Shown here: positions 1-64,000 of the stretch, in pieces
Layout of the letters: each line of letters begins with the position of its first letter
Position numbering within the stretch: position 1 is the first letter of the stretch
From: Candidatus Omnitrophota bacterium
Lineage (GTDB): Bacteria > Omnitrophota > Gorgyraeia > Zapsychrales > Fredricksoniimonadaceae
Assembly: GCA_030650275.1 (NCBI GenBank)
Contig: JAUSEK010000015.1
Location: 3,834 to 67,833, forward strand
DNA length: 64,000 bases
Reading direction: 5' to 3'
The notes under the pieces: generated by a model
The model's input: only the letters and a program-made list of their open reading frames with translations
Database searches by the model: none
Told to the model about the DNA's origin: nothing
Position numbers and translations under genes: made by a program

Positions 1-3000
1 GGTCCATCGGCAGCCTCTACGCCAGCCGTGCCGGGAAGGGCGCGGGTGGGGTCTTTTTTATGTCCGTAGTAGCTATGTCTCTGGGCAAATCTATGCCAGT
101 TGCCCGGCAAGAACGACGCATCCAGTGTCTCCCGGTAATAGCTGGAAGACACATCCAGATCGATCCACGGATTCTGGATCAAATGCATATCGAGCTTCAC
201 CCGCTCATCCGCCGAGAGATCTCCTGCGCTAACCATCCGCCGCTGGATCTCACCGCGGATCGACAGGATCCCTTTAAGGACTGTCCTACTGCCTGCTCCA
301 TTCGCCACCAGCGGTATCTTGTTTATCTCCACAGCATCTCTGGCCTGAGCTGCGGCCGCTTCTTCATCTCCGCCCGCCTTCCTGGCATCTTTTCTCGCGC
401 TCTGCTCCGCTTTTGCCTTCTCACGCTCTATGTACTCATGCCGTCTCTGTAACTGCCCCGGGTCCAACTCCACATCCTGTAACCCCACAAACTCCCCATA
501 CAGCGCTCGCTGCATCCATCCATCTATGATCTGATGCATCCCATGGTTGATCGCATCTTTATACACATCCATTTTCCCTAAATGTTGCGCTGTATAATGC
601 CTTACTCTTTTTTCTTCTTCCGTACTTAACAAATACACTATTTCTACCCTGCGGCCGGTATTTAACTCCAGCAACCGGAGCATCTCTTCGAATCCTTCTA
701 TCTCACTATCCTCTTCACTGCCTAAATCTGTATACCTTAAGATCGGGAAGGTATCGCGGAACGTCTCTTGCGCCAATCTGTGTCTGTCCGCCGATGGGAC
801 CTGTGCGTCCGCGCTCACCTTCTTGTAGTCGATCTTCCCCTGGATCCTCATGACCACAAAATCCAGGCCCAACACATACGCTGACATCAATGCGATCAGC
901 GGATGGCCCCAGACCAGCGGATTCGCTGTGATCGGCAAATATCCTACCCGCAATGGCCTGCTTCTTAACTCATAGAGCCGCTCGTCTTGCACGTCTGTCC
1001 CATACTTCATCGTTCTAAACTTGACAAACGGCTCCGTCTTGCCTTCTCTGGCCTTTTGTGCCAAACCTTTTAGCGCCATTTCCATCGCTATATACAACCG
1101 TGGAACGAAGTGCTTGGATGTCCAATCTGTTCGCCCGGGGTTCTCTTCATAGAGACGCCTGATCTCTTTGACTTGTTCCCTTAGGCCATTCGTCCCTGAT
1201 TCAATCTCACCGCGGATATGTGCCCACACCGACTCCACCGCTCTCGCGGCCTCTTCCTGCCGATGTTCCAAATTCAAACTGATGTCCACACGCCCATTGC
1301 CAAACGGCAAGTCTGCCCATTCCCAAATACCATCAGTCACAAAGATAAACGTATATTGGAAGCCTTTGTTGACTTTAACTGTGGTCTCATAAATCAACTG
1401 TCCATTTCTCTCCCTTACAAACTTAAGCGGCCCACCCTCCTGCCTCCAATTCTGTTGATCCTGGTCTTTATTCGTATACAGCATCACTTCTCCCCGGAAG
1501 GTCTTCGCATACGTGACCGCCCTTAATACCACTTCATCCCCGGACAGGGCCTGTTTGTGCACTTCATCGATATATCCTCGCCTTAACCGACGGCCGATCT
1601 CCTGTTGCCGGGAAGTGTTTTCTCCCTCACTAAGGTTGAATTCAGGGTACGCGCCAATCTCATGACCGAGGCTCAAAACCTGTTCTTCGAGGGTGTTGTA
1701 ATCGGGATAGTTATTGCTGATGATGAGGTATTGCTGACCGTTGCGGGTGACAATGGTGGCTAAGAACCCTTTCACGGGACCGGCGCGGACCAGGCCGGCT
1801 ATGGCCATCTGTCTTAAACATTCGGCCATATGCGCGGCACCGATGGCTTCCAAAGCCCGGATCGCCAGTTTCACCGCAGCGCTGTTCTCATCCAAAACTG
1901 CGAAAGTATTGATGTCGTGCCGGCTCATTTCGAGGTCGACTTCCTCCTGGCTCAACAGCTCTGTGTCCGGTAAACGGCGGGTGGGGTCGCCGGTAGTATT
2001 GGCAGCATCAACGGCAACACTTTTTATGGTCCTGACGATATCTCTGTGACTAAACACCATCCTCATGGTGCTGTTGCCGCCCGCTGCATGGGCCAATTCG
2101 TCCACACTTGCCGCCTTGATCTCCGCCACCAAATTCCCGTCCACAACACCCATATCTGTCATCTTCCTGATGATACCGTCAGCATTCTCTTCCACCTGCA
2201 CGATGTAAACATCCACACTTTCACGCACAATACCCTGATGCTCATGCGAATACCGGTATATGTCATCTACAAATCCATCCATATGCCCTGGTATTCCTTC
2301 CTTAAGATGCGTCCCGGCCGAGATTGTGTTGTTTTCAAGCCACATATCGATCCCTAAGGACCTTGCCAGAATTCCGGGATCTGTCCCGCGCGCGCTGAAG
2401 AATGTGCGGCGCCCCTTGGCTGTTGCGGTGCCCTGGCCCCGAATATAATGGATCAGATGTCCTTCCTTGGACACGATCACGAAAACCACCCTCTGCTCCC
2501 AAGATCCTTGAGGAGCCAATGCTGCCGCGGATGGATCCGCGGATGCTGTGCTGGGCAAGGCAGGGGTGTGGGCGATGACCGATTGTGCAGCCGGCTTCTT
2601 GCTCCCCCACATCTCATGCTCAATCGCATATTTATACCAACGGGAAGGCAATAAGGCACTTGCTGCCGGGTGGCCCTCTTTTAACTTCTCCCGCAACAAG
2701 GTCGAGGAGATGTTTAAGTCCACATCCGGACCTTTGATCAAAAACATCGGGATGTCAGAGGTCGCATAAGCACTACCCATATCCTCCCGCGTAGCCTTGA
2801 CCGCGCTGTGGATCGTATCGATCCCTTTTAATGTCTTCGGTCTGCCGCTCCCATTGGTCAGCGGTATCCCTGCCTTAGCGTCATGCTCAGCTTTTTGAAC
2901 AGCTTCCTCTATTTGTACCGGTTCAAGACCAGATTTCTCTGCCTTTGCTTTGGCCTTTGCTTTTTCTGTAGCAATATACGCGCTTCTTTTTGCCAGCTGA

Positions 3001-6000
3001 TCAGCAGTCAACGTCACATCTGTTAATTCCACGAATTCCCCATACAAGCCTCTTTGGATCCAGCCCATGGAGATCCGATGCCGCTTGCTATCAAACCGAT
3101 GTAAATTCTTGCTCAACATCTCATAATGCAGGCGTATGTAATGCTCCACCCTTACTTCTGTCTCGGTGCTGAGCAAATACACAATATGCAGCCTGCGGTA
3201 TTTGTTCATCGCAAGAAGATTAAACATCTCTTCAAAGCCTTCCACCACTCTTTCTTTTTGCGTCCTAGGATCAATGGGCAGATCTTCACTGCCCAAACTC
3301 GTATAACTAAATACCGGCCGCAACCCTTCCCTGATATCCTCTTGCAACAGCCTATGCCGGTCTTTCTTGGGCGCCAAGTCCTCCGGGGCCATCGGCTTAT
3401 GAATCGCTCCCTGACCGCGTTTGACCAATCTATCCGCCATTACCTGATTACCGCTGGCCAACAACACCCACGGGTGACCATATACTTCAGGGTTAGCCGT
3501 AAGAGGAAAATACGCCACTGTCGCTTCTTTGAGCGGTACGAGCATAAAGAACATCTTAGTCAACCACTCAACCAGCCAGTTGCGCTTGATCAAACTCACC
3601 GGTGCAAACACGTTGATCTTCCCTTCCCTGGCCAAGCGCGCGCGTTGTTCTATGCCTTCCTGGAACACCCTAAAAAGATTCTCGGACACTATGCGCACTT
3701 CACTGCCTTCCGGCTCCTGCATGGCCGCCTCATAACCCGGCCTCATGTCTTCTTCTATGTACCGGGCTACGCGGTTGATCCTTTGCTCCTGCATGATCCG
3801 ATAGGATTCCCTCACAGCGCCGCGGATGCCTAACTCCGTCATCTGCTTGAATTTTAAAATGAATCGCACGCCGGCACCGACCCAGTCCGTGCGGGCTTCC
3901 AGCCGATGCTCGTATTGAGCAAACAGATGTTCTTCGTGCAGATTCTGATCGTGGGTGCCGTTGTTGCTTTCGTGAACAAGAGTGTAACTAAAGAAAGAAT
4001 TGTCGTTAATGGCGATCAGAATATACTCTAAACCATTGACCCGGACATGCGCCCCGTAGGCTGTTCCCATGGAACCCGCACGCACACGGCCGGCTTGCAT
4101 TAAGGCGCGCAACTTATCGGCTTTGTCTTTCTGTCCGGCAGCCTGATGATACAACAATACCTTTTGCGCGTCTTCCATCTGCTCATACACCGCCTTCCAA
4201 CCATGTCCGTGGATCGTGTTGCTTTCGATCAAGTGACGCGCTTCCGCTTCCACTTCACCAGCTGTATGGCCGGGACGGGGTTTGGCAGGATCGTTCGTTG
4301 TAGACGGCTGCCAGGTCCAATCGGATCTTTCACGCATTATTCTCTTAAAGTTTTCCGCAATGGTCTGTTCCTGCTCTGCTGTCAACGGCCTCTTTTCTCC
4401 AAAGGCAAACGGCAGGCCGCCCAGGGAATTTGCCCAACCCGCGGCCCCCATCAAGAGGTCCGACTCTTCCAAAAGGTGATAAACTCCACGACCAAACTGC
4501 GGGATGGTCGGCTGGATCGCCATCTCAAAGGTGCCGTCCTCGTGAATGCGCGCCACGATCAATGCCGTAAGACCGTGGCGATACATGTCCAAAATGTCCT
4601 GATGGGCCTTAAAGACGATCGCTTCCAGATCTTTTCCGAGATAAAAAAGCGCTCTGGCCGGCCAGCCGTTCAATTCGCCATAAACCATATCTTGACCGGC
4701 CGCTCCGGTCCGACGGAAGGTGACAAGGCCGGAATCAATGGCTCTCCAGAGCGGATTCCTCATCGGAGCTGAATGAGTATGCCAATGCCCTCCCTGGCTG
4801 GCCCCACCGCCCTGACCATTGGCCCAGGATTCGAACTCTTTACCGCGGGCGGCAGTAAACAACAAAAAGTCGCGCAGTCTATCAGCATCATCAAAAGTCA
4901 GGGCAACTCTGTCCTTGGCCAGCAGCATGATATGTCCCCGGGCCCACTCGCCGATCACCGTCGTTATGAAATATTCATGGCCTGTACCGCCCTTGGCAGG
5001 ACCGATGACCTGAAAATTTCTGCGCACATTAAAATCACACATGGGGCAATCTGTGTCCGGATGAGGAACATTGACCCTCACCCGCGACGCACCGGCATCT
5101 GCGGACTCCAGCGCTCTTATTTTCTGGGCTTCTGCATTTTTAGCCAGCGCTGCGGCTTCATGCGCCGGTGTGGCATAGCGGACCAGGATGCCGGTCGGTG
5201 TGCGGTGAGGATGGAAGACAAGGACCAGCGGAATGCCGTCTTCAGTCCTGATATCAACTTCATTGCTATGATCGAACCGATGGATCATTTCACCATCGGG
5301 GCCCATCTGCTCTGCGGCTGTTTCATAGCCCCTTTGGATCTCCGCGTCGGCAAAACCGACATTGTGTCTGGCGCGGGCCAGATCAATTGATGTCTGACGG
5401 CGATCACTTTCAACCGCGGGCGGCTGCCAATCCCAATCGGAAGCGTTGCGCATCATTTGTTCGAACCGGTCCGCCACGATCCGGCGTTGTGTTCCATCCA
5501 ATTCCTGGGCAGGACCAAAAGCATACGCCACACCACCCGGGATCCGGGAAGATCCGTTGCGGGTGGATATCAATTCCGGACCAAGCGGCTGCTCAAGCAG
5601 GTATGTTACACCGGACATGGCACCCAATTTTCTTGGACCGATCACCAGTTCATAAGTCCCATCATTCAATACACGGGCATTGATGGCGGGGGTGCTATTA
5701 TGATTATATAGATCTCGTAGATCTCTACTTGCAACCTGGACCAATTTTTGGACATTTTTACCTCTGTATATCCTCACTCTCGCCGGCCATCCCTCCATCT
5801 CACCGAACACCACATCGGATCCGAAAAATCCAGGATTCACAATAGTGACCTTACCGCTATCAATGGCCTTCCAAAGCGGAGAACGGAGCGCGGCGGAATG
5901 AAAATGCAGATGCTTGCCTTGTCTGGCGCCGCCCCCTGGGGCATTGGCCCAAGTTTCATGATCGCTGCCGCGTGCCGCGGTAAAGAGCAGCAAATCGCGC

Positions 6001-9000
6001 AATCTATCGGCATCAACGAACACCTGGGTGACTTTATTCTTGGCAACAGCCATGACCATCTCACGGCCATATTCACCGATAACTGTGGAAATAACGTACT
6101 CATACCCCACCGGGCCGACCGCGCGGTCCATGATCTGCCAAGGTTGTTTCGCATCAAAATTACACAACGAACAATCAGTGTCGGAATGGAGCATGTCAAC
6201 CGTTGTTGGTTCAGGCTGCCCATTACCTGCCAATGTCCGGCCCGGCAGGAAGGACAGCACGAACCGGACGCCATTTGTAGAAACAATTTCCACATCAGTG
6301 GAGGCATCATATGGATGGATGTTTGTTCCATCCGCGCCCTCTCTGGCCGCGGCGCGATCATAGCCATTGCGAATTCTCGCGGCAGCAAATCCTATATTAA
6401 CTTCAGCATCAGCCAAACTAATTGATGCCTGGTCTGCTTCCGCTTCCAGCCATCCCCTAGCTTTGTCTTCTCTGATAGTATTAGTTCCATCATCGTAGCC
6501 GAATGCGCTGCCGATCTCATGGGCGAGGCTCAAGACCTGTTCTTCGAGGGTGTTGTAGTTGGTATGGTTGTAGTCGGAATAATGGTCGCTGATGATGAGG
6601 TATTGCTGACCGTTGCGGGTCACAATAGTAGCTAAGAATCCTTTGACAGGGCCGGCACGGACCATGTGGTCTCTGGCCATCTGTCTTAAACGTTCGGCCA
6701 TATGCTGCGCGCCGATGGCTTCCAAGGCCCGGCTGGCTAATCTTACTGCGGCATTATTTTCATCCAGCACAGTGAAGGTATCGATGTTGTGCTGGGCCAT
6801 TTCAAGGTCAACTTCCTCTTGGGTCAACGGCGTTGTACCCGGCAAACCACGGGTCGGGTCATTGCGGGCCCCTCGACCATAAGAACCTTTCAATCCATAA
6901 GAAACATTTTTCAATAAACCAAAGGGTGTCAGAATAATACCTATAAGGACCAACGGCATTAAAGTCAGCAGCCCATGGATAAAGATCAGAAGCCGGTCAA
7001 TGCCTCCGGTCACCCGTTTCCCGTCCGTCACACGGACAGTCGTGCCGCTGACTAAAACCTTGCCCCAGTTTCTAAATTCATTAACCACGATCCCCAACCA
7101 CCCGAACAGGCCGACATCGTACGGCGTGGAACCGGGATTGTAGAATGTTGCCGAATAATACGTGGACAAGAAATACATAAACACCGGCCAGGACAACCAT
7201 TGCGAATCATTGTGATAAAGCCACAAGCCAAGGCCGCTAAATGCCATGCCCAGCAAAGCCGGTGACAGATGCGATCTCTCAAACGTTTCATACGTTGTCG
7301 GCTGCTGTTCATTAACAGCGTCATGAAGAACAAAATAGCGGTGTTCAAGGCCAAGCGTCCTGCCGGATCCCACGTATTTGGCATCGCCTCTCTGGGCCGT
7401 GTCCACGCCCTGCTTGTGGACGGAAACGAAGAACTGGAAGAATGGTGAGGTCATTAGAAGATATGTGACCCATTGATCAAATCCTGGGCTAAGCAGAATA
7501 ATGGCCAGCGGCGTGAAAGCCAGCAAAGAGATGGCCCCGTAATAGTATAGGCCTGATAACACAGCCAACTGGGCCAGGAACGGTACATAATTTCTCATTT
7601 GTATCCTGCCCAAATGAACGACCAGGATCGCAACAGCATAGGTTGCCAGAAGCGTCATCCACAGTGGAGCTGTCCCGAACATCATGACCGCCACCTTGCC
7701 AATAATAAACCACTGCACCGCCAGAGGGACCATTCTTCGTTTCTCGATCGTACCCAAAAGCCCGTGGTCAAAAATGAGCCGTACCAGCCCCGTCAACGTC
7801 GCGGCCTGGGAATAGATGATGCCGACAATGGCCAGCGATATTTCAAGAATGAACGCGGCAAAACCGCTTAAGCCCAGATAGACCAGGAATCCGGCATAAG
7901 AAAGGTTCGAGTTGTGCACGTGCGGCTCTTTGGTGTAGAAGCCGGTGCCGCCGAAGAAGTGCGTCAAATTGCGCAGGCGTCGGGTCACAAGATTGCCATA
8001 GACCGGTGCGTCCCTTAAATTTCTGGCCGGTTCAGAATGATATTGCTGCGCGCCGCCGCCGCCAAACTTGCTGTTCTTGGCCGCAACCCCCATAAGGCTG
8101 ACTTCACGGGCCTTGCCGGCCTTGGTATAGTAAATGAGCCTGACCTGCTTGCCTTTGGCCGTCCATTCATAGCCGGAGGGAATGTCTTCATTGACCACAT
8201 AGGCCTTGGTAATGCGGCCGATCATGTCCGTATAATTGGTGTCCCACCAATCCGGGTGACCATATTGATACCTCTGCTTACCAACCATGTCCTGGCTGGT
8301 TTGGACGACCAGGTTAAAGGTGCGGTCAGCATGCGCGTCAGCGGCGCCTTCGACAGAAATGTGCTCGGTAAAGATAAATTCAGGAAGCCCCACATTGATC
8401 ACATTGTTGTGTCTGAATTCCTGCGAGACATTAGGCGCCAGGAACGCGTCCTCGATGTAAACATCCTGGTTCTCATCCATGCCCTGCATATGCCGAACCC
8501 GGACAAACGGCTGCATGTTGATCTGGTTCGCCGGTTTGCCCTGGAAGGAAACCATCCTACCCGAATATTCCAAACGCATGATCACATGCGTCGGCTGACC
8601 CAAGGCATCGATGTCCCCTGCCCTGAAATAAACGCTGTTGCTGTTGGCGATCTTGTTGACCGTCTCCATATAAACGATTTCCAGATTGGAATAGATCTCA
8701 AACAGGCGAAGATAATGCGCCAGCAATTCCGGTCTGGCGGAAATGCCCTCACGCGGATTTCCAGCAATGCTTTCCCAGACCTGGAAGCCCAACAGCGGCT
8801 GGAATTGGTCTTGCACGCGCTGATGGACCATCGCCTGCCATGCCGCTTCGGAAGCATAGATGCTGCGGTCGTGGTAATTGATCTCAGCCAAAAACGTGAG
8901 GGCCTCTTCATAATGCATGATGCCGCGCACGGTGCGGCCGATGGTCTGGAACCGGGAAGCGGCCCACATCTGCACTTCAAATTTCACCCACGGATGTTGA

Positions 9001-12000
9001 ATGATCAACGGCTGTCCGCGTCTTAAATTCTCCATATTCTCCAAATCCCGCACGATCTGCGGATCCGTGACAAAACCATTGGCGTCCCTGCCGCCCGGAG
9101 CATCGTTATGGCCTCTCATGTTGATGCCTCTGGACAAACGCCGGATCACATTGCGCCACTGGTTCGGGGTCAGATCGATCATGTAAGTCAAATTCGTATG
9201 CCGGCCTTTGTCACGACGAATGTTGAGCTGGTCCAAAAGGAGATCTTCATTGGCATATTTGGGTATTCCCACACCGATGGAAATCTCATCAAAATCCGGC
9301 GCCTGTGGCATATCCATGGTGAGCTGTTCATAGATCGCATATATCCTGCGATAGACATCCGCATCCTTCGGGGCCTTGCTAAGATCGGGCCATTGAATGA
9401 TCACACCGTTGAGCCTGTCATTGCCAAGGCCTTCCCCTTTAATCTTGAATAAATAGGCTGCCAGCTGACCTTCGGACATTTCGTCTCTGATATTCATGCT
9501 TCTCATCTGGGCATTCCACCAGATGGCAAAGGCAATGTCTGTTTGCTGGGGCGTCAAGCGGCCGACGGATCCCGGCAAGACCTTGGTGACGAAATTCCTG
9601 CGCAAAGTGCCGCTGTGCATGGCCAGCCGCACCCTCCACCAAAATGGGAAGATGTGTTTACCGACATAGGCCAGTTTTCCGGCAGCGAGAATGGCCTGGG
9701 CCGCCTGGAACAAAGAATACAGAGACAGGACGTGATAGAAAATGAACGGCAGCCACAAGATCACCTTGGCCATGGTGCCGCCGACGAAATATCCGAGCAC
9801 GAACCAGCTGCCGAACACCAACGCCATCACCGGTAACGGGGCGATCAGGGACACAACGGCCCATGCCACGCCCTTCTTTTGGTCCCAACCAAAATTCTGG
9901 GCGATCTTAACTTTCAGCAGGATATAAACGAAAAAGAAAAGGATGCCATTCGAAGGCGACCGCAGATAACGCAGAAGTCCCGGGAAATCAATGTAGGCAA
10001 AATAGTCAACCGCATTGACCGCATCCAGGACGTAAGGAATGACATAATTGTTCCATTCATAATGAACAAAAGAAACAGCCGCCCAGACGAGGACCATGGT
10101 CAGGGTGTTCCAGAATTGTTTCGGGGCGGGGATGCCTTGGTAGGGCGGGACCGGTTTACCATAAAGTCCTGTACCGGCCGTTTTACTTCTGGGCGCTTGC
10201 CATATGTGTTCGATCACCTTGAAAAGAGCATAAAATCCGCCTAGGACCACGGCGATCTTGACAGCCGGACCCTGGCCGGCATTGTGCCAAATGGCGGCAA
10301 TGAACGTCAACGCCGCGTATTCATAAATCCCGATGTTGGCCAGGGTGGTCTGAATCCAGCCCTTCCAGCTCAAGGCCCCGCCCATCATTTCATTGTAGGT
10401 TTTATAAGGCGTCAGGTGGGCCGGAAAATTATTGCCTTGGGCTATGGTGGTGGCCGGGTCCCAATGAACGCCGCCGTTCCAATAATGAGCCAAATAAGCT
10501 TTGATATAATCAGGCGTCCTGAAAAGGCCTTCCATGTTGTCATGATTGACATATCCGGGCAGATAACCGCCTCTTTGCGGTTGGGACCGCATCCACACCG
10601 ACCATCTCCGGGCTTCGGCTTCGATCGCAGCGCGCACCTGGACCGACCGTCCTTCCGCAACCATGTGGCGAGCCAGGTGGAACAGGAACCATGTGACGTC
10701 GGAGGAAGCGCGCATTTCATCCGCGATCATCAGCACAGCGAAATAAATCCTGAGATCTTCACGGGTAAAGACCATGCCGCTCGCATCAATGCCCATGACC
10801 TCCCTGAGTAACCACAAATACCGTTCAAACAGATCCGGGGAAACCGTGTGGTTCGTCATCACGGCCGGAGCGCTCATCCGCTCACCAAGCGTCTTTCTGA
10901 CCTTCATTTCCATGCCGAAATGTTGGGACGGCGTCAAACCGAAGCTGGGCTCCAACGGCGCACCGGTTGAGATCTGCCGGAATGAAACCCTTCTGCCGGG
11001 ACGGGCCCCTCTGATGCGATTTATATGCTTGGCGAGCCAGCCGAGAAGGAAGGCGGCTGCGGCCGCTGCGACCAGCACTTTAACGAGCGTCAGCAGAACG
11101 GTGCCCTGCTCCTGTAATTCTTTTATCCAGCTGCTGCGCAGATCGGTGCGGACTTTGGGATTTTCTTTCGCCAATTCTCCGTTGATATACCTGTATTGCT
11201 GTTCATGCCAGACCCCCTGGATATTGACGCCCCCCGAAACAGGTTCTTTTTCATAGACCTGGACGGCGGTGGCCATGTCAAAATCGGTCCTGCCGAGATC
11301 GGCATAAGGAAGCGCCAGCGGATTGGGATCACCCTGGTCGGTATGGGCCGTAACCGCATATTCGGAGTGACGATAAATTTTGACCTTGTCCGTTTCTAAG
11401 ATCTGTCCAACATCGGCAGGCGCGGCCTGTTTGAGGACCAGGGCGGAAAAGACCGGGTTCTCAAATTCATTGATATATGTGATCTCATCCTTATAAGGAT
11501 CAATGAGGGCCCCCTGATTGAATACAGCCAGAGGCGTGATAATGTGCAAACCGGCTTCAAGAACTTTGCGCCCGGTGAAAAGATTATAGTAAACGGCCCG
11601 TTTGAACCGGTCGCCACGGACATCATAAGCCAGGAGTTTATTCCCACCGACCTCGGTAGTCCCCCGGAAGACCTCGCGCGTGGGGCCTTCCCCGCTACGG
11701 AACAGTTGAATGTTCTGCGGCATGATGTTGGACGAAGGCAGATCGGTCAAGGACACGATACTGCGCAGGTCCGCCGTAGCACGGTGCATCCACCAGGTAT
11801 TGATGGTCATGTTCCCGGCGGAGGTGATGACGGCCAATGAACGCCCGTTGCTGTCGAAACGACGCAGGACCTGAAACGAAGGCCTGGTCCACACCCCGGC
11901 CATGGTGCCGCCGAGGTTACGGGGCTGGTTCTGGTCACGGATCATGATCAGTGAGGTGTCCGGAGTTATGCCTTCCTGCTCAAGGTCCTTCCATAGGTCC

Positions 12001-15000
12001 CTGCCGGTCAAACCATTGATGGCATTGACCGCCGCCGGAGTGAATATGTCTTTGGCTGCCCGGCTCAAGCGGATGTCACGGCGTTCCACGCCGTTCAAGA
12101 AATCTTTCTTCTCCACGATCTCGTAATTCTTGTTTAAGGTGATGGACTGCGTGACCTCACCGGTGATCGCGTCAAAGTCAAGCGCCACCACGGTCTGGTC
12201 AATATTCCCCATGGCATCGTAATGCACGGTCACGAACCGGCGTTCCTGCACGTCGAATTTCTTCTTGAAATCCCTGAATTCTTTGCCTTCCACGCTGACG
12301 ACCGGGATGCGCTCCATGACCGTCAATGCATTGATCCCGAAACGGGCAAAGGCCCGAACGATCTCGGGGAATTTCATCAAACGCTCATACCCCATCCCGT
12401 CCCTGGCGGCCTCCACATCCACCTCGCCGAGGATCTTGCGGACAGGCATCCACGTCGTATCCCGGCGCTCGGAAACCCGGCGTTCTTGAAGCACATTGTT
12501 TTGGTCATACACACGGTCATCATTTTCAAACCAGTCTATCTGCACCGGGCCTGCCCAGACCTGATCGGCATTGTTCAGCGTCCCGGGCAAACGCATGATC
12601 CCCTTGGTCTCCTGCAGTTTCAAGCCGTCCGGCGTAAAGACCATTCTCACGACTAAGATGAATTCCCCAGGTCTTGCGCCATTAAGCCGAGCATCATCAA
12701 CAATGATCCGGCCGTTGTTTTCACCGATACGGACCACGGAGATCGCGTCCTTGAATTGGACATTACCGACGGTCAGATCCAGTCCTTGGTGGTCTTCATG
12801 CAAATTGTCTAAGTAAATGCGTCTGGGCGTCGTGGCCGCGCGCGCGAAATCACGAACAACCGGCCATTGGGCGGCCGGGACACGAACGCGGATCTCCACG
12901 CCTGGAATATTCAAATAAACGATCGACTGGGTCATGGGTTCGATGCGGCGTATGGGCTTGTCGGCGGTTGCGTCCGGATAAATGTCAATGGTCACCGTGT
13001 CCTGTTGGAAATTCTGGCTGGCAATGACACGATTGCCCTCTGTTACGGTCGGGTCCAAACGCCGCGCCTCCGCCAAGGTCAAGGGCCGATTGTGGCCAAT
13101 GTGAATGGAAAAATCAGCGTAAGGGTATTGACCATCCGCTCTCCTGGTCCCATATAGCGGATAAATGTCCGAGCTTCCGTCGGCATATACCACTTCCCGG
13201 CGGGACGCTTCCTTGTTGGCCGCAAAGTAATAACGCTGCCTGACTTTATAATCCGGGCCAAACACCGTGAAAGTCGTGTACTTGGTGCGCAGGACATCAT
13301 ACGCTGTACTGGCAATCCGGGTGGCCTGCGGCGGGGCAATGACCGGTGCCACGGGAGCGATCGACTGTGCCGTCGTGGGTGCAGAAGATTGTGCCGGCGC
13401 GGTCTGGACTGCCGTAATGCCTAAGTCCCTGATCGCCTGTTGTAAGGCCGCACCTGTAGGTTTGGCCGCACCGCTAAACAACTCACGCAAGGTCCAGAAC
13501 GCCTCCCTGGGCGTGCCGTTGGCATCAATGATCCCCCACCATTCTTCATTGGCAACACCATCGTCCGGTAATCCGGGTAAAGGCAGACCGGTCGTATCCT
13601 GAATATTTAAATTGGCATTCTCATTGGCCTTCCACAATTCATCCCGGCCGCCGCTCATATAGGTGACGCCTAAGAAAATGCTGGGATCAGCCCTGGCCAT
13701 CAGCGTCCGTTGGATGTCGCGCAAGGCACCGGCTTGCATGTTCTGGTCTTCACGCCGGGTCCGTGCGTTATACGAATCCGTCCCAGCTTCAGAGATGTAC
13801 ATCTTCAAATTCTTGTTGATACCCGGAGTATTCAGAATGCCGCGCCACTGATCAATGACGCCGGAATCATCCCTGCCGCGGTACATATTGACGCCCCAGA
13901 CATCCACCGACGGTACCTGACGGACAACGCCAATGGTCGGGATCTCGCCATGGGCCGTGGAAACCCGAATGGCCGGGGCGATCCCCTTGGACTCCCGTGC
14001 CGCCTGCTCCAACATCCTGTACCAGTTGTTGACACTGCCGTTAAACCATTCCGGATGATAGTTGTACTCATTGCCGAATTCAAACATGGCGATCGCCGGA
14101 TGATTCCTGTAGGTGCGGATATAGTCCTTGTAGCGTCCGCCGGAAATATCATATTTATCAGCCGCCGAGATAAAGCGATCATCGAACGACGGGAACCCGA
14201 TGATGGCCTTGATACCGTTCTGGGCCAGGGCATCCAGGAACGCTTTGGAGGTGATCGGATAATAGGTGCGGATGACGGTCATGCCCGCGTACTTCATCCA
14301 TTTGACGTCGTTGATATGACGGTCCCAATTGATGCCGGTCCTGCGGGTTTCCCCTTTGGGGATCGGGCTATAGGTGATACCGCGCAAAGGCATAGCCGCG
14401 TTCACCGTAGGAGCCGGCGGCGTCTGCGCATAAGCAGATAACGGACCAAATATGTCACCAAGAACGCGCCCGATCTGACTTAAAAGATTGAACGGTTGTG
14501 ACTTCGCAGGCGCGGTAATAGGCGCAGGAACAACGACATGCTCTGGATTCCCGACAGAAGCATTCGGGAATGACAAACTGGGCGACATGGCCGGTTGAAC
14601 GGCGGCAGCCGGTCGGGCGGCAGGAGCAGCCGGGGTAGCACCGGAGACCTTGTGCCCGCCCAATAACATGGGATCATATCCAGACACTGCAAAGCTATAA
14701 TAAGTGCCGCTGACTAAGGCCGCATAGGCCCTGGAGGTGATCGTGTCAAATCCGGTACTAACGACGGCAGTATTACCGGCGGCGTCCACCGCATAAGAAG
14801 CTGTCAGTGCACCGCCGTTGGTCTTAAAGAACCCGGCCAGCGACCGTACCAGGCCTTCATACTTGGCCTTATACTCCTGGGATTTGGCTGTGTTGCCGAC
14901 ACTGGAAAATTCCTGAGACACGGCAAGATAACGCAAGGCCAGTTGCGACGACCATTCGATGGAAATGACCTGTTTCCTGTTGCGGTAATCGATGCCAAGC

Positions 15001-18000
15001 AGGGTCGTGCCATTATAAACACCGGCGCGCTGTTCCACCACTTGCAGCATTTGCTCGATCTCAGTCAAACGCTGGGCACGGGTAGCGCCGAAGCGGGCGT
15101 CGTTAAGCATTCTCTCCAGCGGTGACCAGCTGCTGGTATCGCTGGCCCACAGTGATTCCGCGTCTTTCACCCAAGCGCTACCATTCCACACCGCACCTCT
15201 GGAGAAGGTGTGTGTCGCCGGATTATACATGCCCATCACCCAGCCATAGGCCCTATTGCCCGCCTGCAAATATTGATTGTCCCTGGTCGCCTGATACAAC
15301 ATATCGAAGAAGGCCACGGCGCTTTCATTGTTCTCGGTGGACTTGATGTTCCAGTAGAAGTTCCGGTCGCTATTGGGACTGAACTGTCCCCTGGGTCCCA
15401 TGCGGATACCGCCGTCGGTGTCCTGCATGCTGATCAGGAACGCCGCCCGTTCTCTGGCAAAACGCAGGGCCGCCGCGCTGCGTGTACTGTTATAGTTCTG
15501 CACACCGCCCATCCCGATCCACGCATTGGGGCCGGCATGCGCCGAGAAGTCCCAATTTGTATACCACTGACCAACAAAATTGCCGGTACGGATATTATTT
15601 AACACCGCCCCGTTGGGCTGATAATCTCCCGGACGCGGCATGGTCTGCGGATTGCTGGCCCCGTTGGCCGCTGTCAGGTTGCGGGCATAGGCATTGAGTA
15701 TCCTGTTTTGTCCGGCGATCAACAGCAAAGAGGCATCATAGGTATAAATGTTGTTGCTGGTATAAAGGGCCGGATCACCGTAGAAACTGTTGGGCATGCC
15801 TGTTGCCGCGTTGACCCTGCTGGTAAAGAACTGAAGGAATTGACGGCCTGACGCCGCATCAGGTAATGCCGCTGGCAGTTGTGCGGCGGCGACAGGGGTG
15901 GCTTGTCCGCCCGCAGGTGTCGGTGTGGTCACAACCGCAGCAGCAGCCGGTATGGCTGGAACGGCCATGGCACCTGGTATCGGCATGGGGGTCCGCCGCA
16001 CAGGAGCCACGGTACGTGGAGCCGTGGGAAGCATCGGGATCGGACCGACACCGCCAAGATCACGGAAATTAAAGAACTCGAAAGCTCCGGTAACATTGTT
16101 ATAGGCCATGGGATGTGTCTGCCAATACTGGTCCATTCTGTCCCAGATCGCCGGGCTGGATAATTCCTCCGCATCGATCATGGATGCATTCAGCGGACCG
16201 TCCACCAAAAGGACATTAGCTAACACCGGCTTGTATCCCCTGGCTGCCCAAGCCGCATTGTTACGGACCTCGGCGTATTCGATCTCTTCGCTAGGATCGG
16301 GCTGGCCGTTCCCATTGGCATCCCTGTAATACGGATAGCCCTTTGATCTTTCCCGCAAATGGACCTGGGCGAACGGACCGCGCTTGGCCGCCTCCGATAG
16401 ACGCAAGGCGCGCTCGAATTGGCCTTTGATGACAAAGCCGATCACCACTTTATCAGGATCATTCTGTTCACCGGGGTTGGCCATCAATGTGAACATGATC
16501 GGTGTATCATCAGAAGCGGCCCTATATGCGGCCGCGCTGAGATTGTTGACACGAAAATATGTCTCAATGAACGCGTTGAGATCGTTGAGGCCTTCGATCA
16601 GCCCCTGACGGGTCGAGTCAATAATAACGGGATATGGACTGGCCAGGGCAGGCCCGAACAGGGCCGGCGTGTCTTTGGACAAGGTGAGCATTGTATTATT
16701 GTCGCCCAGATCGATCTCCTGTGTCCCTTTAAGGAACTTATGGCGGCCGTCGGCGCCGACGTAAATGGCCGGGGTAGCGGTCTTCAGGTCCGCGGGTTCA
16801 ATGCGGCGGGTCTGGTTAATGATCGCCCCGGCTCCAACCGCAGCTTTCCGGAAAGTTTCTGTGCTGATGCCCGCCGGGACTTTCCCATCGAAGAAAATAC
16901 CCGCGGCCCGGAAATTGTTCTGCAGATACCGATATTTCTCAAATTCTACCACGTGTTTGGCGTATTCGCCGATGGCCCCTGACGGCGTCATCTCAATGAT
17001 GATAGGATAGTCGCTCTTGTAGGCCGGGGCCAATTTTTCCGTGTCTTCGCCCACCACGATCATGATCTTGCCCTCGCCCAACGGAATGCGCACCGAGCCG
17101 TCCGGAGGGTTGAACCAGAATCGGGTGCCGTCGAAGGTGATGTGGTTCCTTTGTACCTTCTGCGGGTCTTTTTTGTAGAGCGCTTCCAGCACCCAGATCA
17201 ACTGGTCGTCTTTGCGGACGCCGCGGCTAAAGACCACCTCATCAAGCCCCGCCGGCTCCCGTCCATCCGTATGTCTGCCCAAAGCATAGGAACGTTCTGT
17301 GAGGGCCAACATGTCGCGGATAAACTCGAAGGAGTAGATGACGATCTCGCCATCCAGGGTCACGTCCGCCAGCGGCCGCAACAGTGGGCCTTTGACGAAG
17401 ATGTGTATTGTGCCGTTGCCTTTGAGGATACTGTCAAAAGGCACGTTGGTGGATAAGAGAAAAGGCAGTAGACGGGCCACGCCCTGGCGCTGGAGAACAC
17501 TCTTGTTCGTGTCAGGGCCCTTGCCCAGCAGACGCATAATGTCCAGATCAACCGAAGCGCGCGGCTGGCCGCTGGTGCTGCTGCCGGCGGAGACGGTCAC
17601 ATCCTTAAATTGGGTGTTCACGTTCACGGTGGCGGCCAGCGGCCCCTGTCTGCCGCGGTCAAGGCCGATGGAAAGGCTCATCCAGTTACGGTCAATGATC
17701 TTGGTGCTGACGCTGTAAGCATAAAATCCTTCATCATATTCCCCGTGGAGATTCACGCGGTACACGGTGGCGTTCAATTCGGTCTTGTTCTTGTTCAGGG
17801 CCTTGTCAAAATTGAATGTCACCAGCCCGCCCTTGGCTTTAATTCCGGCACCGACGGAAGGATATATTTCGGAACGCTTGCCGAAGATCGTGTCATTCTC
17901 TGCCCGGCGGGTCACGCCGGCACGAACCATCAAATTCTTATTGATGTCATGCACAAAGCCCATGTTCTGGAAATTGTATCTGTCATTCACATCCAGAGTG

Positions 18001-21000
18001 ATCTTTTCGGCGGCCACCGGCTGCTGGGACAGGGTGTCGTAGAAGGTCAGCGTATCGTCCTTGCGGTCGCTGCCCTGGGCCATGCCGAGTTCCACAATGA
18101 ACCTGTTGCTACCCGACAGCTGATGTTCATAAATGCCGCTCAAGCCGTAGATCTGACCGTTGTTGCCGCTGTTGAACTTCATGACGCCGGCGACGGTCAA
18201 CTCCACCTTCTGTCCCTGGTAGCCCAGCACGTTCATGATCAGGCCGTATTTCTGGGTCACGGCCTGGACGCTTCCGTCGGGCTGAAGAAGATATTGATTG
18301 GCGTTCACGCCGCCGCCGATAAAGGTATTCAGCACCCGTTCGCCGATGGCGCTGTTGACCCCGCCCAGCCAATACTGGCTTTGCCATTCCTTGTTGACCG
18401 TGGTCAATTTGCCGAAATGGGCGCTCAAGGCATTGTTGACATCGCCGATGGAGAAAGCCGCGTTGCTGAAGTCCTTGCTGATCTCCAGAGTGGATGCCTC
18501 CAGGGCCGGCAGGGTTGTCTTGTGGCCATCCGTCGGTAACGAAGCGCCGGAAGGCAGGTAAACGGCGTCACCCATGACCATGACCCCGGCGCCCGGCGCG
18601 GGATGGTTGAGGAAAAATTCATCCATGGCCTGTCCGACGGCCCCGCGGTCCTGGGCGCTGATCCTGCCCTGGTCCGCCAACGCCGTGATCTTGGCTTTAA
18701 CAGCCCCGGCCTTCGCGGTAAATTCACCGGCCTTGCCCTGTAAGGTCTTGACCGTTTCCTGCGCCTGCGCCAGCAAACTGTTGTATGCCTTGCGCGCGTC
18801 GTTGAGCGCAATATTGTCCCTGATCCTGCTTTGCTGGGCGCGGCCCATGCGCAATGAGTTGTCTATCAAGCCCTGCAGCGGATCGCCCGCGCCCCTGCGG
18901 CGCAGGACATTGTCCAGGGCCTGGGTATAATTTTCTTTCTCAAATTGGGTGACTTGCGCCAAATTGGCCGTGACCTCCGCGGTGTATAATTCTCCCCTGG
19001 CCTTGAGATCGTTGATGCGATTGAGGATATTCAGGCGTTCGGTATAAATAGCCAGTTCCGTATTGATATTGCTCGTCATCAAAGCGGTGATCTCTTCAAA
19101 CGCCGCCCGCGGGGTTTTCTTGCCGAAACGAATGTCCACGCCCAGCGTGCCTTGCAGGTCTATCTCTCTGCGCCAGGGTCCGTTCAAATAATCACGATCG
19201 GTCATCAAGTTAGCGATCAAGCTGGTAACATCGCTTTGACCCTGCGCACTTAAAATACTGGAAGACAGCGCACGGTTAAGGGAATCAATGTCTGTTTTGA
19301 TCTGTTCCAGCCGTTGCGTCACATACCGGTCCGCTTCCTGCAGATTGTGCTCCTGCTCGGGGTTGGTTGAGAAAAATGGCAGTTTGTCGAAATTAGGATT
19401 GTCCAGTGAAGGGATGGACTGCTGCAAAATGGTCCAGATCGCATCGGCATCACCCTTTGCGCCTTTTGCACCATTTACAATTTCTTCTATTTCTGTTCTA
19501 TTTAAATCTCTACTTGGGTTTAAGCGAACCTCTGTTGAAGAAACTTCAATTAAAATACCTCTTTGTATTAATTCGTTTAAGATCTTGGCTCCATTTAAGC
19601 CAACCCCAGAAATCGTTAATTTTTTAATATTCATAGGCAGGGTTATGGCGTCGGCAATGGCTTCTTTAAGTTTCTGCTGGTTGGCTCGCGTCTGGGCGAC
19701 TGTTTTGGCCAGGGCGTCCACGTCCGTTTGCTGGAACAGCGCGCTGTTGGCCCCAAAATACCGGTTGATGTCATCCAAAAGAATATTGGGGTTCTGGGCC
19801 AGCCGGGCTTTGTACTGTTCAATGAGGGCAGGATACTCTTCCGGTTTGGTGCCCGGTTTGGCCTGGGCGCGCACGACATAATTGATCGCCTTCAGGGTCG
19901 GGAAGAAACCGTCTTCGATATTGAGGATCTCGTCCTGGACGGACTTCAAAATGCCGAGCAAGGCGGTATTGAGCTCGGCAAAGCCCTTGCGGCCGCTGGC
20001 TGCTTCGGCGCGGGCCAGGGCGTCGGCGGCTTTGCCAAGGTTCACCCGCACCGCGATCAATCTGTTCCTCACATCCTTGCCGGCGCTTTCCACATCTTTA
20101 AGTTCACCAAGGGCCTTTAAAACATCATTCTTAACTTCCTGCGGGGCCCTAACAAATACAGGGCCGTTGATGAAATCAATGAGGTCCTGCATGGTGGCGG
20201 CATGGACTATGGCCTCGATGGCCTGGGACACCGCCGGCGAAAGCGGAACGTCCACCTCCTGCTTGACCGTCACAGGGATCTTGTTGGTGTAGCTGGTGAT
20301 GCCGTCCCGGCCCAAAATGGCCACGCGCGCGTTGTTTCTCGTCAACTCATCTTCAATGCTCCCCAGGGCCGCGCCGTACTCAACAATGCCATTGGCGCCG
20401 TTTTGATATGTCACCACACTCACCAGACCGGGCTCCACTGCGACCTTGTGCGTGATCGTCTGCCGGTCGCCCGTCGTATAATCAAAGGTGATGTTCAGGT
20501 CTTTTTGGGCATCGCGGGTATATACGGAACGGGCGTTCACTTCGGCAAGTGCCTTGTCATAGATCATGCGCACGATGCCGCCTTCGGTGATGGTCCTCAT
20601 ATAAGGAATGCTGTCGCTCGCCGGGGCCGGGATGAAACGGCCGATCTGGTCTTTGCTGATGCGCACCACGGGGAATCCGGTGGACAGAACGCTGTCATTG
20701 TATTCCTTTTGGGTCAAACGGAATTTCTCGCTCACCGGCATGCGCAGGACGATGTTTTCATCGGCCTTGACCGGTGTTGTTGCCGGTTGTGTGGTGAAAT
20801 CAGCCGTATAACCGCTGAATTCATAAACCTGCTCTCCTGTTGTGTCATCTTTCTTCAAGGTATAAACCGCCATGGTGCCCAGGTCATTGCGCGGATGGTT
20901 CCTGAATTTCAACCAAAAATCCTGTTGGGCCGCGCGCGGAGTATAACTGACAACGCCCAGGGCGATCTGTTTGTCCCCGTCGCTGAAACGCAAAACATGT

Positions 21001-24000
21001 CCCGGATTGTTCGGGTCTTCCAGGGCATATTGGGCGTCGGTCGGCACGGGCTTGAGGGCGCCCAAGACCGGTTCCCAAACCGTATACGGAAACTTGTCGT
21101 CCTTGTAGACATGTAGGATGCGCCCGGTCAGAACATCCTTGGTAATGGCATTCACGCGCGGATCCAGCCAGTAGGCCACTTCCTGGTCCATATTTTCCAG
21201 CATGGCCTTGGTCACACGGCGGTTGAGCGTGCCGGGTTCGGTCCATAATTTCTGTTCGCGCAGGAATTTTTCGTAAGCACCCTGCATTTTATATGTGCCG
21301 TCCGCCTGCTTCTGTTCATAAAAGAGCTGGGAAGCGAACATCTGATACGTGCCCTTGTCACCGTGGCTGGCCAGGACTTCCCTCCAATTGATGCGATAGC
21401 CGAACATGAATTGCTGGGCAGGGATGGCCCCGGGATCATTGGCAGGGACGAATTCACTGCGGTTATTGACGAAATCCCCCACCCTGCCGCGCAGGATGAT
21501 ATACCAAACATACGGATCGGACTCGGCCATGGCCCTGGCATTAAAATTGCGTTCAATGTCACCAAAATTATAACCGGCCCTGCCATCCCAAACATTGACA
21601 CGGTTCTTGTCACCCAAATATTGGCCGATGCCCGGGATCTTTGAACCAAGGTTCAACCCGTCAACGATTGCTTTGACCCAGATGGAGTGGAATGATTTGG
21701 CGTTTCTGGCCGGGTCAAAACCGCTGTCATCATCTTTCGGAATAGGGTTGCCCCCATGATTAACGCGGCCTATGCCGAGCAGGGAATACCACCGGAAGGA
21801 CCTGTCATAACGGGCCCCGCCGATATCGGCCTTGATATAATGATCCACGATGGACGCATACGTCTCGTTGATGGCATTGATCAGACCGATGTAGCCAAAG
21901 GTCTTGCCGACCGTGCTCAACGGCTTGCCCGCCGCGTTCACGCCATTTAAGAGATTGCGCAAGCCGGCCGTCTGCTGGGCTATTTCAAAAGGCAAACTGG
22001 CGCTGTTGGGCACTTGCAGATACACGGACGTGATACCCCACTCCTTGGTATTGTAAATAGCATTCACCGGTTGCCAGTTAAAACCAACGCCCAATAGGAG
22101 CCCGACCTGTTTCTTCCGGGAGAATTTGGCCTCGTCCATGGCCTTGACCAGGGCCTTTAAGAGATTTTCGGGCGTACTGCCGTAGGCCGCCAGATCGCTT
22201 TGCAAAACGCCGTAGTTCGCATCGCGGACCAGCCCTTCGATCACCGGGGCCTTGACCGCATCTTCCCGGGCCTTTGCATCCGCGAAGCGCTTATCAATAT
22301 CAAATTGTTTCGCCACATTATCCGCGTCTATTTTTTCTATTTCCTGGGCCTTGAGGGCGACCGCTTCTTCCGCATTCTTGACATCCAAGGCCATCCTCAC
22401 AACATTTTCCTGTTGCTGCACGTCCTTGGGGTCCTGGTTCTGCGCGAATTGGGCCAACGCAGCGCGTCTGGCGTCCAGATCGTCCTGCATGGTCTTTAAT
22501 TCCTGCCGCTTCTGTTCCAGGTCTGCGTCGGCCTTGACGGCAACACCTCCTGCTCCCTGAACGGCTGTCGTTGCCGCGGCCTTCAAGGCCTGCGTCACAT
22601 GGGCTTGGACGTTATACCCACCGTTGGGCCGGACGAATTGCTGGGGATCTTCGGAAGCGACGGTGATGATGGCATTCTTGAACGGAACATTGCCGCCATA
22701 CACGGCCTTGCGCACATTGTTCATCATGCGCTCATGCAGGGCCTCGTAGTCGGCGCGCATGACATAGGTCTTGTCCACGAACAACACCGTCGGGTTGGGT
22801 ACGGCCAGTTCCAGGTTCTTTAAGTCATCGGCTTTGATGCCCTTGGGCAGGTCCTGGAGGCCTAACCCGGTCTTGAAGCCCTCGGGCGCGGCCACGAAAT
22901 ATTTATCTCCAGCGCGGCCAATGACCATCAAACGGCCTTCCTCATTATTGGCGCCTAAAGTAAAGTCGGGTGTTTCAAGAGGAACAATGGCTGTGACGCT
23001 GATGGCAGGCACGCCCGAGTACGGTAACAGGGAATCATTGATGCGCTGTTCAACTGTCTTCGCTTGGGCAACGGGTTGCTGGACGGTCTGGTCTTTGGGT
23101 TGGACCGAAGGTTCGATCTTGGGTGTCGGGGCCTGGACCGCAGGTTTGGTTTGCGTCGGAGCGGCGGGCTCGTCTTGTTTAGGTCCGATCCTTGGCTGGA
23201 TCTGGGCTTGGGCCGGGGGTTGAACAAAAGACGCTTCCCGCGCGCGCGTGAACGCATCAATAACATCCCCGCGCAACTCCTGCGGGATCAAATGCGGCGC
23301 TGTAAATAACAGCAAGGTTGCCTGATTAATATCGTTGGGGCTTAAAGCCGCGATGGCCTTGCGTTCATCCTGCAATGCCTGGGCATGCCAGACATCGTAG
23401 CTGACCCAGTTGGGGACTCTGGACGGATTGGCATGGGCCGGCGTCGCGGAAACAATGCCGGTCAGCAAAACAATGGCGGCCACAGCCCCGATACCGATGC
23501 GATGGGCTAATGGACTGCTCTTTCTGAAGCCGCTGTTGATCTTATGGAGGATATATGCCGCGGCGGCAACGGCCAAGAAAAGCCCCGCCATCCACACTAT
23601 CGCTTCCGGTGAGACATGGAAGACAGGACGCACGAATGGCGTCTCGGTTTTGGCCCTGTTTGTGGGATCTTCGGGGCCGACTGCCGGACGCTCGATATTT
23701 GCGGTACTATTTGAACTACTTTCACCTGCGGCATCCCGCTTCAGCGGGACCCTGTCAGAACTGGTGCTGCTGCTACCTTCTTTTTCGCTGGGCAGAGCTT
23801 GCGCTAAGCCAGATACTGGATTTTCACCAGAACTTCTAACGTTTACTGCAACTTCTCTAGTACCAACAACTTCGCTTACTTTGTCCTCATTTATCGCATT
23901 TTCATCTGTCCGAACCCCCGAGGAGGGGTCGACAGAGAACGTACGACCGCCGTCGCCGAATTTTGATTGAAGTTCTTCTATAGAAGGCCCTGTTAACCGG

Positions 24001-27000
24001 CCTCCAATAAAGCCAGAGCCGCTAGGGCCAGCCCTGCTCAAAAGCATTTGCACCGGCTGGGGCAGGGCCGCAGGGCCATGGCCGCCGACACCAAAACCGC
24101 CTGAGTCAGGCACAGGATTGGACTGCGGCATCGGCATGGCGGGCGCCGCAGGCAACGGCGCAACCGGCAATGTCTTGACCGGCCGGCCATTATCTTCAGG
24201 CCCGTCTTCCCTATTATTAGTGTTTGCCTGGGCCTTACCGCCAAGTACAGCCCCGAGAGCGAATAAAATGATCGCTGTCTTGCTTCCGCCAATAACCTTC
24301 TTCCAGAAAGATTTTCCGTTCGTCTGCGCAGGGGCCGCCGCCGACTCATCGGCCTTGCCATCCAATCTCTCATCCAACCGTGCAAACACAACAGGATCAA
24401 GCGCCACCCTATTGGCGGCTTCATCGATCATCTGCTCGATATCCGGCGTCAACTGTTCAACATCGGCCAACTCCCTGATGGCATCAATACCCTGCCTGTC
24501 TTCACCGTTGAGCTCGTTTTTCTCCTGGGCCTGCGTTAAAAGATTCAGGATTTTACCTCTAACATGTTCCGCGTTAGTCTCGTCGATCCTGATATACTCG
24601 CCCAACACATTTTGAATATACCCAAACAAGGGCTCGTCACCATAGGTGACAAACACCCCTGTCTGGAGATCGCCGGGCTTAAGCGCATCGATCTTTGCCT
24701 TAACAGCCAGCACATGAGGTAAAACCGGCCCTTCATCATCGGAGTTTAGTTCTTCTATCATCTCTTCCCTGAGATCTTCATGTCTGGCGTATTGCACCCA
24801 TTGGCTACGAATCAGCTGTTTCCCTATATCAGCTGCCTGCCGGTCCTGCGGACGGTACTTCGCATCGACATAATGCAAAGCCCTGGACCGGACCTGCCGC
24901 GGGAATTTGACGTCACCCTGGGCAGCAGCCTGCAATTGATTTGCCATTTTCCTGATTTCTGGGTCACCGCTGTCTCTAAATGCCTGCGGATCAGCGGCGA
25001 TCTCTTTGAGCAGATCTTCGGCCTCCCCAACAATGCTGTCGATCTTAAGGTCAGCGACCTCGGCTTTTATATTATTGCCCCAGCGTTCCAAACGAGCGCT
25101 TTGTATATCATTGCCCTTGCCGACTGCGTACTTGCCCTCCAGTAAAAAGTCATCGGCCAAATCATCCAGGCCCAAGGCCCTTAAAACATCAGCCCGGCCG
25201 ACATTCTTGCTTTGTATGATCGATCCCAGGTTGTCGGCGTCGAATTCATCCAAAACTGCAAAGAAATTGTTCACGGCCAAAGAGAGCGCGTCGGCCGCCT
25301 TCCCTGCTGACTTTTTGGCGGTATGACGCGCGCGCCATCCTTCATGGGTACTACCGTCCGTTCTACCAACTGCCCAGCGCACACCTGTCTCAGCCTCCCA
25401 CGCCACCAGCCATTCTGCGGCCGCATCAGCCAGAGGCTTCAATGCTTGCGTAATATGGTGATCCCTTTTCTTTTGCGCCATAACATACAGCTTTTCAACC
25501 CAAGGCAGGAACGAACCAGCGGAGCGCGTCTTCTTAATATCATGTCTAATGGTCCGTTCACTGGCCAGATCCAAGGCCAGCACAACCGCGACAAAGGCCA
25601 CTTCTTCCGGTCTGATGTCTTTGACGATGTTCTCGGCCCGGGCGATCACCCCGTTAGGGGTATCTAAATATCCGCCCATGGCCATTTTCAGGTTCTCGCT
25701 CAAGGACAACAAAGCGTTAATAGTATCCACTATTTCGGCACCCTCGGGCGTTAAATAAATCCCGTCATAGGTCACGTACTTCGGATCGCTCCTCAACGAT
25801 CTTTCAATCTCTTCTCCTTGCCGTGCAGTCGTTGCTTGAACACCCAACCGTTCACCGGGCTGAATGCTTCTGCCGCTGTTGCCGGCGACTTTCTTGAACG
25901 CTTCGCGCTTAGTCGCCACGGGCATGGGCACATTGGCCACGGCCACGGCCTTGAGCGTGCGCGCCACGGCACTGGCAGACTCGACATTATCCTTGTCCCT
26001 GAGATAATCCAAAAGCAGACGGACGGCTGTTTGCGTATCACCCGCGTCTGTCAAGGCCCGCAACTGACGGCGGATGACCGTATTCAAGTCAAAATCATCA
26101 ATGTCAATGACTAGGTTCCAAACAGGTCCCGCATGGTTCGTGTAACGTTTTGGAGATTCAGCGTCGGGAGCTTCCGCGCGTCCGAACAACTGCCGTATCA
26201 AAGAACCATAATGCGGGTCGCCGATATACACAGCGACATTCAGATCACCGTCGGCCACACCCTCGACATGTCCCAGCAGATCACTGCCGGTGATGTCGCC
26301 GGACATAAGCAAGATGGCCTTTGTATTTCTTCCTTCTTTCATCTTTTCCCGTATGGTATCAACTTCGGCCTTGAAACGGTCCCTGTTGTCCTGCCCGTCC
26401 CGGCCTAAAATGGGTTCGGGGATGTATACGTTTTTATCCAAACCAGCCTCATGCAAGAGTTGATGAATCCGTATCAGGATATTGTCGTTATAAACCACAC
26501 CGACCCCGACATTCAGCGAACCATTGATGCTATCACGCAGCCTCTCAAACAGTGCTCTGGCCTCTGCTTCCACGCCGCGGGCAAATCCGACGGACAATTT
26601 TCTTTCGACAACTTCCTGATATGTTGACGGCAGGCTTTCATTGACAACAGCCGTGTGTATGCCAAGAGCGCCGGCCGTTGGCTGTGCAATGCGCGCTGTC
26701 CCGCTCATGCCGTTGAGCCGGTCCGCCAGATTGACCATGGCCTCGACAGCACTGACCGGCTTGAGGTCTTTGCCTCTAGTGTTGTAGGCCTCCATCATTT
26801 TCCGGCGCAATTCGGCTTGACGCGCCTCTTGGTCTTTGTCGGCCTTGTCGTAATCCCGATACTGCAAAGCAACGAGCCCGTTGAGGACCGTCCCGATCAG
26901 GTAGTCCGATGAAACAAGTTTTTCGTCATTCATACCTTCGAGGCGCAAACTGTACGAGCTATGCTCATCATCAACGGCGTCAAAATGCTTCCCCTCGGCC

Positions 27001-30000
27001 ATTTGACTGCCCTTGGCCCAGGCATCCGCCAGCTCAAGAAAATCATCCGGGGTGACAAATGTTGAGATACCGGCAAATTGCTGCCTGGCCATCAGATGTC
27101 TTTGAACGGCATAAACGGCGTTCTTATGTTTCTCGTCCCGGGCAATATGGAAATTTTTTTCCTCGACCCTGCCGAGTTCATTCACATCCGTCACCAGAGA
27201 ATCCTTGAATTCATCCTGTTGATGGAGTTTGTTCAACTCCCGGATGACTTCCAGCACAAAAGCCATCAGAAGCTCTTTTTCCTCGTATTCCTGCTGACTA
27301 AGGTGGGCGGTGGAGCCGAATACCCCGCGGATCTGGTCCGGAGAAACCACATATCCATGAAATTCGTCAACAAGGACGTGGAAGATCTTGTTGTAGACGC
27401 TTTTGTTGTTGTTATCTTTGTAATCACGCTCGCGATTGAGGACAGCATCCTTGGCCAGGAAACGCAATTGCAAGCGCGCGCCCTCATCTCTGTCGACCCC
27501 CGGGATGGGTTTAGATCCAACTTTAAAAGCCTCCGGAGTTTCTGGATCATAAAGGAACTGGTATATGTCCACCCCTTCAGCTCTTAATTCCCTTAAAATA
27601 GACAATGAGAATTCATCGAACTTCTCAAACAGATCCGGTCGCAATGACCAATACTCTATGACATCGCCGGCCTTCAAATTGCCCATCTTGACCCCAGCCA
27701 GAATACCGGTCAAGGCCGCGGCAGTCTTGCCGCCGCCTGTCTTAAGACCGCGCAAATTCCTGTATTGTGGATCAAGTATGGGCAGAACCGTCAGTACGCC
27801 AACAGCGATCTGTTCAGGAATGAGTTCATAACGGTCCTTGTATGCGAGGCGGCCGTTACGTTGGTGTATATCGACAACCTGCCTGATAATGTCGTCACGA
27901 AGATCATTATCCACAGCTGGGAACCCGTCTTTCTGGATCGCTTTACTGAGCGCATCTCTGATCTCCTGCAATTGTTGATCAGATATTCCCGGAGACGCCA
28001 TCATGGCCCGGTCACCGAAGGATCTCTGCTTTGCTAAGTACGCCAGCGCTTCCGCCAAAGCCCCCCTTTGGCTATCCCTGTCCGGATATATGTCCGCCTT
28101 GGGGATCTCTTTTCCTTGGTGCTTGACGATTCCAGTTCTGAAAAATCTGTCTACATCGATGTCCCTGTAACCACTCTGATAATCCTTAATTTGCTCCTCA
28201 ACGCCTTCAATGAGCTCCGGATCGAGCCTGCTCATATTATTTCCTGCGCCAGCGGCATAATTGTTTTGCAACAACAACGACAAATCTGTGCCGACTTTTT
28301 TATCGATGATTTGCCGCTCTTGGGGAGACAATTGCACCGTCATCGCCTTGTCGCCGACATCGAGCTTGGCCAAGGCGTAATTCAGGACCTCGACCTGATG
28401 ATTCTCATCCTGTATTCCTCTATCTTTAAAGAACCGGGTGATCCCGGGATCAGAAGCGTCGGATGCGGGCTTTCCGCTATAAACGATATCGCGATAATCT
28501 TCAATGTCCCCCTTCACGTCTTCCCTGATCGCGCCGCGGGCGATAAGAGCATCCGCCAATTCAGCCCGCTTCTGTGCTGTCATCGCCGCATAGACCACGG
28601 GCGCATTGGCATCGGGGACGACCGAAGGGGTGATGTCGGCCTTGGCAGTACGGCCAGCAGTCATCACATCATCAATAGTCACCTCGGACAAAGGTCCGAC
28701 GGTAGATGGTATGACCGCCGGAACAGGCATGGCAGGCACGGGGACAGCGGGAGCGATGTTCTCGATCTTCGGAAGCGCGGCAGGCGCCTGGACCTTGGAC
28801 GTTGAAGACGCGGCCCCTGTGACTTCTTGCCAGATCTCATCAACCGTGGCTGTTGCACCGGTTTCCTCGATCCATAAAGCAATATGACTCTTAACGATCC
28901 CAATGCCTTCAGCGTCCTTGCGTTGAGACGCTGCCGCGCGCACAAAGCCTACCAATTGCTCTCTGCCAAACTGGACCAGCACGCTTCCGATGAGATCTCG
29001 CACCTGTGTCCAGGATTCCCTGGTGACAGCCATCGCGAAGTCCCCTTCCTTCGCCACGAATTCGTCCACGCGGCCGTCCAAAGACAGCATCATGTGTTCA
29101 ATGAACATGGCCGGGTCTTGTTTTTTGCTCCAATATTGCGCTATGGTAAAGTCGTCATAGGCGATCATTGATTGATCAGTGACAGCCACGGCACTAACAT
29201 GAGTAGAAGAACCAACATTCGACGGCTGTTGGGCGCGCAAGGTCTCGGCAATGGAGACAAATTGTGGACCGATAACACGGGCGCGGAAAGACGGCCCTAT
29301 CTTGGGCAAACTCATCAGCGCCCTGTCTGGATCAGGGCTATTCAAAGCATTGGTGACCTCGGCAGGTATGGTCGCAAGTTCAACGGGCAGCAATGTTTCT
29401 TCAGGAGAGATGTGGATCTCGCCGAACCGTCTGGCTTCCAAAGATCTCACATACATCTCAAGGCTGTCCCTTTGGGTCCGCAAATCAGTGGCGTCTTTAC
29501 CGTCAATCTCTGCGTCGGAAAGCTCAACGTTAAGCCTATCCAGCATGTGGCGTCTTTCAGCCAACTGCTGGTTTTCCTTTATAATGGCCTCCCGGTCAAA
29601 GTCCGCGGCACGGCGATTGATGATAGCCATCCGGTCTTCGGGATGAGGATGGGTGGCCGGCCCGATCTCTCCGGGAACATAGTGAGTCATCGCTTGCACG
29701 AGCATGCTCCTCATGATGGATGGGGCATTCCCGGGACCGTAGAGGCCCGCCAATATATCCGTCGCCACCTGATCGGCCTTAAATTCCTGTTTCAAGCTGA
29801 ATTCGCTGAATGCCCTTGATTCATCCCCATGCTCTTTCTTAAATCTCTGCCAGTCCTGAAGATAACCGGTGATGCCGTGGGCGAGTTCGTGGGCGATAAA
29901 CGCATGGACTACTTTCGGGTCCATACCGGTCAATATCGGATGAAGCAAAATGGTGTTGTGTTGATACCAGGCAAGGTCTCCAAAATTTATCCTGATGCGC

Positions 30001-33000
30001 CCGGCCAATCCGGTATAACCAAGGTCTTGCGCGGCGGTTTTGACGACAGCAACGCTGTTTTGCAAAAATTTGATGGTCTGTTGTGGCCCCTTTTTCAGAT
30101 CAGCGAGGGTAATGAAAGAGCCATGATCGCGGGATTCAGCAGCGGCCATAGCTTGTACAAAAACCAATTTGAAATTATGCGCTCTCTGCGCAGAAGCGCC
30201 TCCGAGCATGGCGTGGTCAGGACGCGGCGTTGACGTATTCGCCAAAACGGCAGCATCGGCAACCTGTTCTTGAACATTGGGCCTGCGGGTAAAGGGCAAT
30301 ACACCGACAACCCTCTCTTTTAATTCCCATTTCCTTTGAATGCTGACGTTTTGCTGGTGACTACGCGTCCTGTCCTGTAAACCGATCAGTTCGTGTTCAA
30401 TGGCTTTGGAGATTCTGGACTCTCTGGTTTGTTGATCAATAGGCGCCCCGATCTCCTGTAAAAATCCCTCATTAAGATCGGAAGCTCCCGTGACAACGAT
30501 TTGATTATTCTTTTCATCCGCATAGCCGGCGGGAACAGAACTTCCCATCTTGTGGCTAAAGCGGATGCTCTCCAGATAAGAAAGCCCCGTGTCCGGATTT
30601 TCAGTGAATAATTCTTCCTGCCGATCCAAATATTCTCTCATGGATGCCCTTGTGCCTTTCGCATCCAAATCGGGCAACGCGACAACCGAAACATCCCCCT
30701 CCTGCTTGACAGGGTTAAGCGCGGTCGCGATCAATCTTGCGTATTTACCCTCAGCATCATGTTTCCTGAAATAGGCAGCGGCCAAGTCCAAAGCACGACG
30801 ATAAGCCGCTACCTTTGCGTCATCCGGGCTGACGCTTCTTAAATCCACCAATGTGCCGCGCTCTTTGCTGACTTGAACGTTATAATCCTGCCAGCCGCCC
30901 ACATGCTCGTCGTTGTTGACGATCTGCGACGCAATGAATTTATCCCAGCGATTGGCCCCCATGCTGCGGACCTTTGAATTGGTACGCGTGATGGGCACAA
31001 CGATCTTTCCGTTCTCCTGTTTAAGGGCGCCCAGGACAATGCCGGCTTTGATCAATCTCTGCGGGGTCCAATACGCCAGGAATTGCAGCATTTTCTCGGG
31101 ACTATCAAATTCTTGCTTGGCCTTATGCGGCGCTTCAAAGAATTGTATTGCCTTGATGCTCGCCCCGTCTTTCTTGTGGGCAACATCCACGATCGTCAAA
31201 TTGTTCCTGAACGCATCATATTGATACGGCCTGAGCTGGACGAGCCCTCCTTCCGCCACAGGAGAGGCCTGCAACTTGACAAGCCCTTTCGTGATCTCTT
31301 CTTCATGTCCGGCATAATTAACGAATTGACCGTTGATGGTCAGAAGTTTTGACTTGAATTCCGCCTGCAGACCATGCTTTTTCTCATCGCCGGGCTGATA
31401 GACCATTGTCAAAAGTTTGAGATCGTTGGCTATGAGCTCCTGATGGCTGTGGCGGGTTTCGGAGACGGCTTTCACATTACCTTGTTCATCCTGCTGGAAG
31501 GTCAAATAACCGTCAAAGAAGCTCAGCGGCACATTCACGGCAGAAAGTTCATACCCACGGGCCTTGGCCAAATCAAAACGGCCTTGGACGTTGGCCTCTC
31601 TCACCTGCCTATCGGCTTCGGCGGCGCGTTCAAAGGCAGCCCTGCGGGTCCTCTCGGCGGATTCGGCATAAACAACACCGGTATTCATGGATCGCGCCTC
31701 TTTCTGCATGGCCTCCGCCACTTCCAACATGGCCTGGTCAAGATTGTCCTTGGCGTTCTGTTCGTTCGCAGTACCGACGGCCTGTTCATATTCTTTTTGT
31801 TTGCGGTCCAATTCAACTTTCTCGCCTTCAGTCAAACCCTGGTCATGGGCCGAAACCACCCATTCGGCTTGACCGAGAATACGGCGGCGGGCCAAGGCAT
31901 CCGTAATACCGACACGCTGGAGGGCCTGCAAAAGGTCCGCCTTGGCGGCCGCGTTGCCCAGAATGAACCGTGCTTCAATGGGAACGGCTTCCTTGCCGAA
32001 GACAGGATTGACATAACTGGCAATGTTCGAACCGTCGTAGATCTGGCCGATAATGATCTTCTTCTTGAATTCTTTTTCGCCACCGGAGGCCTGGTATGCC
32101 TCCTGCTCCTTGCGCAACTGCTCTTCCAGGGCCTTGGCCTCAAAAGAATTGCGGACATGAATGATCTCAAAACCATTGGCCTTGGCCCAATCAGCCAGCT
32201 GGTTGTGAATGGCATCGCGGACCTCAGTGACGTTATGCGAAAAGATGATGACCTTGGCTTTTGCGTCCGCCGCATTCCTCTTAATGGCGTTAATGCCGGA
32301 TTCAATGGAATTCTTGGAGTCATAAATAAACCGCACGGTCCCGCCCAACACATCTTTGATCTGGACTTCAGGCCGGAGTTCAATGATGTTCATGTTCAAA
32401 TCGTTAATGAACGTCGAGCGAAAATCACGCGCCGTGGCGGTCAATCCTATGAACGTTCCGGCCTGTCTGATGACATCCGCATAGGAAGTCCCGCCTTTTT
32501 TGTCAGACAATGTATTTTCATAATAAACGTCGTCGGGAGCGTCATGGAGCACCGCGAACATGCGTGCTCTGGCGTTCAGACCCTTACCTTCATCGCCAAA
32601 ATGAGTCCTGCGCAGGGCCACGCCTTCACGCATGTCCATGGTCTCATAACTCAACATACGGCCCTGGGCATCTCTTTCTGTGACACGCGCTTTGTTGCCC
32701 ACAATGGCGTTGACCGCCGCGTCAATGAGCTTACCCAGCTTTTCATCCGCCTCTTTAGCATCATAATATTGGCTGTCCCTGAATGTCTTGTCGGATCTCA
32801 ACTGATCTGTTATCTGCTTTTTGACGTCACTACTCACGGAATACTCATAGCGAGCGTCCAGTCCTTTATACTTATTGCCCCCCATGACTGGCTGGTCGTA
32901 GGTCTTTCTGGTCACAATGCGGTTGCCGTCTTTATCCACCATGCCGCCTTTACGGCCGATGAAATCCATAACCTTCTTTATGATCGCTGTGTCGTGGGTC

Positions 33001-36000
33001 CGGGCCTTGGCGACTTCCGCCTGTTCTGCGGCAGACAACTTAGTGAATGCTTCGCGGCCTTCTTCAGCCATACGCAAAACAGGGGACAATAAACCGGCCT
33101 GCGGTTCATCCCCAATCACAAAAGTGCCTTTGAACTTCCCTTGTCTTGCCAGCATCTTGGATTGTTCAATGGTAATGACGTTAATGCCGGGTTTGAAATC
33201 GTGTTCGCTGAGATCTCCGGATTCAATGGTATGATGCATGGCGTCTCGGGCAACCTGCTTTTCAGCTTGGGTCAAACGGTCACCGGTTGCCGTCACTAAC
33301 TGCTCCACTTCCTTGGCCTCAACAAGCTCGAGGTCTTTTTGTTCAGGAGTAGTGTCGCGCAAAACACGCTCGATCTTTTCTGCCGAATGATTGACCGTGT
33401 CAATGTCCGCTGTATCGAACGCCCCGCTTTTGTCCGCCGATATCCTGTCAAAAATGGCTTCCCCTATGGTCTTGGCGCCATGCAGGCCGACCTCAATGCC
33501 TTTTTGTTTGGCAAATTCCTTGATGTAATCTTCTATTTTGGCTTTATTGACGGCATAGTTCTTTTCAGAGGTGATGAACACAAACTTCTCGGCAGGCCTC
33601 TTGCTGGCTATCTCCGGCAACAGAGGAAGCATGATGGTCGTCTTACCGCCGCCGGCAGGATCATTGAAAATAACTTTGGCGCCTTGACCGATCTCAAATA
33701 TGTGCTGTGCCGACAAACCGAGTGTCGCCTGTGCAACGTCAAAATCAAAGATGTGTCCATTTGCGGCTTTACGGTACGCCTCGGACAAAAAGCTTGTAGC
33801 ATACGCCTTCTGGCGGAGATTCAATTCCGACGAAGTTTCGATCTTTGCTCTTAACTCAGTGAATTTGGCTTCGGATAAACGTGTCGGATCAGTTGGCCGT
33901 ATTCTTGTCCCCTTTTCTCCGGTCAATACATCGTTGAACACGCTTTCTACGGCCTGCGCTTCCCGTTCATGTCGGGCCTTAAATGTCGGCTCATTGATAC
34001 GGACGGTGTTCAGGAAACGATTGTACCCTTCACCTAATTTTGGAACGAACGCCATCCGACGGAATGAATTCCATCTGTCGGAAATACTGCGGACAAAATC
34101 ACCGTTCTTTAAAGTGCCTATAAATCCGGGTTCACGGGCGGGTACTTTGGAAACTGGCTGGGCTATGAATGCTTTGTCGGGTCTTGGTGCTTCAGCGGGT
34201 CTGGCAACGGTGGAGGGTTCGCGGGTTTCCTCACGGCGAGTATCAACCGAATTGTTGTCGGCAAACATCTGGACAGAATTGGAAAGGCGGGGGGCAGGCG
34301 GCGCGCGGGAAGGCGATTGTTCCAACGCCACTTCGCCGGGCCTGCGCACGGCATCCGCGGCGCCCGGGGCCTGTAAAACACGCTCAGCATAGTCATGCGT
34401 AGACATACGGTTTAACCCGTCCATAACTCTCTGGCCTTCGGCGCCCTTAAGATGTCCATTGCTTGCTGCCTCAACCAACCCGAATGTAAGAGCTTCCGCA
34501 AACTCGTGCGACCCGACCTCGCCCCATCCCAACCCTGTTTCAGGACGAATAATCTGTACAACCCTCTTACCACCTTCCCTACCGAATGACCCCGCACCCT
34601 GGCTACCCTCCAGCATTTTGGCAGCATCAGGAGCAATATAGGTTGCAAGGCGCACATTGCCCTTTTCCCAAATGCGGGCGATTGACTTACCGTCAGCATC
34701 ATAATGCTCGATGACCTTACCACCGCCATTGATATCTCTCACCTCTGTCCTAGCAATACGTCCGCGCACTGTTTCAACGGCGCTGTCCACCACATGCTGG
34801 GTGATTGGAGTATCCCTAAAAGCAAAGGTGTCCGATGTTTTACTGATGCGGTAGCGCTGGAGATTGGGAGCTTGTTGCGCCAAACTTTTACCATCGGCCC
34901 GCGCCGCTAACCGAGCGTCATTGAGATTAGTATTCATAGGAGAATAAGAGACCCCTGTTTCTCCTTCTGCCACAACAAATACTCTTGGCATCTTTCCAGG
35001 AATTATCCAGATGTCCCCTTCTCTTGGGCTTTCCGTCGCGTCCAGACTCTGAACTCCCTGCCCTTCCAAGACACGTCTGCCAATGGCCTCCGTCACCTGG
35101 GCATCCTGGCGCGCCATCTCTTCAGTGCGGCCAGAATCTCTTATTGCCGTCCTATCTTTTGACGTCCGTTTATCCCGTCTCCCGAGTTCGGCAACCATAT
35201 CAGGCAGTGTCATGTTGACCAGGCGGGTTGCAGTCTCCTCTGCTGGGATCAGCCATTCTCTGGTAAGACTATCCGCTATCCAATGCTCATCACGGGCATC
35301 CAACGGACGCGGCCCTCTTTGAACCGACTGTTCAGACCTGGCTTCCGGGGCCCTCTGCGATGGGGTCTGGGTTCTGGCTACGGCAGGCTCGACGGCAGGC
35401 CTTGGCGCTTCAACAGCAGTACGCCCAGCAGCCTCACTGGCGGCCCTGCGCCTCTCCACTCTTGCATTTCTGGCATCAGCTCGAGACTTTTCTTCGAATA
35501 ATCGCTGGGATCCTACGATTTCAATTTTACCATCTGGACGTCGAACACTGCTACCCAGATACCGCCTTGTTTTCCAATTATAGTCTACGGTTTGAATCTC
35601 CCCCTCAAATGCATCTCCTCCTCTGGATCTCACAAAAGCCCTATCTCCTATCTGCCAAGGGCTCACCTTTTGAAATAACCTGTCCAATTGCGCTTCTAGA
35701 GGAGCCATTACGTCGGACGAGGTTTCTACTCTATCTAAAGCCTGCAGCCTGCTATGCAGAGTTTCAAATTCTGTTCTTTCTTCCGGAGTAAGACGATTTA
35801 AATCCAGTTCTTCTGACCGGGAAACCAAATCATGCAACCGTGGATCAACAACCGGAGTAGATGGCCGGGCAGTTGAGGGGGCAGGCGGCGCTGTTTCAAC
35901 AGCTGGTGCACTGGCGCGTGATGGAGCGCGGGCTGGTTCGACGATCCTGGCTGCAGAGGCAGGCCTTGCCGCTTCAGCAGCGATGGAAGATCTCGCGGCA

Positions 36001-39000
36001 GTGGCCGCTACTTGTTCAGCTTCCAATCTTGCTAAATTCCCCCTTGCTTCTTCTAATCGACCCCTCGCTTCAGCAAGACCAGTATCAGCTGCGGCAGATC
36101 TGACTTGGGCTTGCCTTAGGCGCTGTACCTTTGGCCCTAAGACATCCAATTGCTCTTGAAGTCTGCCGGCCTCCTGTTCTGCCCGCTCTCCGGTAAGAGT
36201 CAGCGTGCCCCCTCCTACACCAAGCTCAATTTCTCCGCTCCGGCTATATTTTGCTAATGTTTCGCTTATCGCCCGGTGGCTTTGCAGATCCTGGTCAGAT
36301 ACACCCTCGCTTGCTTTGTATAATTCCGCACCTTCTTGCCCACTTTCCTCCTGTGCGGCACCTACCTCACTTTGTCTTCGTGTAACTCTTTCCCGCATAC
36401 TATCCGGCGTTGCCCGTTCGTGGAACCTTGAACCTGTTGAAGGTTGGGCCGGTTCGACGGTCCTGGCTGCGGCAGGCCTTACATCGACAGGCCTTGCTGC
36501 ATCAGATGGTGTACCTGATGCGCGTCGGGCTGATCCATCGACATTCCTGACAAATCGACCTGCGGTATCATAGACCTTGGCTGTGGTCCCATCGGAGTTC
36601 TCAATAATCTGGGTTCTCCTGATGCCATTGGCATCATAATGTTCAGTGTACGTATATCCGTCGTCGTCCAGAGCTCTCATAACCTTGATCCTTAGTGTGC
36701 CTTTCTTGTCATGATAAGAAATTGTTTCCTCATAATCGTCCCTACCAGGAACTGAACTAGCGATCTCATCCAAAGATGCTGTATAGACTCCGGCAGGTGG
36801 TATGGACGCCTGCGGTGGACGAGCCTCAGGAACAACGGGTCTTGCCGTGGCAGCAGGCCGTGGCGCTTCAGCAGCAGCAGGCGGCGGCGTCATTCGAGGT
36901 GCGGGTGTGAGTTCAAAGCCAGGAATATAATGTTCGGCCTGCTGTAATTCATCTCCTTTGAGATCGGATCTCTGGGCAATGTCCCTGGCCCTACCAATTA
37001 AAACATCTGCGGCGGCGTCATTACCTAATCTACTTTCGGCATAAGCGGCCAATAAAGGATGTCTCCATTCATTAGGATCCAAATCCATCGCTTTTTGCGC
37101 ATGGTCTCTGGCTGCCGCGTGATCACCTGATGCATTGTCAATTCCACTGACTCGTGCATGAAGATTAGCCAAGTCACCGTTTGTCGCCGGGTCCTTGGCA
37201 TTGCCAGCCTTTTCTATCGCCGCCTTCGCCTGGTCGATCAGTCCCGTGTCCGGTGCGGCACCATCTTGCCTTTGAGCATCATGCTGTCTGATCAATGCAT
37301 CTGCATGCGACGCATGATACGCGCCATTGTTGGGATCTAAAGCAACCGCTTCTCTGGATAAAGCCGCCGCTTTGGCCGCAGACTCGGCTGTCACAGGCGC
37401 TGGTTTGGCCCCTTTTTCTACAGATGGCCTCAATAATTCGTTACTCTGCCGATGCGAAACCTGGGCCAAACCTTTTTTAGCATTCTCATTATGCGGATCC
37501 AGTGCCAATGTGGTTCTGTAAGATTCCTCGGCCTTAGCAAGATCGCCTTTACGGAAATATTGTGCTCCTTCAGCGGCATGAAAATCCCCTGGCAATTGCC
37601 CCGACGGTTTAAGCGGTAAACTCCAAAACGCAATGCTGTGGCTGACTTCATTATTTTTGCTCTTCACGTAATTTCCGACAAATTCAGCGGTATTCTCGGG
37701 AGCGATGCCCTGGCTCTCTGCCTGTTTCATTCCTTCATTGATCCAACGCTGCTGCAGCCCTGGCTGTCTTTCCAACCATCTCTGGCTAATGACTTGAACG
37801 ACGTCCAGTTGTGCGATTGTCGGCAACATACCATGAGTGCCTTGAGCGACCCATCTTAAAGCCTTCCGTTCCAAGTTGCTGATTCCGGGACTAACCAAAG
37901 CGCTCACCGGCAGTTGGAACACGGCCAAGCCGGGTCCTACACGGGAACCCAGCGGCATACCCCCGGCGAAATCGCTGATAAACTTTCCTGCCAAAGAAAT
38001 CTCCTGGCCTTGTGCGCCTTTATGCATGGGCTCAAAGGCCTCGACCCAATTTGCCTGACCATCCAAGATCTTGGTAACAGCCGCATGCGTTGGCACGCTT
38101 ATCATGCTCCATGCCGGCATAATGACACCGAAATCCGCGGCCCCGACAAGGGCAAGCCGCGGAAATATCATCGGATGCTCGGCAATATGTCTGATCCCTA
38201 TGCGGCCTAACGGATTTTTCGCGTCAATGGCCGCCCACTTACCGGTCTGGGCCCAACTTTGCATATACGGCCGCGCTACGCCCAAAGCGCTCACCAACCC
38301 GCCAGCAGCAGCCCCGAATCCAATGTAACCCCAGCGGTTTGAAAAGTCAGACCACTTTTGATCCTTGAGTCTGGGATCATAAAGAGAAACAGCATATCCG
38401 CCGGCAGCGCCTATGCCCGCGCCTGACAAAGTTTTTACAGCAGCACGTGCCCAGAATTCGCCTCCCTTAACACCAACTTTGACCTGACCGAATGGGAGTC
38501 GTAAAATTCCAGAGCCCGCGATGCCGCCCAACGCGGCGCCGGTAGCAGTGTATTTCAGGACGCCGCCGAAACTGCGATTAGAATCCCTTAACCCAAGCGT
38601 GAGCCCGCCCGCCGCGCCCAAGCCGGCGCCAACCGCAGACCCCTTAAGAGACAACAAGCGAGACATTGTGCCGCCTGCGTTTTGTTCTCCATTATAAGCC
38701 ACGTTAGCCCATTTAGGGATCGCCTGTAGCAAGCGTCCGGAAACAAAACCGATCCCGAAATCAGAAAGCCCCATCCGTCCCGAATAATTCGACCACCCCT
38801 TATTCGTTATGCCGCCCAAAACTGAAATACCGCCGTACCCCGCGGCATTGGTCCATGGCCTTAAAGCATTGACAGTACTGATAACCTTAGGATTTTTCGC
38901 CCACTGACCCGCAACTCCCTTGACCGCTTGTCCGCCAAACGATTTCAATACGCCATAAGCTGCCCCATACCCAAGGCCAATGCCAAAATCTCTTCCCAAA

Positions 39001-42000
39001 TGTGACAACGTAAAATAACTGCCTGTCGAATTATTGCTGTAAAAATCTATACCTCCCCTGACGCTGTTGACCACGCCGCCACCCGCTACGCTGGACAAAA
39101 CAGGAAACAATTGTGAAGAAGAAATCTTGGCTACCATAGAGCTCCTGCCCAACACTCCGACCACAGGACTTAAAGCCACCGACCCTCCGGCAAAGGCTGC
39201 CGTGAATTTCGCGTTCGACTGCGCGCCGCCGATAGCAGCGGCGACGAGTTCATAACCATTGAATCTCGCGCTGGGATCCAGCATATATTGTGCGGCATAT
39301 CCTACCCCGCCTATGCCGGCACCGATCGGGACTGCCCACGCCACGGCTTTGCCCACGCCTGATATTGCTTTGGCGGTTGTGCCCATCTGTGCTATTTTCC
39401 CGCCGGTGGCTATTTCTCCGATACCGGTCACCATCAACGCCGTTGTCACAATACCAAAGGGGGTGGGATTTGTTACGTCGATAGCGTCCAATGTGTTATA
39501 GGACAGCCCCGTCCATTTGTGTCCATATACCTTAAGGGTGGTCATGGAACCGTTGCCCCAAATACCATTGGAAAAAAGAGCGCTGATGACACCGTTTCCT
39601 GTGTGGTCCTGCGTTATTCCGTGTGCGGTGGCTATCCACGATGTGCCATCGGCCGTTTTAAAAGGTTTGGTAGTTTCTCCCTCAACAACATCTTGCAATG
39701 TATTCAAATCCATGACATTGATGTTCTTCTGGACATGCTGTTCTGCCTTGGCAGATGCTTGCAACCAAGAAATCCCCGCCATATTCACTGCCATCATTGT
39801 CGGGAACACATTATTGAGCGCCAAATCTGTCGCGCTTCCCGTCTTTTCTGTGATCACATAGTGATCGTAATTGCCGGCGATCTCGCGTTCCTGACCTGTA
39901 ACAAAGTCCTTGATCTTCGCGTTAGTGATCGTTCCGTCATGTGCGACGTCCCTTATGACCGACCGCAGAAGCTGGCGGTTATCTCTATCTTGTGAGTCAT
40001 ACAGATTCCGTACTTCGTGGACATCCTGAACTGGATTGCCTAGTTTGTCATAACCGCGGCTTGTGACTGTGCTGATACGTTCAACAACGGTGCCGTTATT
40101 ATTCAGAACGGCATTTTCCGGGATCACCCGTGTGGAGGGGTGCGCATCATCCACAACACCGATAACTTGCGCATCTCCTTTACTGTTCAAAGCAAGACGC
40201 ACATCCCTTTGGGGGACATAATCGGAAGACGCATTCAGTTCGACGAATTGTATGCCTGCTCCGCCGGTATCAGCAGTTATGGAGTTGTTATAGTCCTTTT
40301 GCAACGCATCGACCTTGGCTTGTGCCAGTTTCAGTGCGGTCCCGTCACCCGTGTCGTCAACATATTCCTTGGATACGGTCCTTCCGTCGCCCGTCTTTAT
40401 CTCGATCGCGTATTTCTTGCGCGAAGAGGTTTCCGTCCCGATCAAAGCTCCGTCCCTGTCAAAACCCACGTTCTGGATACGGTTTTCACCATTGCCTATA
40501 AATAAATTGACCACCTGTCCATCCTGGACTTCTCCTCCGGTGTATCGGATTTTATGGACCTGATCGGGAGATGCTTCGATCTCATTGCCATTCCTGTCTT
40601 GATAAAAGACCTTGCCCTCGTCATTCTTTTTTTCATACCCTGGGTAGGAGTCTTGGTCCCCCAGCCGTACAATGGTCTCTACGAACGTCCCGACCTTTGA
40701 CCCGTTCGCATAAACCACATCCTGACCGTTCTCATTCTTAACAATGGCTGCTTGATGGCGGCCGTCGTACATCAGATCCGTGGTTTGCGCGACAGTTCTA
40801 CCGTTGAGGTGTTCAATATTCACGTGGGCAAAGATGGAAACGGGCTTTCCATTACTGTCGAGGGCTTCCCTGCTTTCCCAATAGCTGCCTCCAAGCGATA
40901 CCCTGTCATGACCCGAGATGTCCTTATAAAAATACGCGTCCACTTTTTGACCATTGACGATCGCCTTGGGGGCGCTCACGTCCGTGGTCCCGTCTTCTTT
41001 GATGGAAACAATGTATTCAACCGGAACGCTTTCATCCGGCGGCTGACTGCGCGGAACAATGACTAGCTGGCCTTCTGCGCCGCGGCGGGTCTCCGGCGGA
41101 GCCAAAACGCTGGAAGGCAGTGAATCAATTTTATGGATCGTGTTCCCCCTAAAGCTGTCCGTCGGCCCCAAGACCATCTGGCCTTTATCATTGATGCCGG
41201 AGGGAATAAGGGCATAGCTCAATTGATCGTTTGTTGTGCCCACATTGAACAAACGTGTATTCGGGCCGTATGGGGATGAATTGAATTCCTGCCCTTCTTT
41301 CCCTTTGTATTTATCCTTGATCGTATTTCTGGAGCTGCTTTCCCCTCCGGCATTGGCTTGCTCTTGCGTAGACCCGCTTAACTCGGGATGAAGCAGCGTG
41401 CCTTTAACCAAATTCAAGGCATATTTGTTTCGGCCCTCGACGCTCACCAGCCGGGTACCGGATATGGCCGCCGTATTCTTACCAGTAATGAACGTGCCTT
41501 CAGCCGCGGGGGCAGCGGCCCAATCCCATTGCCCGTCTTGAGTGGCAGCCCTTCCATGCATTTCCAAATCTTTAAGATATCCTAAGACCCTGGCAGTTCT
41601 CTTGGTCTTCTCGTCCGTCTTCTCTATAACACCGGGCATATCGGCTTTGATCTCACGGTCGTCCGCCTTCCATCCATTGCTCCACCGGATATCTCCACCG
41701 GAATGACGGACGAGGAACATCCCATCTTGAGCATACGCGGACAGGCTTTCCGTATGATAATATTTGTTAGTAAGAGGATTTTCATTCGGCGAGCCGTCTT
41801 TATTCAACGCGCCGGTCTTCTCATTCGTCACCGGCAGAGAATTATCACGCGTGATCCCGCGCGCGTACGCGACAAATTCGGGATTTTCTTCGAGGCCGTT
41901 GGGTGTCAGGGCAACTCGTTGTATGGCATTACCGCCGGGAACTTTGTCATCCACAACGCTGAACGCCTGTTCGTTGACAACTTTCACGCCAAAGATATCA

Positions 42001-45000
42001 TGATCGGCCTTCAGTTCGCCTATTCCGGCAGGGTCCTTGCTATTGAGCTTCTTATTTGACTCTCCGCCTCCGGCCAACGGAGCGATCGAAGAAAGGTTTA
42101 ACGGCGCCATGCTGCCCTGGGGGTTTGCCTGCGGGGTCACCAAAAGCCTGACCCGCCCATCTTCAGTCATCCCGACAGCCATTCCCTCTGCTGTCCTGTC
42201 TTTATCAAATCTCCGTCCCCATTCTGTGGGTTTCATCAAATCCTTATTATTGACTTCATACCCGGCTTGTATCCCCCTGACCCGTTCGATCTGATCCTCA
42301 TGCGCTATAAGCACCGCGCCTTTATCAAAACCCATGTCCCCTTTCAACGCGACATCTATCAGATCATTACCCTTATATTTCCATTGCTTTGTGTTTTTAT
42401 CGAATGCGAATCTATCCTCCGTGCCCATCATATGGGCCTCTCCAATGCCGCTGACAAAACCCGTTACCGGTTGGGCGATCTGGATCTCTGTTGCATTAAT
42501 ACTATTCACTACGTCCGTTTTTGTCGATCCCGCTCCGAAACTATATGCCCTTGCTCCTGTTTTTTCGTCCGCAATATTGAGGCCACCCGTGACAATATCC
42601 TGGTTGGGCTTCAACATGACCCCGCCCCTGCCCTCATGCCTGATGCCATTCTGGTCTGTGCTGGCCCATTGCCAAGGCACAATGACCGTCGGTTTGTCCT
42701 TCAATGTGATGCCGCGTTCGGCAATATTGCCGTAGAGCGACACAAAACTTTCCCCAATGAACACGGAATCGAATTTGCCGCTGACCTCATTAACGTAGCC
42801 GTCTAATATGGGAGAGATCGTGACCTGCGCGTTTTCACCGGCGGACAAGTAGTCCTGTTTAATATTATCGGGGTTTTGATCGGCATTTTGAACACTGTTG
42901 TTCTCATTCCCGCCGGAAGACAAATTATTATTGGGTTGCTGCGCCTTTGCCTCCAAGATCGTTTCAATGGTTCTGTTGCCGCCCACCTGGTCTATCCCCC
43001 CGAATTTCATACCGCCTTCCAGCATGTTCAACTGCCAGCCCGTATGGACCTGTCCTTCGGGATTGGCCTTGTCCATCATGTCGCGCGTTATACTTTGGAT
43101 CCAGATGGAATCCAGATGGGTGTTGCGCTCCCCTTCCGATGCCGTGGGGCTTGAATATAAAAGTCCTTTCGCGTCCGCGTAACCCTCGCCGGCATTGGCC
43201 AGAGCATATTTGGACGCGCCGAGTCCGGCGATCTCGGAAAATCCATTTTCCTTCAAAACCCTGTTGATCTCCCGAAGTTTATCACTGTTGAAAAGCAGAT
43301 CGTCGCTTGTCTTGGCGATCGTGGTGCGGTGCACGTCCAACACGCGGCGGTCTGTTGTGCTTTCAGGCAATTCCCATGAACCGTTTTTCCACTTAAAGGT
43401 CTCTCCATTCTGACCTTTGATGGCATAGGCATCCACAATTTCGACCATGTCCATCTGGCCCGCATAGTTCCCCTGCCGGTTCACAGAAACCTTTGTATCC
43501 AGCTTGTACCGGGTAATATCAGCCAGTGAAGACGCCGTCGGCGTTGCTCCATTGAGACCGGTACGATAGCGCACCAAATTTCCATCAGCGTTCTGAGTGG
43601 TGCTGATCACACTGTTGTGCTCCACCTGGTTGACATATTCGTTCCCATTCCATACCGGCGCATGGTTCGGATTAATGCCCCCGTTCTGGTTAGAATACAC
43701 GACGCTGCCATTGCCGAATTCAACCTGAAAGTCCTTGACGGCGATTTGGGCGGTTGGGGTTTCTGGGTCCAAATGCAAAACAGCCAGTGTCGGGTTGATC
43801 TTTAACAACAGATCTTTGCTCAACAGTCCGTACCGGGCCACGGTCATGGCCGCGTCTCTTCCGCCCCCGCCTGTTTCATCCCCGAAAGACCGATTGAACA
43901 TAAAACTGTTGGTTATCCCGCCAACGTCCCTGTTAGCATCATTGCGGACCAAATACCCGGAAAAATTCATTCCTTGAATTCTATCGTTCTGGGTGGTCAC
44001 TTCCATTTGCGTTTGTTTTTGAGCGAACAAAACGAAACTTGGAGCTTTGACCGTTGGTGTCTTGTCATCGCCGGAGAAATTTAATTTAATATTGCTGAAA
44101 CCAGGACCTGCTGGTGTTGCCTGTCCGGTCGGTGCAAAAAGATTGCCATATAAATTTTTTTGCGGCTGTTGTGGGTTATACACTGCCCCGCTGCCCAGGA
44201 AAGCCCCGCTACTTTCTATATGTCCACCATCCTGAACAAACGTACGCACAACAGAATCATTGTCCGATAAGTCGATTTTATATGTCCTGGTTGCCGTGCC
44301 GTCTTTTTCGCTTACGTGACTGGGAGACCCCAAGGTCACAGCCTTTAATGTATTAAATTGAAATGTGGTCGTACCAGTCCTGCTGACAAACGCCTGTGTC
44401 TGATCAAAAAACTTCTTCCCGTCTTGTCCAGTTAAGGCGGCCAGAGTTTGTACCGTAGAATACGGCCTGTCCTTCAACAGAACCGGCTGAGCAACCGTCG
44501 CAATGTCTCCCAAAAGAGATCTAACGATCCAGTCCTTATAATCACTCGTTCTGGCCAAAGGATTGTACGTTCTTTGTGTTTCATAAACCACGCCGCCCGT
44601 ACTTCCGGAAGAGACGAAATCAATTTGCGATGCAACAGAGCCCTTGGGGACAATCTGCTCCTTGCCATCTTCGGTTTTAATAGTTTCATTATTTAGGGTG
44701 TTGGAACGCTGTTGAAAAAGATTTGCTCTGGCATTCATCCCAAGCCATGCGCCTGTAGTTTCTTCATCACCAAGCGATGCGGCTCTAACCATTTCATCAA
44801 AATCGCTTTGACTACCCTTCTTCTGCTCCGTGTTTCTAATGGCTTGAACATCTTTGAAAATGTCCTCCGCATTGCCACCGGTAAATTTGAGAGAACCATT
44901 ATGATTTTTTATAACACCATTCTGATATGTAACTCCTTCATCGCCCGTCAAGGCACGTCCCTGCCCGCCAAAACCATAAAACTGAAGCAATATTTGCTTG

Positions 45001-48000
45001 CTGTCGCCCGCGCCCACGTATCTACTTAAAAGGTCCACGTTCCTATTGCCCTGGTTTAAGTGCGCGGTCGGGCCTTGGGAAGGCGTCCATGCGTAAGCAA
45101 CGTTTATGCCATGGTCGTCATTGCCACGAACGCTGATGTTTGTCCCCTGGCGCTGATAATATCCGAGTTCATCCAGGCCCAGAGGGCTTCCGCCGGTCAA
45201 AAGGACATCGGGTCCGCTTGTTAGGACAATGCTCCTGCCCTCTTTGTCTGTCACACCGTTTAAAATTTGACTGGATTCCACATTATTAAATTGCCAGATT
45301 CCTTTATAACTTGGCACATCCATCATGAAGTCCAATGTCTTTAACCCTTCGGTATCCGCAATATCAATCTTGGTCAAAGAATCATTGTTTTCGCCCCTGC
45401 CGTTGAATTTGCCGATGCCCCTTCCGACATACTGACCATTCTCTAAAGATTTGGCATAAACCAATTTAGTGTCGTGGCCCAAACTATTCACAGAGTGCCG
45501 AATTGTCCTGTAGATAAATCTCAAATCCATAAACTTCTTGGCACCGGCGCTTCTTTCATCCAGTTTTGCCGACACCGGAATTTCTATTGCCAGCGCCTTA
45601 ATGTTATCAATGACCGGATTGCCCAGAGAACTGATGACATGTTCCGTGTTGATGAGCCCGGGCGTCAGCAAATGGTTCTGGATGAGGGCGTATTGATACT
45701 GAAGTTCGAGGTCTTTCGGGGCAAGAGGGCCGCCGCCCTGATCATAGGTGGGAACGATGAGTCCGCCGGCCACGCGCGTATACGCGTTGACGTCGCCACC
45801 GGAGGCATGGTCGGCTTTAATGCTGTCACGCAGTTTATCCATCGCCAGCGCGTTCTGGGTGGTAAAGCCGGTGGCACTGCCGATCGTATCGCTGTAAGAA
45901 ACAAAACTTTTGACCGACCCCCAACTGCCGGTGCCGATGAATTGCTCCAGATACGGCGTGCCATACAAAGCATCCGTCCCCGGCTTCATATAGGTAAGGC
46001 CGGCCAGCCCCGCGGTTTGCCAAGGGCCCATTTTGGCACCACCCTGCGGTAGCGGCCCCACATTGCCCTCCGCATACCATTTTTCCTGTGCCTCTTGACG
46101 TTTCGCTTTCTCGTCCTTTACCGATTGGGGCTCTCTGTCCAAAGCAGTCACCAGCCCGCCCGCGGCCAAAGCCGTGGTGAAAAATAAAAGCGTGCGGATC
46201 TCCGCCTTTTTCTGGCGGTATGCGTATGATTTGTCATCCTTGCCGATTATAATCTGTTCCAACTGGTCAAGCCCCATGTACATCCCTGTGCGAACGGCAC
46301 CCTCAAGGAGCGCTCCTTCCAAGGACATCCGCCTGTCTTTGGACATCGCCGATTGCATCTCCAAACTCATGACCTGACTTAAACTCCTGGAGGCCGTGCT
46401 ATCGACCTTAAGGCCGGCCTTCAGCGCGAGCAACCTCACGCCCATGCCCGAAAATTGCCCGACCATGCCGGGCAATTCATTCCTCAAACCCGCGCCCATG
46501 GCAGCGCTGAAACTGTGGGGCACCCACTCACGCGGCGTATTTTTCAACGCACTGTTGTATGCTTCATTCGCGCCCGCATTCCACTCTTGCCGCTGATTGT
46601 TATCAATGGCTGGTCCGGTATGGTCGGCCTCATACTTGGCTTTGGCGTCCGCGGCCGCTTTCTCATCTTTCCAATGCCCCAAATCCTCAAAATCTTTAGT
46701 GCCGTGCATCATTTTATCCGTGACCTCGGCAAACGCCGTCAACGCCATGCTGGAGGCCAACGAGGAAGCCACCTGCGTGACCGCTTCCTTGATGATCGCG
46801 CAGGCCCCGTTGGAATCCTTGCAATCCATGGCCTTGTCAATGGCCCTGACCACCAGATATTCCGCCGTGCCTTTGACCGTCCCATACATCATCCCCTTGG
46901 CAAAGCCCTTGGAAAATACAACAATGGCCTGCGACGTAGTCATTGACGGCACTACCGGCACCGGCGGGACCTGCGGCACGGAAACCGGCGCTGATCCGGG
47001 AACCGCCTTGGAACCAAAACCAAAAACACGTTTAATGCCGCTTGAAATTTTATTAAAAAAAGTATTGATCTTCTGGCCCAAACTGGCAATGAAGCCCAAA
47101 AATCCCGTAGGCGCCGGAGGCGGAGGCGGCGGGGTCACCCCGGTCGCCGGACCCGTGACGGCCCCCATCCCGTAAGTGATGCCTGCCGAAAGGGCCGTGC
47201 TTAAAATAAACGCCCCCACCCCGTTGCACACGCCCGCCTGCACACACATCGTCGCGATGGCTTGGGAGATCTGCGAAGCCGTCATGGAAATAGCAAAAGC
47301 CATGGCCACATCAGTGCCGGCTTTGGCGGCGGTGCCGATACCGGCGGTGACCAGGGCAAGCCCCACATTCATGCCGATCTGCCCAAGGGCCGCTTTCCAG
47401 GTCAGGCCCGGCAGATCTTTGGAATTGTCGCGCCACCTGTCCCCCCAGACAAACGCCCTCAACGGCTCCGGCACTTCTTCAAACGCGATGCCCGCGGCTT
47501 GCCCTGAGCCTGGTCGAAGGGCCTTCACATCCTTGATATAAACGAACCCGTCAAATTTTTGAATGAACTCCTGTGCCGGCAAAGAACCCGCGATGCCGAT
47601 ATCATTAAAATACACCGTATCGTTCTTGACCGCGGTCACGGTCACAAAATGCTCATCCTGTAAATGGGCCAGAAATGGCGTTGGCAATTTGACCACATCC
47701 GCGGGTGTTATCTTCACGCTCTGATAAGAAACGCCCAGCGCCTGCGCTACTTTATCCAGAGCATACAGCGAAGTTTTTAATTTCAGATCACCAACCTTGA
47801 TGACATCGCTGACCAAGTCCACCGAAACAGTCAGCACAGCCAATTCTTCCACCGAACGCACAACGCCTTCGTGGTCCAAAATATCTTTCAGGCCGTAAAC
47901 AGCGCAATTAAAAGGATGGATCCCGGGCTTGCCCAGCCATTCGGTAATGGCGCGGATGCGTTCGCGGGTGAACGTGCCATTGGCCTCCAAAAGCAGCGCT

Positions 48001-48368: not shown

Positions 48369-48612
48369 GTTGATTCTGTCGTTTTGGCTCATTAGTTTTT
48401 GCTATTTTTTGGATAAAGGATTGTCAATAACTGAAGTATAACACATTATATATAAGCGGCAAATTTTTGCAAAATTTTTTACGCATTTATTTGCTTATAT
48501 TGCAATAGGTTACGTCTTTTCTCCAAAATTTTTTAAATATATTCCAAAACTTTGTTCTTATAAGTAATAAAAATATTAAGAAAGCGTTTTCTTTGTGAGC
48601 ACATGACTTACG

Positions 48613-48684
48613 GGAATTATGGGGACACAATACTTAATTCAGCGATCAAAGCCTAGGAATTAAGCATTATGCCCCCATAATTCC
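48613..48684. promoter_or_regulatory. 12-bp perfect inverted repeat GGAATTATGGGG / CCCCATAATTCC (48613-48624 and 48673-48684, 48-nt spacer) in the divergent control region. It is a candidate operator, for example for AbiEi autoregulation.
   Basis: Seen directly in the sequence. AbiEi antitoxins are known to autorepress via inverted repeats in their promoter, which is established knowledge. Confidence 0.4.
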
Positions 48685-48770
48685 AGAATGGAAATTATCA
48701 GAATGGAAACTTATGTGTGGAATTCAGATTGGAAATTACAAGAATGGAAGAAATATTGCTTGAATGGGGC
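48684..48770. repeat. Iteron-like direct repeats of (C)AGAATGGAA(A) at 48684-48694, 48699-48709 and 48741-48750, with variants GATTGGAAATTA at 48727 and TGAATGGGG at 48761.
   Basis: Seen directly in the sequence, upstream of abiEi. Confidence 0.45.
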
Positions 48771-48816
48771 TGTTCTGAATGAAGTGGCTATCATCGGATC
48801 ATATCTTAAATTATTG

Positions 48817-48845
48817 TTGCAATAATTTAACATTTATGTTATTAT
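48817..48845 (+). promoter_or_regulatory. Candidate sigma70-type promoter for abiEi: TTGCAA (48817-48822), a 17-nt spacer, then TATTAT (48840-48845). This would give a near-leaderless transcript.
   Basis: Hexamer match by eye only; no other support. Confidence 0.3.
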
Positions 48846-48851
48846 TTTGAT

Positions 48852-49490
48852 ATGGAATTCAATGAGTTTCTCAAAAAATACCAAAACCTGCCGCTTTTAA
48901 ATACTGATCTCCTTTTGACCGGAGAAACGGATCCCCGCTTATTACGGGTCCAGCTGTCGCGTTGGGTCAAAGCAGGGCATCTCTTTCGATTGAAACGGGG
49001 AGTCTATGCTTTTGCGCCGCACTTTCAAAAAATTCTCCCTTCGCCCTATCTGATCGCTTCAGTCCTGACCCGGCCATCCTATGTGAGCCTGGAAAAAGCC
49101 CTAGAATTCCATGGGCTCATTCCGGAGGCGGTTTTTACGGTCACATGTGTGACCACCAAAAGGCCGGGCCGGTTTGAAACACCGCTGGGGAGGTTCAGCT
49201 ACAATCACGTCCGGCCGCAATTGTTCTGGGGGTATGCTTCAGTCCTGCTTGAGGACCAGTCCGGATCCATGGCCCATCCGGAAAAAGCGCTTCTGGACCT
49301 TATTTATTTAAAGGCGCCGCGACTGACCAAAAATTATCTGGAGGGGCTGCGGCTGCAAAATTTTGAAAAGATCAACGCCGGTAGGCTGCTGGAATACGGC
49401 CGCAGGTTCAAGAAACCGCGCATGCTTCACGCGGCCGGGATGATCATCGCATATATGAAAAAAACGGCATCCACGGAGAAAAAACTATGA
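48852..49490 (+). CDS. abiEi: AbiEi-family antitoxin/transcriptional regulator (type IV toxin-antitoxin), with an N-terminal AbiEi_4-type winged HTH.
   Basis: The 212-aa product MEFNEFLKKYQNLPLLNTDLLLTGETDPRLLRVQLSRWVKAGHLFRLKRGVYAF… matches the AbiEi N-terminal domain pattern. Its stop overlaps the next gene's start by 4 bp (ATGA at 49487-49490), as is usual for AbiE operons. Confidence 0.75.
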   Translation: MEFNEFLKKYQNLPLLNTDLLLTGETDPRLLRVQLSRWVKAGHLFRLKRGVYAFAPHFQKILPSPYLIASVLTRPSYVSLEKALEFHGLIPEAVFTVTCVTTKRPGRFETPLGRFSYNHVRPQLFWGYASVLLEDQSGSMAHPEKALLDLIYLKAPRLTKNYLEGLRLQNFEKINAGRLLEYGRRFKKPRMLHAAGMIIAYMKKTASTEKKL

Positions 49491-50290
49491 AAGACCATTG
49501 TCTGGAGCTCGCCCGGCAACAGTCCGGTCCTTCCGAAAAATATAATGTCCTGCGGGAATACACGCAGGCCTATGTTCTCAACATCATGCAGGAGGCGGGG
49601 GCGCTGCGGTCTTGCGTGTTCGTCGGCGGAACGGCACTGCGCTTTCTGTATGATCTTCCGCGCTTTTCAGAAGACCTGGACTTCTGTGCGGTCGGCCCAT
49701 ACGATCTTGTGTTCGCTGACCTCCTGGGCAAGATCAAACAGGAGCTGGTCCTGGCCGGCTATGAGGTCAGCGTCACCTACAGCGACGATAAAACCGTTCA
49801 TTCGGCGTTTATCAAATTTGAAGGGCTGTTGTTCGAGGCCGGGCTTTCACGCTTAAAGAGCGAAAAATTCTCCATCAAGATCGAGATCGATACCAGGCCG
49901 CCCGGCGGCGCGGTCGTTGTGACAAGGGTCATCAATAAATTCTTCCCCATGGCGTTTTTAACGTATGACCTGCCGTCGTTGTTCGCCGGAAAGATGCACG
50001 CCGTCCTGAGCCGCAAATACGTCAAAGGACGGGATTATTACGATATCGCGTGGTATCTGTCTAAGCGCAAAGACCTGCTACCCAATCTTGCCCTGCTTTC
50101 CGCCGCGCTGGAACAAACGGGCTGGAAAGGACCGGCCGTGACCGGGGAAAACTGGCGGTCCGTTCTTGCGGCGCGGGTTGAACAAACGGATTGGAAGATC
50201 GTGGACCAGGACGTCAACAATTTCCTCGAGCGGCCAGAAGACCTGAAGGTGTTGACGAAAGAGAATGTTCTTCGATTGCTCGCAGAATAG
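49487..50290 (+). CDS. abiEii: AbiEii/AbiGii-family nucleotidyltransferase toxin (DUF1814).
   Basis: The 267-aa product has the characteristic motif block …VFVGGTALRFLYDLPRFSEDLDFC… of AbiEii toxins. It is translationally coupled to the preceding antitoxin gene. Confidence 0.8.
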   Translation: MKDHCLELARQQSGPSEKYNVLREYTQAYVLNIMQEAGALRSCVFVGGTALRFLYDLPRFSEDLDFCAVGPYDLVFADLLGKIKQELVLAGYEVSVTYSDDKTVHSAFIKFEGLLFEAGLSRLKSEKFSIKIEIDTRPPGGAVVVTRVINKFFPMAFLTYDLPSLFAGKMHAVLSRKYVKGRDYYDIAWYLSKRKDLLPNLALLSAALEQTGWKGPAVTGENWRSVLAARVEQTDWKIVDQDVNNFLERPEDLKVLTKENVLRLLAE

Positions 50291-50307
50291 GACGCTGTCT
50301 CTGTTTA

Positions 50308-51228
50308 TTATTTCCCGGCGCCCAAGGCCTGCAGGGGGTTATTTTGGATGAAATCAAGGAAAATAGGGCCAGCCACTAAAATAGCCACCACCGGGAAGAT
50401 AAAGAACAGGAGGGGAATAAGCATTTTCAAAGGGGCTTTTAAGGCCACGGTCTCCCCGCGCCTGAAACGGGCCTCGCGCATATCTTCGGAAAGGATGTTG
50501 AGGGCCTCGCTCACCGAGGTCCCCATGCGGTCGGCCTGAATGAGGGTGCGGGAAAAGGTGGAGAGATCCGGCATCTCATATTTGCGGGCCATGTCGCGCA
50601 AGGCGTCGCGCCGCGGCTTGCCCACGTTGATCTCCTGCATCATGCTTTTCAATTCCTCAATGATCACCGAACCGTGGGACTTTTCCACCACGTATTTGAG
50701 CGCCATCATGAAATCCAGTCCCGCGTTGACGCAAAGCCCCAGCAAGTCCACCGTATCCGGCAATTCGCGCAAAATCGTGTCCCTGACTTTCTTGATGCGC
50801 GCCTTCAGCCACAACTCGGGAAGCATATATCCGGCCGCGATGCTCATCAGAACAGAAAACAGCAGGATCTCCTTGCCGACGTAGGACACGCTGGTCCACA
50901 AAAAAATGAGGACCAGGATCTCCTTGATCAAAAAGAATTCCTCGACGGAAATAGCGGTCCTGCTCATTCCTAAGTCCGTGGCCATGCGCCTGCCCAAAGG
51001 CAAAACAGCCAACGGCTTATTAAAAAAAGCCAATTTGCTGATCATGCTAAAAATGAGCTGCAGCGGCTTTTTTTTCTTCGGCTTGACCGTAACAGGCGGC
51101 TCCATGCCTTCAACGGTGAAACTGCCAACGGGGTTTAATTTCAATGTCGGGCGGCCCTTGACAGGCATCAAAGCCAGGGCCAGGGCAAAGACGGCAAAAA
51201 AGGCGAACATCAGTGACAAGACGAGCAT
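50308..51228 (-). CDS. tadC: Tad/Flp pilus assembly inner-membrane protein, TadC-like (T2SS F-domain family).
   Basis: The 306-aa product has an N-terminal TM helix, a cytoplasmic T2SSF-type domain (…ELPDTVDLLGLCVNAGLDFMMALKYV…) and C-terminal TM helices. Confidence 0.7.
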   Translation of the reverse strand: MLVLSLMFAFFAVFALALALMPVKGRPTLKLNPVGSFTVEGMEPPVTVKPKKKKPLQLIFSMISKLAFFNKPLAVLPLGRRMATDLGMSRTAISVEEFFLIKEILVLIFLWTSVSYVGKEILLFSVLMSIAAGYMLPELWLKARIKKVRDTILRELPDTVDLLGLCVNAGLDFMMALKYVVEKSHGSVIIEELKSMMQEINVGKPRRDALRDMARKYEMPDLSTFSRTLIQADRMGTSVSEALNILSEDMREARFRRGETVALKAPLKMLIPLLFFIFPVVAILVAGPIFLDFIQNNPLQALGAGK

Positions 51229-51250
51229 GGCTATCTCCCGGTAATTGTCA

Positions 51251-51317
51251 TTCCCGAATGCTTCTGTCGGGAATCCAGTGCATTAGTGTCTGGACCCCCG
51301 ACAAATACATTCGGGGG
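51251..51317. repeat. Two related 23-nt hairpin elements in opposite orientation between tadB and tadC: TTCCCGAATGCTTCTGTCGGGAA (51251-51273) and CCCCCGACAAATACATTCGGGGG (51295-51317).
   Basis: Seen directly in the sequence. Each element has 7-bp G/C-rich stems. Together they form a larger imperfect inverted repeat. Confidence 0.45.
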
Positions 51318-51331
51318 TGACAGCGCTAATA

Positions 51332-52186
51332 TTAAATGTCCTTGAACGTTGATATCTTCAAAATACTCAACGCCCCCACCACCCACAAAACCAGACAGAG
51401 GGCCACCAATTTCTGTCCGTCGGGGGTGTGGAGCATGGGGTCAAAAAATTTGGGATTGGTCGCCGAAACGCCGAAGACGAAAACCACCGGCAACCCGGTC
51501 ATGACCGCGGCCTGGATCTTGCCCTGCACGGTCAGGGTCTGGAGATTCTGCTCGATCTTCCTGCGTTCGCGTATGGTGGTGACGATGCGCGAAAAAATGA
51601 GCGGCAAATTTCCGCCGGTCTCGCGCGCTAATAAAATGGCGGTGATCATCTGCTGAAGGCCGGGGGAGGGCATGCGCTGGTAGAGCCGGTTGAGCGACTC
51701 GTCGAGCGCAACGCCCATTTTATTCTCGCCGAGCACGATGCCGAATTCCTGCCTGATGGGCTCCGGCATTTCCTCCGTGACCGCCTCAACCGCCTGGATC
51801 AAGCTCAAGCCCCCGCGAAAAGAACTGGACATGATCATCAGCGCGTCCATCAATTGATCGTTGAATTTCGCTTTGCGGTCCCTGATGATCTTCGCGACAT
51901 ACAGCCGCGGGATAATGGCCCCCAGCGCGATCCCGACAAAGATCCCGAATACCCGCGCGTCATGAAAAAAAACAAACCCCGCCAGACCAAGGGCGGCCGG
52001 CGCGATGATCTGCAGGCGGTAGGCCTTTTGAAAATCCCGGCCCTGCAAATGAACGTCAACCTTTAAAGCAAGGTCCTTGGCGTTCTTTTCATTCATTTCC
52101 CTGGTCTTGGCAATGACCACGGGAACAAGGGTATAAGACAGCACGCCGGCACAAATGAAAAACAAAAACAAGGTCATTTCAAACAT
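51332..52186 (-). CDS. tadB: Tad/Flp pilus assembly inner-membrane protein, TadB-like (T2SS F-domain family).
   Basis: The 284-aa product has an N-terminal TM helix, a T2SSF domain (…LIQAVEAVTEEMPEPIRQEFGIVLGENKMGVALDESLNRLYQRMPSPGLQQMI…) and C-terminal TM helices. Confidence 0.7.
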   Translation of the reverse strand: MFEMTLFLFFICAGVLSYTLVPVVIAKTREMNEKNAKDLALKVDVHLQGRDFQKAYRLQIIAPAALGLAGFVFFHDARVFGIFVGIALGAIIPRLYVAKIIRDRKAKFNDQLMDALMIMSSSFRGGLSLIQAVEAVTEEMPEPIRQEFGIVLGENKMGVALDESLNRLYQRMPSPGLQQMITAILLARETGGNLPLIFSRIVTTIRERRKIEQNLQTLTVQGKIQAAVMTGLPVVFVFGVSATNPKFFDPMLHTPDGQKLVALCLVLWVVGALSILKISTFKDI

Positions 52187-52215
52187 GATACCGCGCTCCT
52201 AAACATGTGTTTTCA

Positions 52216-52569
52216 TCAGTAATACGGGTCGCTGTTGGGTTCGCGACAATTGCCGGAACATCCCTGGATAATGCCCGCTTCACACGCGGCAACATCAACA
52301 GCCGTGACGCAGGCGCGACGGCCGTTGTCGAAACAACGCTCATCATACCATGTCCTTGTGGCCGTATCGTGGGCGCACTCAACGGTGCGTTTGGGATCGT
52401 ATTGCCGGCCGAACGCAAAAGAATCGCCGGCGGTTTTCCATCGTCCGTAAAAGGCGCGCACAATAGGGCCTTTCATCCAAAACAGCGCCGCTAAAATGAT
52501 CGCGATCAAAAGCGCGTATTCAATGACGGCGCGACCGCGATTTCTAGCGACCCAGTGTGTTCTCATCAA
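52216..52569 (-). CDS. TadE-like pseudopilin with a class III (Tad-type) prepilin signal (…RGRAVIEYALLIAIILAALF…).
   Basis: 117 aa with an N-terminal G/xxxEY-type leader and a hydrophobic helix. Confidence 0.55.
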   Translation of the reverse strand: MMRTHWVARNRGRAVIEYALLIAIILAALFWMKGPIVRAFYGRWKTAGDSFAFGRQYDPKRTVECAHDTATRTWYDERCFDNGRRACVTAVDVAACEAGIIQGCSGNCREPNSDPYY

Positions 52570-55500
52570 AGGCTCCGGCAGGGCAGGGGACGAATTTGAC
52601 TTCCATGTGATTCGTCGACCGGTTGCCTGTATACACGGCGCATACCGTGGTCTTGGTCCCCTGGCTCAATAATGAATCCACCGTGGCCCAGCAACTCGCG
52701 GGGATCGTATTGAAGGGATCGCTGCCAACAGTATTGAGCATGAACGCCTGCCCGACCGATTGTTGGTCCGCCGCGGTCCCGCTGTTGATAACATAATTTC
52801 CCGCAATACCCAAACCCTGTCTCTGGCAGGCGGACAGCCCGGCGGCCGATCCCGGCACTGTGCCGGGTTTGCCAAAATGAAAATTCCACACCGGAACCGT
52901 ATTATTGAACGTCGTTGTCGCCGGGCGTTCTTCATCCCAGCGGGTGACGCGCGTCAGGACCCGGCCGTCGTAATCTTTTAACTCGGAGTGTTGTCTCGTC
53001 CACAAAAACCCGTCGGTGTCTACTTCAATATGCGGCAGATTGTCACGGTTGCCCGTGCCATACTCGCACATGCCCGCCACCGGGCATTTGCCAGGCCCCA
53101 TGCCTTCGGCCCGGACCATATGCCAATGCTGTGCCCTTGACGGATTTTTGGGATCAACGGGGCTTTGCCAGCCATACACAAGAAAATTAGGCATCTTGTC
53201 AAGATACAGCTGATAGTCCTGAAGGACAAGGAACAAAGACGGCACCGGCCGCTGGTCCGGATCGATCGTTCCGTCGGCAAGCATGGTCCCATACAGAAAA
53301 TTATCCAGCATCATCTTGCCGTGAGCGACCGTTCCCAGCGCCGCTTTGGTATTGCCCTTGATCGTTCTTAAATGTTCCTTCCTGGCCGTGAATTGCGCCG
53401 ACTGCGGCCCGGACAGATCATAGCTGTCATCCACCCATTTCTTATACAGCGATGGGGTCGCGCATGGGTCAAAGGCGGGCACGGGGCAATTTTGTGGCTG
53501 TTCAGGAGGAGCGGGTTCGCACACCAAAGACCGCGGCAATTCTTGGCAGACCGCCGGCAATGACGGGCACAGAACGCCCGACACGCTGCTTGCGCATGCC
53601 TGAAGATCGGCAAGACTATTCTGCTTGGCCGTTTCGCACGCAGAGATCTGTGCCTGGGTGCCGGTGCATATCTGGGCGGACACATCGGCAATTTGTTGTG
53701 CGATCCCGTTAAGTACCGCGGCCTTGGCGCTTGCGTCGCATGGATCAAACGAGGCGGCACAGCTGGGCGTCGCACAAGACAGGGCATCCAAAGCATCCTT
53801 GCATGTCTTGAAACGAACATCATTGGTTGAATTCCAGTCCAGGCATGCGATGACGCTGTTCAGCGATCCCCACGGGTTGCCTTTGAATTGGCCGGGGTTG
53901 GAATAGCAGCCGGGACAGGTGTCAAAGGTTTTGGTATAATCAATCTCATCGGGGGTCATTTGCGCATATTGAGGGTCGCTCTCACGCGGCATGCACCAGG
54001 CATTGAACTGCGGAAAAACATACGGTGTTATACCAAGGAACAGTCCCCTGTCGTGATAATCCTTCAAAAGATCATCCGTGGTCACGTCATCCTCGTCGCT
54101 GTTGAGCCAGGCCGTCAATGTCAGCCGCCAGGCCGTCAACCTGTTCTCAAATCGATACAAAACCCCGCCGCCCTCCTGGCAGATCAGGGCATTGCTGCCG
54201 TCGCATTCGGGGCCGATCCACACCGCGGCTTCCGGATACCATTCCTTCAAATTGGCCCTCAAAGTGTCATCATCCTGCGCTAAAAGCAGTTTGGCCCAGG
54301 CGTAGAACCCTTTCAGGGAATAAACGATGTCGTCCATCGGGTCTTCCGGCCAGTCCGCGGCTGTGGCCGGCGTGCACTTGGGGCAGGAAGTTCTGGTGCA
54401 GGCGTTTCTGGGACATTCATTATACGGCCATGTGGTGGAACAATACTGGTCTGCCCCTTCTCTCCACCAGAACCCGTTCGGGTCAAGACCGGGCTTATCC
54501 GCACAAAAGGGGGCCCGTGAGCAGAGCGGACTATCCGGGTTCACGCAATCTGGGTCATTTGGGTCCGGGCCCACCGCATGAAAAATTTGAGAGATCTTAA
54601 CCTTATCCGGCCTGCGATAGTCCCTGACACCGCCGGGGCCCGGGATCCTTAGGCCATCGCCGGTATTGCGCATGTCACCCATGTCCCAGAACAGGGAAAA
54701 TATGCCTTTGGCCTCAGCTTGGCGATCCTTGAACACTTTCTTTTCTACGTCAACCCCGAACGTGGCCAGAAAACTTGTGCCGCCGGAATATTTCGGATAG
54801 GTGGGGTCATAAATAAACGGAAAGGATGGGTCCGCTGCCGCGCATTGGGCCGGCACGGTAAGCAGACAACTGGCGGGCCGCAGGCGCTTGCCGTTGAAGG
54901 TCAGGGGCACACAGCACTTGTTGCAATGCGGATCACTGTTGGGCGTGCCATCCGGATTTTTCGGGCAGGCCTCTGTTATTTCTCCCAGCAAGGTGCCTAA
55001 CCCATCCAGGAAAACGGTAAGGTCCATGCCTGACATCGCTCTTTTAAGGGCTTTCAGGCGTTCGGTATAAAAAAATCCATACCGGCCGATCTTATCGTCG
55101 GAAGCGGGCCCGAATTTCCCGTTGGTATTGATGTCAAAATAATCAATGATCTTGCCCTGGTCCGAGACCAAACTTTGCGCGCCGGCGGACAAGCCCTGTT
55201 CCAAAAACCGGTCCTTGAGGGGCAATTTGGTATGCATTTGGTTGAAGGCCTTCACGGTCTTCACATCATTATAGACCGTGATCAGTGTGGCGGCCGCTCC
55301 CCCTATGGCTAAAGTGATCATGACGGCCGCAAGATGGGTGCCGGCCCCGGCTGTAAAATATATAATAAGGGCGGCGGCAATGAAGCTAAGAGCAACGACA
55401 ACCCAGCGCGCGAAACCGGACTTTTCAAAGCCCCCGCCCAGCGAGCTTTGGATCAGGGACTCGCCATAACTGGCAATGCCCGAAACAGTGTTGGCGGCCG

Positions 55501-55642
55501 CATTGGTGGCTGCCGTGGTCGTCATGTTCTTGATCTGCGACACGCGTCCCCAGTTGAGCGTGACGGCAAAAAAGATGAGCGCGATGGCGGCCAGTAAAAT
55601 AAGAACGAGGGCGGCTTGCCCTTTATAATTTTTCATAGTCAC
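52544..55642 (-). CDS. Large (about 1030 aa) Cys-rich TadE/TadG-like pilus-associated protein. The likely start is ATG at 55636 (MKNYKGQAALVLILLAAIALIFF…); the track start at 55642 is a GTG.
   Basis: The N-terminus has a Tad-type prepilin-like leader plus a hydrophobic helix. The remainder is an extracellular Cys/Pro/Asp/Trp-rich domain (…CNKCCVPLTF…, …CPRNACTRTSCPKCTP…). Confidence 0.6.
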   Translation of the reverse strand: MTMKNYKGQAALVLILLAAIALIFFAVTLNWGRVSQIKNMTTTAATNAAANTVSGIASYGESLIQSSLGGGFEKSGFARWVVVALSFIAAALIIYFTAGAGTHLAAVMITLAIGGAAATLITVYNDVKTVKAFNQMHTKLPLKDRFLEQGLSAGAQSLVSDQGKIIDYFDINTNGKFGPASDDKIGRYGFFYTERLKALKRAMSGMDLTVFLDGLGTLLGEITEACPKNPDGTPNSDPHCNKCCVPLTFNGKRLRPASCLLTVPAQCAAADPSFPFIYDPTYPKYSGGTSFLATFGVDVEKKVFKDRQAEAKGIFSLFWDMGDMRNTGDGLRIPGPGGVRDYRRPDKVKISQIFHAVGPDPNDPDCVNPDSPLCSRAPFCADKPGLDPNGFWWREGADQYCSTTWPYNECPRNACTRTSCPKCTPATAADWPEDPMDDIVYSLKGFYAWAKLLLAQDDDTLRANLKEWYPEAAVWIGPECDGSNALICQEGGGVLYRFENRLTAWRLTLTAWLNSDEDDVTTDDLLKDYHDRGLFLGITPYVFPQFNAWCMPRESDPQYAQMTPDEIDYTKTFDTCPGCYSNPGQFKGNPWGSLNSVIACLDWNSTNDVRFKTCKDALDALSCATPSCAASFDPCDASAKAAVLNGIAQQIADVSAQICTGTQAQISACETAKQNSLADLQACASSVSGVLCPSLPAVCQELPRSLVCEPAPPEQPQNCPVPAFDPCATPSLYKKWVDDSYDLSGPQSAQFTARKEHLRTIKGNTKAALGTVAHGKMMLDNFLYGTMLADGTIDPDQRPVPSLFLVLQDYQLYLDKMPNFLVYGWQSPVDPKNPSRAQHWHMVRAEGMGPGKCPVAGMCEYGTGNRDNLPHIEVDTDGFLWTRQHSELKDYDGRVLTRVTRWDEERPATTTFNNTVPVWNFHFGKPGTVPGSAAGLSACQRQGLGIAGNYVINSGTAADQQSVGQAFMLNTVGSDPFNTIPASCWATVDSLLSQGTKTTVCAVYTGNRSTNHMEVKFVPCPAGAFDENTLGR

Positions 55643-55890
55643 TGCCCCAGATCCACCCCGGGAGAAGCGTTGATCCTCGAGGGGTGATAAGCGTTCGATT
55701 GCAACCGTTCCAGGTTCCCCGTGGTGATCGCTGTGTTAAAAGAAGCATCGTATGCGTACTGACGCTTGGCCACGTCCATACCGACCCAGCGGAACACCTG
55801 GACCATGCCGTAAAGCAAAAACATGGCCGCGATCATGGCGAACACGAATTCAATAGTAGACTGCCCGTTGAATTTCCTCCCCCTTGTCAT
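55639..55890 (-). CDS. TadE-like pseudopilin, 83 aa if started at ATG 55890 (MTRGRKFNGQSTIEFVFAMIAAMFLLYG…). The longer track ORF to 56040 overlaps the upstream gene.
   Basis: It carries the GQSTIEF class III signal. It has ATGA-type overlaps with both neighbours at 55887-55890 and 55639-55642. Confidence 0.55.
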   Translation of the reverse strand: MTRGRKFNGQSTIEFVFAMIAAMFLLYGMVQVFRWVGMDVAKRQYAYDASFNTAITTGNLERLQSNAYHPSRINASPGVDLGQ

Positions 55891-57344
55891 GGCGCTCCCC
55901 CCAAACGCAATTGCCCCGACGCGTCCGTTTTCCAAAAATGCCCCTGCTGGTCCAGCATCCGCGAACGCACGTACAAAATCTTGCTGGCGCTGTCGAAACA
56001 GGTCCTGGCGATATTGTTGACGGAAAAACAGCCACCGCACACCTCGACAGCGGGCACTTCACTGGGCACGCCGATACCCCCACACATGCGCCCCGTGTCA
56101 TTGGACAATTGTATTTTCCGCTCGACTAAGTCCACCTGGTCCTTGCGGTTGACCGAGCGGATGAATTTTCCATCGAGATCATACGCCTTGCCCTGATTTA
56201 TCAAAAGATGATTGCCTTTGGCTGAACCAAAAGCCGGCTTGGTATAGATCGCCATATCATTCAAAAGCCCTACTTTGCCGACAGCGGCATCCGGACTGGT
56301 CATATCAAGGTCGCCTTCCTGGGAATCGAACACCACGGCCCCGGTGGCAATGCCATCGTCGTTATAATCCACCTGATAGATCGTTTCCTCCTGGCCGTCT
56401 CCGTCCACGTCAAAGGAAGGGTAGGAGCCATGGTCGGCATCAATGTGCAAGGGCTTACCGTCATCCTCATTATCGTCCATGGCCTGCACACCCCTCCACT
56501 GCCAGGTCATGTTCGCGTACAAAGACGAGGGGGGATCATTGGAAAGGTTGTCATCATGGTTGAGGTCAAAGCGTTCCGGCCCTGTCAAAAGCCCCGGACA
56601 CTGGCCGGAGGAAACACAAAACCTTTTTTCCAGGGCCTCCTGCCTGATCTCATCGCTGGCATCCTCACTGATCTCATTGCCGTCCTCCATGTTGACGACG
56701 GTTTGATAAAAGATCGGGCATCCGCGGCCACTTTTGCATGAAGAATCCCAACCGCCGCGCTGCGGCGGATCATGGACGATCGGCACAGGAGGGGCCGGGC
56801 CCTCGCAACCAGGGTCCTCCTCCGGACAGGAAAAGGAAACAGGGGCCACATAGGTTGTGGTCTCAACAAGTCCAGCTTTCGCGGAATGCACCGGACCGCC
56901 GCTGGAGCCCAAAAATCTTTTATACACAAGCCGCGCCATCGAGAAGGTGAAATGTTTACCGTTGATGAACATGTCCATAACGGGGACATGTCTGGGGTCC
57001 TGCAATTCCGACATGTCCATCGGATACATGAGCAGGTTGGTCATGCTGCCCGATCCCTGGGCCGTGAACGGCGCGCGCTCGGTGGATCCGTATTTGCCGA
57101 AATCCGGGCTCAACCGGTCTTCCAGATAAAGCATGGAAGGGCTGATGCGGCTGGTGTCGCCGGGAGTGCTTTTGGAGGACTGCACAAGGGCGTTGCGCAT
57201 GGCCTTTAAGGAGGCGTCCTGGCCCTGGCCCGAAGAAACCGCGGAACGGATGATGGCGCCCAGCACAAAAATGATGATGGCGCCGAAGATCGCCAGTTCT
57301 ATGACGGCCTGCCCTGAGCAATGTCGAAGGGCCTGTCCTTTCAA
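55887..57344 (-). CDS. 485-aa TadE-domain protein (TTG start; leader MKGQALRHCSGQAVIELAIFGAIIIFVLG) with a large Asp/Gly-rich C-terminal domain. Probably a minor pilin, adhesin or tip component.
   Basis: The N-terminus has the class III signal peptide motif GQAVIEL plus a TM helix. The C-terminal part is acidic, with DxDxDG-like stretches (…FDVDGDGQEETIYQVDYNDDGIATG…). Confidence 0.55.
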   Translation of the reverse strand: MKGQALRHCSGQAVIELAIFGAIIIFVLGAIIRSAVSSGQGQDASLKAMRNALVQSSKSTPGDTSRISPSMLYLEDRLSPDFGKYGSTERAPFTAQGSGSMTNLLMYPMDMSELQDPRHVPVMDMFINGKHFTFSMARLVYKRFLGSSGGPVHSAKAGLVETTTYVAPVSFSCPEEDPGCEGPAPPVPIVHDPPQRGGWDSSCKSGRGCPIFYQTVVNMEDGNEISEDASDEIRQEALEKRFCVSSGQCPGLLTGPERFDLNHDDNLSNDPPSSLYANMTWQWRGVQAMDDNEDDGKPLHIDADHGSYPSFDVDGDGQEETIYQVDYNDDGIATGAVVFDSQEGDLDMTSPDAAVGKVGLLNDMAIYTKPAFGSAKGNHLLINQGKAYDLDGKFIRSVNRKDQVDLVERKIQLSNDTGRMCGGIGVPSEVPAVEVCGGCFSVNNIARTCFDSASKILYVRSRMLDQQGHFWKTDASGQLRLGGAP

Positions 57345-57673
57345 AATGCACCGTCCTGACCGACTTGCATGTAACTGTTACGTTGTTCCGACGAGCGAGT
57401 GTTATCATTACGAAAGGTGGTATTGCTCAACGTCGTGATCGTTGTGTCGGATTCGGTGGCGGCTGTATATTGGGTGGTGGAATTGGTCTGCTGGGGATCA
57501 TACTGGTCGGCAAAATCGTCAACGGCGCTCTTCCATCTGCCTTGCATGCCGCGCTTGACATAACTGCTCATGCTCAAAAAGACCGCGATGATGATAATGG
57601 TCAGGACCGTGAACTCAAGTATGCTTTGCGCCCGGTGATCTCTGCGATGTCTTTGAAAATATTTGAACACCAT
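57341..57673 (-). CDS. TadE-like pseudopilin (…RAQSILEFTVLTIIIIAVFL…).
   Basis: 110 aa with a class III signal motif. It is stop-start coupled to the downstream gene. Confidence 0.5.
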   Translation of the reverse strand: MVFKYFQRHRRDHRAQSILEFTVLTIIIIAVFLSMSSYVKRGMQGRWKSAVDDFADQYDPQQTNSTTQYTAATESDTTITTLSNTTFRNDNTRSSEQRNSYMQVGQDGAF

Positions 57674-57711
57674 GCTTTCTCCGACTGTACGGGCGACCCG
57701 GCGGGTCGCCC

Positions 57712-58122
57712 CTACTGGTTCAATTTCCCGAGATTCGTCTGCGAATCGGACGTCGTATTCGTGGTCTCATTCACGGTAATATCGGCAACGCCGCCCCAGC
57801 CGGGCGTTACAACATTTTTGCTGACATGGCCCGTGACCTGTGTATTTGCCCCCACCAGATATCCCCCGGTCGCGCCCGGGTCATCGGCGTCCAGGAAATC
57901 CTGGTCGGCATTCTGTTGAGCGCCGATCTGGTCGGAGGTCACCTTCACCAAACTCTGCACGCCCCGCTTGAACAAAGGCCCCATATAAAAAAGCGCGACC
58001 GTGATGATCCCGATCAGAACAATATACTCAACGACGGTCTGGCCTTTATTTCCCATACCGGTCCCCGGCCGCGGCCCCGGGCGGAAGTTGTTCGCTATTG
58101 CTGGTCGTTTCAATGGTTTCAT
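57712..58122 (-). CDS. TadE-like pseudopilin. The probable start is ATG 58056 (MGNKGQTVVEYIVLIGIITVALF…).
   Basis: It has the GQTVVEY class III signal. The track ORF extends further 5' to 58122. Confidence 0.5.
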   Translation of the reverse strand: MKPLKRPAIANNFRPGPRPGTGMGNKGQTVVEYIVLIGIITVALFYMGPLFKRGVQSLVKVTSDQIGAQQNADQDFLDADDPGATGGYLVGANTQVTGHVSKNVVTPGWGGVADITVNETTNTTSDSQTNLGKLNQ

Positions 58123-58453
58123 TGGTTATTTTGCGAAATTGCCTGTCCGCGCCGCCGGCCAAGCCGGTCCTGACATCGCTGTTACGGCTGGTCCGGGAAT
58201 CGACTTTGCCGTAATACGGTTCATACTCGCGGGGAATGCCGCTTCCGCTGATCCCGGCCGCGGCCCTGCAATCAGGGCCGCATTCATTGGCGGCAACGTT
58301 GACCATATAATCTCTGCTGTCTTTGATCTTGGCCTGAATGGAGCGCTGGATATAGACCGTCATGGCCACGGCCGTGGCAACGACTAAAAAAAACGTCACC
58401 ACGTATTCGGGAAGGGAACTCTGGCCATTTTGGCCGTTTATGCCGCGCGCCAT
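58046..58453 (-). CDS. TadE-like pseudopilin (…GQSSLPEYVVTFFLVVATAVAMTV…).
   Basis: 135 aa with a class III signal-like N-terminus. Confidence 0.45.
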   Translation of the reverse strand: MARGINGQNGQSSLPEYVVTFFLVVATAVAMTVYIQRSIQAKIKDSRDYMVNVAANECGPDCRAAAGISGSGIPREYEPYYGKVDSRTSRNSDVRTGLAGGADRQFRKITNETIETTSNSEQLPPGAAAGDRYGK

Positions 58454-58466
58454 GAAGTTCTCCCAG

Positions 58467-58655
58467 CTATTGAGGGTTGGTCGCCCTCATCAGACGGTTG
58501 GCCATGTCCTCCATGCCATCGGTGGTTTTATTGATGGTATCGGAAAGTTTGTTCCGAAACGCCCCGCCGGGCCCGGTGAACAGGATGATCACCGCGATCA
58601 CCGCGGTGACCAACAAAATATACTCCACCGTGCTCTGGCCTTTTGTCTTCATCAT
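58467..58655 (-). CDS. flp: Flp-family type IVb pilin (MMKTKGQSTVEYILLVTAVIAVIILF…), 62 aa.
   Basis: A short product with the Flp motif G/QSTVEY and a hydrophobic helix. A GGGAG Shine-Dalgarno lies 8 nt upstream. Confidence 0.7.
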   Translation of the reverse strand: MMKTKGQSTVEYILLVTAVIAVIILFTGPGGAFRNKLSDTINKTTDGMEDMANRLMRATNPQ

Positions 58656-58702
58656 ACGCGCTCCCTACGATTTAGAAACCACTAAGGGACCCCCACCGGG
58701 GG

Positions 58703-59035
58703 TCATCTGCCCATATATTCCTGCTCGGTGTTGACGATCACCGATCTTTCCGACGTATTGGTGGTTTCGGGACCGATCAATCCGGTCGCGGAAACGCCCT
58801 GTCCGTCCACACCGAACGTCTCACGGCTCGTGCTGGACGTGTTGGTGGTCTTGATGACGTTGGTATTGCCCACCGAATACTGGTCGCCGATATCGTCGGC
58901 AGCGCTCTTTAAACGGCCCTGCACGCCGCGCTTGATGTAAAACTGGATGGACAACAGCGCGCCGATGATGATGACGGTCAGCACCGCGTATTCAAGGGTG
59001 CTTTGCCCTCTTTTTTGGCTAAAATAAGTCAACAT
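58703..59035 (-). CDS. TadE-like pseudopilin (…KRGQSTLEYAVLTVIIIGALL…).
   Basis: 110 aa with a class III signal motif. Confidence 0.5.
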   Translation of the reverse strand: MLTYFSQKRGQSTLEYAVLTVIIIGALLSIQFYIKRGVQGRLKSAADDIGDQYSVGNTNVIKTTNTSSTSRETFGVDGQGVSATGLIGPETTNTSERSVIVNTEQEYMGR

Positions 59036-59065
59036 AGAACATCCTCCTTAAGATACGATTTTATT

Positions 59066-59452
59066 TTAGTCGCCGCCGCCTGTCCCGTCGGTGCTGTACG
59101 TTGACTGCTGGGTACCGGTCCTGCTGCGGTTGGTCGTTGAGTCCGCGGCGACCAGACCCACGCCCTGACGCTTGTTCTCTTGGGCGTTACGGGTGCTGGT
59201 ATAATCGCTTTCCAGGTAATACGGTTCATACTGCGTTTGGTTGCCGATGGCGTTGGTCTGGCTGGCCAGATACTGGCTGGCATCGTGCATCCTTGCCTGC
59301 AAAGAACGCTGGGCATAGGTCTGCATCGCGATGACGCCCGCGACGACCAGGGCGATCAACAGCGCGTATTCCGCGGTGTTCTGCCCCGAGCGAAGTCGAG
59401 GGGTTTGTCCTCTGGTATTTTTAAATAAATTTCTAAACATATGTTCCTCCAT
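59066..59452 (-). CDS. TadE-like pseudopilin (…RSGQNTAEYALLIALVVAGVIAM…). An alternative start is ATG 59440.
   Basis: 128 aa with a class III signal motif. Confidence 0.5.
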   Translation of the reverse strand: MEEHMFRNLFKNTRGQTPRLRSGQNTAEYALLIALVVAGVIAMQTYAQRSLQARMHDASQYLASQTNAIGNQTQYEPYYLESDYTSTRNAQENKRQGVGLVAADSTTNRSRTGTQQSTYSTDGTGGGD

Positions 59453-59469
59453 TTATGGATGTTGTTTCT

Positions 59470-59724
59470 TTAAAATCCGGCCGTCGGGTCCACCGTGACG
59501 CCCGGCGCGGGAGTTACTCCGTTAGCGGTTGCCCCCTGGCTGTTCACCAAACGGTTGCTTATGCTCCCGATGCTGTCGGCGGTTGAGTTAAGGGTATTGC
59601 CCAAACGGCCCGTCAGTGCCGAATTCGGGCCGGTGGTAAAAAAGATCATCGCGCCGATGACCGCGGTCGCAAGCAAGATATACTCCACCGTGCTCTGACC
59701 TTTTGTCTTCATTTTCCTGAACAT
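59470..59724 (-). CDS. flp: Flp-family pilin (MFRKMKTKGQSTVEYILLATAVIGAMIFF…), 84 aa.
   Basis: It has the Flp motif and a perfect AGGAGG 7 nt upstream of the ATG at 59724. Its 5' end is near-identical to the flp gene at 58467-58655. Confidence 0.7.
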   Translation of the reverse strand: MFRKMKTKGQSTVEYILLATAVIGAMIFFTTGPNSALTGRLGNTLNSTADSIGSISNRLVNSQGATANGVTPAPGVTVDPTAGF

Positions 59725-59757
59725 ATAAATGCCTCCTGATGTATTTAAGATGCTTTG

Positions 59758-60015
59758 TTATTCGTTGGCGATCTCCTGCGTCACCGCCTTCTGGGTGGCC
59801 TGCACGGAACGGAACACGTAGGTGCTCATGGCCGCCATAGCAGCGGACACCAAGGCCACGACGATCGCGTATTCGATGAGATTTTGTCCTTTGATGTTCC
59901 TAAGGATCATCGCGGCTGCTCCTACATGAAAGATAAAGGAAGTATGCCATATAAAATAAGGGATGTCAACCCTTCGACCTAAAAATTCGCGTTGTTTTCC
60001 GACGCTATCTGACAC
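59758..60015 (-). CDS. flp: Flp-family pilin. The likely start is ATG 59910 (MILRNIKGQNLIEYAIVVALVSAAMAAM…).
   Basis: It has the GQNLIEY class III signal. The track ORF extends to 60015 and overlaps the upstream gene. Confidence 0.55.
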   Translation of the reverse strand: MSDSVGKQREFLGRRVDIPYFIWHTSFIFHVGAAAMILRNIKGQNLIEYAIVVALVSAAMAAMSTYVFRSVQATQKAVTQEIANE

Positions 60016-61295
60016 AGGACCCGGCGCCCGTTCTCATCGCGGATATTCAGGGCATTGACATTATCCGCGGCCTGCCGCAGAAAAGCAATGTGCGCATAAG
60101 AGGCAGGGGCCAGAAGGGTTATGTGTCTGCCCTGCTCAATAACCCCTTTAAGGGCCAAAACCGACTCAAAGGCATCCTGCCCAAAATCGGACGGGAAAAA
60201 GGCGCGCGCACGGGCTTGAAGCCGGGCCAAAACCCATGCCGGCTGGTCCGCAATATCCCCCCGCAAACTATCCGCCAGGGGGGACATGTTGATTTGAACC
60301 GGAGGATGGCGGTCTTTGAAGATACGCGCAATTTCATCATTTGATATATGTGGGCTAAAATTTGATAAAACTGACATATTCTTATCATATCCATCCATTT
60401 CTAGCCTTATATATCGTAATTTATGGTTATTCTGCTCCACTTCTAGATTTCTTGGCATTCCAAGAATGACATTCTTTTTTTGACGGGGGGAACAGGAAAA
60501 TTGAGCCAGGACAATTCCTCCTGCGCCCAACAAGGATGCCCGTGTCATGCCTTTACCAGCCACGCCCTCACAGGCCTGAAAAAAACTAAGGATCAAGGCG
60601 TCCGTAGCATTCTCCCCCAAGGAGCGTATGCATAAAGGATTGATATTATTAAGGATACAATCTGCGGTGTCCTGGATACAGCGCTCAATGCCTGCGGGAA
60701 AAATAGCCCTGCTAGGACCAAGGGCCTGAAAACGGCTGTCCATCTCAACACAAGAACCGTCTTCCAGATCGATCTTTAAACGTTCAACCACGGTGGATAT
60801 ATACTCCCATTCTTCTCGTAAGTTATTCAGATTTAATGACTTAATGTCTTCCAGTTTCTTGATCCCCCATACAGGACGGGGGAAAATATCCCAAAAAGTG
60901 GCTTTAATGAAAATCTCGCCCATGCGTTCCTGGACTTCGCCCCTGACCAACGGGCTGGGGGCTTGTTCCACAACACGCGGGGCCTGCTCTATGAGTTTTG
61001 GGGCAGGCGGTGGGGGTTGGAAGATCACGCCAGGCACGACATTGGCGAACAATTGCTGTTTCTTCTCCGGGGGGATCTGGAATTTGATCTTGGGTTTTCG
61101 GCCGCGAGGGATGACCACGCCATGTTCTTTTAAGACATCATGGACCGATGACTTAGAAACGACCTTTTGATGCCGTTCATGGACCAAGCCGGCGATCTCC
61201 CGGCAGGACAGACGGGGAGTTTCCTGTTTGCGTTCAATAATAAAGGAAACAACGTCTTCGGTGAGTTTATAAACAACGCCCATAGAAACCCCCAA
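59979..61295 (-). CDS. HTH-domain protein of unknown function. The N-terminal roughly 60 aa form a helix-turn-helix (…LSCREIAGLVHERHQKVVSKSSVHDVLKEHG…). The track start is TTG at 61295; ATG at 61283 is more likely.
   Basis: 438 aa with an N-terminal HTH. A 19-bp perfect palindrome sits immediately upstream (61297-61315). Confidence 0.45.
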   Translation of the reverse strand: MGVSMGVVYKLTEDVVSFIIERKQETPRLSCREIAGLVHERHQKVVSKSSVHDVLKEHGVVIPRGRKPKIKFQIPPEKKQQLFANVVPGVIFQPPPPAPKLIEQAPRVVEQAPSPLVRGEVQERMGEIFIKATFWDIFPRPVWGIKKLEDIKSLNLNNLREEWEYISTVVERLKIDLEDGSCVEMDSRFQALGPSRAIFPAGIERCIQDTADCILNNINPLCIRSLGENATDALILSFFQACEGVAGKGMTRASLLGAGGIVLAQFSCSPRQKKNVILGMPRNLEVEQNNHKLRYIRLEMDGYDKNMSVLSNFSPHISNDEIARIFKDRHPPVQINMSPLADSLRGDIADQPAWVLARLQARARAFFPSDFGQDAFESVLALKGVIEQGRHITLLAPASYAHIAFLRQAADNVNALNIRDENGRRVLCQIASENNANF

Positions 61296-61296
61296 T

Positions 61297-61315
61297 AATG
61301 TCCAGACTGGACATT
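61297..61315. promoter_or_regulatory. 19-bp perfect palindrome AATGTCCAGACTGGACATT immediately upstream of the HTH-protein gene. It is a candidate operator.
   Basis: Seen directly in the sequence. Confidence 0.4.
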
Positions 61316-61483
61316 TTCGTGGTGCGGGGCGCTGGTCCGGCGAATAAGCCGGACCGCTTAGCGCGCCTGCGAGCCAGTGAGCAGGCCGGGTTCCTTAATG
61401 TCCGCGCAGGAACGAGCACGGTGGGGGAAACCGAAGACAGGACCCGCCCTTAATAATTATTAGACATCATTTAAGATATTATT

Positions 61484-61825
61484 TCAACCGATTTGAATAT
61501 TATCGCCCATGTGTGTTTGGGAGGCGGCAATGGTGCCGGCAGAGGTCTCAATGGCGCTGTGGGCTTGCAGGAAGAATGGAGAAAATTGAAAAGGCCGGAT
61601 GTCGGGGCACAGGCCCACCGCCGTGTTCGCGCGGTCAATAAAAATGACGTCCAGCGGGAATTTCATGAACAGCATGTGGATGCTGCGGCAGGGGGTGATG
61701 ACCAGCGCTTCGCCGGAATTGAGCGCCCCGCGGCCCAGCAGTCCGGTCATGCGTTTGAGGGGAGTTTTCGCCAGCGAACCGGTCTCGGCGATCAGCGTGC
61801 CGCGGGTCAAATTACGGATGGTCAT
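61484..61825 (-). CDS. DUF192 (COG1430) family protein.
   Basis: The 113-aa product has the pattern …GLLGRGALNSGEALVITPCRSIHMLFMKFPLDVIFIDRANTAV…, which matches the DUF192 signature. It has an ATGA overlap with the upstream ATPase gene. Confidence 0.45.
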   Translation of the reverse strand: MTIRNLTRGTLIAETGSLAKTPLKRMTGLLGRGALNSGEALVITPCRSIHMLFMKFPLDVIFIDRANTAVGLCPDIRPFQFSPFFLQAHSAIETSAGTIAASQTHMGDNIQIG

Positions 61826-63978
61826 ACGTTAAAGACGGCCTTGGACAGCGGAATGCCTCTGGTCTGGAAGTCCTCGAAACATTTGGGCACAAAGCCGGTG
61901 GCGCTGTATTCGCCCAGCACCACGCCGTCGGCATTGATGCCTTTTTGTTTAAAAATGAATACGTCCTTGAGCTCCGGAAGGCCCTCGACTATTTTTCCGG
62001 TCAGCTCGGAGATCGCCGTGATCTTGCGCGACCCGTCGGAAAAACGGGAAATTTGGATAATGATGTTGATGGCGGAGGCCGCCATTTCATAAATGGCGCG
62101 GATGGGCAGTTCAATGCCGGAAAGAAGCACCATGGAGCTCATGCGCGAGAGCACATCGCGCGGGGAATTGGCGTGCAGGGTCGTCAAAGACCCGTCGTGG
62201 CCGGTGTTCATGGCCTGGAGCATGTCCAGGACTTCCGGGCCGCGGCATTCGCCGATGATGATGCGGTCGGGCCGCATGCGCAAGGTGTTGATGAACAGGT
62301 CCCGGATGGTCACGCGTCCGCGGCCTTCAATGTTGGGCGGCTTGGACTCCAGGCGCGCCCAATGACTTTTCACCAAACGCAGTTCCGCCGCGTCTTCAAT
62401 GGTGATGATGCGCTCATTGTCCGGAATGAATTGCGAAACGATATTGAGCAGTGTTGTCTTGCCCGCGCCGGTGCCGCCGGAAACGATCACGTTCTTGCGG
62501 CCGATGACGCAGGCGTTCAGAAAATCCACCATGGGCTGGGACAGGGAATGGAATTTATTTAAAAGGTCGTCAACGGTGTAGCGCTCCTGGGCAAACTTGC
62601 GGATGGTGATCATGGGCCCGCCCAGCGACAGCGGGGGGATGATGGCGTTGATGCGCGAGCCGTCGGGCAATCGGGCGTCCACCATCGGGGCGCTCTCGTC
62701 CACGCGCCGGCCCAGGGGAGCGATGATGCGGTCAATGGTGGCGCGCACCTGGTCGTTGGAAATGAAGCGCTTGTTGGTCAAAATGATCTTGCCGCGTTTC
62801 TCGACGAAGATCTCATCCTTGTTGTTGACCATGATGTCGTTGATCTCCGGGTCGGCCAGAAAATCCTCCAGCGGCCCCAGGCCGAGGGCTTCATTGACGA
62901 TCTCACGCACCAAACGCGAGCGCTCCTCATGCGAAGCGATGAAAGCGCCGGCGGCCTCGGCCAGCAATTCGGAAACGATCTTGGCCGCGGCCTTGCGGAT
63001 ATTGGCGGCCTGTGCCGGGTCGGAAAGCGCCTCGGGCGAGATCTTCTGCACGTTCATGCGCTCAACCAGACGCTGATGGATGGCTTTTTTAAGTTTGATG
63101 ACCTCGTCCTCTTCCTGCCTATAGATCGTGACGGGCGATGAGGATCCGGGGGCAATGCCGAATTTTTCCCAGAACTCATTGCCCTTCTGGGCCTGCGTGT
63201 CCGCCGCGCGCACCTTGATGACGTCCGAGGCCTGCACATACATGTCTTCAACTTCGAGTTTGCCGGCAATCTCAAAAAATGACTCGGACACGCGGGCTTT
63301 GGGGCTGTCCATGACGCAGGGGACCCCGCGGTTGAGCGCCAGGCCGACGGTCTTCCCGTCGGAGGGAACGAGGGCGAAAATGTCGCAGGCCAGCGCCGAC
63401 TTGACCTCCTGCCAGGCCACCCCGCCGCGGCTTTCAGCGCGGTTGAGAATGAGTTTGACCATCTTTAAAGGATAGTGCAGGCTCTGAAGGATGTCGAGCG
63501 TCGCCTTGACCTGATAAACAGCCAAAATGTCCGGCGTCGCGACGAGAAGAATTAAATTGGAAGAATCCAGAACGCTGATGAGCATTTCGCTGAAGGCGCT
63601 GCCGGCATCCACGACAATGTAATCATAGATCAACGCCGCCTTCTTTAAAAAAGGACGGATATTGTCGGCCGTGATGTGTCCGGTCTGGCGGATATGCGTG
63701 ACGCCGGGCAGGAACTCCAGGCCGCTGGCATGGCGCAGGACATAACCGCGGATGATGTCGGGTTTCTCGTCCTTTTCAACGGCCGCCAGAAGATCAACGA
63801 GGGATTGCGTGGGGACAAGATTGAGCATGCGGGCCATGTCCTGACCGGCCTGCACGTCCAGGTCCACGATCAGGGTTTTCTTGGCCTTAAGGGCCAGGGC
63901 GGTCGCGATGTTGACGCCGACAAAGGTCTTGCCGACGCCGCCTTTATTGCTGAAAACCGTTATGACTCTGCAGGACAT
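61822..63978 (-). CDS. tadZA: Fusion of a TadZ/CpaE-like ParA/MinD-type ATPase domain (N-terminal) and a TadA/CpaF secretion ATPase (C-terminal).
   Basis: A deviant Walker A motif ([13 protein letters not shown]) lies at residues 8-20. CpaF-type Walker A ([16 protein letters not shown]) and the helical/His-box region (…[32 protein letters not shown]…) are in the C-terminal half. An in-frame stop upstream at 63988-63990 fixes the ATG at 63978 as the first start. Confidence 0.8.
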
Positions 63979-64000
63979 AGGCTGTGATTACGAGGAGGAG

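What the first reader, a model, noticed from the sequence alone, without database searches (positions are those of the whole stretch)
13690..14390. Clan GH-A glycoside hydrolase (GH17/GH72-like) domain in the same protein
Carefully translated. It is a TIM-barrel-like segment with the canonical NE(x) acid/base motif and the SE(A)G nucleophile motif at the expected spacing (FEFGNEYNYHP … MYISEAGTD). GH17 and GH72 act on beta-1,3-glucan. That matches the GT48 module and suggests a self-contained glucan synthesis or remodelling machine.
Basis: partly seen in the sequence, partly recalled or inferred. Interest (0 to 1): 0.75.

Follow-up and report, generated by a model that had tools for sequence, protein, structure and literature searches.

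The report
Beta-glucanase domain fused to glucan synthase
A giant membrane protein of an uncultured Omnitrophota bacterium contains an intact sugar-cutting domain, most like beta-1,3-glucan-degrading enzymes, about 1,400 residues before a fungal-type beta-1,3-glucan synthase module; the same pairing recurs in related bacteria, which suggests one protein both makes and trims the polymer.

Summary
On the minus strand, window 13461-14411 encodes a (beta/alpha)8 clan GH-A domain. It lies inside one unbroken reading frame (window 3-48401, at least 16,133 aa). The quoted motifs are there: Asn-Glu (acid/base) follows strand 4 and Ser-Glu (nucleophile) lies in strand 7 of a confident AlphaFold model. 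Both glutamates are invariant across 40 aligned homologues.

The family label needs correcting. The nearest solved relatives are GH158, GH157 (both endo-beta-1,3-glucanases) and GH2 barrels. GH72 and GH17 are detectable but more distant.

Stand-alone homologues (37-46% identity) sit in beta-1,3-glucan (laminarin) degradation loci of Bacteroidota, so the beta-1,3-glucan link holds.

The GT48 module (Pfam 152 bits; FKS1 E 3e-20) is in the same polypeptide. Eight other long GT48-bearing proteins, two from named Omnitrophota MAGs, also carry this GH family, mostly 1.3-2.8 kaa upstream of the GT48 domain, with the catalytic residues kept. Hydropathy places the GH domain outside the membrane, just before the synthase's transmembrane block.

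Best reading: a retaining beta-1,3-glucanase or transglycosylase that processes the synthase's own product. Activity, topology and coupling are inferred, not shown. It is a new variant of known synthase-hydrolase pairings.

The parts
13461..14411 (-). Clan GH-A (beta/alpha)8 glycoside hydrolase domain, GH158-like family (giant-protein aa 11331-11647). The modelled barrel is window 13473-14387.
14067..14072 (-). Asn-Glu (aa 11444-11445): predicted catalytic acid/base Glu with its preceding Asn, directly after strand 4.
   Evidence: Invariant in 40/40 aligned sequences. Aligns on the GNE of GH158(Pro). Position after strand 118-123 in the model. Codons verified.
13788..13790 (-). Glu (aa 11538): predicted catalytic nucleophile in strand 7 (motif YISEAG).
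   Evidence: Invariant. Lies within strand 214-220 of the model. Kept in all 8 GT48-linked homologous domains. It is 93 residues after the acid/base, compared with 86 in GH158(Pro) (PMC13195107).
11793..13253 (-). Conserved spacer of unknown fold between the GH domain and the membrane (aa 11717-12203), preceded by a Pro/Ala-rich linker.
   Evidence: Collinear blastp matches in P0281, P0282, P0289 and P0387. No Pfam or PDB sequence match. AF2 pLDDT 49.7, not interpretable.
11034..11102 (-). Strongly hydrophobic transmembrane helix (aa 12434-12456) followed by KHINRIRGARPGRR. It is the predicted entry from outside into the cytoplasmic part of the synthase module.
   Evidence: Kyte-Doolittle peak 2.56 and flanking charges. 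Equivalent helix followed by a K/R-rich stretch in P0262, P0289, P0387, P0282 and P0256. Topology is inferred.
6933..10346 (-). GT48 beta-1,3-glucan synthase module (aa 12686-13823): about 6 TM segments, a cytoplasmic GT domain (Pfam match at window 7908-9371), then further TM segments.
   Evidence: PF02364 152 bits against a cut-off of 37.2. FKS1 residues 684-1272 aligned at E 3e-20. GT48 motifs conserved. Hydropathy.
23442..24296 (-). Three hydrophobic segments (aa 8036-8054, 8267-8285, 8302-8320) that would carry the chain from the cytoplasm to the outside, upstream of the GH-bearing segment.
   Evidence: Kyte-Doolittle scan. Inference only; the first segment is the weakest.
3..48401 (-). 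The giant reading frame that holds all of the above. It is at least 16,133 aa; the first Met codon is at 48390-48392 and the C-terminus lies beyond the window start. It has an N-terminal Peptidase_C39 domain (window 47541-47774) and a weak DEAD/ResIII-like P-loop (33507-33683).
   Evidence: Stop-free frame. Pfam. Organism is an Omnitrophota MAG, shown by a 100% identical neighbouring TadA-type ATPase.

Best explanation
Window 13461-14411 (minus strand) encodes a catalytically intact, retaining clan GH-A glycoside hydrolase domain. Its family is closest to GH158, GH157 and the GH2 barrel, and its free-standing members belong to beta-1,3-glucan (laminarin) degradation loci. Glu 11445 (NE motif, after strand 4) would act as general acid/base. 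Glu 11538 (SE motif, strand 7) would act as nucleophile in a double-displacement reaction on beta-1,3-glucosidic bonds.

The domain sits in a roughly 4,100-residue extracytoplasmic stretch of an Omnitrophota giant membrane protein. It lies about 800 residues before the transmembrane helix that leads into a GT48 (FKS-type) beta-1,3-glucan synthase module.

Most likely mechanism: the GT48 module polymerises UDP-glucose in the cytoplasm and extrudes beta-1,3-glucan through its membrane channel. The tethered GH domain then cuts, releases, length-limits or transglycosylates that nascent chain on the outer face. This would be a covalently fused synthase-plus-processing-enzyme unit.

Shown: the ORF continuity, the fold, the conserved catalytic residues, the homology relations, the genomic contexts of homologues, and the recurrence of the GH-spacer-TM-GT48 arrangement. 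Inferred: substrate, retaining chemistry, topology and functional coupling.
For: Fold and catalytic residues:
- 192 homologues, best 1e-75, with invariant R59, E122, G124, N125, E126, Y188, S218, E219, G221 and W271.
- The AF2 model (pLDDT 83.7, pTM 0.86) places NE after strand 4 and E219 in strand 7.

Beta-1,3-glucan specificity:
- The family profile's best PDB hit is GH158(Pro), E 5.5e-11, a beta-1,3-glucanase. GH157 scores 1e-6.
- Foldseek's top four hits are GH158 (1.8e-14). LaGH157 with bound laminaribiose has TM 0.65.
- Homologue P0120 lies in a Formosa locus ordered SusD, GH16, a 1152-aa gene, GH17, [homologue], GH30, MFS, GH17. P0114 has the same core.
- P0005 lies among T9SS-secreted GH16 and GH81/CBM6 genes.
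- Formosa laminarin PULs are reported to encode GH16_3, GH17, GH30_1, GH149 and GH158 (bioRxiv 10.64898/2026.01.10.698779). By elimination the homologue is the gene annotated GH158.

Coupling to GT48:
- Same stop-free frame. GT48 is genuine.
- Of 151 GT48-bearing representatives, 8 also contain this GH family (E 1e-94 to 3e-10). Seven have it 1.35-2.8 kaa upstream of GT48, as here. They are collinear, including a shared spacer.
- All 8 keep the catalytic residues. Two are named Omnitrophota.
- 5 of the 16 close GT48 hits with at least 1,500 aa upstream carry it.

Outside location:
- TM parity between two domains expected to be cytoplasmic because they use nucleotide substrates (the DEAD-like match is weak, E about 0.004) fits, as does the K/R-rich flank after TM 12434-12456.
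- In P0262 the GH domain lies between an N-terminal signal anchor and the next TM.

Precedent: yeast Gas1, a clan GH-A GH72 enzyme, co-purifies with Fks1 (PMC12715860).
Against: - No enzymology. Substrate is inferred from distant homology (19-22% identity to GH158 structures) and from gene neighbourhoods of 40%-identical stand-alone proteins.
- The pairing is not universal. Two Omnitrophota giant ORFs and one Planctomycetia-labelled contig with GT48 show no such GH within 10 kb upstream. About two thirds of long GT48 proteins lack it.
- The window's GH domain is closer to stand-alone proteins (40-47%) than to other GT48-linked copies (18-36%). Its nearest relative lies on a phage-like contig. 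The domain may therefore be a recent acquisition rather than an old partner of the synthase.
- Topology rests on a crude hydropathy scan. For P0289, P0387, P0282 and P0342 the same scan gives an ambiguous answer.
- Published work reads GH domains in Omnitrophota giant proteins as prey-wall-degrading (bioRxiv 10.1101/2023.11.21.568195).
- Whether the giant polypeptide stays intact or is cleaved (it has an N-terminal C39 peptidase) is unknown.
Confidence: 0.55

Rival explanations
1. Offensive or foraging glucanase. The domain is one of the hydrolytic 'warheads' of a predatory Omnitrophota giant surface protein. It degrades beta-1,3-glucans of other organisms (algal laminarin, curdlan-type exopolysaccharides, periplasmic beta-glucans, eukaryotic walls). 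Its position near GT48 is incidental.
For: - The giant gene has the published hallmarks: an N-terminal C39 domain, a helicase-like P-loop, many TM segments, and an adjacent Tad/T2SS locus. These proteins are proposed to digest prey walls.
- All characterised or context-annotated relatives are catabolic laminarinases.
- The domain's closest relatives are stand-alone enzymes, not other GT48-linked copies.
- Several GT48 giant ORFs lack it.
Against: - This GH family occurs in 8 of 151 GT48-bearing representatives, mostly at a conserved distance and order, with a shared spacer. That is hard to explain if the pairing were incidental.
- P0289 is a complete 4,461-aa GH+GT48 protein in a housekeeping neighbourhood with no secretion or predation genes nearby.
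- From general knowledge, the bacterial and archaeal prey described for Omnitrophota do not have beta-1,3-glucan walls.
Confidence: 0.2
2. The domain is a GH72/GH17-type beta-1,3-glucanosyltransferase that elongates, branches or cyclises the glucan rather than hydrolysing it, as fungal Gas/Gel proteins or the GH17 domain of proteobacterial NdvB do.
For: - 36 of 40 family members give Pfam Glyco_hydro_72 hits, best 1.5e-8.
- The family profile hits Gel4 (GH72) at 2e-4 and a GH17 glucanase at 1.6e-3.
- Gas1 co-purifies with Fks1.
- Retaining clan GH-A enzymes can transglycosylate (general knowledge).
Against: - GH158, GH2 and GH157 score better in every comparison.
- The window segment has no Pfam GH72 or GH17 hit at E<=10.
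- Only 1 of 40 members touches Pfam GH17.
- The stand-alone relatives sit in degradative loci.
- Sequence cannot distinguish hydrolase from transferase.
Confidence: 0.15
3. A GH2-like exo-glycosidase barrel (beta-galactosidase, beta-glucuronidase or beta-mannosidase type) acting on a non-glucan substrate.
For: - Pfam GH2_C is the commonest hit among family members (38/40, best 8e-13).
- Databases name the homologues 'GH2 TIM barrel-domain containing'.
- NCBIfam gives sub-threshold GalA and beta-glucuronidase hits.
Against: - No GH2 N-terminal sugar-binding or Ig-like domains are found upstream, and none fit in the 310-340-aa stand-alone homologues.
- All hits are far below the curated cut-offs.
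- LaGH157, a proven beta-1,3-glucanase, carries the same 'GH2 catalytic domain' label in the PDB.
- Homologues' gene neighbourhoods are laminarin loci.
Confidence: 0.07
4. A catalytically dead or purely glycan-binding barrel that serves as a structural or adhesion module.
For: Giant surface proteins often carry degenerate domains. No activity data exist for this family.
Against: Every residue expected for clan GH-A catalysis is retained: Arg on strand 2, Asn-Glu after strand 4, His on strand 5, Tyr after strand 6, Glu on strand 7 and Trp near strand 8.
Confidence: 0.03

Closest known systems
CAZy family GH158 (BuGH158 from the Bacteroides uniformis beta(1,3)-glucan utilisation locus, PDB 6PAL; GH158(Pro), PDB 9ORO/9P25)
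   Same: Retaining clan GH-A (beta/alpha)8 barrel. The GNE acid/base motif aligns. It is the best sequence-profile hit (5.5e-11) and the top Foldseek hit (1.8e-14). The spacing between the two glutamates is similar (93 residues here, 86 in GH158(Pro)). Stand-alone homologues occupy the slot that laminarin PUL papers label GH158.
   Different: Identity to the solved members is only 14-22%, and HMMER aligns only strands 2-6. Both solved GH158 enzymes carry a C-terminal Ig-like domain (PMC13195107). That domain is absent from the 310-340-aa homologues and is not recognisable after the barrel here. This copy is embedded in a protein of more than 16,000 aa instead of being a secreted PUL enzyme.
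GH157 endo-beta-1,3-glucanase LaGH157 (PDB 9FZ9/9G5G) and GH2 catalytic barrels
   Different: 16-17% identity. LaGH157 is 527 aa with extra domains. GH2 enzymes need N-terminal sugar-binding and Ig-like domains that are absent here.
Fungal Fks1 (GT48) working with Gas/Gel GH72 glucanosyltransferases; also the S. pombe Bgs3-Ghs2 synthase-remodeler module (PMC13612389)
   Same: A GT48 beta-1,3-glucan synthase is partnered with an extracellular clan GH-A (or GH16) enzyme that acts on the nascent glucan. Gas1 co-purifies with Fks1 (PMC12715860). The GT48 module here aligns with FKS1 residues 684-1272 and appears to keep about six TM segments before the GT domain.
   Different: In fungi the partners are separate proteins, and the GH is GH72 or GH16 and GPI-anchored. 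Here the two are in one bacterial polypeptide, the GH is GH158-like, and there is no sign of Rho1-type regulation.
Bacterial exopolysaccharide synthases with a dedicated hydrolase: BcsA/BcsZ (GT2 + GH8, cellulose), and NdvB of Pseudomonas/Bradyrhizobium (a GH17 domain fused to GT2 for cyclic beta-1,3-glucan). Recalled from general knowledge, not tested here.
   Same: Same logic: a processive membrane synthase plus a periplasmic glycosidase or transglycosylase specific for the same polymer. In NdvB the two are fused in one chain.
   Different: Those synthases are GT2, not GT48. The hydrolases belong to GH8 or GH17. The proteins are 10-20 times smaller.
Omnitrophota giant proteins ('Archaeovorins'; West-Roberts et al. 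2023 bioRxiv 10.1101/2023.11.21.568195; 2026 preprint 10.64898/2026.06.07.730766)
   Same: Host phylum. N-terminal C39 peptidase, helicase-like P-loop, many TM segments, glycosyl hydrolase and transferase content, and a neighbouring Tad/T2SS locus.
   Different: Neither paper's main text mentions GT48/PF02364 or a beta-1,3-glucanase domain. The published reading is prey-wall degradation, not synthesis and processing of the cell's own glucan.

Membership tests
Clan GH-A | (beta/alpha)8 TIM-barrel fold | tested here: met
Clan GH-A | Acid/base Glu preceded by Asn at the C-terminal end of strand 4, and nucleophile Glu at the end of strand 7 | tested here: met
   N125-E126 directly follow strand 118-123. 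E219 lies in strand 214-220. Both are invariant in 40 sequences.
Clan GH-A | Retaining double-displacement mechanism | not testable with these tools
   Inferred from the clan. The carboxylate distance in the model could not be measured because coordinates are not exposed.
GH158 | Significant sequence similarity to GH158 members (CAZy/dbCAN assignment) | tested here: inconclusive
   Best PDB profile hit is GH158(Pro) at 5.5e-11, but it covers only profile positions 67-201. BuGH158 scores 1.5e-6. The single sequence scores 0.0085. dbCAN was not available. By elimination, the Formosa PUL homologue matches the 'GH158' slot.
GH158 | Barrel followed by an eight-stranded Ig-like domain, as in both solved structures | tested here: not met
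   Stand-alone homologues end 10-20 residues after the barrel. In the window the barrel is followed by a Pro/Ala-rich linker. The next region gave no match and a poor model. This is a feature of the solved members, not a formal CAZy criterion.
GH158 | Endo-beta-1,3-glucanase activity | not testable with these tools
   Supported only by the gene neighbourhoods of homologues.
GH72 | Match to Pfam Glyco_hydro_72 (PF03198) at family level | tested here: not met
   No hit for the window segment even at E<=10. Homologues give weak hits (36/40, best 1.5e-8). PDB Gel4 scores 2e-4.
GH17 | Match to Pfam Glyco_hydro_17 (PF00332) | tested here: not met
   No hit for the window segment. 1 of 40 homologues hits at 0.014. 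PDB GH17 scores 1.6e-3.
GH2 | N-terminal sugar-binding and Ig-like domains preceding the TIM barrel, with a family-level Pfam or NCBIfam score | tested here: not met
   The 500 aa upstream have no Pfam match. GH2_C scores E 0.03 for the window segment. NCBIfam hits reach 15-37 bits against cut-offs of 544-1284.
GT48 (partner module in the same protein) | Pfam Glucan_synthase above its cut-off and alignment to the FKS1 GT domain with its motifs | tested here: met
   152 bits against a cut-off of 37.2. FKS1 residues 684-1272 at E 3e-20. NQD..Y.E(D/E), YGHPD and NEDI motifs conserved.
Omnitrophota giant protein (Archaeovorin type) | Omnitrophota host, N-terminal C39 peptidase, SecA/DEAD-like domain, many TM segments, T2SS/Tad neighbours | tested here: met
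   Neighbouring ATPase is 100% identical to an Omnitrophota MAG protein. C39 at E 1e-7. TM segments. T2SSF x2 and T2SSE. The DEAD/ResIII match is only weak (E 0.0035-0.005). Full length is unknown because the ORF leaves the window.

The most novel reading that the evidence does not exclude
Omnitrophota, and possibly neighbouring PVC lineages, possess a bacterial GT48 beta-1,3-glucan synthase that is covalently fused, across the membrane, to its own GH158-like glucanase or transglycosylase. This would be a single-chain 'make and trim' glucan machine. It exists both as 2-5-kaa proteins in housekeeping contexts and grafted into giant proteins of more than 16 kaa. If so, these ultra-small bacteria build a callose/curdlan-like coat or tether with a eukaryote-type synthase. 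The fungal Fks1-Gas1 partnership would then have a fused prokaryotic counterpart, which bears on the origin of FKS/callose synthases.
Probability: 0.35. Interest if true: 0.75.

Novelty: new variant of a known kind. Interest (0 to 1): 0.55.

Why it matters
GT48 glucan synthases are treated in the literature searched here as eukaryotic enzymes: fungal Fks (the echinocandin target) and plant callose synthases. No paper in the searchable library mentions them in Omnitrophota.

This finding supplies the second half of a possible pathway. An intact, apparently extracytoplasmic beta-1,3-glucanase-type domain is tethered to such a synthase, and the arrangement recurs across divergent long proteins.

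It gives a concrete, testable function for one roughly 2,500-residue stretch of an otherwise unannotated giant protein. Pfam recognises only four domain types in 16,133 aa.

It offers an alternative to the prevailing view that every hydrolase in these giants is a weapon against prey.

It points to a compact 2,315-aa natural version (P0262) that would be far easier to express and image than the giant.

It also adds a deep-branching, non-PUL branch to a family otherwise known from marine and gut laminarin degradation.

Tried and rejected
- Reading the window as eukaryotic with introns. Many short plus-strand ORFs suggested this. Rejected: they are antisense shadows of one 48-kb minus-strand frame.
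- Pfam on 4,500-aa and 1,000-aa chunks found nothing at the GH domain. Only the isolated segment gave weak GH31 and GH2_C hits. The GH31 hit (7e-4) is not supported by any structure or profile comparison, so I disregard it.
- Exact look-up of the window's ATPase and of P0087 found no record.
- The genome scan with the GT48 alignment returned only 3 loci, none with the GH domain within 10 kb. This first suggested the pairing was unique. The exhaustive representative search overturned that.
- The metagenome scan for close relatives of the GH domain found only 23-29% identical stand-alone proteins. No sister copy was available for a selection analysis.
- The spacer between the GH domain and the membrane gave no Pfam hit, no PDB hit, and an AF2 model at pLDDT 49.7, too poor for a fold search.
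- The afdb50 fold library was not available.
- NCBIfam has no model for the family.
- The hydropathy topology of P0289, P0387, P0282 and P0342 is ambiguous because of an internal signal-peptide-like segment. I did not use them as support.
- The neighbour-joining tree of GH domains is too crude to decide between ancient linkage and repeated acquisition.
Full report
**1. What is at the coordinates**

The quoted peptides are real but lie on the minus strand. FEFGNE begins at window 14084 and ISEAGT at 13796. The plus-strand ORFs listed for the region are antisense shadows.

On the minus strand a single frame is free of stop codons from window 48401 down to base 3. It spans 16,133 codons and runs off the window, so the C-terminus is missing. 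I number residues from the top of that frame: aa i ends at window 48401-3(i-1).

The protein is Ala/Gly-rich and almost free of cysteine (0.1%). Pfam recognises very little of it:
- Peptidase_C39 at aa 210-287
- one TPR repeat
- a weak DEAD/ResIII P-loop near aa 4907-4965
- Glucan_synthase (GT48) at aa 13011-13498, 152 bits against a cut-off of 37.2

**2. Is the GH-like segment more than chance?**

Yes. The NE and SE dipeptides alone would mean little. However, the 331-aa segment (window 13452-14444) finds 192 database proteins at E<=1e-3, the best at 1e-75 and 46% identity.

In an alignment of 40 of them the following are invariant: R59, E122, G124, N125, E126, Y188, S218, E219, G221, D268 and W271. 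H165 is nearly invariant.

AlphaFold2 with that alignment gives a confident model (pLDDT 83.7, pTM 0.86) with eight strands:
- Strand 4 is residues 118-123 (IAMFEF), followed at once by G-N125-E126.
- Strand 7 is residues 214-220 (KMYISEA) and contains E219.
- Arg59 ends strand 2, His165 ends strand 5, and Tyr188 follows strand 6.

This is the standard clan GH-A constellation, from general knowledge of the clan.

The family HMM envelope is aa 11331-11647, which is window 13461-14411.

**3. Which family?**

The isolated segment reaches no Pfam gathering threshold. Its best hits are GH31 at 7e-4 and GH2_C at 0.03.

A profile of the 40 sequences searched against all PDB sequences ranks as follows:

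| Target | E-value |
|---|---|
| GH158(Pro) | 5.5e-11 |
| GH2 beta-glucuronidases/galacturonidases | 3e-9 to 1e-6 |
| LaGH157 | 1e-6 |
| BuGH158 | 1.5e-6 |
| GH72 Gel4 | 2e-4 |
| a GH17 glucanase | 1.6e-3 |

Scanning each family member against Pfam gives GH2_C in 38/40 (best 8e-13), GH72 in 36/40 (best 1.5e-8) and GH17 in 1/40. NCBIfam has no model for the group.

GH72 is a real but distant relative. The closest characterised families are GH158 and GH157, both retaining endo-beta-1,3-glucanases (PMC13195107), together with the GH2 barrel.

In GH158(Pro) the catalytic residues are Glu143 and Glu229, 86 residues apart. Here the two glutamates are 93 residues apart, and the GNE motifs align.

**4. 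Substrate inference from relatives**

The stand-alone homologues are 310-430-aa proteins, mostly from Bacteroidota, and several have T9SS sorting tails. Three independent neighbourhoods were read:
- P0120 (uncultured Formosa): SusD, GH16, a 1,152-aa gene, GH17, [homologue], GH30, MFS transporter, GH17.
- P0114: the same core.
- P0005: among T9SS-secreted GH16, GH81/CBM6 and further GH16 genes.

All three are beta-1,3-glucan-degrading sets. A recent preprint lists the CAZymes of the Formosa agariphila laminarin PUL as GH16_3, GH17, GH30_1, GH149 and GH158. By elimination, the 334-aa homologue is the gene annotated GH158. The 1,152-aa gene fits GH149 by size, from my own knowledge. This is an inference, not a dbCAN result.

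The closest relative of all, P0001 (46% identity), lies on a contig with a terminase and an M15 peptidase, which looks phage-like.

**5. Organism and locus**

The TadA/CpaF-type ATPase at window 61822-63978 is 100% identical to a protein of a 'Candidatus Omnitrophota bacterium' MAG. The next hits, at 68-99% identity, are also Omnitrophota.

Upstream of the giant gene lie:
- an AbiEi/AbiEii toxin-antitoxin pair
- two T2SSF genes
- two large unannotated proteins, one of them Cys-rich
- the ATPase

This matches published descriptions of Omnitrophota giant genes: an N-terminal C39 domain, SecA/DEAD-like domains, many TM segments, and neighbouring secretion or pilus genes. Neither of those papers' texts mentions GT48/PF02364 or a beta-1,3-glucanase. 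No paper in the library links GT48 to Omnitrophota.

**6. Is the GH-GT48 pairing meaningful?**

The GT48 module is genuine. It aligns with S. cerevisiae FKS1 residues 684-1272 (E 3e-20) and carries the conserved motifs.

A pattern-based genome scan found three related loci, none with the GH domain within 10 kb. An exhaustive HMMER search of 1.84 billion representatives then found 570 GT48 relatives. The closest are long proteins of 1-7.9 kaa.

Searching the 151 retrieved sequences with the GH family profile found eight that carry both domains (E 1e-94 to 3e-10): P0262, P0289, P0281, P0352, P0387, P0342, P0256 and P0282. In seven of them the GH lies 1,350-2,800 residues upstream of GT48. In the window the gap is about 1,370-1,680 residues.

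Further points:
- blastp shows collinearity, including a shared spacer at aa 11717-12203.
- All eight keep Arg(strand 2), Asn/Arg-Glu, Asn186, Tyr188, Glu219 and Gly221.
- P0281 and P0256 are named Omnitrophota proteins.
- Among the 45 closest GT48 hits, 5 of the 16 with at least 1,500 residues upstream carry the GH.
- P0289 is a complete 4,461-aa gene flanked by FUR, rubrerythrin and ribonucleotide reductase genes. The pair therefore also exists outside giant 'predation' loci.

The representatives are clustered at 50% identity, so these are separate lineages. For a family this rare, eight co-occurrences are far above expectation. This is a qualitative argument; I did not compute a formal statistic.

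The pairing is recurrent but not universal. The window's copy is closer to stand-alone proteins (40-47%) than to the other fused copies (18-36%). A rough NJ tree scatters the fused copies. Ancient linkage and repeated capture both remain possible.

**7. Topology (inferred)**

A Kyte-Doolittle scan finds:
- hydrophobic segments at aa 8036-54, 8267-85 and 8302-20
- nothing convincing until aa 12434-56 (peak 2.56), which is followed by KHINRIRGARPGRR
- a 230-residue soluble stretch
- about six segments between aa 12686 and 12900
- the GT domain, then further segments

FKS1 has its GT domain between TM6 and TM7 (PMC12715860). The helicase-like region and the GT domain are both expected to be cytoplasmic because they would use nucleotide substrates, although the helicase-like match is weak (E about 0.004). 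Given that, the parity and the positive-inside rule place aa 8321-12433, including the GH domain, outside the membrane.

In P0262 the GH domain lies between an N-terminal signal anchor and the next TM, which is again followed by a K/R-rich stretch. For four other proteins the crude scan is ambiguous.

**8. Mechanism**

Best-supported reading (confidence about 0.55): the GT48 module makes beta-1,3-glucan from UDP-glucose and extrudes it, and the tethered GH158-like domain then cleaves or transglycosylates the emerging chain using Glu11445 as acid/base and Glu11538 as nucleophile. This could serve release, length control or remodelling.

The logic resembles three known systems:
- BcsA/BcsZ (general knowledge)
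- the GH17-GT2 fusion NdvB (general knowledge)
- Fks1 with Gas1, which co-purify

Rival readings:
- an outward-directed glucanase for prey or foraging (0.2)
- a GH2-like exo-glycosidase (0.07)
- an inert binding module (0.03)

**9. Verdict**

The clan, the catalytic residues, the beta-1,3-glucan theme and the fusion to GT48 all stand. The family label should read GH158-like rather than GH17/GH72. The 'machine' remains a well-motivated hypothesis.

The domain itself is a new member of a known kind. The recurrent single-chain pairing with a bacterial GT48 synthase is a new variant of known synthase-hydrolase partnerships.

Noticed in passing
window 3-48401 (-): A single stop-free frame of 16,133 codons runs off the window start. 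Cysteine content is only 0.1%. Pfam recognises only C39, one TPR repeat, a weak DEAD/ResIII P-loop and GT48. More than 90% of the protein has no annotation.
   Followed up: partly
window 6933-10346 (-): A bacterial GT48 (FKS-type) beta-1,3-glucan synthase module with about 6 TM segments before the GT domain, as in yeast Fks1. Exhaustive search finds 570 representatives, and the closest are long bacterial proteins of 1-7.9 kaa. No paper in the searchable library mentions GT48 in Omnitrophota.
   Followed up: partly
window 11793-13253 (-): A beta-rich spacer (aa 11717-12203) between the GH domain and the membrane is conserved in four other GH+GT48 proteins. It has no Pfam or PDB match, and the AF2 model is only pLDDT 49.7. 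Function unknown.
   Followed up: partly
window 48852-50290 (+): An AbiEi antitoxin / AbiEii nucleotidyltransferase toxin pair (type IV TA system; AbiEii E 7e-27) is wedged between the giant gene's start and the Tad/T2SS genes, on the opposite strand.
   Followed up: partly
window 50308-63978 (-): A Tad/T2SS-like cluster directly upstream of the giant gene: two T2SSF (TadB/C-like) genes, a ParA-fused T2SSE/CpaF ATPase, and an HTH_32 protein.
   Followed up: partly
window 52544-55642 (-) and 55887-57344 (-): Two large proteins (1,032 and 485 aa) inside the pilus cluster have no Pfam match. The first starts with a pilin-like hydrophobic segment and looks conspicuously cysteine-rich by eye (not counted), in contrast to the nearly Cys-free giant.
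   Followed up: no
L001 2680-3669 (JGI Ga0393276_0000185): The closest relative of the window's GH domain (P0001, 46% identity, 329 aa) sits on a 27-kb contig with a Terminase_6N gene and an M15 peptidase. That looks like a phage or prophage and hints at mobile spread of this glucanase family.
   Followed up: no
L018 8001-21386 (Logan SRR24460359_35055): P0289 is a complete 4,461-aa protein with the same GH-spacer-GT48 order. It lies in a housekeeping neighbourhood (FUR, rubrerythrin, ribonucleotide reductase) rather than next to secretion genes.
   Followed up: partly
P0289 aa 455-481, P0387 aa 458-476, P0282 aa 372-390: Internal segments look like Sec signal peptides (for example WKKWVVAAAVFVGLALPSLASA) about 400 residues into proteins that already start with a signal anchor. 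They make simple topology counting ambiguous.
   Followed up: no
L006-L011, L013 (metagenome contigs): A second, more distant stand-alone branch of the family (about 456 aa, 27-29% identity, motifs GNEQNY / ITEFGIDA / DEWWK / NEEWWGII) occurs on low-GC (32-40%) contigs, except the short fragment L013 at 52% GC. Its context was not examined.
   Followed up: no

Follow-up and report, generated by a model that had tools for sequence, protein, structure and literature searches.

A predicted C39-family cysteine protease domain that follows a signal/anchor helix at the head of a giant Omnitrophota protein

Giant proteins of the Omnitrophota raise the question of whether they exist as single chains of 10,000 to >100,000 residues or as cut pieces, and the foremost candidate for such cutting is a C39 domain at the N-terminus. 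The window, i.e., the whole 64,000-nucleotide stretch of Omnitrophota DNA analysed here, contains one such gene. A six-frame stop scan revealed a minus-strand frame open from 48401 to 3, with its first ATG at 48392, and the translation gave a giant protein of at least 16,130 aa; the ORF runs past the window start, placing the C-terminus outside the window. The protein had 19 strongly hydrophobic segments (Kyte-Doolittle) and 10 cysteines among its 16,130 residues (0.06%), the Cys frequency being 0.12% in long homologues. One clear glycosyltransferase domain was found (GT48 Glucan_synthase, E = 2.7e-44). In the visible part of the protein, which lacks the C-terminus, a DEAD match at residues 4898-4952 fell below threshold (E = 0.005) and adjoined an island (~5007-5646) common to other giants. 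Searches of the 16,130 aa found no internal repeats, no ABC transporter domains and no second C39 copy, the module being single-copy. Long antisense ORFs within the giant gene (e.g., 31374-33092 on the plus strand) were without Pfam match and were treated as shadow ORFs. The features of the locus are given in Table 1.

Table 1. Coordinates in the window of the giant gene, the parts of its head and the upstream operon.
Feature	Position	Strand	Basis or remark
Giant ORF	3..48392	-	Stop scan and translation; C39 module at the extreme N-terminus
N-terminal tail, residues 1-42	48267..48392	-	Acidic, variable among homologues (translation)
Hydrophobic signal/anchor segment and conserved motif, to residue 72	48177..48266	-	Kyte-Doolittle, charge counts
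N-terminal extension of the folded domain, residues 88-153	47934..48131	-	AF2 secondary structure
C39 papain-like core, residues 154-290	47523..47933	-	PF03412, Foldseek, family profile, conservation
Post-domain motif AFVWGDRW...DLPGL, residues 313-330	47403..47456	-	Hardly varies among 22 orthologous N-termini
Gly/Ala-rich hydrophobic region, residues 335-415	47148..47390	-	Orthologue alignment
Two T2SSF (TadB/TadC-like) platform genes	50308-51228, 51332-52186	-	PF00482, E ~2e-17 each
1032-aa protein gene	52544-55642	-	No Pfam/NCBIfam match; same operon
485-aa protein gene	55887-57344	-	No Pfam/NCBIfam match; same operon
Small pilin-like genes (at least 8) in agreement with the Flp-type (class III signal) pattern	57341..60015	-	Translations
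MinD/CpaE-like domain fused to TadA-family secretion ATPase	61822..63978	-	Head of the visible operon

Translated from the minus strand, the head of the protein reads, in order, MSQNDRINMNEY...SRFHSWIRTVAIVVLAIFIPDQVSWAF...FNCAVYGLKDIL...EHFVTVTAVKNDTVYFND. The N-terminal tail ends in a basic SRFHSWIR that flanks a hydrophobic segment, and between 12 and 210 residues precede this segment, depending on the homologue. A sequence-only reading of this DNA had placed a transmembrane helix at residues ~35-50, between 47600 and 48100; a hydrophobic segment is indeed present, but it occupies residues ~43-62 (48201-48266, outside that interval), with a Kyte-Doolittle peak of 1.79 at residues 46-64. It is followed by the conserved motif P(D/E)Q-SWA-F-(N/S)Y-NP-VLW. 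Across 103 homologues, the 15 residues flanking the segment contained a mean of 2.77 K+R before it vs. 0.52 after it, with an excess before the segment in 96 homologues and the reverse in none. From these charge statistics alone, the signal/anchor helix is predicted to be oriented N-in/C-out, although a cleavable signal peptide would fit the short h-region and the SWA after it equally well. With the anchor kept or cleaved, we infer that the peptidase domain lies on the outer face of the cytoplasmic membrane.

Relatives of the head were scarce in a word-indexed search (3) and numerous in an exhaustive profile search (589). PF03412 was the only Pfam family returned for the head, even at E <= 10, and scored 33.9-35.1 bits against a cut-off of 22 (E = 1.4e-8 to 3.2e-8), with an alignment limited to the His half of the domain (profile positions 45-125 of 133). 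The match is no product of chance, and the same family was matched by 57 out of 57 aligned homologues. An AF2 prediction with 4 sequences gave a pLDDT of 47.9 and was discarded, and the alignment of 57 sequences was used instead, which yielded a model with a pLDDT of 88.6 and a pTM of 0.84, and with values >90 across most of model residues 28-240. When this model was compared to the PDB with Foldseek, ranks 1-22 were all C39 peptidase or C39-like domains, including LahT150 (6mpz), PCAT1, ComA, 3b79 and HlyB (3zua), with a best E of 1.5e-6, a probability of 1.00 and a TM of ~0.72 relative to the target. Most top matches had an rmsd of 2.3-4.6 Å, rising to 7.0 Å for some full-length PCAT1 chains. 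At the sequence level, a single-sequence phmmer search against the PDB was marginal (6mpz, E = 0.4); the family profile reached 6mpz at E = 4.7e-5 and placed 'nCG' and 'eHFV' on the matching motifs of LahT150, the Cys-side alignment being weak when taken alone. The model shows a predicted C39-family fold of ~210 residues, and sequence and model matches together confirm that a signal/anchor helix and, after it, a putative C39-family cysteine protease domain make up the first ~300 residues. The C39-like peptidase that the earlier reading had proposed at the N-terminus was thus recovered, together with the papain-like fold expected of it.

The Pfam model leaves the N-terminal extension of the domain unaligned. 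In the AF2 model, this extension comprised two beta strands and two helices, one long and one inserted, the latter bearing a near-invariant W152-L153 (W152 in 141 and L153 in 136 out of 143 modules), and the inserted helix occupied the place of the short Gln-bearing loop of canonical C39.

A Cys-His pair about 75 residues apart had been read from the sequence. Both residues are present, but 85 residues apart: Cys163 in FNCAVYG (codon 47904-47906, gca, reverse complement tgc), which opens helix 103-114 in the numbering of the model, and His248 in EHFVTV (codon 47649-47651, atg, reverse complement cat). Asp264 (codon 47601-47603, atc, reverse complement gat) lies 16 residues past His248, and in canonical C39 domains the Asp likewise stands 16 residues after the His. 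As the earlier reading had anticipated for related giant proteins, the pair is kept: of 143 homologous modules, 139 have the Cys, 140 the His and 133 an Asp or Glu at the third position. In the four modules with Ser in place of Cys, His was also gone in three, a joint loss expected if both residues work together. By these counts, strong purifying selection acts on the putative triad, in a protein with hardly any Cys. The oxyanion Gln at -6 to the Cys is absent, the position being Gly157 here and W/E/D/G/S across the 143 modules, in which no Gln, Asn or other polar residue was conserved family-wide in the pre-Cys loop; the length of this loop varies between subfamilies. Without the oxyanion Gln, the domain may therefore be a poor catalyst or one of a different type.

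Beyond the domain, the Gly/Ala-rich region probably forms two to three membrane helices and bears a conserved C-x5-C pair (C383, C389). The conserved head module ends with this region, profile matches reaching position ~430. Orthologue identity was 38-40% in the head vs. 7-15% over the next 3,400 residues, with the drop after residue ~400, and BLASTP HSP depth fell from 125-135 in the head to 0-7 beyond it; the closest full-length relatives were ~40-46% identical in the head. Alignment thus shows that, in these otherwise hypervariable giant proteins, conservation is highest in the head.

The T2SSF pair shares the strand of the giant gene and directly precedes it, and T2SSF genes were found upstream of the module in 27 out of 27 loci with enough flank and also in locus L035. 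In these 27 loci, all from Omnitrophota MAGs, a Tad-like pilus/secretion operon is followed directly by a giant ORF that begins with the module, and the synteny takes in the pilin-like genes and the two conserved genes without family match. The gene for the 1032-aa protein and that for the 485-aa protein, the latter with a pilin-like N-terminal hydrophobic segment, were detected by tblastn in 24 and 18 of 34 related loci, respectively, with their order kept. In each of the pilin-like proteins, a hydrophobic helix comes after a K/R-G-Q-x-x-x-E-Y motif; their matches to PF04021 (Class_IIIsignal) were weak and below cut-off, and several of their genes were conserved in related loci. The ATPase fusion matched PF00437 (E = 8.6e-59), ParA/AAA_31 and the TadA family TIGR03819 (1.2e-93). 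All 34 module loci in genomes came from Omnitrophota MAGs, of which some bear the label 'uncultured Planctomycetales'.

Considering these observations together, it is probable that the module forms the conserved head of a giant membrane protein of the Omnitrophota type and acts as an extracytoplasmic C39 thiol protease. The head would consist of three parts, namely the signal/anchor helix, the ~210-residue C39 domain with Cys163-His248-Asp264, and the short hydrophobic C-x5-C region. The helix would insert N-in/C-out or be cleaved, leaving the peptidase outside the cytoplasmic membrane, where the C39 domain would cut exported polypeptide as a thiol protease. Its likeliest substrate would be the giant protein itself, in cis or between neighbouring copies, which would be cut into pieces or freed from its anchor; co-exported partners would be alternative substrates. 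The specificity would not necessarily be Gly-Gly, because the inserted helix replaces the canonical Gln loop. Autoprocessing or the processing of a partner, as proposed from the sequence beforehand, would be a reasonable function, and West-Roberts et al. (2023; 10.1101/2023.11.21.568195) give the same functional reading for the giant-protein class.

There is some chance, though we would not rate it highly, that the head represents a distinct exported C39 subfamily, characterized by the lack of the Gln, the inserted helix, the membrane tether and the adjacent C-x5-C, which acts with the Tad-like machine at the outer face and with non-Gly-Gly specificity. Such an enzyme might, for instance, cut the nascent giant free or into functional pieces during its export, or mature components of the pilus-like apparatus and, if it exists, would explain why head and operon are conserved and the 16,000-residue body is not.

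The contrast of a conserved head and operon with a variable giant body suggests that the head works with the machine and not with the body, and it favours an active protease that cuts separate proteins, with prey surface proteins or products of the Tad-like operon (pilin-like, 485-aa and 1032-aa proteins) as candidate substrates. West-Roberts et al. (10.1101/2023.11.21.568195) also leave other protein substrates open. Likewise in favour, no A24 prepilin peptidase gene was found in the upstream flanks examined (15.6 kb in the window and 10 kb upstream of L035), but one may be encoded beyond these short flanks. Against it, K/R/N-G and not Gly-Gly precedes the Q in the leaders of the pilin-like proteins, and prepilin leaders are removed on the cytoplasmic side of the membrane, opposite to the predicted outside location of the domain. 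As the leaders are not Gly-Gly and the predicted topology is wrong for leader removal, pilin-like substrates were kept as a low-probability rival, and a protease devoted to separate proteins is unlikely.

A non-protease role, in which the module would bind or tether in the manner of the HlyB-type C39-like domain, holding unfolded polypeptide or docking the giant to the secretion machinery, is improbable. The fold also matches the HlyB C39-like domain (3zua, 7sgr) and 3b79, the missing oxyanion Gln and the few homologues without Cys and His would suit such a role, and giant adhesin secretion elsewhere uses C39-like domains (SiiF). However, retention of the Cys, His and Asp runs at 93-98% across the 143 diverged modules, in proteins otherwise nearly Cys-free, whereas known non-catalytic C39-like domains are without the catalytic Cys, as 10.1101/2023.11.21.568195 also describes. 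Other thiol chemistry outside the membrane, such as transpeptidation, transglutaminase-like cross-linking, acyl transfer (BtrH_N, a relative of C39) or a cell-wall amidase activity on own or prey peptidoglycan or pseudomurein, would fit the predicted extracytoplasmic position, the tie between oxyanion-element loss and transferase, deamidase and transglutaminase families in a survey of the papain-like superfamily (PMC10318531), the non-peptidase activity of a C39-like archaeal protein reported in PMC13642728, and a weak, lower-ranked Foldseek match to the CHAP lysin 5d74 (E = 0.03), yet it is highly improbable, with all significant sequence and fold matches falling on C39 peptidases or C39-like domains, the remaining papain-like families 10^4-fold worse or unmatched, and no particular alternative substrate specifically supported.

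Regarding known systems, the predicted extracytoplasmic C39 protease resembles the C39 double-glycine peptidase domains of PCAT/AMS ABC transporters (LahT150 6mpz, PCAT1 6v9z/8vp5, ComA 3k8u/5xe8), which were its best structural matches, in the papain-like fold, in a Cys that starts a helix in a C-G context, a His in an HFV strand and an Asp 16 residues on, and in PF03412 membership by score. The two share only ~20% identity, and the module here differs in having no fused ABC transporter, in standing behind a signal/anchor helix with a predicted extracytoplasmic rather than cytoplasmic location, in lacking the Gln at -6, and in carrying ~70 extra N-terminal residues with the inserted helix. 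Furthermore, no double-glycine leader substrate was found for it: the alignable part of the 22 orthologous N-termini showed no conserved G-[GAS] dipeptide, and no double-glycine leader was visible in the translations of neighbouring genes. HlyB-type C39-like domains (CLD; 3zua, 7sgr) have the same fold and a similar link to the export of very large proteins, but they are cytoplasmic substrate tethers without catalytic Cys, while the module here keeps the triad. Peptidase_C39_2 (PF13529; stand-alone, e.g., 3erv) is likewise not transporter-fused and has extra structural decorations; however, PF13529 was not matched even at E <= 10, and the fold match to 3erv was weak (E = 0.07).

The closest counterparts are the 'Archaeovorin'-type giants of the Omnitrophota, for which West-Roberts et al. 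(2023; 10.1101/2023.11.21.568195) describe an N-terminal C39 beside signal peptides and list as features C39 or S8 near the N-terminus, many TM regions, a divergent SecA-DEAD-like domain, and enzyme domains that include a glycosyltransferase. Among long proteins of the Omnitrophota, an architecture cluster with PF03412 is also reported in a bioRxiv preprint (10.64898/2026.06.07.730766), and NCBI names the homologues 'cysteine peptidase family C39 domain-containing protein'. Triad counts, the loss of the Gln, the inserted helix and extension, the charge bias and the much higher conservation of head than body were not found stated for these giants in the accessible text of the sources. As in Archaeovorin-type giants, C39 stands here next to a predicted signal sequence in a multi-TM protein of >10,000 aa, class III signal peptide genes belong to a type II/IV-secretion-like operon directly upstream, and the relatives are all Omnitrophota MAGs. 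The giant protein is of the same kind, with no essential difference, and the C39 head of giant proteins has already been described, so that the finding is correct but largely known. The new example leaves the published picture of giant proteins unchanged and adds constraints to it, namely a conserved triad without the canonical Gln, a domain that is probably extracytoplasmic, a head that is the most conserved part of the protein, and a strict linkage to a Tad-like operon.

The head of the giant protein (its conserved N-terminal module of ~400 residues; N-terminus MSQNDRINMNEY...SRFHSWIRTVAIVVLAIFIPDQVSWAF...GIHPFNCAVYGLKDIL...LQDEHFVTVTAVKNDTVYFNDIG) matched Peptidase_C39 (PF03412) at 33.9 bits (cut-off 22, E = 3.2e-8), with residues 208–285 aligned to profile positions 45–125, and no other Pfam family was matched in the head even at E ≤ 10. 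A PDB search with the single sequence was marginal (6mpz, E = 0.4); a profile of 57 homologues, all 57 of which matched PF03412 when scanned, retrieved the double-glycine protease LahT150 (6mpz) at E = 4.7e-5, its 'nCG' and 'eHFV' motifs falling on the corresponding motifs of LahT150. An AlphaFold model from four sequences was unusable (pLDDT 47.9) and was replaced by one of residues 61–310 from the 57-homologue alignment (mean pLDDT 88.6, pTM 0.84), which predicted a papain-like fold. Foldseek ranks 1–22 against the PDB were solely C39 peptidase domains (LahT150, PCAT1, ComA) and C39-like domains (3b79, HlyB 3zua/7sgr), with E down to 1.5e-6, probability 1.00 and TM ~0.72 (normalised to targets of ~140 residues), while other papain-like folds (CHAP lysin, 3erv) appeared solely at E ≥ 0.01. 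The C39-like Cys/His domain proposed in the sequence-only reading was borne out, and the identity of the head domain as C39 is very probable.

Features of the giant gene and its surroundings (positions in the window; residues of the encoded protein)
Feature	Position	Strand	Residues	Remarks
Giant ORF	frame open 48401 to 3; first ATG 48392	minus	at least 16,130 aa	continues past the window
Hydrophobic segment	48201-48266	minus	~43-62	hydropathy peak 46-64
Cys163	47904-47906	minus	163	codon read from sequence
His248	47649-47651	minus	248	codon read from sequence
Asp264	47601-47603	minus	264	codon read from sequence
Gly/Ala-rich region	47148-47390	minus	335-415	conserved C-x5-C (C383, C389; consensus CVMKGAC), alignment of orthologues
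DEAD-helicase match with adjoining island	~31455-33701	minus	~4898-5646	sub-threshold, E = 0.005
Glucan_synthase match	~7911-9371	minus	~13008-13494	PF02364, 1,3-beta-glucan synthase component; Pfam E = 2.7e-44
AbiEi-like/AbiEii toxin-antitoxin pair	48852-50290	plus		between tadC-like gene and giant gene
At least 8 paralogous small pilin-like genes	57341-60015	minus		K/R-G-Q-x-x-x-E-Y (K/R-G-Q-S/N-T-V/L-E-Y), then hydrophobic helix
438-aa ORF	59979-61295	minus		inside Tad-like operon; weak HTH_32 and IS481-transposase-like N-terminal matches
DUF192 gene	61484-61825			after fusion ATPase gene
MinD/CpaE-TadA fusion ATPase	61822-63978	minus	4-250; 326-660	MinD/ParA/CpaE-like; TadA/VirB11-family

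Searched exhaustively against 1.84 billion representative proteins, the profile returned 589 relatives (161 at E ≤ 1e-30); in most, the module sits at the extreme N-terminus of a protein that is long or truncated by its contig (up to 7,820 aa). In the alignment of 143 modules to the profile, position 163 was Cys in 139 and Ser in four, position 248 was His in 140, and position 264 was Asp in 115 and Glu in 18; Gly164 was kept in 119 and Trp152 in 141. The Cys and His noted earlier were thus both present and conserved in relatives, their spacing being 85 residues instead of the ~75 first estimated. Three of the four modules with Ser had also lost the His. Since the long homologues are as a group Cys-poor (0.12%), like the giant protein itself (10 Cys in 16,130 residues), retention of Cys163 is more telling. 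The C39 feature is confirmed as real and functionally constrained. The large homologous proteins P0058 (from 'Candidatus Gorgyraea atricola'), P0077, P0087, P0118 and P0145 carried two to three internal copies of the C39 module (near residues ~600 and ~1500–1900) instead of one N-terminal copy.

Conservation differed sharply between head and body. Over the first ~3,600 residues of 22 aligned orthologous giant ORFs, identity to this protein was 38–40% within the first 400 residues and 7–15% afterwards, and BLASTP HSP depth was 125–135 within residue 400 and 0–7 past it, with small conserved islands near 600–930, 3000–3600 and 5000–5650. The conserved head ended in an AFVWGD(K/R)W...LPGL motif and the Gly/Ala-rich hydrophobic region; C383 and C389, just past the C39 domain, are two more of the ten Cys. 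Self-BLASTP detected no internal repeats in the giant protein, and its 19 strongly hydrophobic segments lay mainly at residues 8,000–8,300 and 12,400–13,800. The Glucan_synthase match, whose family we take to be GT48/FKS, was embedded in the latter cluster (~12,432–13,820) and was unexpected in a bacterial giant protein, because the family is mainly eukaryotic. The island adjoining the DEAD match (~5007–5646) had 23–29% identity to segments of other giants (P0040, P0089, P0095), and together they may represent the divergent SecA-DEAD-like region described for Omnitrophota giant proteins. A long antisense ORF opposite this region (31374–33092, plus strand), with no Pfam match, is probably spurious.

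A scan of GTDB species genomes located the module at 34 loci, all in Omnitrophota MAGs, some of which are labeled 'uncultured Planctomycetales'. The module ORF reached the end of the fetched stretch (up to ~3,600 aa) at 32 of these and ended at an in-frame stop at the other two (L002 after 527 aa, L025 after 2,194 aa). Pilin-like genes, a 485-aa protein, a 1032-aa protein and two T2SSF (TadB/TadC-like) genes preceded the giant ORF in this order on the same strand, at 27/27 loci with enough upstream flank and likewise on an ENA contig. In the window, this Tad-like operon also includes the MinD/CpaE-TadA fusion, a secretion ATPase. The small pilin-like genes fit a putative Flp-type class III signal pattern, and a comparable hydrophobic segment lies at the N-terminus of the 485-aa protein next to them. 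Within the 15.6 kb of the window that precede the giant gene, no gene for an A24 prepilin peptidase was seen. None of the 34 related loci has an equivalent of the 438-aa ORF, which is probably left over from a mobile element. Because the AbiEi-like/AbiEii pair was found in none of these loci and the same gap holds unrelated ORFs in other loci, the gap between the tadC-like and giant genes looks like an insertion hot spot. By pattern match, the AT-rich 460-bp intergenic region upstream of the giant gene (48393–48851) contained a near-consensus sigma-70-like site ~50 nt ahead of the ATG (TTTGCA-17-TATAAT, 48473–48445, minus strand); a Shine-Dalgarno sequence was not evident.

The transmembrane helix previously assigned to residues ~35–50 exists as a hydrophobic segment, shifted to ~43–62 and lying outside the 47600–48100 interval in which it had been placed. 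Flanking K+R averaged 2.77 on the N-side vs. 0.52 on the C-side, with an N-side excess in 96 of 103 homologues and the reverse in none; by the positive-inside rule, the C39 domain should lie outside the cytoplasmic membrane. The short h-region (~11–13 residues), with Pro at its end and a conserved S-W-A next, makes a signal peptide that has a long n-region and is cleaved off just as plausible as a signal anchor, and judging from sequence the domain would be outside under both.

Six residues ahead of the Cys, PCAT1, ComA and papain have an oxyanion-hole Gln, whereas the head domain has Gly157 at this position, which is W/E/D/G/S across the module family. The loop before the Cys comes in two lengths, WLxxPxIHPLNCG and NWLKGRPCG, which have no polar residue in common. 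Compared with canonical C39, the model also has an inserted helix (143–153, W152-L153), which follows the first core strand and precedes the catalytic helix, and ~55 extra, well-ordered residues (88–142) ahead of this insertion, which explains why the Pfam model aligns to the C-terminal half only. No conserved G-[GAS] site occurred in the alignable region of the 22 orthologous N-termini, nor a GG-leader gene near the giant gene; together with the missing Gln, this makes a canonical double-glycine mechanism less likely.

We lean toward a thiol protease of C39 fold, either exported or tethered to the membrane, whose Cys-His-Asp triad would be functional and which would act on an exported polypeptide, the simplest candidate being the giant protein itself. 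The fold, the conservation of the triad, the contrast between head and body and the gene order are shown by the analysis, and orientation, activity and substrate are inferred. That such a protease would serve substrates separate from the giant protein, including products of the Tad-like operon, seems unlikely. A non-catalytic tether, like the C39-like domain of HlyB, is more doubtful still, given the conserved triad. Other thiol chemistry (transpeptidation, acyl transfer or cell-wall amidase activity), hinted at solely by the lack of the oxyanion element and by the predicted placement outside, is the least probable.

West-Roberts et al. (2023; 10.1101/2023.11.21.568195) report N-terminal C39 domains next to signal peptides in Omnitrophota giant proteins, propose that these domains may cleave the giants into smaller polypeptides, or other substrates, and describe the giant genes as preceded by a conserved locus that resembles type II/IV secretion and includes class III signal peptide genes; a 2026 preprint (10.64898/2026.06.07.730766) describes an architecture cluster with PF03412 among long proteins of Omnitrophota. 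In NCBI annotation, homologues already carry the name 'cysteine peptidase family C39 domain-containing protein', so both the kind of feature and the suggestion of cleavage are already on record. With a head ~40–46% identical to the nearest genome representatives, the window adds a further member to this described kind, and its remaining value bears on whether, and where, giant proteins are cut. In contrast to canonical transporter-borne C39 domains, that of the head is not joined to an ABC transporter, none being found anywhere in the giant protein (at least 16,130 aa), but follows a hydrophobic segment.

Follow-up and report, generated by a model that had tools for sequence, protein, structure and literature searches.

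What kind of machine is encoded by a Tad/Flp gene cluster that begins with its assembly ATPase, carries its pilins in the middle and its platform genes last, and is accompanied in the sequence at hand by neither a secretin nor a prepilin peptidase (TadV)? Here we address this question for a locus on the minus strand of an Omnitrophota contig, occupying positions 50308-63978 of the window, by which we mean the whole 64-kb stretch of DNA that was analysed.

Gene content, order and conservation

The cluster consists of 17 intact and tightly packed genes, with intergenic distances of -23 to +200 nt and three 4-nt overlaps (ATGA, TTGA and ATGA). They run in the order tadZ::tadA fusion, DUF192 gene, helix-turn-helix (HTH) gene, 12 genes with prepilin signals, tadB and tadC (an arrow separates leader from mature sequence):

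61822..63978, minus strand: tadZA, a single 718-aa ORF (Pfam)
61484..61825, minus strand: DUF192 (COG1430) protein, 113 aa (Pfam, 58.2 bits)
59979..61283, minus strand: cytoplasmic HTH protein, 434 aa; homeodomain-like HTH at the N-terminus, C-terminal region uncharacterised
59941..59969, minus strand: sigma-70-like promoter match, TTGACA-17-CATACT with extended -10 TG (best minus-strand match; a consensus match only)
59758..59910, minus strand: flp1, 50-aa prepilin MILRNIKG↓QNLIEY..., mature form ~42 aa (motif; Flp_Fap E=0.0013, below cutoff)
59470..59724, minus strand: 84-aa class-III-signal prepilin-like protein, KTKG↓QSTVEY (Class_IIIsignal 16.4 bits; motif)
59066..59440, minus strand: 124-aa minor-pilin-like protein, RSG↓QNTAEY (motif; orthologues)
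58703..59035, minus strand: 110-aa minor-pilin-like protein, KRG↓QSTLEY (motif; orthologues)
58467..58655, minus strand: 62-aa Flp-like prepilin, MMKTKG↓QSTVEY (Class_IIIsignal 24.4 bits; motif)
58046..58453, minus strand: 135-aa minor-pilin-like protein, NG↓QSSLPEY, Glu at +6 (motif; orthologues)
57712..58056, minus strand: 114-aa minor-pilin-like protein, MGNKG↓QTVVEY (Class_IIIsignal 19.9 bits)
57341..57673, minus strand: 110-aa minor-pilin-like protein, HRA↓QSILEF (motif; orthologues)
55887..57344, minus strand: 485-aa modular pilin, SG↓QAVIEL (prepilin motif; AlphaFold2 model)
55639..55890, minus strand: 83-aa prepilin-like protein, FNG↓QSTIEF (motif)
52544..55636, minus strand: 1030-aa membrane protein, pilin-like N-terminus KG↓QAALVL lacking Glu5 (transmembrane and Cys analysis)
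52216..52566, minus strand: 116-aa minor-pilin-like protein with 6 Cys, NRG↓RAVIEY (motif)
51332..52186, minus strand: tadB, inner-membrane platform with a single T2SSF domain (Pfam, 63.7 bits)
50308..51228, minus strand: tadC, second inner-membrane platform with a single T2SSF domain, the last gene (Pfam, 63.4 bits)

Omnitrophota relatives carry the identical gene set in the identical order, as one-to-one orthologues. The cluster is therefore not an assembly artefact, and the non-canonical order that the initial annotation had pointed out is conserved among them. A cluster of this kind is far beyond chance. The Tad-type pilus locus is real and intact, and its layout is typical of the Omnitrophota lineage and already present in the literature. 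Identity to the orthologues in relatives L001 and L088 declines from 96% for tadZA and 94% for flp1, through 88% for tadB and tadC and 65-84% for the smaller pilin-like genes, to 62% for the 485-aa protein and 49% for the 1030-aa protein, the fastest-diverging gene of the locus.

The TadZA protein, a 100% match to an Omnitrophota MAG protein in NCBI, joins a ParA/MinD (TadZ-like) region (residues 1 to ~250) through a linker to a TadA/CpaF secretion ATPase (residues ~330-718). Pfam recognises ParA/CbiA/AAA_31 in residues 4-184 and T2SSE in 365-642 (199.5 bits), and the NCBIfam matches comprise TadA-family, VirB11 and FlaI, with MinD at the N-terminus. The TadZ region has the Walker A motif KGGVGKT and is without an N-terminal receiver-like domain. 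The start of the DUF192 gene overlaps the tadZA stop (ATGA). The HTH protein, whose match to HTH_32 (E=1.6e-6) falls short of the Pfam cutoff, has no predicted transmembrane segment and no PDB match; similarity among its 572 representative clusters lies mainly in the N-terminal 80-140 aa, and ten distant homologues gave no additional Pfam domain. Its gene holds the same position in L001, L002 and L004, and the protein may be regarded as a putative locus-specific regulator. The putative promoter sits ~30 nt upstream of flp1. At the other end of the cluster, reciprocal phmmer pairs tadB with the first and tadC with the second platform gene of canonical loci, tadC also giving weak matches to archaeal UpsF and BasF.

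All 12 consecutive ORFs between the HTH gene and tadB have Flp/class-III prepilin signals: a short basic leader, the pattern [G/A]↓Q-x-x-x-E-[Y/F/L] and a hydrophobic helix of ~19 residues, with Glu at +5 or +6 in every protein except that of 1030 aa. The pilin block described in the initial annotation is thus borne out, while its count (about ten small genes plus two giants) fell short, the 83-aa gene at 55639-55890 having been missed; the orthologue of this gene is called in L001, L002 and L004 (75-80 aa). For the 114-aa protein the longest ORF starts at 58122, and 58056 was chosen, the L001 orthologue being called at 114 aa. Flp1 is a candidate major pilin and the best-conserved pilin gene (94% identity in L001, 66-83% in most distant Omnitrophota loci, 51% in two), and orthologues of the 116-aa gene directly precede tadB in all relatives. 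The Pfam Flp_Fap and TadE models stay below threshold for every pilin-like protein, and Class_IIIsignal exceeds its cutoff (23.7) in the 62-aa protein only. Describing the mid-size proteins as tadE-like, as had been done, therefore finds no backing in Pfam, which gives no TadE or Tad match, and no Pfam TadE domain was detected in either of the two proteins taken for giant TadE-domain proteins.

The 485-aa protein combines a long N-terminal alpha-helix with a beta-rich, acidic globular head of ~420 aa that has 11 Cys and DVDGDG-type motifs. Its AlphaFold2 model (65 sequences; pLDDT 80.4, pTM 0.76) shows a helix at residues 10-57 followed by a beta domain. Neither Pfam nor a sequence comparison with the PDB gave a match, and Foldseek found no PDB match either (best E=1.2); among its 100 homologues, most of them without a taxon name, all that are named belong to Omnitrophota. 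The protein is a candidate tip or adhesin subunit. The 1030-aa protein has three predicted transmembrane segments, two of them (79-97 and 103-121) beyond the pilin-like N-terminus, and a large predicted extracytoplasmic domain with 38 Cys. It has no Pfam or NCBIfam match and no significant PDB match, its AlphaFold2 model is less confident (pLDDT 69.5, pTM 0.57), and its homologues number only 19; no Pfam domain was found in any of them, and all that have a named taxon are from Omnitrophota. Three predicted transmembrane segments would fit poorly with a filament subunit that has to be extracted from the membrane, and our guess from position and topology is that the protein may be TadG-like. Since neither fold matches anything in the PDB, the roles proposed for both proteins are guesses that draw on their topology, position and divergence.

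The missing secretin and peptidase, and rival readings

The initial annotation was literally correct that the window holds no secretin or TadV: no secretin ORF was found in 50308-63978 or elsewhere in the 64 kb, the remainder of which is one giant ORF and an AbiEi/AbiEii pair. However, tadZA starts only 22 nt from the window edge, and what lies in between looks like the tail of another gene:

63988..64000, minus strand: presumed 3' end of an upstream gene (codons SSS and a TAA stop), 13 nt

These nucleotides read ...SSS-TAA-TCACAG, against ...PP-TAA-TCACAG in L128, a relative with 99% ATPase identity; there the upstream ORF ends in ...IVYSQAGVAPSPP, followed by its stop and TCACAG, and carries a TonB_C C-terminus. 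In five relatives with 50-80% ATPase identity (L002-L006), rcpC and a Secretin+TonB_C gene lie directly upstream of tadZA, and in L001 (96%) a Secretin+TonB_C C-terminus occupies the same place; the upstream stretch available for L001 and L128 is short and corresponds to the C-terminus of the secretin-side gene. Six Omnitrophota loci with upstream sequence thus have the secretin gene, five of them rcpC, and a seventh has the TonB_C tail. Given the secretins of these relatives and the apparent stop codon in the last 13 nt, the missing secretin is best seen as a window-edge artefact; its gene almost certainly sits just past 64000 and would encode a secretin of the RcpA type that ends in a TonB_C domain. 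RcpA is also reported across Omnitrophota in Seymour 2023 (PMC10066038). From the absence of a secretin ORF the initial annotation had raised, as one of two possibilities, a monoderm-like system; this would be a Tad machine that works without a secretin, of the kind found in Actinobacteria and Firmicutes. The short distance to the window edge, the upstream genes of the relatives and the reported RcpA all speak against such a system, which appears close to refuted and to which we assign almost no probability.

The HMM search for TadV that had been proposed was run: Peptidase_A24 gave no match in the window, and none in the up to 10 kb of sequence flanking ~50 Omnitrophota loci. As a control, the same HMM recovered TadV in canonical loci and in four of six Bdellovibrionota loci (the two without a match include Bdellovibrio L027). 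TadV is really unlinked to the Omnitrophota locus. The initial annotation had named a secretin and a prepilin peptidase just past 64,000, in canonical arrangement, as the finding that would speak against its own reading; on the evidence of the relatives and the 13 nt, the secretin half of this holds, while the peptidase half does not.

Downstream of tadC lies a neighbour that is not part of the pilus:

3..48392, minus strand: giant ORF of >16,129 aa, start at 48392, running off the window start

It contains Peptidase_C39 (aa 207-284) and a GT48/FKS1-like domain (~aa 13,008-13,494). West-Roberts 2023 (10.1101/2023.11.21.568195) calls loci of this type "type II secretion system-like", and on that paper's reading the machine would be not an adhesive pilus but a T2SS-like pseudopilus or secretion apparatus that exports, displays or processes the giant protein or its C39-cleaved fragments. 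In keeping with that label, a same-strand giant ORF follows tadC in the window and in seven of the eight relatives for which 10 kb downstream was available, and the 11 minor-pilin-like genes, an unusually large number, recall pseudopilin sets. The architecture, however, is that of Tad rather than T2SS, with split single-domain TadB and TadC, RcpC and a TadZ domain; the signals are of the Flp type (G↓xxxxEY, not G↓F/M-TLIE), no GspC, GspL or GspM equivalents were seen, and the tiny, strongly conserved flp1 suits a polymerising major pilin. Moreover, a multi-transmembrane protein of >16,000 aa is an implausible secretin substrate, and synteny alone does not amount to functional coupling, particularly as the link is broken by variable inserts, here the oppositely oriented AbiE toxin-antitoxin pair. 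We therefore hold a secretion machine to be unlikely. A Tad-like pilus for DNA uptake (competence) has reportedly been found in Micrococcus luteus, and Tad-type machines are able to serve transformation. The window holds nothing specific for this role; no ComEA, ComEC or DprA-like genes were seen in it or in the Pfam-annotated flanks of the relatives, and the conserved neighbours are instead a giant surface protein and a secretin with TonB_C, making a competence pilus very improbable.

A probable diderm Tad pilus machine

We consider it likely that the region encodes one half of a diderm pilus machine of the Tad (tight-adherence, type IVc) kind, namely its cytoplasmic, inner-membrane and filament parts, in a layout typical of the phylum. 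A TadZ-like positioning domain and the TadA assembly ATPase are united in a single polypeptide, and TadB and TadC make up the split platform; flp1 would polymerise into the filament. TadE and TadF form a priming or tip complex in known systems, and the eight or nine mid-size proteins may do so in like manner. The 485-aa modular pilin would place a large globular head on the pilus, and the Cys-rich 1030-aa protein with its three transmembrane segments may be a TadG-like membrane-anchored or tip component, its fast divergence suggesting that it touches a partner whose surface varies. The outer-membrane half, comprising a SurA-like PPIase, RcpC and the RcpA secretin with C-terminal TonB_C, would lie directly upstream, past 64000. 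By analogy with Bdellovibrio, processing of the prepilins may fall to an unlinked A24 peptidase, with PilD of the type IVa pilus as the most plausible candidate. The probable role of the machine is to attach the bacterium to host or prey cells, together with the giant surface protein whose gene follows downstream.

Comparison with known systems

Canonical loci run flp-tadV-rcpCAB-tadZABCDEFG in A. actinomycetemcomitans and pilA-cpaA-F in C. crescentus; examples among loci L009-L084 served for comparison. Shared with these are TadA, a TadZ-type ParA/MinD protein, split TadB and TadC, the Flp-type G↓xxxxE[Y/F] signal and, in the Omnitrophota relatives, RcpC and a secretin. The pilins, which canonical loci carry at the 5' end, lie between tadA and tadB in Omnitrophota; tadZ and tadA are fused, with loss of the TadZ N-terminal receiver-like domain, there is no linked TadV, and no TadD or RcpB was seen in the relatives. 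Prepilin-like genes number 12, against ~4-5 in canonical loci, and show no Pfam TadE domain. DUF192 follows tadZA here, whereas in ~30 non-Omnitrophota Tad loci it comes after tadC or inside the tad cluster. Modular type IV pilins are known, for example PilB and PilC of Streptococcus sanguinis, and the 485-aa protein resembles them in its prepilin signal, its alpha1 helix of ~48 residues and its large grafted globular module. The 1030-aa protein is like TadG-type proteins in standing late in the pilin block, with a pilin-like N-terminus without Glu5, and differs in its two extra predicted transmembrane segments. Neither has sequence or fold similarity to a solved pilin module or vWA domain.

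Within the phylum, Seymour 2023 (PMC10066038) describes Tad complexes of Omnitrophota, among them that of V. archaeovorus LiM (CP019384.1 12382-29832), and their expression in V. archaeovorus co-culture. West-Roberts 2023 (10.1101/2023.11.21.568195, Fig. 7A) shows that giant genes are preceded by a conserved locus for secretion or pili, which comprises gspD/E/F-like genes, rcpC, a PPIase of the Rotamase_2 family and genes with class-III signals. Phylum, components (gspE/tadA-like, gspF/tadB-tadC-like and gspD/rcpA-like genes, rcpC, the PPIase and many small class-III-signal genes) and position directly upstream of a giant gene are the same, and the window locus is another member of this locus type, with nothing essential different. 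The searchable text of the two papers has no mention of the TadZ::TadA fusion in Omnitrophota, TonB_C on the secretin, the absence of TadV within flanks of up to 10 kb, the ~12 one-to-one conserved prepilin-like genes or the divergence gradient peaking at the 1030-aa protein.

Outside the phylum, a counterpart is found in Bdellovibrio, where B. bacteriovorus has a TadZA fusion and tad loci without TadV, and its Flp1 is processed by PilD (2026 preprint, 10.64898/2026.07.08.737194). The TadZA proteins share a single polypeptide in which a TadZ region without receiver-like domain is followed by a linker and TadA, at an identity of only ~38-42%, and a rough NJ tree did not separate single from separate origins of the fusion in Omnitrophota and Bdellovibrionota. 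In Bdellovibrionota tadB comes right after tadZA, whereas here DUF192, the HTH gene and a ~9-kb pilin block intervene; tadC and further components, scattered over the genome in Bdellovibrio (10.64898/2026.07.08.737194), are clustered here. TonB_C was present on none of the non-Omnitrophota secretins detected, most Bdellovibrionota loci having no detected secretin. Both are nevertheless diderm systems with a secretin and RcpC, in organisms of predatory or host-dependent lifestyle, and in B. bacteriovorus Tad is needed for prey attachment and invasion (10.64898/2026.07.08.737194).

Organisation and conservation of the tad cluster

The tad cluster comprises 17 intact open reading frames (ORFs), all on the minus strand and tightly packed between window positions 50308 and 63978, with intergenic gaps of -23 to +200 nt and 4-nt stop/start overlaps at three junctions (ATGA, TTGA, and ATGA). 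In the order of transcription they are:

61822-63978, minus: tadZA, a 718-aa fusion of a TadZ-like ParA/MinD protein and a TadA ATPase (Pfam: ParA/CbiA/AAA_31, residues 4-184; T2SSE, PF00437, residues 365-642, 199.5 bits)
61484-61825, minus: DUF192 gene (Pfam match)
59979-61283, minus: HTH protein, 434 aa, cytoplasmic, with a sub-threshold HTH_32 match at its N-terminus
prepilin-like block, minus: 12 consecutive ORFs of 50 (flp1, 59758-59910), 84, 124, 110, 62, 135, 114, 110, 485, 83, 1030, and 116 aa
51332-52186, minus: tadB, a single T2SSF domain (63.7 bits, Pfam)
50308-51228, minus: tadC, a single T2SSF domain (63.4 bits, Pfam)

The initial annotation had recognised a Tad system here, and rightly so: the ATPase, TadZ, the split TadB/TadC pair, and a Flp-type motif are all present. 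Its account of the genes was accurate overall, apart from an overlooked 83-aa gene at 55639-55890. In NCBIfam, the N-terminus of TadZA gives MinD-type matches and the C-terminus TadA-family, VirB11, and FlaI matches, the top one being the TadA-family model TIGR03819 (314 bits, under its equivalog cutoff). TadB and TadC are orthologues of the first and second platform genes, respectively, of other Tad loci. Ten distant homologues of the HTH protein, among 572 representative ones, carry no additional Pfam domain, and its function is putative. An Rfam scan of window positions 48000-64000 revealed no c-di-GMP or other riboswitch before the pilin genes.

Relatives were drawn from a set of retrieved Tad loci (L-numbers), among which TadZA is 96% identical to the window protein in the Omnitrophota loci L001 and L088, 80% in L004 and L092, 76% in L002, 62% in L005, and 50% in L006; a TadC search of JGI metagenomes contributed about 40 loci as further context. 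A scan of genome contigs with the ATPase was swamped by TadA genes of all phyla and yielded two Omnitrophota loci. The ATPase is 100% identical to a protein from a Candidatus Omnitrophota MAG in NCBI. The best 120 matches listed for it are identical in fused length, and the taxon-named ones among them all belong to Omnitrophota. Most of the retrieved Omnitrophota loci carry the same genes in the same order as one-to-one orthologues; in L006 the order is partly rearranged. The arrangement flagged earlier as unusual, with the fused ATPase first, the pilin genes in the middle, and tadB-tadC last, is thus kept across Omnitrophota loci, and is therefore a lineage trait and not an assembly artefact. 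The atypical features of the cluster are real, but they are typical of the lineage and most have been published.

The DUF192 domain (COG1430) also recurs in other phyla, in roughly 30 loci (within L009-L084) spanning Firmicutes, Acidobacteriota, Chloroflexota, and Proteobacteria (e.g., L010:13884-14228, L015:14103-14483, and L082:14045-14413). There it lies after tadC or inside the tad cluster, whereas in Omnitrophota it follows tadZA. A literature search on this recurrent, unnamed Tad accessory gene gave essentially nothing.

True single-ORF fusions of tadZ and tadA were found in Omnitrophota, Bdellovibrionota/Oligoflexia, Elusimicrobia, WOR-3, and two unclassified MAGs, the two being separate genes in the remaining retrieved phyla; many "full-length" matches of the ATPase scan were rejected as fusions, tadZ and tadA being adjacent yet separate there. 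The TadZ domain of the window protein matches the separate TadZ proteins of canonical loci at E-values of 1e-12 to 1e-47. In those proteins the ParA domain starts from about residue 125-200, behind a receiver-like domain; in nearly all fusions it starts from residue 1, and the window TadZA has no N-terminal receiver-like domain. Omnitrophota and Bdellovibrionota fusions retain a KGGVGK[T/S]-type Walker A motif. In a rough NJ tree of TadA domains, the fused forms lie near each other, interleaved with long unfused TadAs, a topology compatible with either a single or several origins of the fusion. The fusion is common to the Omnitrophota locus and Bdellovibrio; in B. bacteriovorus, the TadZ-plus-linker region of TadZA binds RomR, a polarity hub, and both prolonged attachment to prey and invasion require Tad (10.64898/2026.07.08.737194).

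Upstream genes and prepilin processing

The window ends 22 nt upstream of the tadZA start and contains neither an RcpA/CpaC secretin nor RcpC, from which the initial annotation had raised the idea of a monoderm-like, secretin-less system. This tempting inference arose because the window boundary falls just upstream of tadZA, and the relatives correct it. In L002-L006, the two genes directly upstream of tadZA encode RcpC (PF16976) and a secretin (PF13629 plus PF00263) with a C-terminal TonB_C domain, and in L002-L005, where the upstream sequence reaches far enough, the pair is preceded by a SurA-like Rotamase_2 PPIase. The 819 nt upstream of tadZA in L001 (96% identity) code for the Secretin+TonB_C C-terminus, and in L128 (99% identity) the upstream ORF closes with this TonB_C tail, after which the sequence reads TAA-TCACAG. 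The last bases of the window are TCC-TCC-TCG-TAA-TCACAG, the final 13 nt matching the end of that gene in L128, the one locus with a usable match; the sequence between tadZA and the upstream gene is not conserved relative to L001. The relatives and these 13 nt argue strongly that the secretin stop codon lies at 63988-63990, with the body of the gene probably beyond position 64000. Together, the edge match and the upstream secretin genes of the relatives effectively refute a monoderm-like Tad system.

All six Omnitrophota secretins retrieved have the TonB_C extension (L001:1-819, L002:8236-9987, L004:8149-9969, L005:8146-9969, L006:696-2366, and L128:3-155), and it is absent from the 39 Tad secretins retrieved from elsewhere. 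The extension may anchor the secretin on peptidoglycan or on some other partner in the envelope; the searchable text of the literature yielded no description of a TonB_C-tailed Omnitrophota Tad secretin. In L002 and L004, Pfam annotation of 10 kb of upstream sequence showed neither the TadD pilotin (a TPR lipoprotein) nor RcpB; there the PPIase stands ahead of rcpC.

The earlier remark that TadV is missing describes a true property of the Omnitrophota locus. A Peptidase_A24 HMM seeded with 19 TadV-like ORFs of canonical loci (three spot-checked as PF01478) recovers TadV in >30 loci, four of them from Bdellovibrionota, and gave no significant match either in the window or across the Omnitrophota loci, with flanks of up to 10 kb. 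In a recent preprint on B. bacteriovorus, the tad loci of the studied strain are likewise reported to be devoid of TadV, and the T4aP peptidase PilD processes Flp1 (10.64898/2026.07.08.737194). Given this precedent and the near-universal occurrence of T4aP in Omnitrophota, as reported in Seymour 2023 (PMC10066038), Omnitrophota Tad prepilins are, by analogy, probably processed by a shared PilD.

Prepilin-like genes and the two large proteins

The prepilin-like block is characterised by a short basic leader, the motif [G/A]|Q-x-x-x-E-[Y/F/L], and a hydrophobic helix of roughly 19 residues. Flp1 (MILRNIKG|QNLIEY) has a mature length of 42 aa; the motif recurs in ten further ORFs, and the 1030-aa protein lacks Glu5. 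Flp1 fits the motif, with membership in the Pfam Flp_Fap family below threshold (18.9 bits, cutoff 32.2), and the sole pass of a Pfam pilin model in the block is one ORF matching Class_IIIsignal (24.4 bits; two others match weakly). The TadE labels of the initial annotation did not hold, as the mid-size and large proteins match neither Pfam TadE (PF07811) nor Tad (PF13400), and no match to either was seen among the 12 proteins at E<=1 for the small and E<=0.01 for the large ones. Functional analogues of TadE/TadF may be among the pilin-like genes, judging from the signal motif alone. No account of this conserved prepilin-like set, about 12 genes strong, was found in the searchable text of the literature.

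Identity of window gene products to their orthologues in the closest relative (L001/L088)
tadZA: 96%
flp1: 94%
tadB, tadC: 88%
HTH protein: 83%
smaller pilin-like genes: 65-84%
485-aa protein: 62%
1030-aa protein: 49%

In more distant loci, Flp1 identity is 66-83% in most and 51% in two, and the top promoter-like site, a consensus match only, lies just upstream of flp1 (59941-59969). We take flp1 as the major pilin on account of its small mature size (about 42 aa), its conservation, and the nearby promoter-like site.

The predicted structure of the 485-aa protein (pLDDT 80.4, pTM 0.76) has the shape of a modular type IV pilin: an N-terminal helix of 48 residues and a large head, rich in beta structure, for which no PDB match was found by sequence or by fold search. 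The 1030-aa protein has three predicted TM segments and 38 Cys. Only 19 homologues of it were detectable; they have no Pfam domain, and the taxon-named ones are from Omnitrophota. Its model is moderate (pLDDT 69.5), with no significant PDB match. PDB sequence searches with the 1030-aa, 485-aa, and HTH proteins gave no match. Foldseek searches of the PDB with both large proteins gave no significant match; the top hits, rejected as evidence, were to integrin alpha (E=1.2) and to alpha-toxins of the HopQ or ClyA family (E=0.16-3), each with a tiny TM-score. The DVDGDG motifs in the 485-aa protein could suggest a propeller like that of PilY1 or FG-GAP, a reading that Pfam and fold search do not support. 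The 1030-aa protein could be a TadG-like anchored or tip component; hyper-divergent and Cys-rich, it is a good candidate for a host-specificity determinant. Neither the unmatched fold of the 485-aa pilin nor the divergence peak at the 1030-aa protein appears in the searchable text of the literature.

The 1030-aa gene (52544-55636) is 49% identical to L001:9192-12335, where the ATPase is 96% identical, and closer copies of the protein occur in other MAGs (71% and 58%), which suggests rapid diversification or cassette exchange. In L118, a more distant Omnitrophota Tad locus, one of two large genes positioned like the 485-aa and 1030-aa genes encodes a 1410-aa protein with a Sushi/SCR repeat match (L118:4527-8759), a hint that the large proteins swap adhesion-type modules between lineages.

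The giant ORF and comparison with known systems

Downstream of tadC lie three further features:

3-48392, minus: giant ORF, ATG at 48392, >16,129 aa, uninterrupted and running off the window start
48852-49490, plus: AbiEi antitoxin of a type IV toxin-antitoxin pair, between tadC and the giant ORF
49487-50290, plus: AbiEii nucleotidyltransferase toxin, partner of AbiEi

The giant ORF begins 1.9 kb downstream of the tad cluster. Relatives carry other small inserts in the AbiE position, so the site appears to be variable. In seven of the eight relatives with 10 kb of downstream sequence, tadC is followed at a distance of 0.5-4.9 kb by an ORF of 1,700 aa or more that lies on the same strand and leaves the locus, the synteny reported in West-Roberts 2023 (10.1101/2023.11.21.568195). 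In the giant ORF of the window, a Peptidase_C39 domain occupies aa 207-284, as that study describes for such giant proteins. Separately, aa ~13,008-13,494 (window ~7911-9371, minus) strongly match the catalytic region of eukaryote-type 1,3-beta-glucan synthase (GT48/FKS1; PF02364, E=6e-45; yeast FKS1 structures 7xe4 and 7yuy, residues 809-1272, E=4.6e-20). Such a module is unusual in a bacterial giant surface protein, and the searchable text of either giant-gene preprint makes no mention of GT48.

The ultra-small Omnitrophota are abundant, uncultured, and thought to be predators or parasites, and what their genomes reveal about attachment to hosts comes mainly from the Tad loci and the giant genes. 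In a bolder reading, which we consider unlikely, the Tad-like machine would form one functional module for host or prey contact with the giant ORF, its nearly constant downstream neighbour. In one version, a pilus tip made of the 485-aa modular pilin and the Cys-rich, fast-diverging 1030-aa protein would recognise the partner cell, the pilus would position or deploy the giant multi-domain envelope protein with its C39 peptidase and GT48 glucan-synthase-like domains, and the TonB_C-tethered secretin and TadZ-TadA fusion would be lineage-specific adaptations. If true, ultra-small bacteria would possess a composite organelle for attack or attachment that has not been characterised before.

Membership in the type II secretion system fails: that system has one GspF with two T2SSF domains and GspG-K signals of the form G|F/M-TLIE, whereas the window has two single-domain platform genes, the motif G|Q-x-x-x-E-Y, and no match to GspC/L/M in Pfam or NCBIfam. 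Archaeal pili of the Epd/Aap/Ups type have class III signal peptides, an archaeal-type platform, and no secretin. The window shares with them the Class_IIIsignal matches and a weak UpsF match of TadC, but this identity was rejected in view of RcpC and the secretin in relatives and the bacterial-style TadB/TadC split. The closest counterpart is the known Omnitrophota locus: Tad complexes are reported across the phylum in Seymour 2023 (PMC10066038), and in West-Roberts 2023 (10.1101/2023.11.21.568195) giant genes are described as preceded by a conserved locus, for secretion or a pilus, that contains rcpC, a Rotamase_2 PPIase, class-III-signal genes, and genes resembling gspD, gspE, and gspF. The window has the ATPase, two genes with a T2SSF domain, 12 ORFs that bear the signal, and the giant ORF, and the upstream trio (gspD-like, rcpC, PPIase) is present in its relatives. 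The locus adds no new kind of system, but it is a clean, intact example from which the list of components becomes clearer: TadZ fused to TadA, a prepilin peptidase that is unlinked, a TonB_C secretin (in relatives), and some 12 conserved genes of the prepilin-like type, among them those for the 485-aa pilin, whose fold is confident and unmatched, and for the hyper-divergent 1030-aa protein. The TonB_C secretin, the prepilin set, the 485-aa fold, and the 1030-aa divergence refine a known system and define no new one, and a possible functional coupling between the Tad machine and the giant protein is the more interesting question.

Follow-up and report, generated by a model that had tools for sequence, protein, structure and literature searches.

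The gene described here, tadZA, encodes with a probability of about 0.8 a Tad (Flp) type IVb pilus motor ATPase that carries the ParA-type half of TadZ/CpaE at its N-terminus. It lies on the minus strand at positions 61822-63978 of a 64,000-nt stretch of DNA from a Candidatus Omnitrophota bacterium, and this whole stretch is referred to below as the window. The open reading frame begins with the ATG at 63978, ends with the stop codon at 61822-61824, and comprises 718 codons with no internal stop, in line with an earlier note on this DNA, which had claimed that a TadZ-like ATPase and TadA/CpaF are joined here in one polypeptide. The three motifs named in that note were all located, i.e., NKGGVGKT at aa 11-18, GGTGAGKTT at aa 501-509, and the His box at aa 591-604, and the two domains that it had anticipated were both detected by Pfam in the product: AAA_31/ParA/CbiA at aa 4-184, with scores above the respective cut-offs (E 1.6e-14 to 2.5e-13), and T2SSE at aa 365-642, with an E value of 8.6e-59.

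The C-terminal motor ATPase

The TadA/CpaF part extends over aa 291-718 (61825-63108, minus strand) and, as delimited with the CpaF structure 9e24, T2SSE, and Foldseek, is made of an N-terminal helical region, an N-terminal domain, and a C-terminal ATPase domain. When the tadZA product was compared with solved structures, Caulobacter crescentus CpaF (9e24) gave 378.9 bits (E 2.8e-112), with chain residues 64-482 of 501 matched and about 45% identity to the CpaF half, versus at most 123 bits for other secretion ATPases (archaeal GspE 123, FlaI 121, VirB11 110). In agreement, the first four Foldseek matches of this part were all CpaF (8rjf/9e24, E about 1e-38). The four boxes of the secretion-ATPase superfamily were present, and their invariant residues were defined among 32 divergent homologues, distant fusions included: G501, G502, G506, K507, T508, and T509 in the Walker A motif (62452-62478, minus strand); E528, A531, E532, and L533 in the 12-residue Asp box (aa 522-533, 62380-62415, minus strand); R567-R572, G576, E577, and R579 in the 14-residue Walker B region (aa 567-580, 62239-62280, minus strand); and N591, G593, H594, G596, S597, T600, H602, and N604 in the 14-residue His box (62167-62208, minus strand). 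None of the curated NCBIfam models reached its cut-off with the product, the conjugal-transfer-associated TadA model TIGR03819 included (314 bits, cut-off 373). As judged from these comparisons, the segment from about aa 291 to 718 is unambiguously a complete TadA/CpaF-type secretion ATPase, as had been proposed.

The N-terminal ParA-type domain

The first 250 residues (63229-63978, minus strand) were assigned to a TadZ-type domain of ParA/MinD fold on the basis of Pfam, of the matches to stand-alone TadZ proteins, and of the solved structure 3ea0. The deviant Walker A motif (63925-63948, minus strand) contains the signature lysines Lys12 and Lys17, its KGGVGKT (aa 12-18) conforms to the K/RGGxGx[ST] pattern of TadZ/CpaE, and it is followed by VDLDV (aa 38-42, 63853-63867, minus strand), at the position of the switch I/Walker A' aspartates of MinD and ParA proteins and hence the putative switch I, and by VVDAG (aa 122-126, 63601-63615, minus strand), a ParA-type Walker B. 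Among 61 Omnitrophota homologues with 66-92% identity, N11, K12, G13, G14, V15, and G16 of the Walker A motif show no variation, nor do D39 and D124, and K17 is conserved to at least 90%. The conservation of these positions points to selection on nucleotide binding in this clade, and it argues against a TadZ domain that lacks an ATP cycle and acts only as a passive scaffold or adaptor, or that is cleaved off once the protein has been made, with co-expression as the sole effect of the fusion. The Walker A motif is degenerate in many distant fused homologues (KGGVGAS, KSGSGTT, REGMGQS, TQPQLGVT), so that at least some members of the family can do without catalysis; moreover, the linker that follows the domain is predicted to be disordered and might serve as a protease site. 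However, a full-length TadZA-msfGFP fusion was detected in Bdellovibrio (Tesseur, Denise, Santin & Laloux, July 2026 preprint, bioRxiv 10.64898/2026.07.08.737194), which speaks against removal, and we consider a purely passive or discarded domain unlikely in Omnitrophota.

The matches to stand-alone proteins were used to place the domain within the ParA superfamily. All of the 53 stand-alone TadZ-like ORFs that immediately precede tadA in other phyla were matched by the N-terminal domain, at 36-162 bits, and these matches always fell in the C-terminal half of TadZ, whereas the solved MinD chains gave at most 57 bits. The best solved relative was 3ea0 (67.7 bits, TM 0.78), whose title is ParA family ATPase from Chlorobium tepidum and which, with its KGGDGGS motif, is a probable TadZ homologue; the TadZ structure of E. 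rectale is PDB 3FKQ. A stand-alone TadZ ORF typically has 364-450 aa, with its Walker A motif at about aa 104-187, and the atypical receiver (REC-like) domain of about 130-180 aa that forms its N-terminus is absent from the tadZA product, whose ParA core begins as early as residue 4. By these comparisons, the N-terminal part is a TadZ-derived domain but not a full TadZ, and the earlier assignment to a TadZ/CpaE-type N-terminus thus holds for the ParA half, the only half that is fused.

It is very improbable that the domain is instead a generic MinD/ParA ATPase, of the cell-division or partition type, that was captured by chance and is neither derived from TadZ nor functionally equivalent to it. 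The best ParA-type NCBIfam matches were indeed MinD models, TIGR01969 with 81.8 bits and TIGR01968 with 77.4 bits, the actinobacterial Ssd/CpaE model, the sole curated TadZ-type profile used, giving only 33.9 bits (cut-off 154); in addition, several homologues are labelled "septum site-determining protein MinD" by JGI, and the Walker A motif is the canonical KGGVGKT, unlike the lysine-less form common in TadZ. Nevertheless, both MinD scores are far under their cut-offs (201.75 and 212.9, respectively), the stand-alone TadZ proteins score well above any solved MinD chain, many of them in the compared set also contain KGGVGKT/S, the domain lies where tadZ is expected, after the secretin gene and ahead of tadA, and neither minC nor minE is present in the locus. 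The tadZA product does share with MinD/FlhG-type ATPases the fold and the deviant Walker A motif, signature lysine included, and in both the ATPase core is followed by a short motif of hydrophobic or amphipathic character, but this motif is internal in tadZA and C-terminal in MinD/FlhG, and neither Min nor flagellar partners are encoded near tadZA.

The linker and the integrity of the junction

The inter-domain linker (aa 251-290, 63109-63228, minus strand) is predicted to be flexible, with AlphaFold2 pLDDT values below 50 at aa 251-268 and 270-290 and a short helix at aa 267-271; the monomer model of the whole product was mediocre (pLDDT 69.7, pTM 0.46) and uninformative on the arrangement of the domains. 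The linker varies in both length and sequence across the homologues, with the exception of the motif FWEKFGI (aa 269-275, 63154-63174, minus strand), in which F269, W270, and K272 are invariant and F273 and G274 at least 90% conserved in 61 sequences. This motif is located like the basic/hydrophobic tails of stand-alone TadZ, at an equivalent distance after the ParA core, and the highest hydrophobic moment of the linker falls on it, a measure that was not discriminating, a MinD control having scored lower. It is short and flanked by acidic residues, and alignments showed that it is absent from more distant fusions, that of Bdellovibrio included. The motif may perhaps be a relic of the C-terminal amphipathic membrane-binding helix of TadZ.

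The fusion was sought in related genomes, and more than 115 full-length collinear homologues of 714-727 aa were found in independent Omnitrophota assemblies (from NCBI, JGI, ENA, and Logan), at a coverage of 99-100% and an identity of 66-99%; moreover, a 175-kb Omnitrophota contig at NCBI encodes a protein with 100% identity. Even though the two halves are separate genes only 3-60 bases apart in most other phyla, so that one error could join them, the chance that neighboring tadZ and tadA genes were artificially merged here by a missed stop or a frameshift in sequencing or assembly is negligible, because all of these independent homologues keep the same frame across the junction, which on this comparison excludes such an error, because the linker holds an invariant motif, and because the lack of the N-terminal domain of stand-alone TadZ argues against simple read-through of a normal tadZ.

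Distribution of the fusion

The fusion is phylum-wide in Omnitrophota, and when sequences were clustered at 50% identity, about 70 of the 150 best-matching representatives had the fused architecture. To place it in a broader context, 80 tadA loci from a GTDB sample were collected by tblastn and then subjected to an ORF check, which gave 53 split loci, with adjacent separate genes, and 13 fused ones. The tblastn coverage had suggested fusions in many phyla, and this was discarded once the ORF check showed that 53 of the loci contain two adjacent genes. Single-ORF fusions were also present in Bdellovibrionota, Elusimicrobiota, and WOR-3, the taxonomy of the fused loci outside Omnitrophota being that of the GTDB scan. 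One of the 13, from Eremiobacterota, is a 1260-codon stop-free stretch in high-GC DNA; it is doubtful and was left out of the tree described below. Another locus is labelled Planctomycetales and encodes a protein 75% identical to the tadZA product, which suggests a mis-binned Omnitrophota contig. The statement of the earlier note that TadZ is normally a separate protein agrees with the majority of split loci, and its description of the fusion as uncommon fits this sample but neither Omnitrophota as a phylum nor the cluster representatives.

The Tad operon around tadZA

The tadZA gene sits in a complete Tad/Flp operon, of which the RcpC and secretin genes, past the edge of the window, are predicted from relatives at 96% and 76% identity. 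The gene order in relatives is RcpC, secretin, TadZA, DUF192, and, further on, Flp pilins, pseudopilins, TadB, and TadC, with RcpC and secretin directly upstream of tadZA in loci L002 and L003. The gene thus fills, in the Omnitrophota relatives, the slot of tadZ plus tadA directly after the secretin gene, and a separate tadZ is absent from its operon. On the other side, a gene encoding a DUF192 protein (61484-61825, minus strand; Pfam E 9.2e-16) overlaps with its start the tadZA stop by 4 bases; it has the same place in relatives L001-L003, and in 23 of the 80 loci, from many phyla, a DUF192 homologue was found downstream of tadA at a distance of 3 kb at most.

The pilin genes are located further downstream on the same strand. 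Eight small ORFs of 62-136 aa are found at 57341-60015 (minus strand), and the Flp-type prepilin motif GQxxxEY was present in seven of them, the eighth (57341-57673) having AQSILEF in its place; the ORF at 57712-58122 gave a weak match to the Pfam Class III signal peptide. Next to them, at 52216-57344 (minus strand), are encoded larger pilin-like proteins with similar N-termini, bearing the motifs GQAVIEL and GQSTIEF: one of 485 aa and one of 1032 aa, for which no Pfam family was found, one TadE-like of 133 aa, whose TadE match (E 1.7e-4) is just under the cut-off, and one of 117 aa. At least ten ORFs with a Flp motif are contained in the window. Two TadB/TadC-type platform genes follow at 51332-52186 and 50308-51228 (minus strand), with T2SSF E values of 2.1e-17 and 2.6e-17, respectively. 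Positions 1-48 kb of the window show few long ORFs and correspond to one giant minus-strand ORF that runs off the window; stop-codon reassignment or pseudogenes in this region were considered and dropped. The Tad operon adjoins a gene with 16,130 codons or more.

Comparison with known Tad systems

A TadZA fusion ATPase has already been named and tested in Bdellovibrio bacteriovorus HD100, in tad locus 1, where it is needed for prey invasion (bioRxiv 10.64898/2026.07.08.737194). In the same study, the protein localized dynamically and its TadZ plus linker region bound RomR, a polarity hub, both observations having been made only in B. bacteriovorus and E. coli. The Omnitrophota gene is therefore a further example of an oddity already described and no new kind of system. 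The counterpart in Bdellovibrio sp. HCB288, likewise a fused ATPase, aligned collinearly with the tadZA product, with 38% identity (E 5e-169). Both are single ORFs with a TadZ-like ParA domain, a linker, and TadA, both Walker A motifs are canonical (KGGVGKT/S), and the gene order RcpC, secretin, fused ATPase, with no separate tadZ, is shared. They nevertheless belong to different phyla, with N-terminal domains only about 30% identical, and FWEKFGI is present in the Omnitrophota linker and absent from that of Bdellovibrio; moreover, DUF192, a 438-aa protein, and about ten pilin genes lie between the ATPase and tadB in Omnitrophota, whereas tadB is directly next in Bdellovibrio, the HCB288 locus reading RcpC-secretin-ATPase-TadB-RHS. 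A rough neighbor-joining tree of CpaF domains, with no support values and biased sampling, separated the fused proteins into at least two clans, one with tadZA (32 of 37 fused) and another with Bdellovibrio (25 of 29 fused). The fusion may have arisen independently in Omnitrophota and in Bdellovibrio, and a RomR-type function may not have been carried over.

The canonical Tad systems of A. actinomycetemcomitans and C. crescentus have the same two modules in the same order, as adjacent genes that give two polypeptides rather than one. The C-terminal domain of canonical TadZ is homologous to the ParA half of tadZA, and its atypical receiver domain has no counterpart in the fusion. The disordered N-terminus of CpaF (structures 8rjf, 8rkd, and 9e24), of which about 63 residues were unmatched in the comparison with 9e24, is replaced in tadZA by the TadZ domain and linker. 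Regarding stoichiometry, the fusion is fixed at 1:1, whereas 12 CpaE per 6 CpaF were modelled in situ in Caulobacter.

Proposed working and significance of TadZA

For the Omnitrophota protein, we infer ATPase activity of each half, dimerization, membrane binding, and localization. The CpaF part would assemble below the TadB/TadC platform into the usual hexamer and drive both polymerization and depolymerization of pilin. The six tethered TadZ domains might dimerize around ATP, like other ParA/MinD proteins, and build a membrane-proximal ring comparable to that of the separate CpaE dimers around CpaF in Caulobacter, with FWEKFGI as the putative membrane-binding helix; this analogy may not be transferable, because six TadZ domains per hexamer differ from the twelve CpaE modelled. 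The fusion would also tie the place where the machine is assembled to the motor itself, and, as in B. bacteriovorus, the TadZ domain and linker would be the likely docking site for a landmark at the cell pole or contact site, the pilus probably serving for attachment to host or prey cells.

A broader reading, which we put forward as unlikely, is that TadZA is more than an oddity of one predator and that in Omnitrophota, Bdellovibrionota, Elusimicrobiota, and uncultured lineages related to them it is a hallmark of Tad machines specialized in attack on other cells or docking to them; an ATP-switching, membrane-binding TadZ on each motor subunit would control when and where a single bidirectional motor engages the platform, and in Omnitrophota it would work with the neighboring giant surface protein. 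The positioning of Tad pili and the use of one motor for both extension and retraction are active questions, and work from 2024-2026 includes the cryo-EM structures of CpaF, in situ tomography, and the study of TadZA in Bdellovibrio. Since the fused form is kept throughout a candidate phylum, whose members are ultra-small and probably depend on a host, and in dozens of further sequence clusters, its conservation indicates that the contact between TadZ and TadA would be direct and physiologically important, and the fusions are a rich natural source of 1:1 constructs for structural studies. They also refine the annotation of Tad in Omnitrophota, where the system serves as an indicator of predation or parasitism: a search for a separate TadZ (KEGG K02282) may miss the one of this phylum, since its sequence is embedded in that of the ATPase.

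The Fused ATPase Is Encoded by a Single Reading Frame

The gene at 61822-63978, for which the earlier note gave no strand, lies on the minus strand as one ORF of 718 codons, with its ATG at 63978 and its stop at 61822-61824, and the plus strand of this region contains stops throughout. The product, here called TadZA, carries NKGGVGKT at aa 11-18, GGTGAGKTT at aa 501-509 and a 14-residue motif at aa 591-604, so all three motifs quoted before were recovered. Pfam placed AAA_31/ParA/CbiA on aa 4-184 and T2SSE on aa 365-642, the domain annotation that had been proposed. In NCBIfam, aa 326-657 matched a TadA-type model and aa 4-250 matched MinD-like models, every match being under the curated cut-off. 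When 5.8 billion proteins were searched for homologues, a 100%-identical NCBI entry was found on a 175-kb contig ('MAG: ATPase, T2SS/T4P/T4SS family [Candidatus Omnitrophota bacterium]'), and the same fusion was recovered in related genomes as more than 115 homologue clusters of 714-727 aa, with 66-99% identity and 99-100% coverage. These came from independent NCBI, JGI, ENA and Logan assemblies, and both Pfam domain sets were present in all of them. Alignments of 14 and of 61 homologues showed strong constraint on the N-terminal and C-terminal halves alike, and F269-W270-x-K272 (consensus FWEKFGI) was invariant within a linker that varies elsewhere. The collinear homologues and the invariant linker motif rule out that the junction (aa 251-290, nt 63109-63228) hides a missed stop or a frameshift. 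The claim that a single polypeptide fuses both ATPases is thus borne out by a stop-free ORF with full-length homologues.

The C-Terminal Part Is CpaF and the N-Terminal Part Is the ParA Half of TadZ

From about aa 291 onward, the protein matched Caulobacter crescentus CpaF (PDB 9e24, 8rkd, 8rjf) with an E-value of 2.8e-112 over chain residues 64-482 of 501, and the runner-up solved families (archaeal GspE, FlaI and VirB11) reached at most 123 bits. Walker A, Asp box, Walker B and His box are all intact, in agreement with the complete C-terminal CpaF domain reported earlier. The AlphaFold2 model (mean pLDDT 69.7, pTM 0.46, linker below 50) gave CpaF as the top Foldseek match (E about 1e-38), and the first ParA-type match was 3ea0, the 'ParA family ATPase from Chlorobium tepidum'. 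This protein, whose Walker A reads KGGDGGS, was also the nearest solved relative of the N-terminal domain (aa 1-250) by sequence, with 67.7 bits; solved MinD proteins followed behind it with at most 57 bits.

A GTDB scan with one genome per species yielded 80 loci, which were then sorted by an ORF check. In 53, the two halves of the window protein matched two adjacent genes; 13 had a single fused ORF, and 14 matched the CpaF half only. The split loci include Actinomycetota, Acidobacteriota, Chloroflexota, Planctomycetota, Bacillota, Nitrospirales, Rugamonas, Terriglobus albidus and Oscillochloris. Their gene upstream of tadA typically encodes 364-450 aa with Walker A near aa 104-187, which is the architecture of TadZ/CpaE, where a receiver-like domain precedes a ParA domain. 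The N-terminal domain matched all 53 upstream genes with 36-162 bits, always within their C-terminal half, and as judged by sequence scores its match to TadZ-like genes far exceeds that to MinD. Where the upstream DNA of Omnitrophota relatives was intact, the genes ran SurA-like, RcpC/CpaB, secretin, fused ATPase, DUF192 and, further on, T2SSF, and no separate tadZ was found in these loci. Since the domain matches the C-terminal half of all 53 TadZ-like genes and the relatives have no separate tadZ, it is the ParA half of TadZ, occupying the tadZ slot. The former description as a TadZ/CpaE-like ParA ATPase therefore stands for this half, but the receiver-like domain is absent.

The Fusion Is a Minority Arrangement but Widespread

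The fusion had been called uncommon, and separate genes do outnumber fused ones, 53 to 13, among the 80 loci; it is nevertheless widespread and already named. When 1.84 billion representatives at 50% identity were searched exhaustively with HMMER, 6,406 matched at E <1e-30. About 70 of the best 150 are single polypeptides of 640-790 aa with ParA ahead of CpaF, at 34-56% identity, a proportion that is no frequency, since fusions rank higher when the full-length score decides. Single-ORF fusions in named genomes belong to Omnitrophota, Elusimicrobiales, a WOR-3 MAG, several unclassified MAGs and, within Bdellovibrionota, Bdellovibrio sp. HCB288, Pseudobdellovibrionaceae, Oligoflexia and Bdellovibrionales. 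Walker A is degenerate in many distant fusions (KGGVGAS, KSGSGTT, REGMGQS and others); the canonical form is kept in the Omnitrophota clade, and FWEKFGI occurs in that clade alone. In a rough NJ tree of CpaF domains, the fused proteins fell into at least two clans, one around Omnitrophota plus Elusimicrobiales and one around Bdellovibrio.

The fused ATPase of one locus labelled 'uncultured Planctomycetales' (L005, CAYZPQ010000129.1) shares 75% identity with the window protein, and the locus is probably an Omnitrophota contig in the wrong bin. Nine cluster representatives (P0096, P0121, P0123-P0125, P0128, P0136, P0145 and P0167) have two to four tandem CpaF-type ATPase modules in 820-1605 aa, a different kind of motor fusion.

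Related Systems and a Proposed Mechanism

TadZA joins two complete P-loop modules, both with conserved catalytic residues, in one polypeptide, and its Tad operon has no gene for TadZ alone. Seymour et al. 2023 (PMC10066038) described Tad complexes in Omnitrophota as marking predation or parasitism and placed TadB/TadC with Bdellovibrionales; neither that paper nor a 2026 preprint on complete Omnitrophota genomes mentions a TadZ-TadA fusion. A preprint of 8 July 2026, acknowledging an earlier prediction, reported an 'atypical TadZA fusion ATPase' in B. bacteriovorus, where CRISPRi of tadZA-tadB blocked prey invasion, TadZA-msfGFP moved from pole to pole with a bias to the invasive pole, and the TadZ+linker region was necessary and sufficient for binding the polarity hub RomR (10.64898/2026.07.08.737194). 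The fusion thus already has a name, and the Omnitrophota gene adds an example. The fused ATPase of Bdellovibrio sp. HCB288 is collinear with the window protein (38% identity, E 5e-169), and its locus order, Flp, RcpC, secretin, ATPase, TadB and RHS, agrees with bd0113-bd0109 as described (PMC5430801, PMC3818213). In Caulobacter, six CpaE dimers were fitted by subtomogram averaging as a ring round the CpaF hexamer, and the predicted inner-membrane anchor of CpaE is a C-terminal amphipathic helix (PMC13170226).

We propose that the CpaF part would form a hexamer beneath TadB/TadC, driving Flp polymerisation and depolymerisation, and that the six tethered TadZ domains could dimerise on ATP into a membrane-proximal collar, as CpaE makes in trans. 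The fusion would fix stoichiometry and couple machine placement to the motor, with the TadZ+linker region a probable docking site for a landmark protein. FWEKFGI, about 28 residues past the ParA core, is a candidate membrane-binding helix retained from TadZ; many stand-alone TadZ proteins have C-terminal basic/hydrophobic tails at the same relative position (e.g., RFSLFG, GLFGRK, FFARFRR). This is the weakest step: the test of hydrophobic moment had no discriminating power, and only one clade has the motif. The gene matters for annotation because TadZ is concealed inside the ATPase gene in Omnitrophota, and the many natural fusion variants could serve structural work on the TadZ-TadA interface.

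The Tad Operon and Its Neighbours

The window operon, whose genes all share the minus strand, encodes a complete Tad/Flp machine; RcpC and the secretin must be encoded just past the window's end. The start of the DUF192 gene (61484-61825) overlaps the tadZA stop by 4 bases. It is followed by a gene for a 438-aa protein (59979-61295), whose sole match was a sub-threshold N-terminal HTH_32/IS481-like helix-turn-helix, and by eight small ORFs (57341-60015), of which seven have GQxxxEY, the Flp prepilin motif, and one (57341-57673) has AQSILEF in its place. Genes for pilin-like proteins of 485, 133 (TadE-like), 1032 and 117 aa (52216-57344) and two T2SSF platform genes (50308-52186) complete the set. 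The 485-aa and 1032-aa proteins gave no Pfam family, and their N-termini are similar to those of the small pilins. The window and the loci of the relatives showed no prepilin peptidase (TadV), an absence that has been described for Bdellovibrio too (10.64898/2026.07.08.737194).

The pilin set at 52216-60015 is unusually large. Counterparts of the 438-aa protein (434-493 aa) stand between the DUF192 and pilin genes in every Omnitrophota locus examined. Among the 80 loci, 23 (L004, L028, L053 and L056 among them) have a DUF192 homologue no more than 3 kb downstream of tadA; they span many phyla, with tadZ fused or not, and the family may be a recurrent Tad accessory gene. In two relatives, the secretin directly upstream of tadZA (L002 8236-9987, L003 6590-8341) carries TonB_C/TonB_2 besides Secretin and T2SS-T3SS_pil_N by Pfam, which suggests a secretin-TonB-like fusion.

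A giant ORF begins at an ATG at 48392 on the minus strand and is still open at the window's first base (1-48392), where the edge cuts it, so that it spans at least 16,130 codons. Close to its N-terminus is a TM-like segment, and Peptidase_C39 matches aa 207-284 (Pfam, E 5.8e-7), with no further Pfam domain in the first 10,000 aa; the overlying plus-strand ORFs gave no Pfam match and look like shadows. All that stands between it and the Tad operon is a pair on the opposite strand (48852-50290), an AbiEi-like antitoxin of 212 aa (weak match) and an AbiEii nucleotidyltransferase toxin of 267 aa (E 6.8e-27). This layout fits published reports of pilus or secretion genes flanking Omnitrophota giant genes (2026 preprint, complete Omnitrophota genomes).
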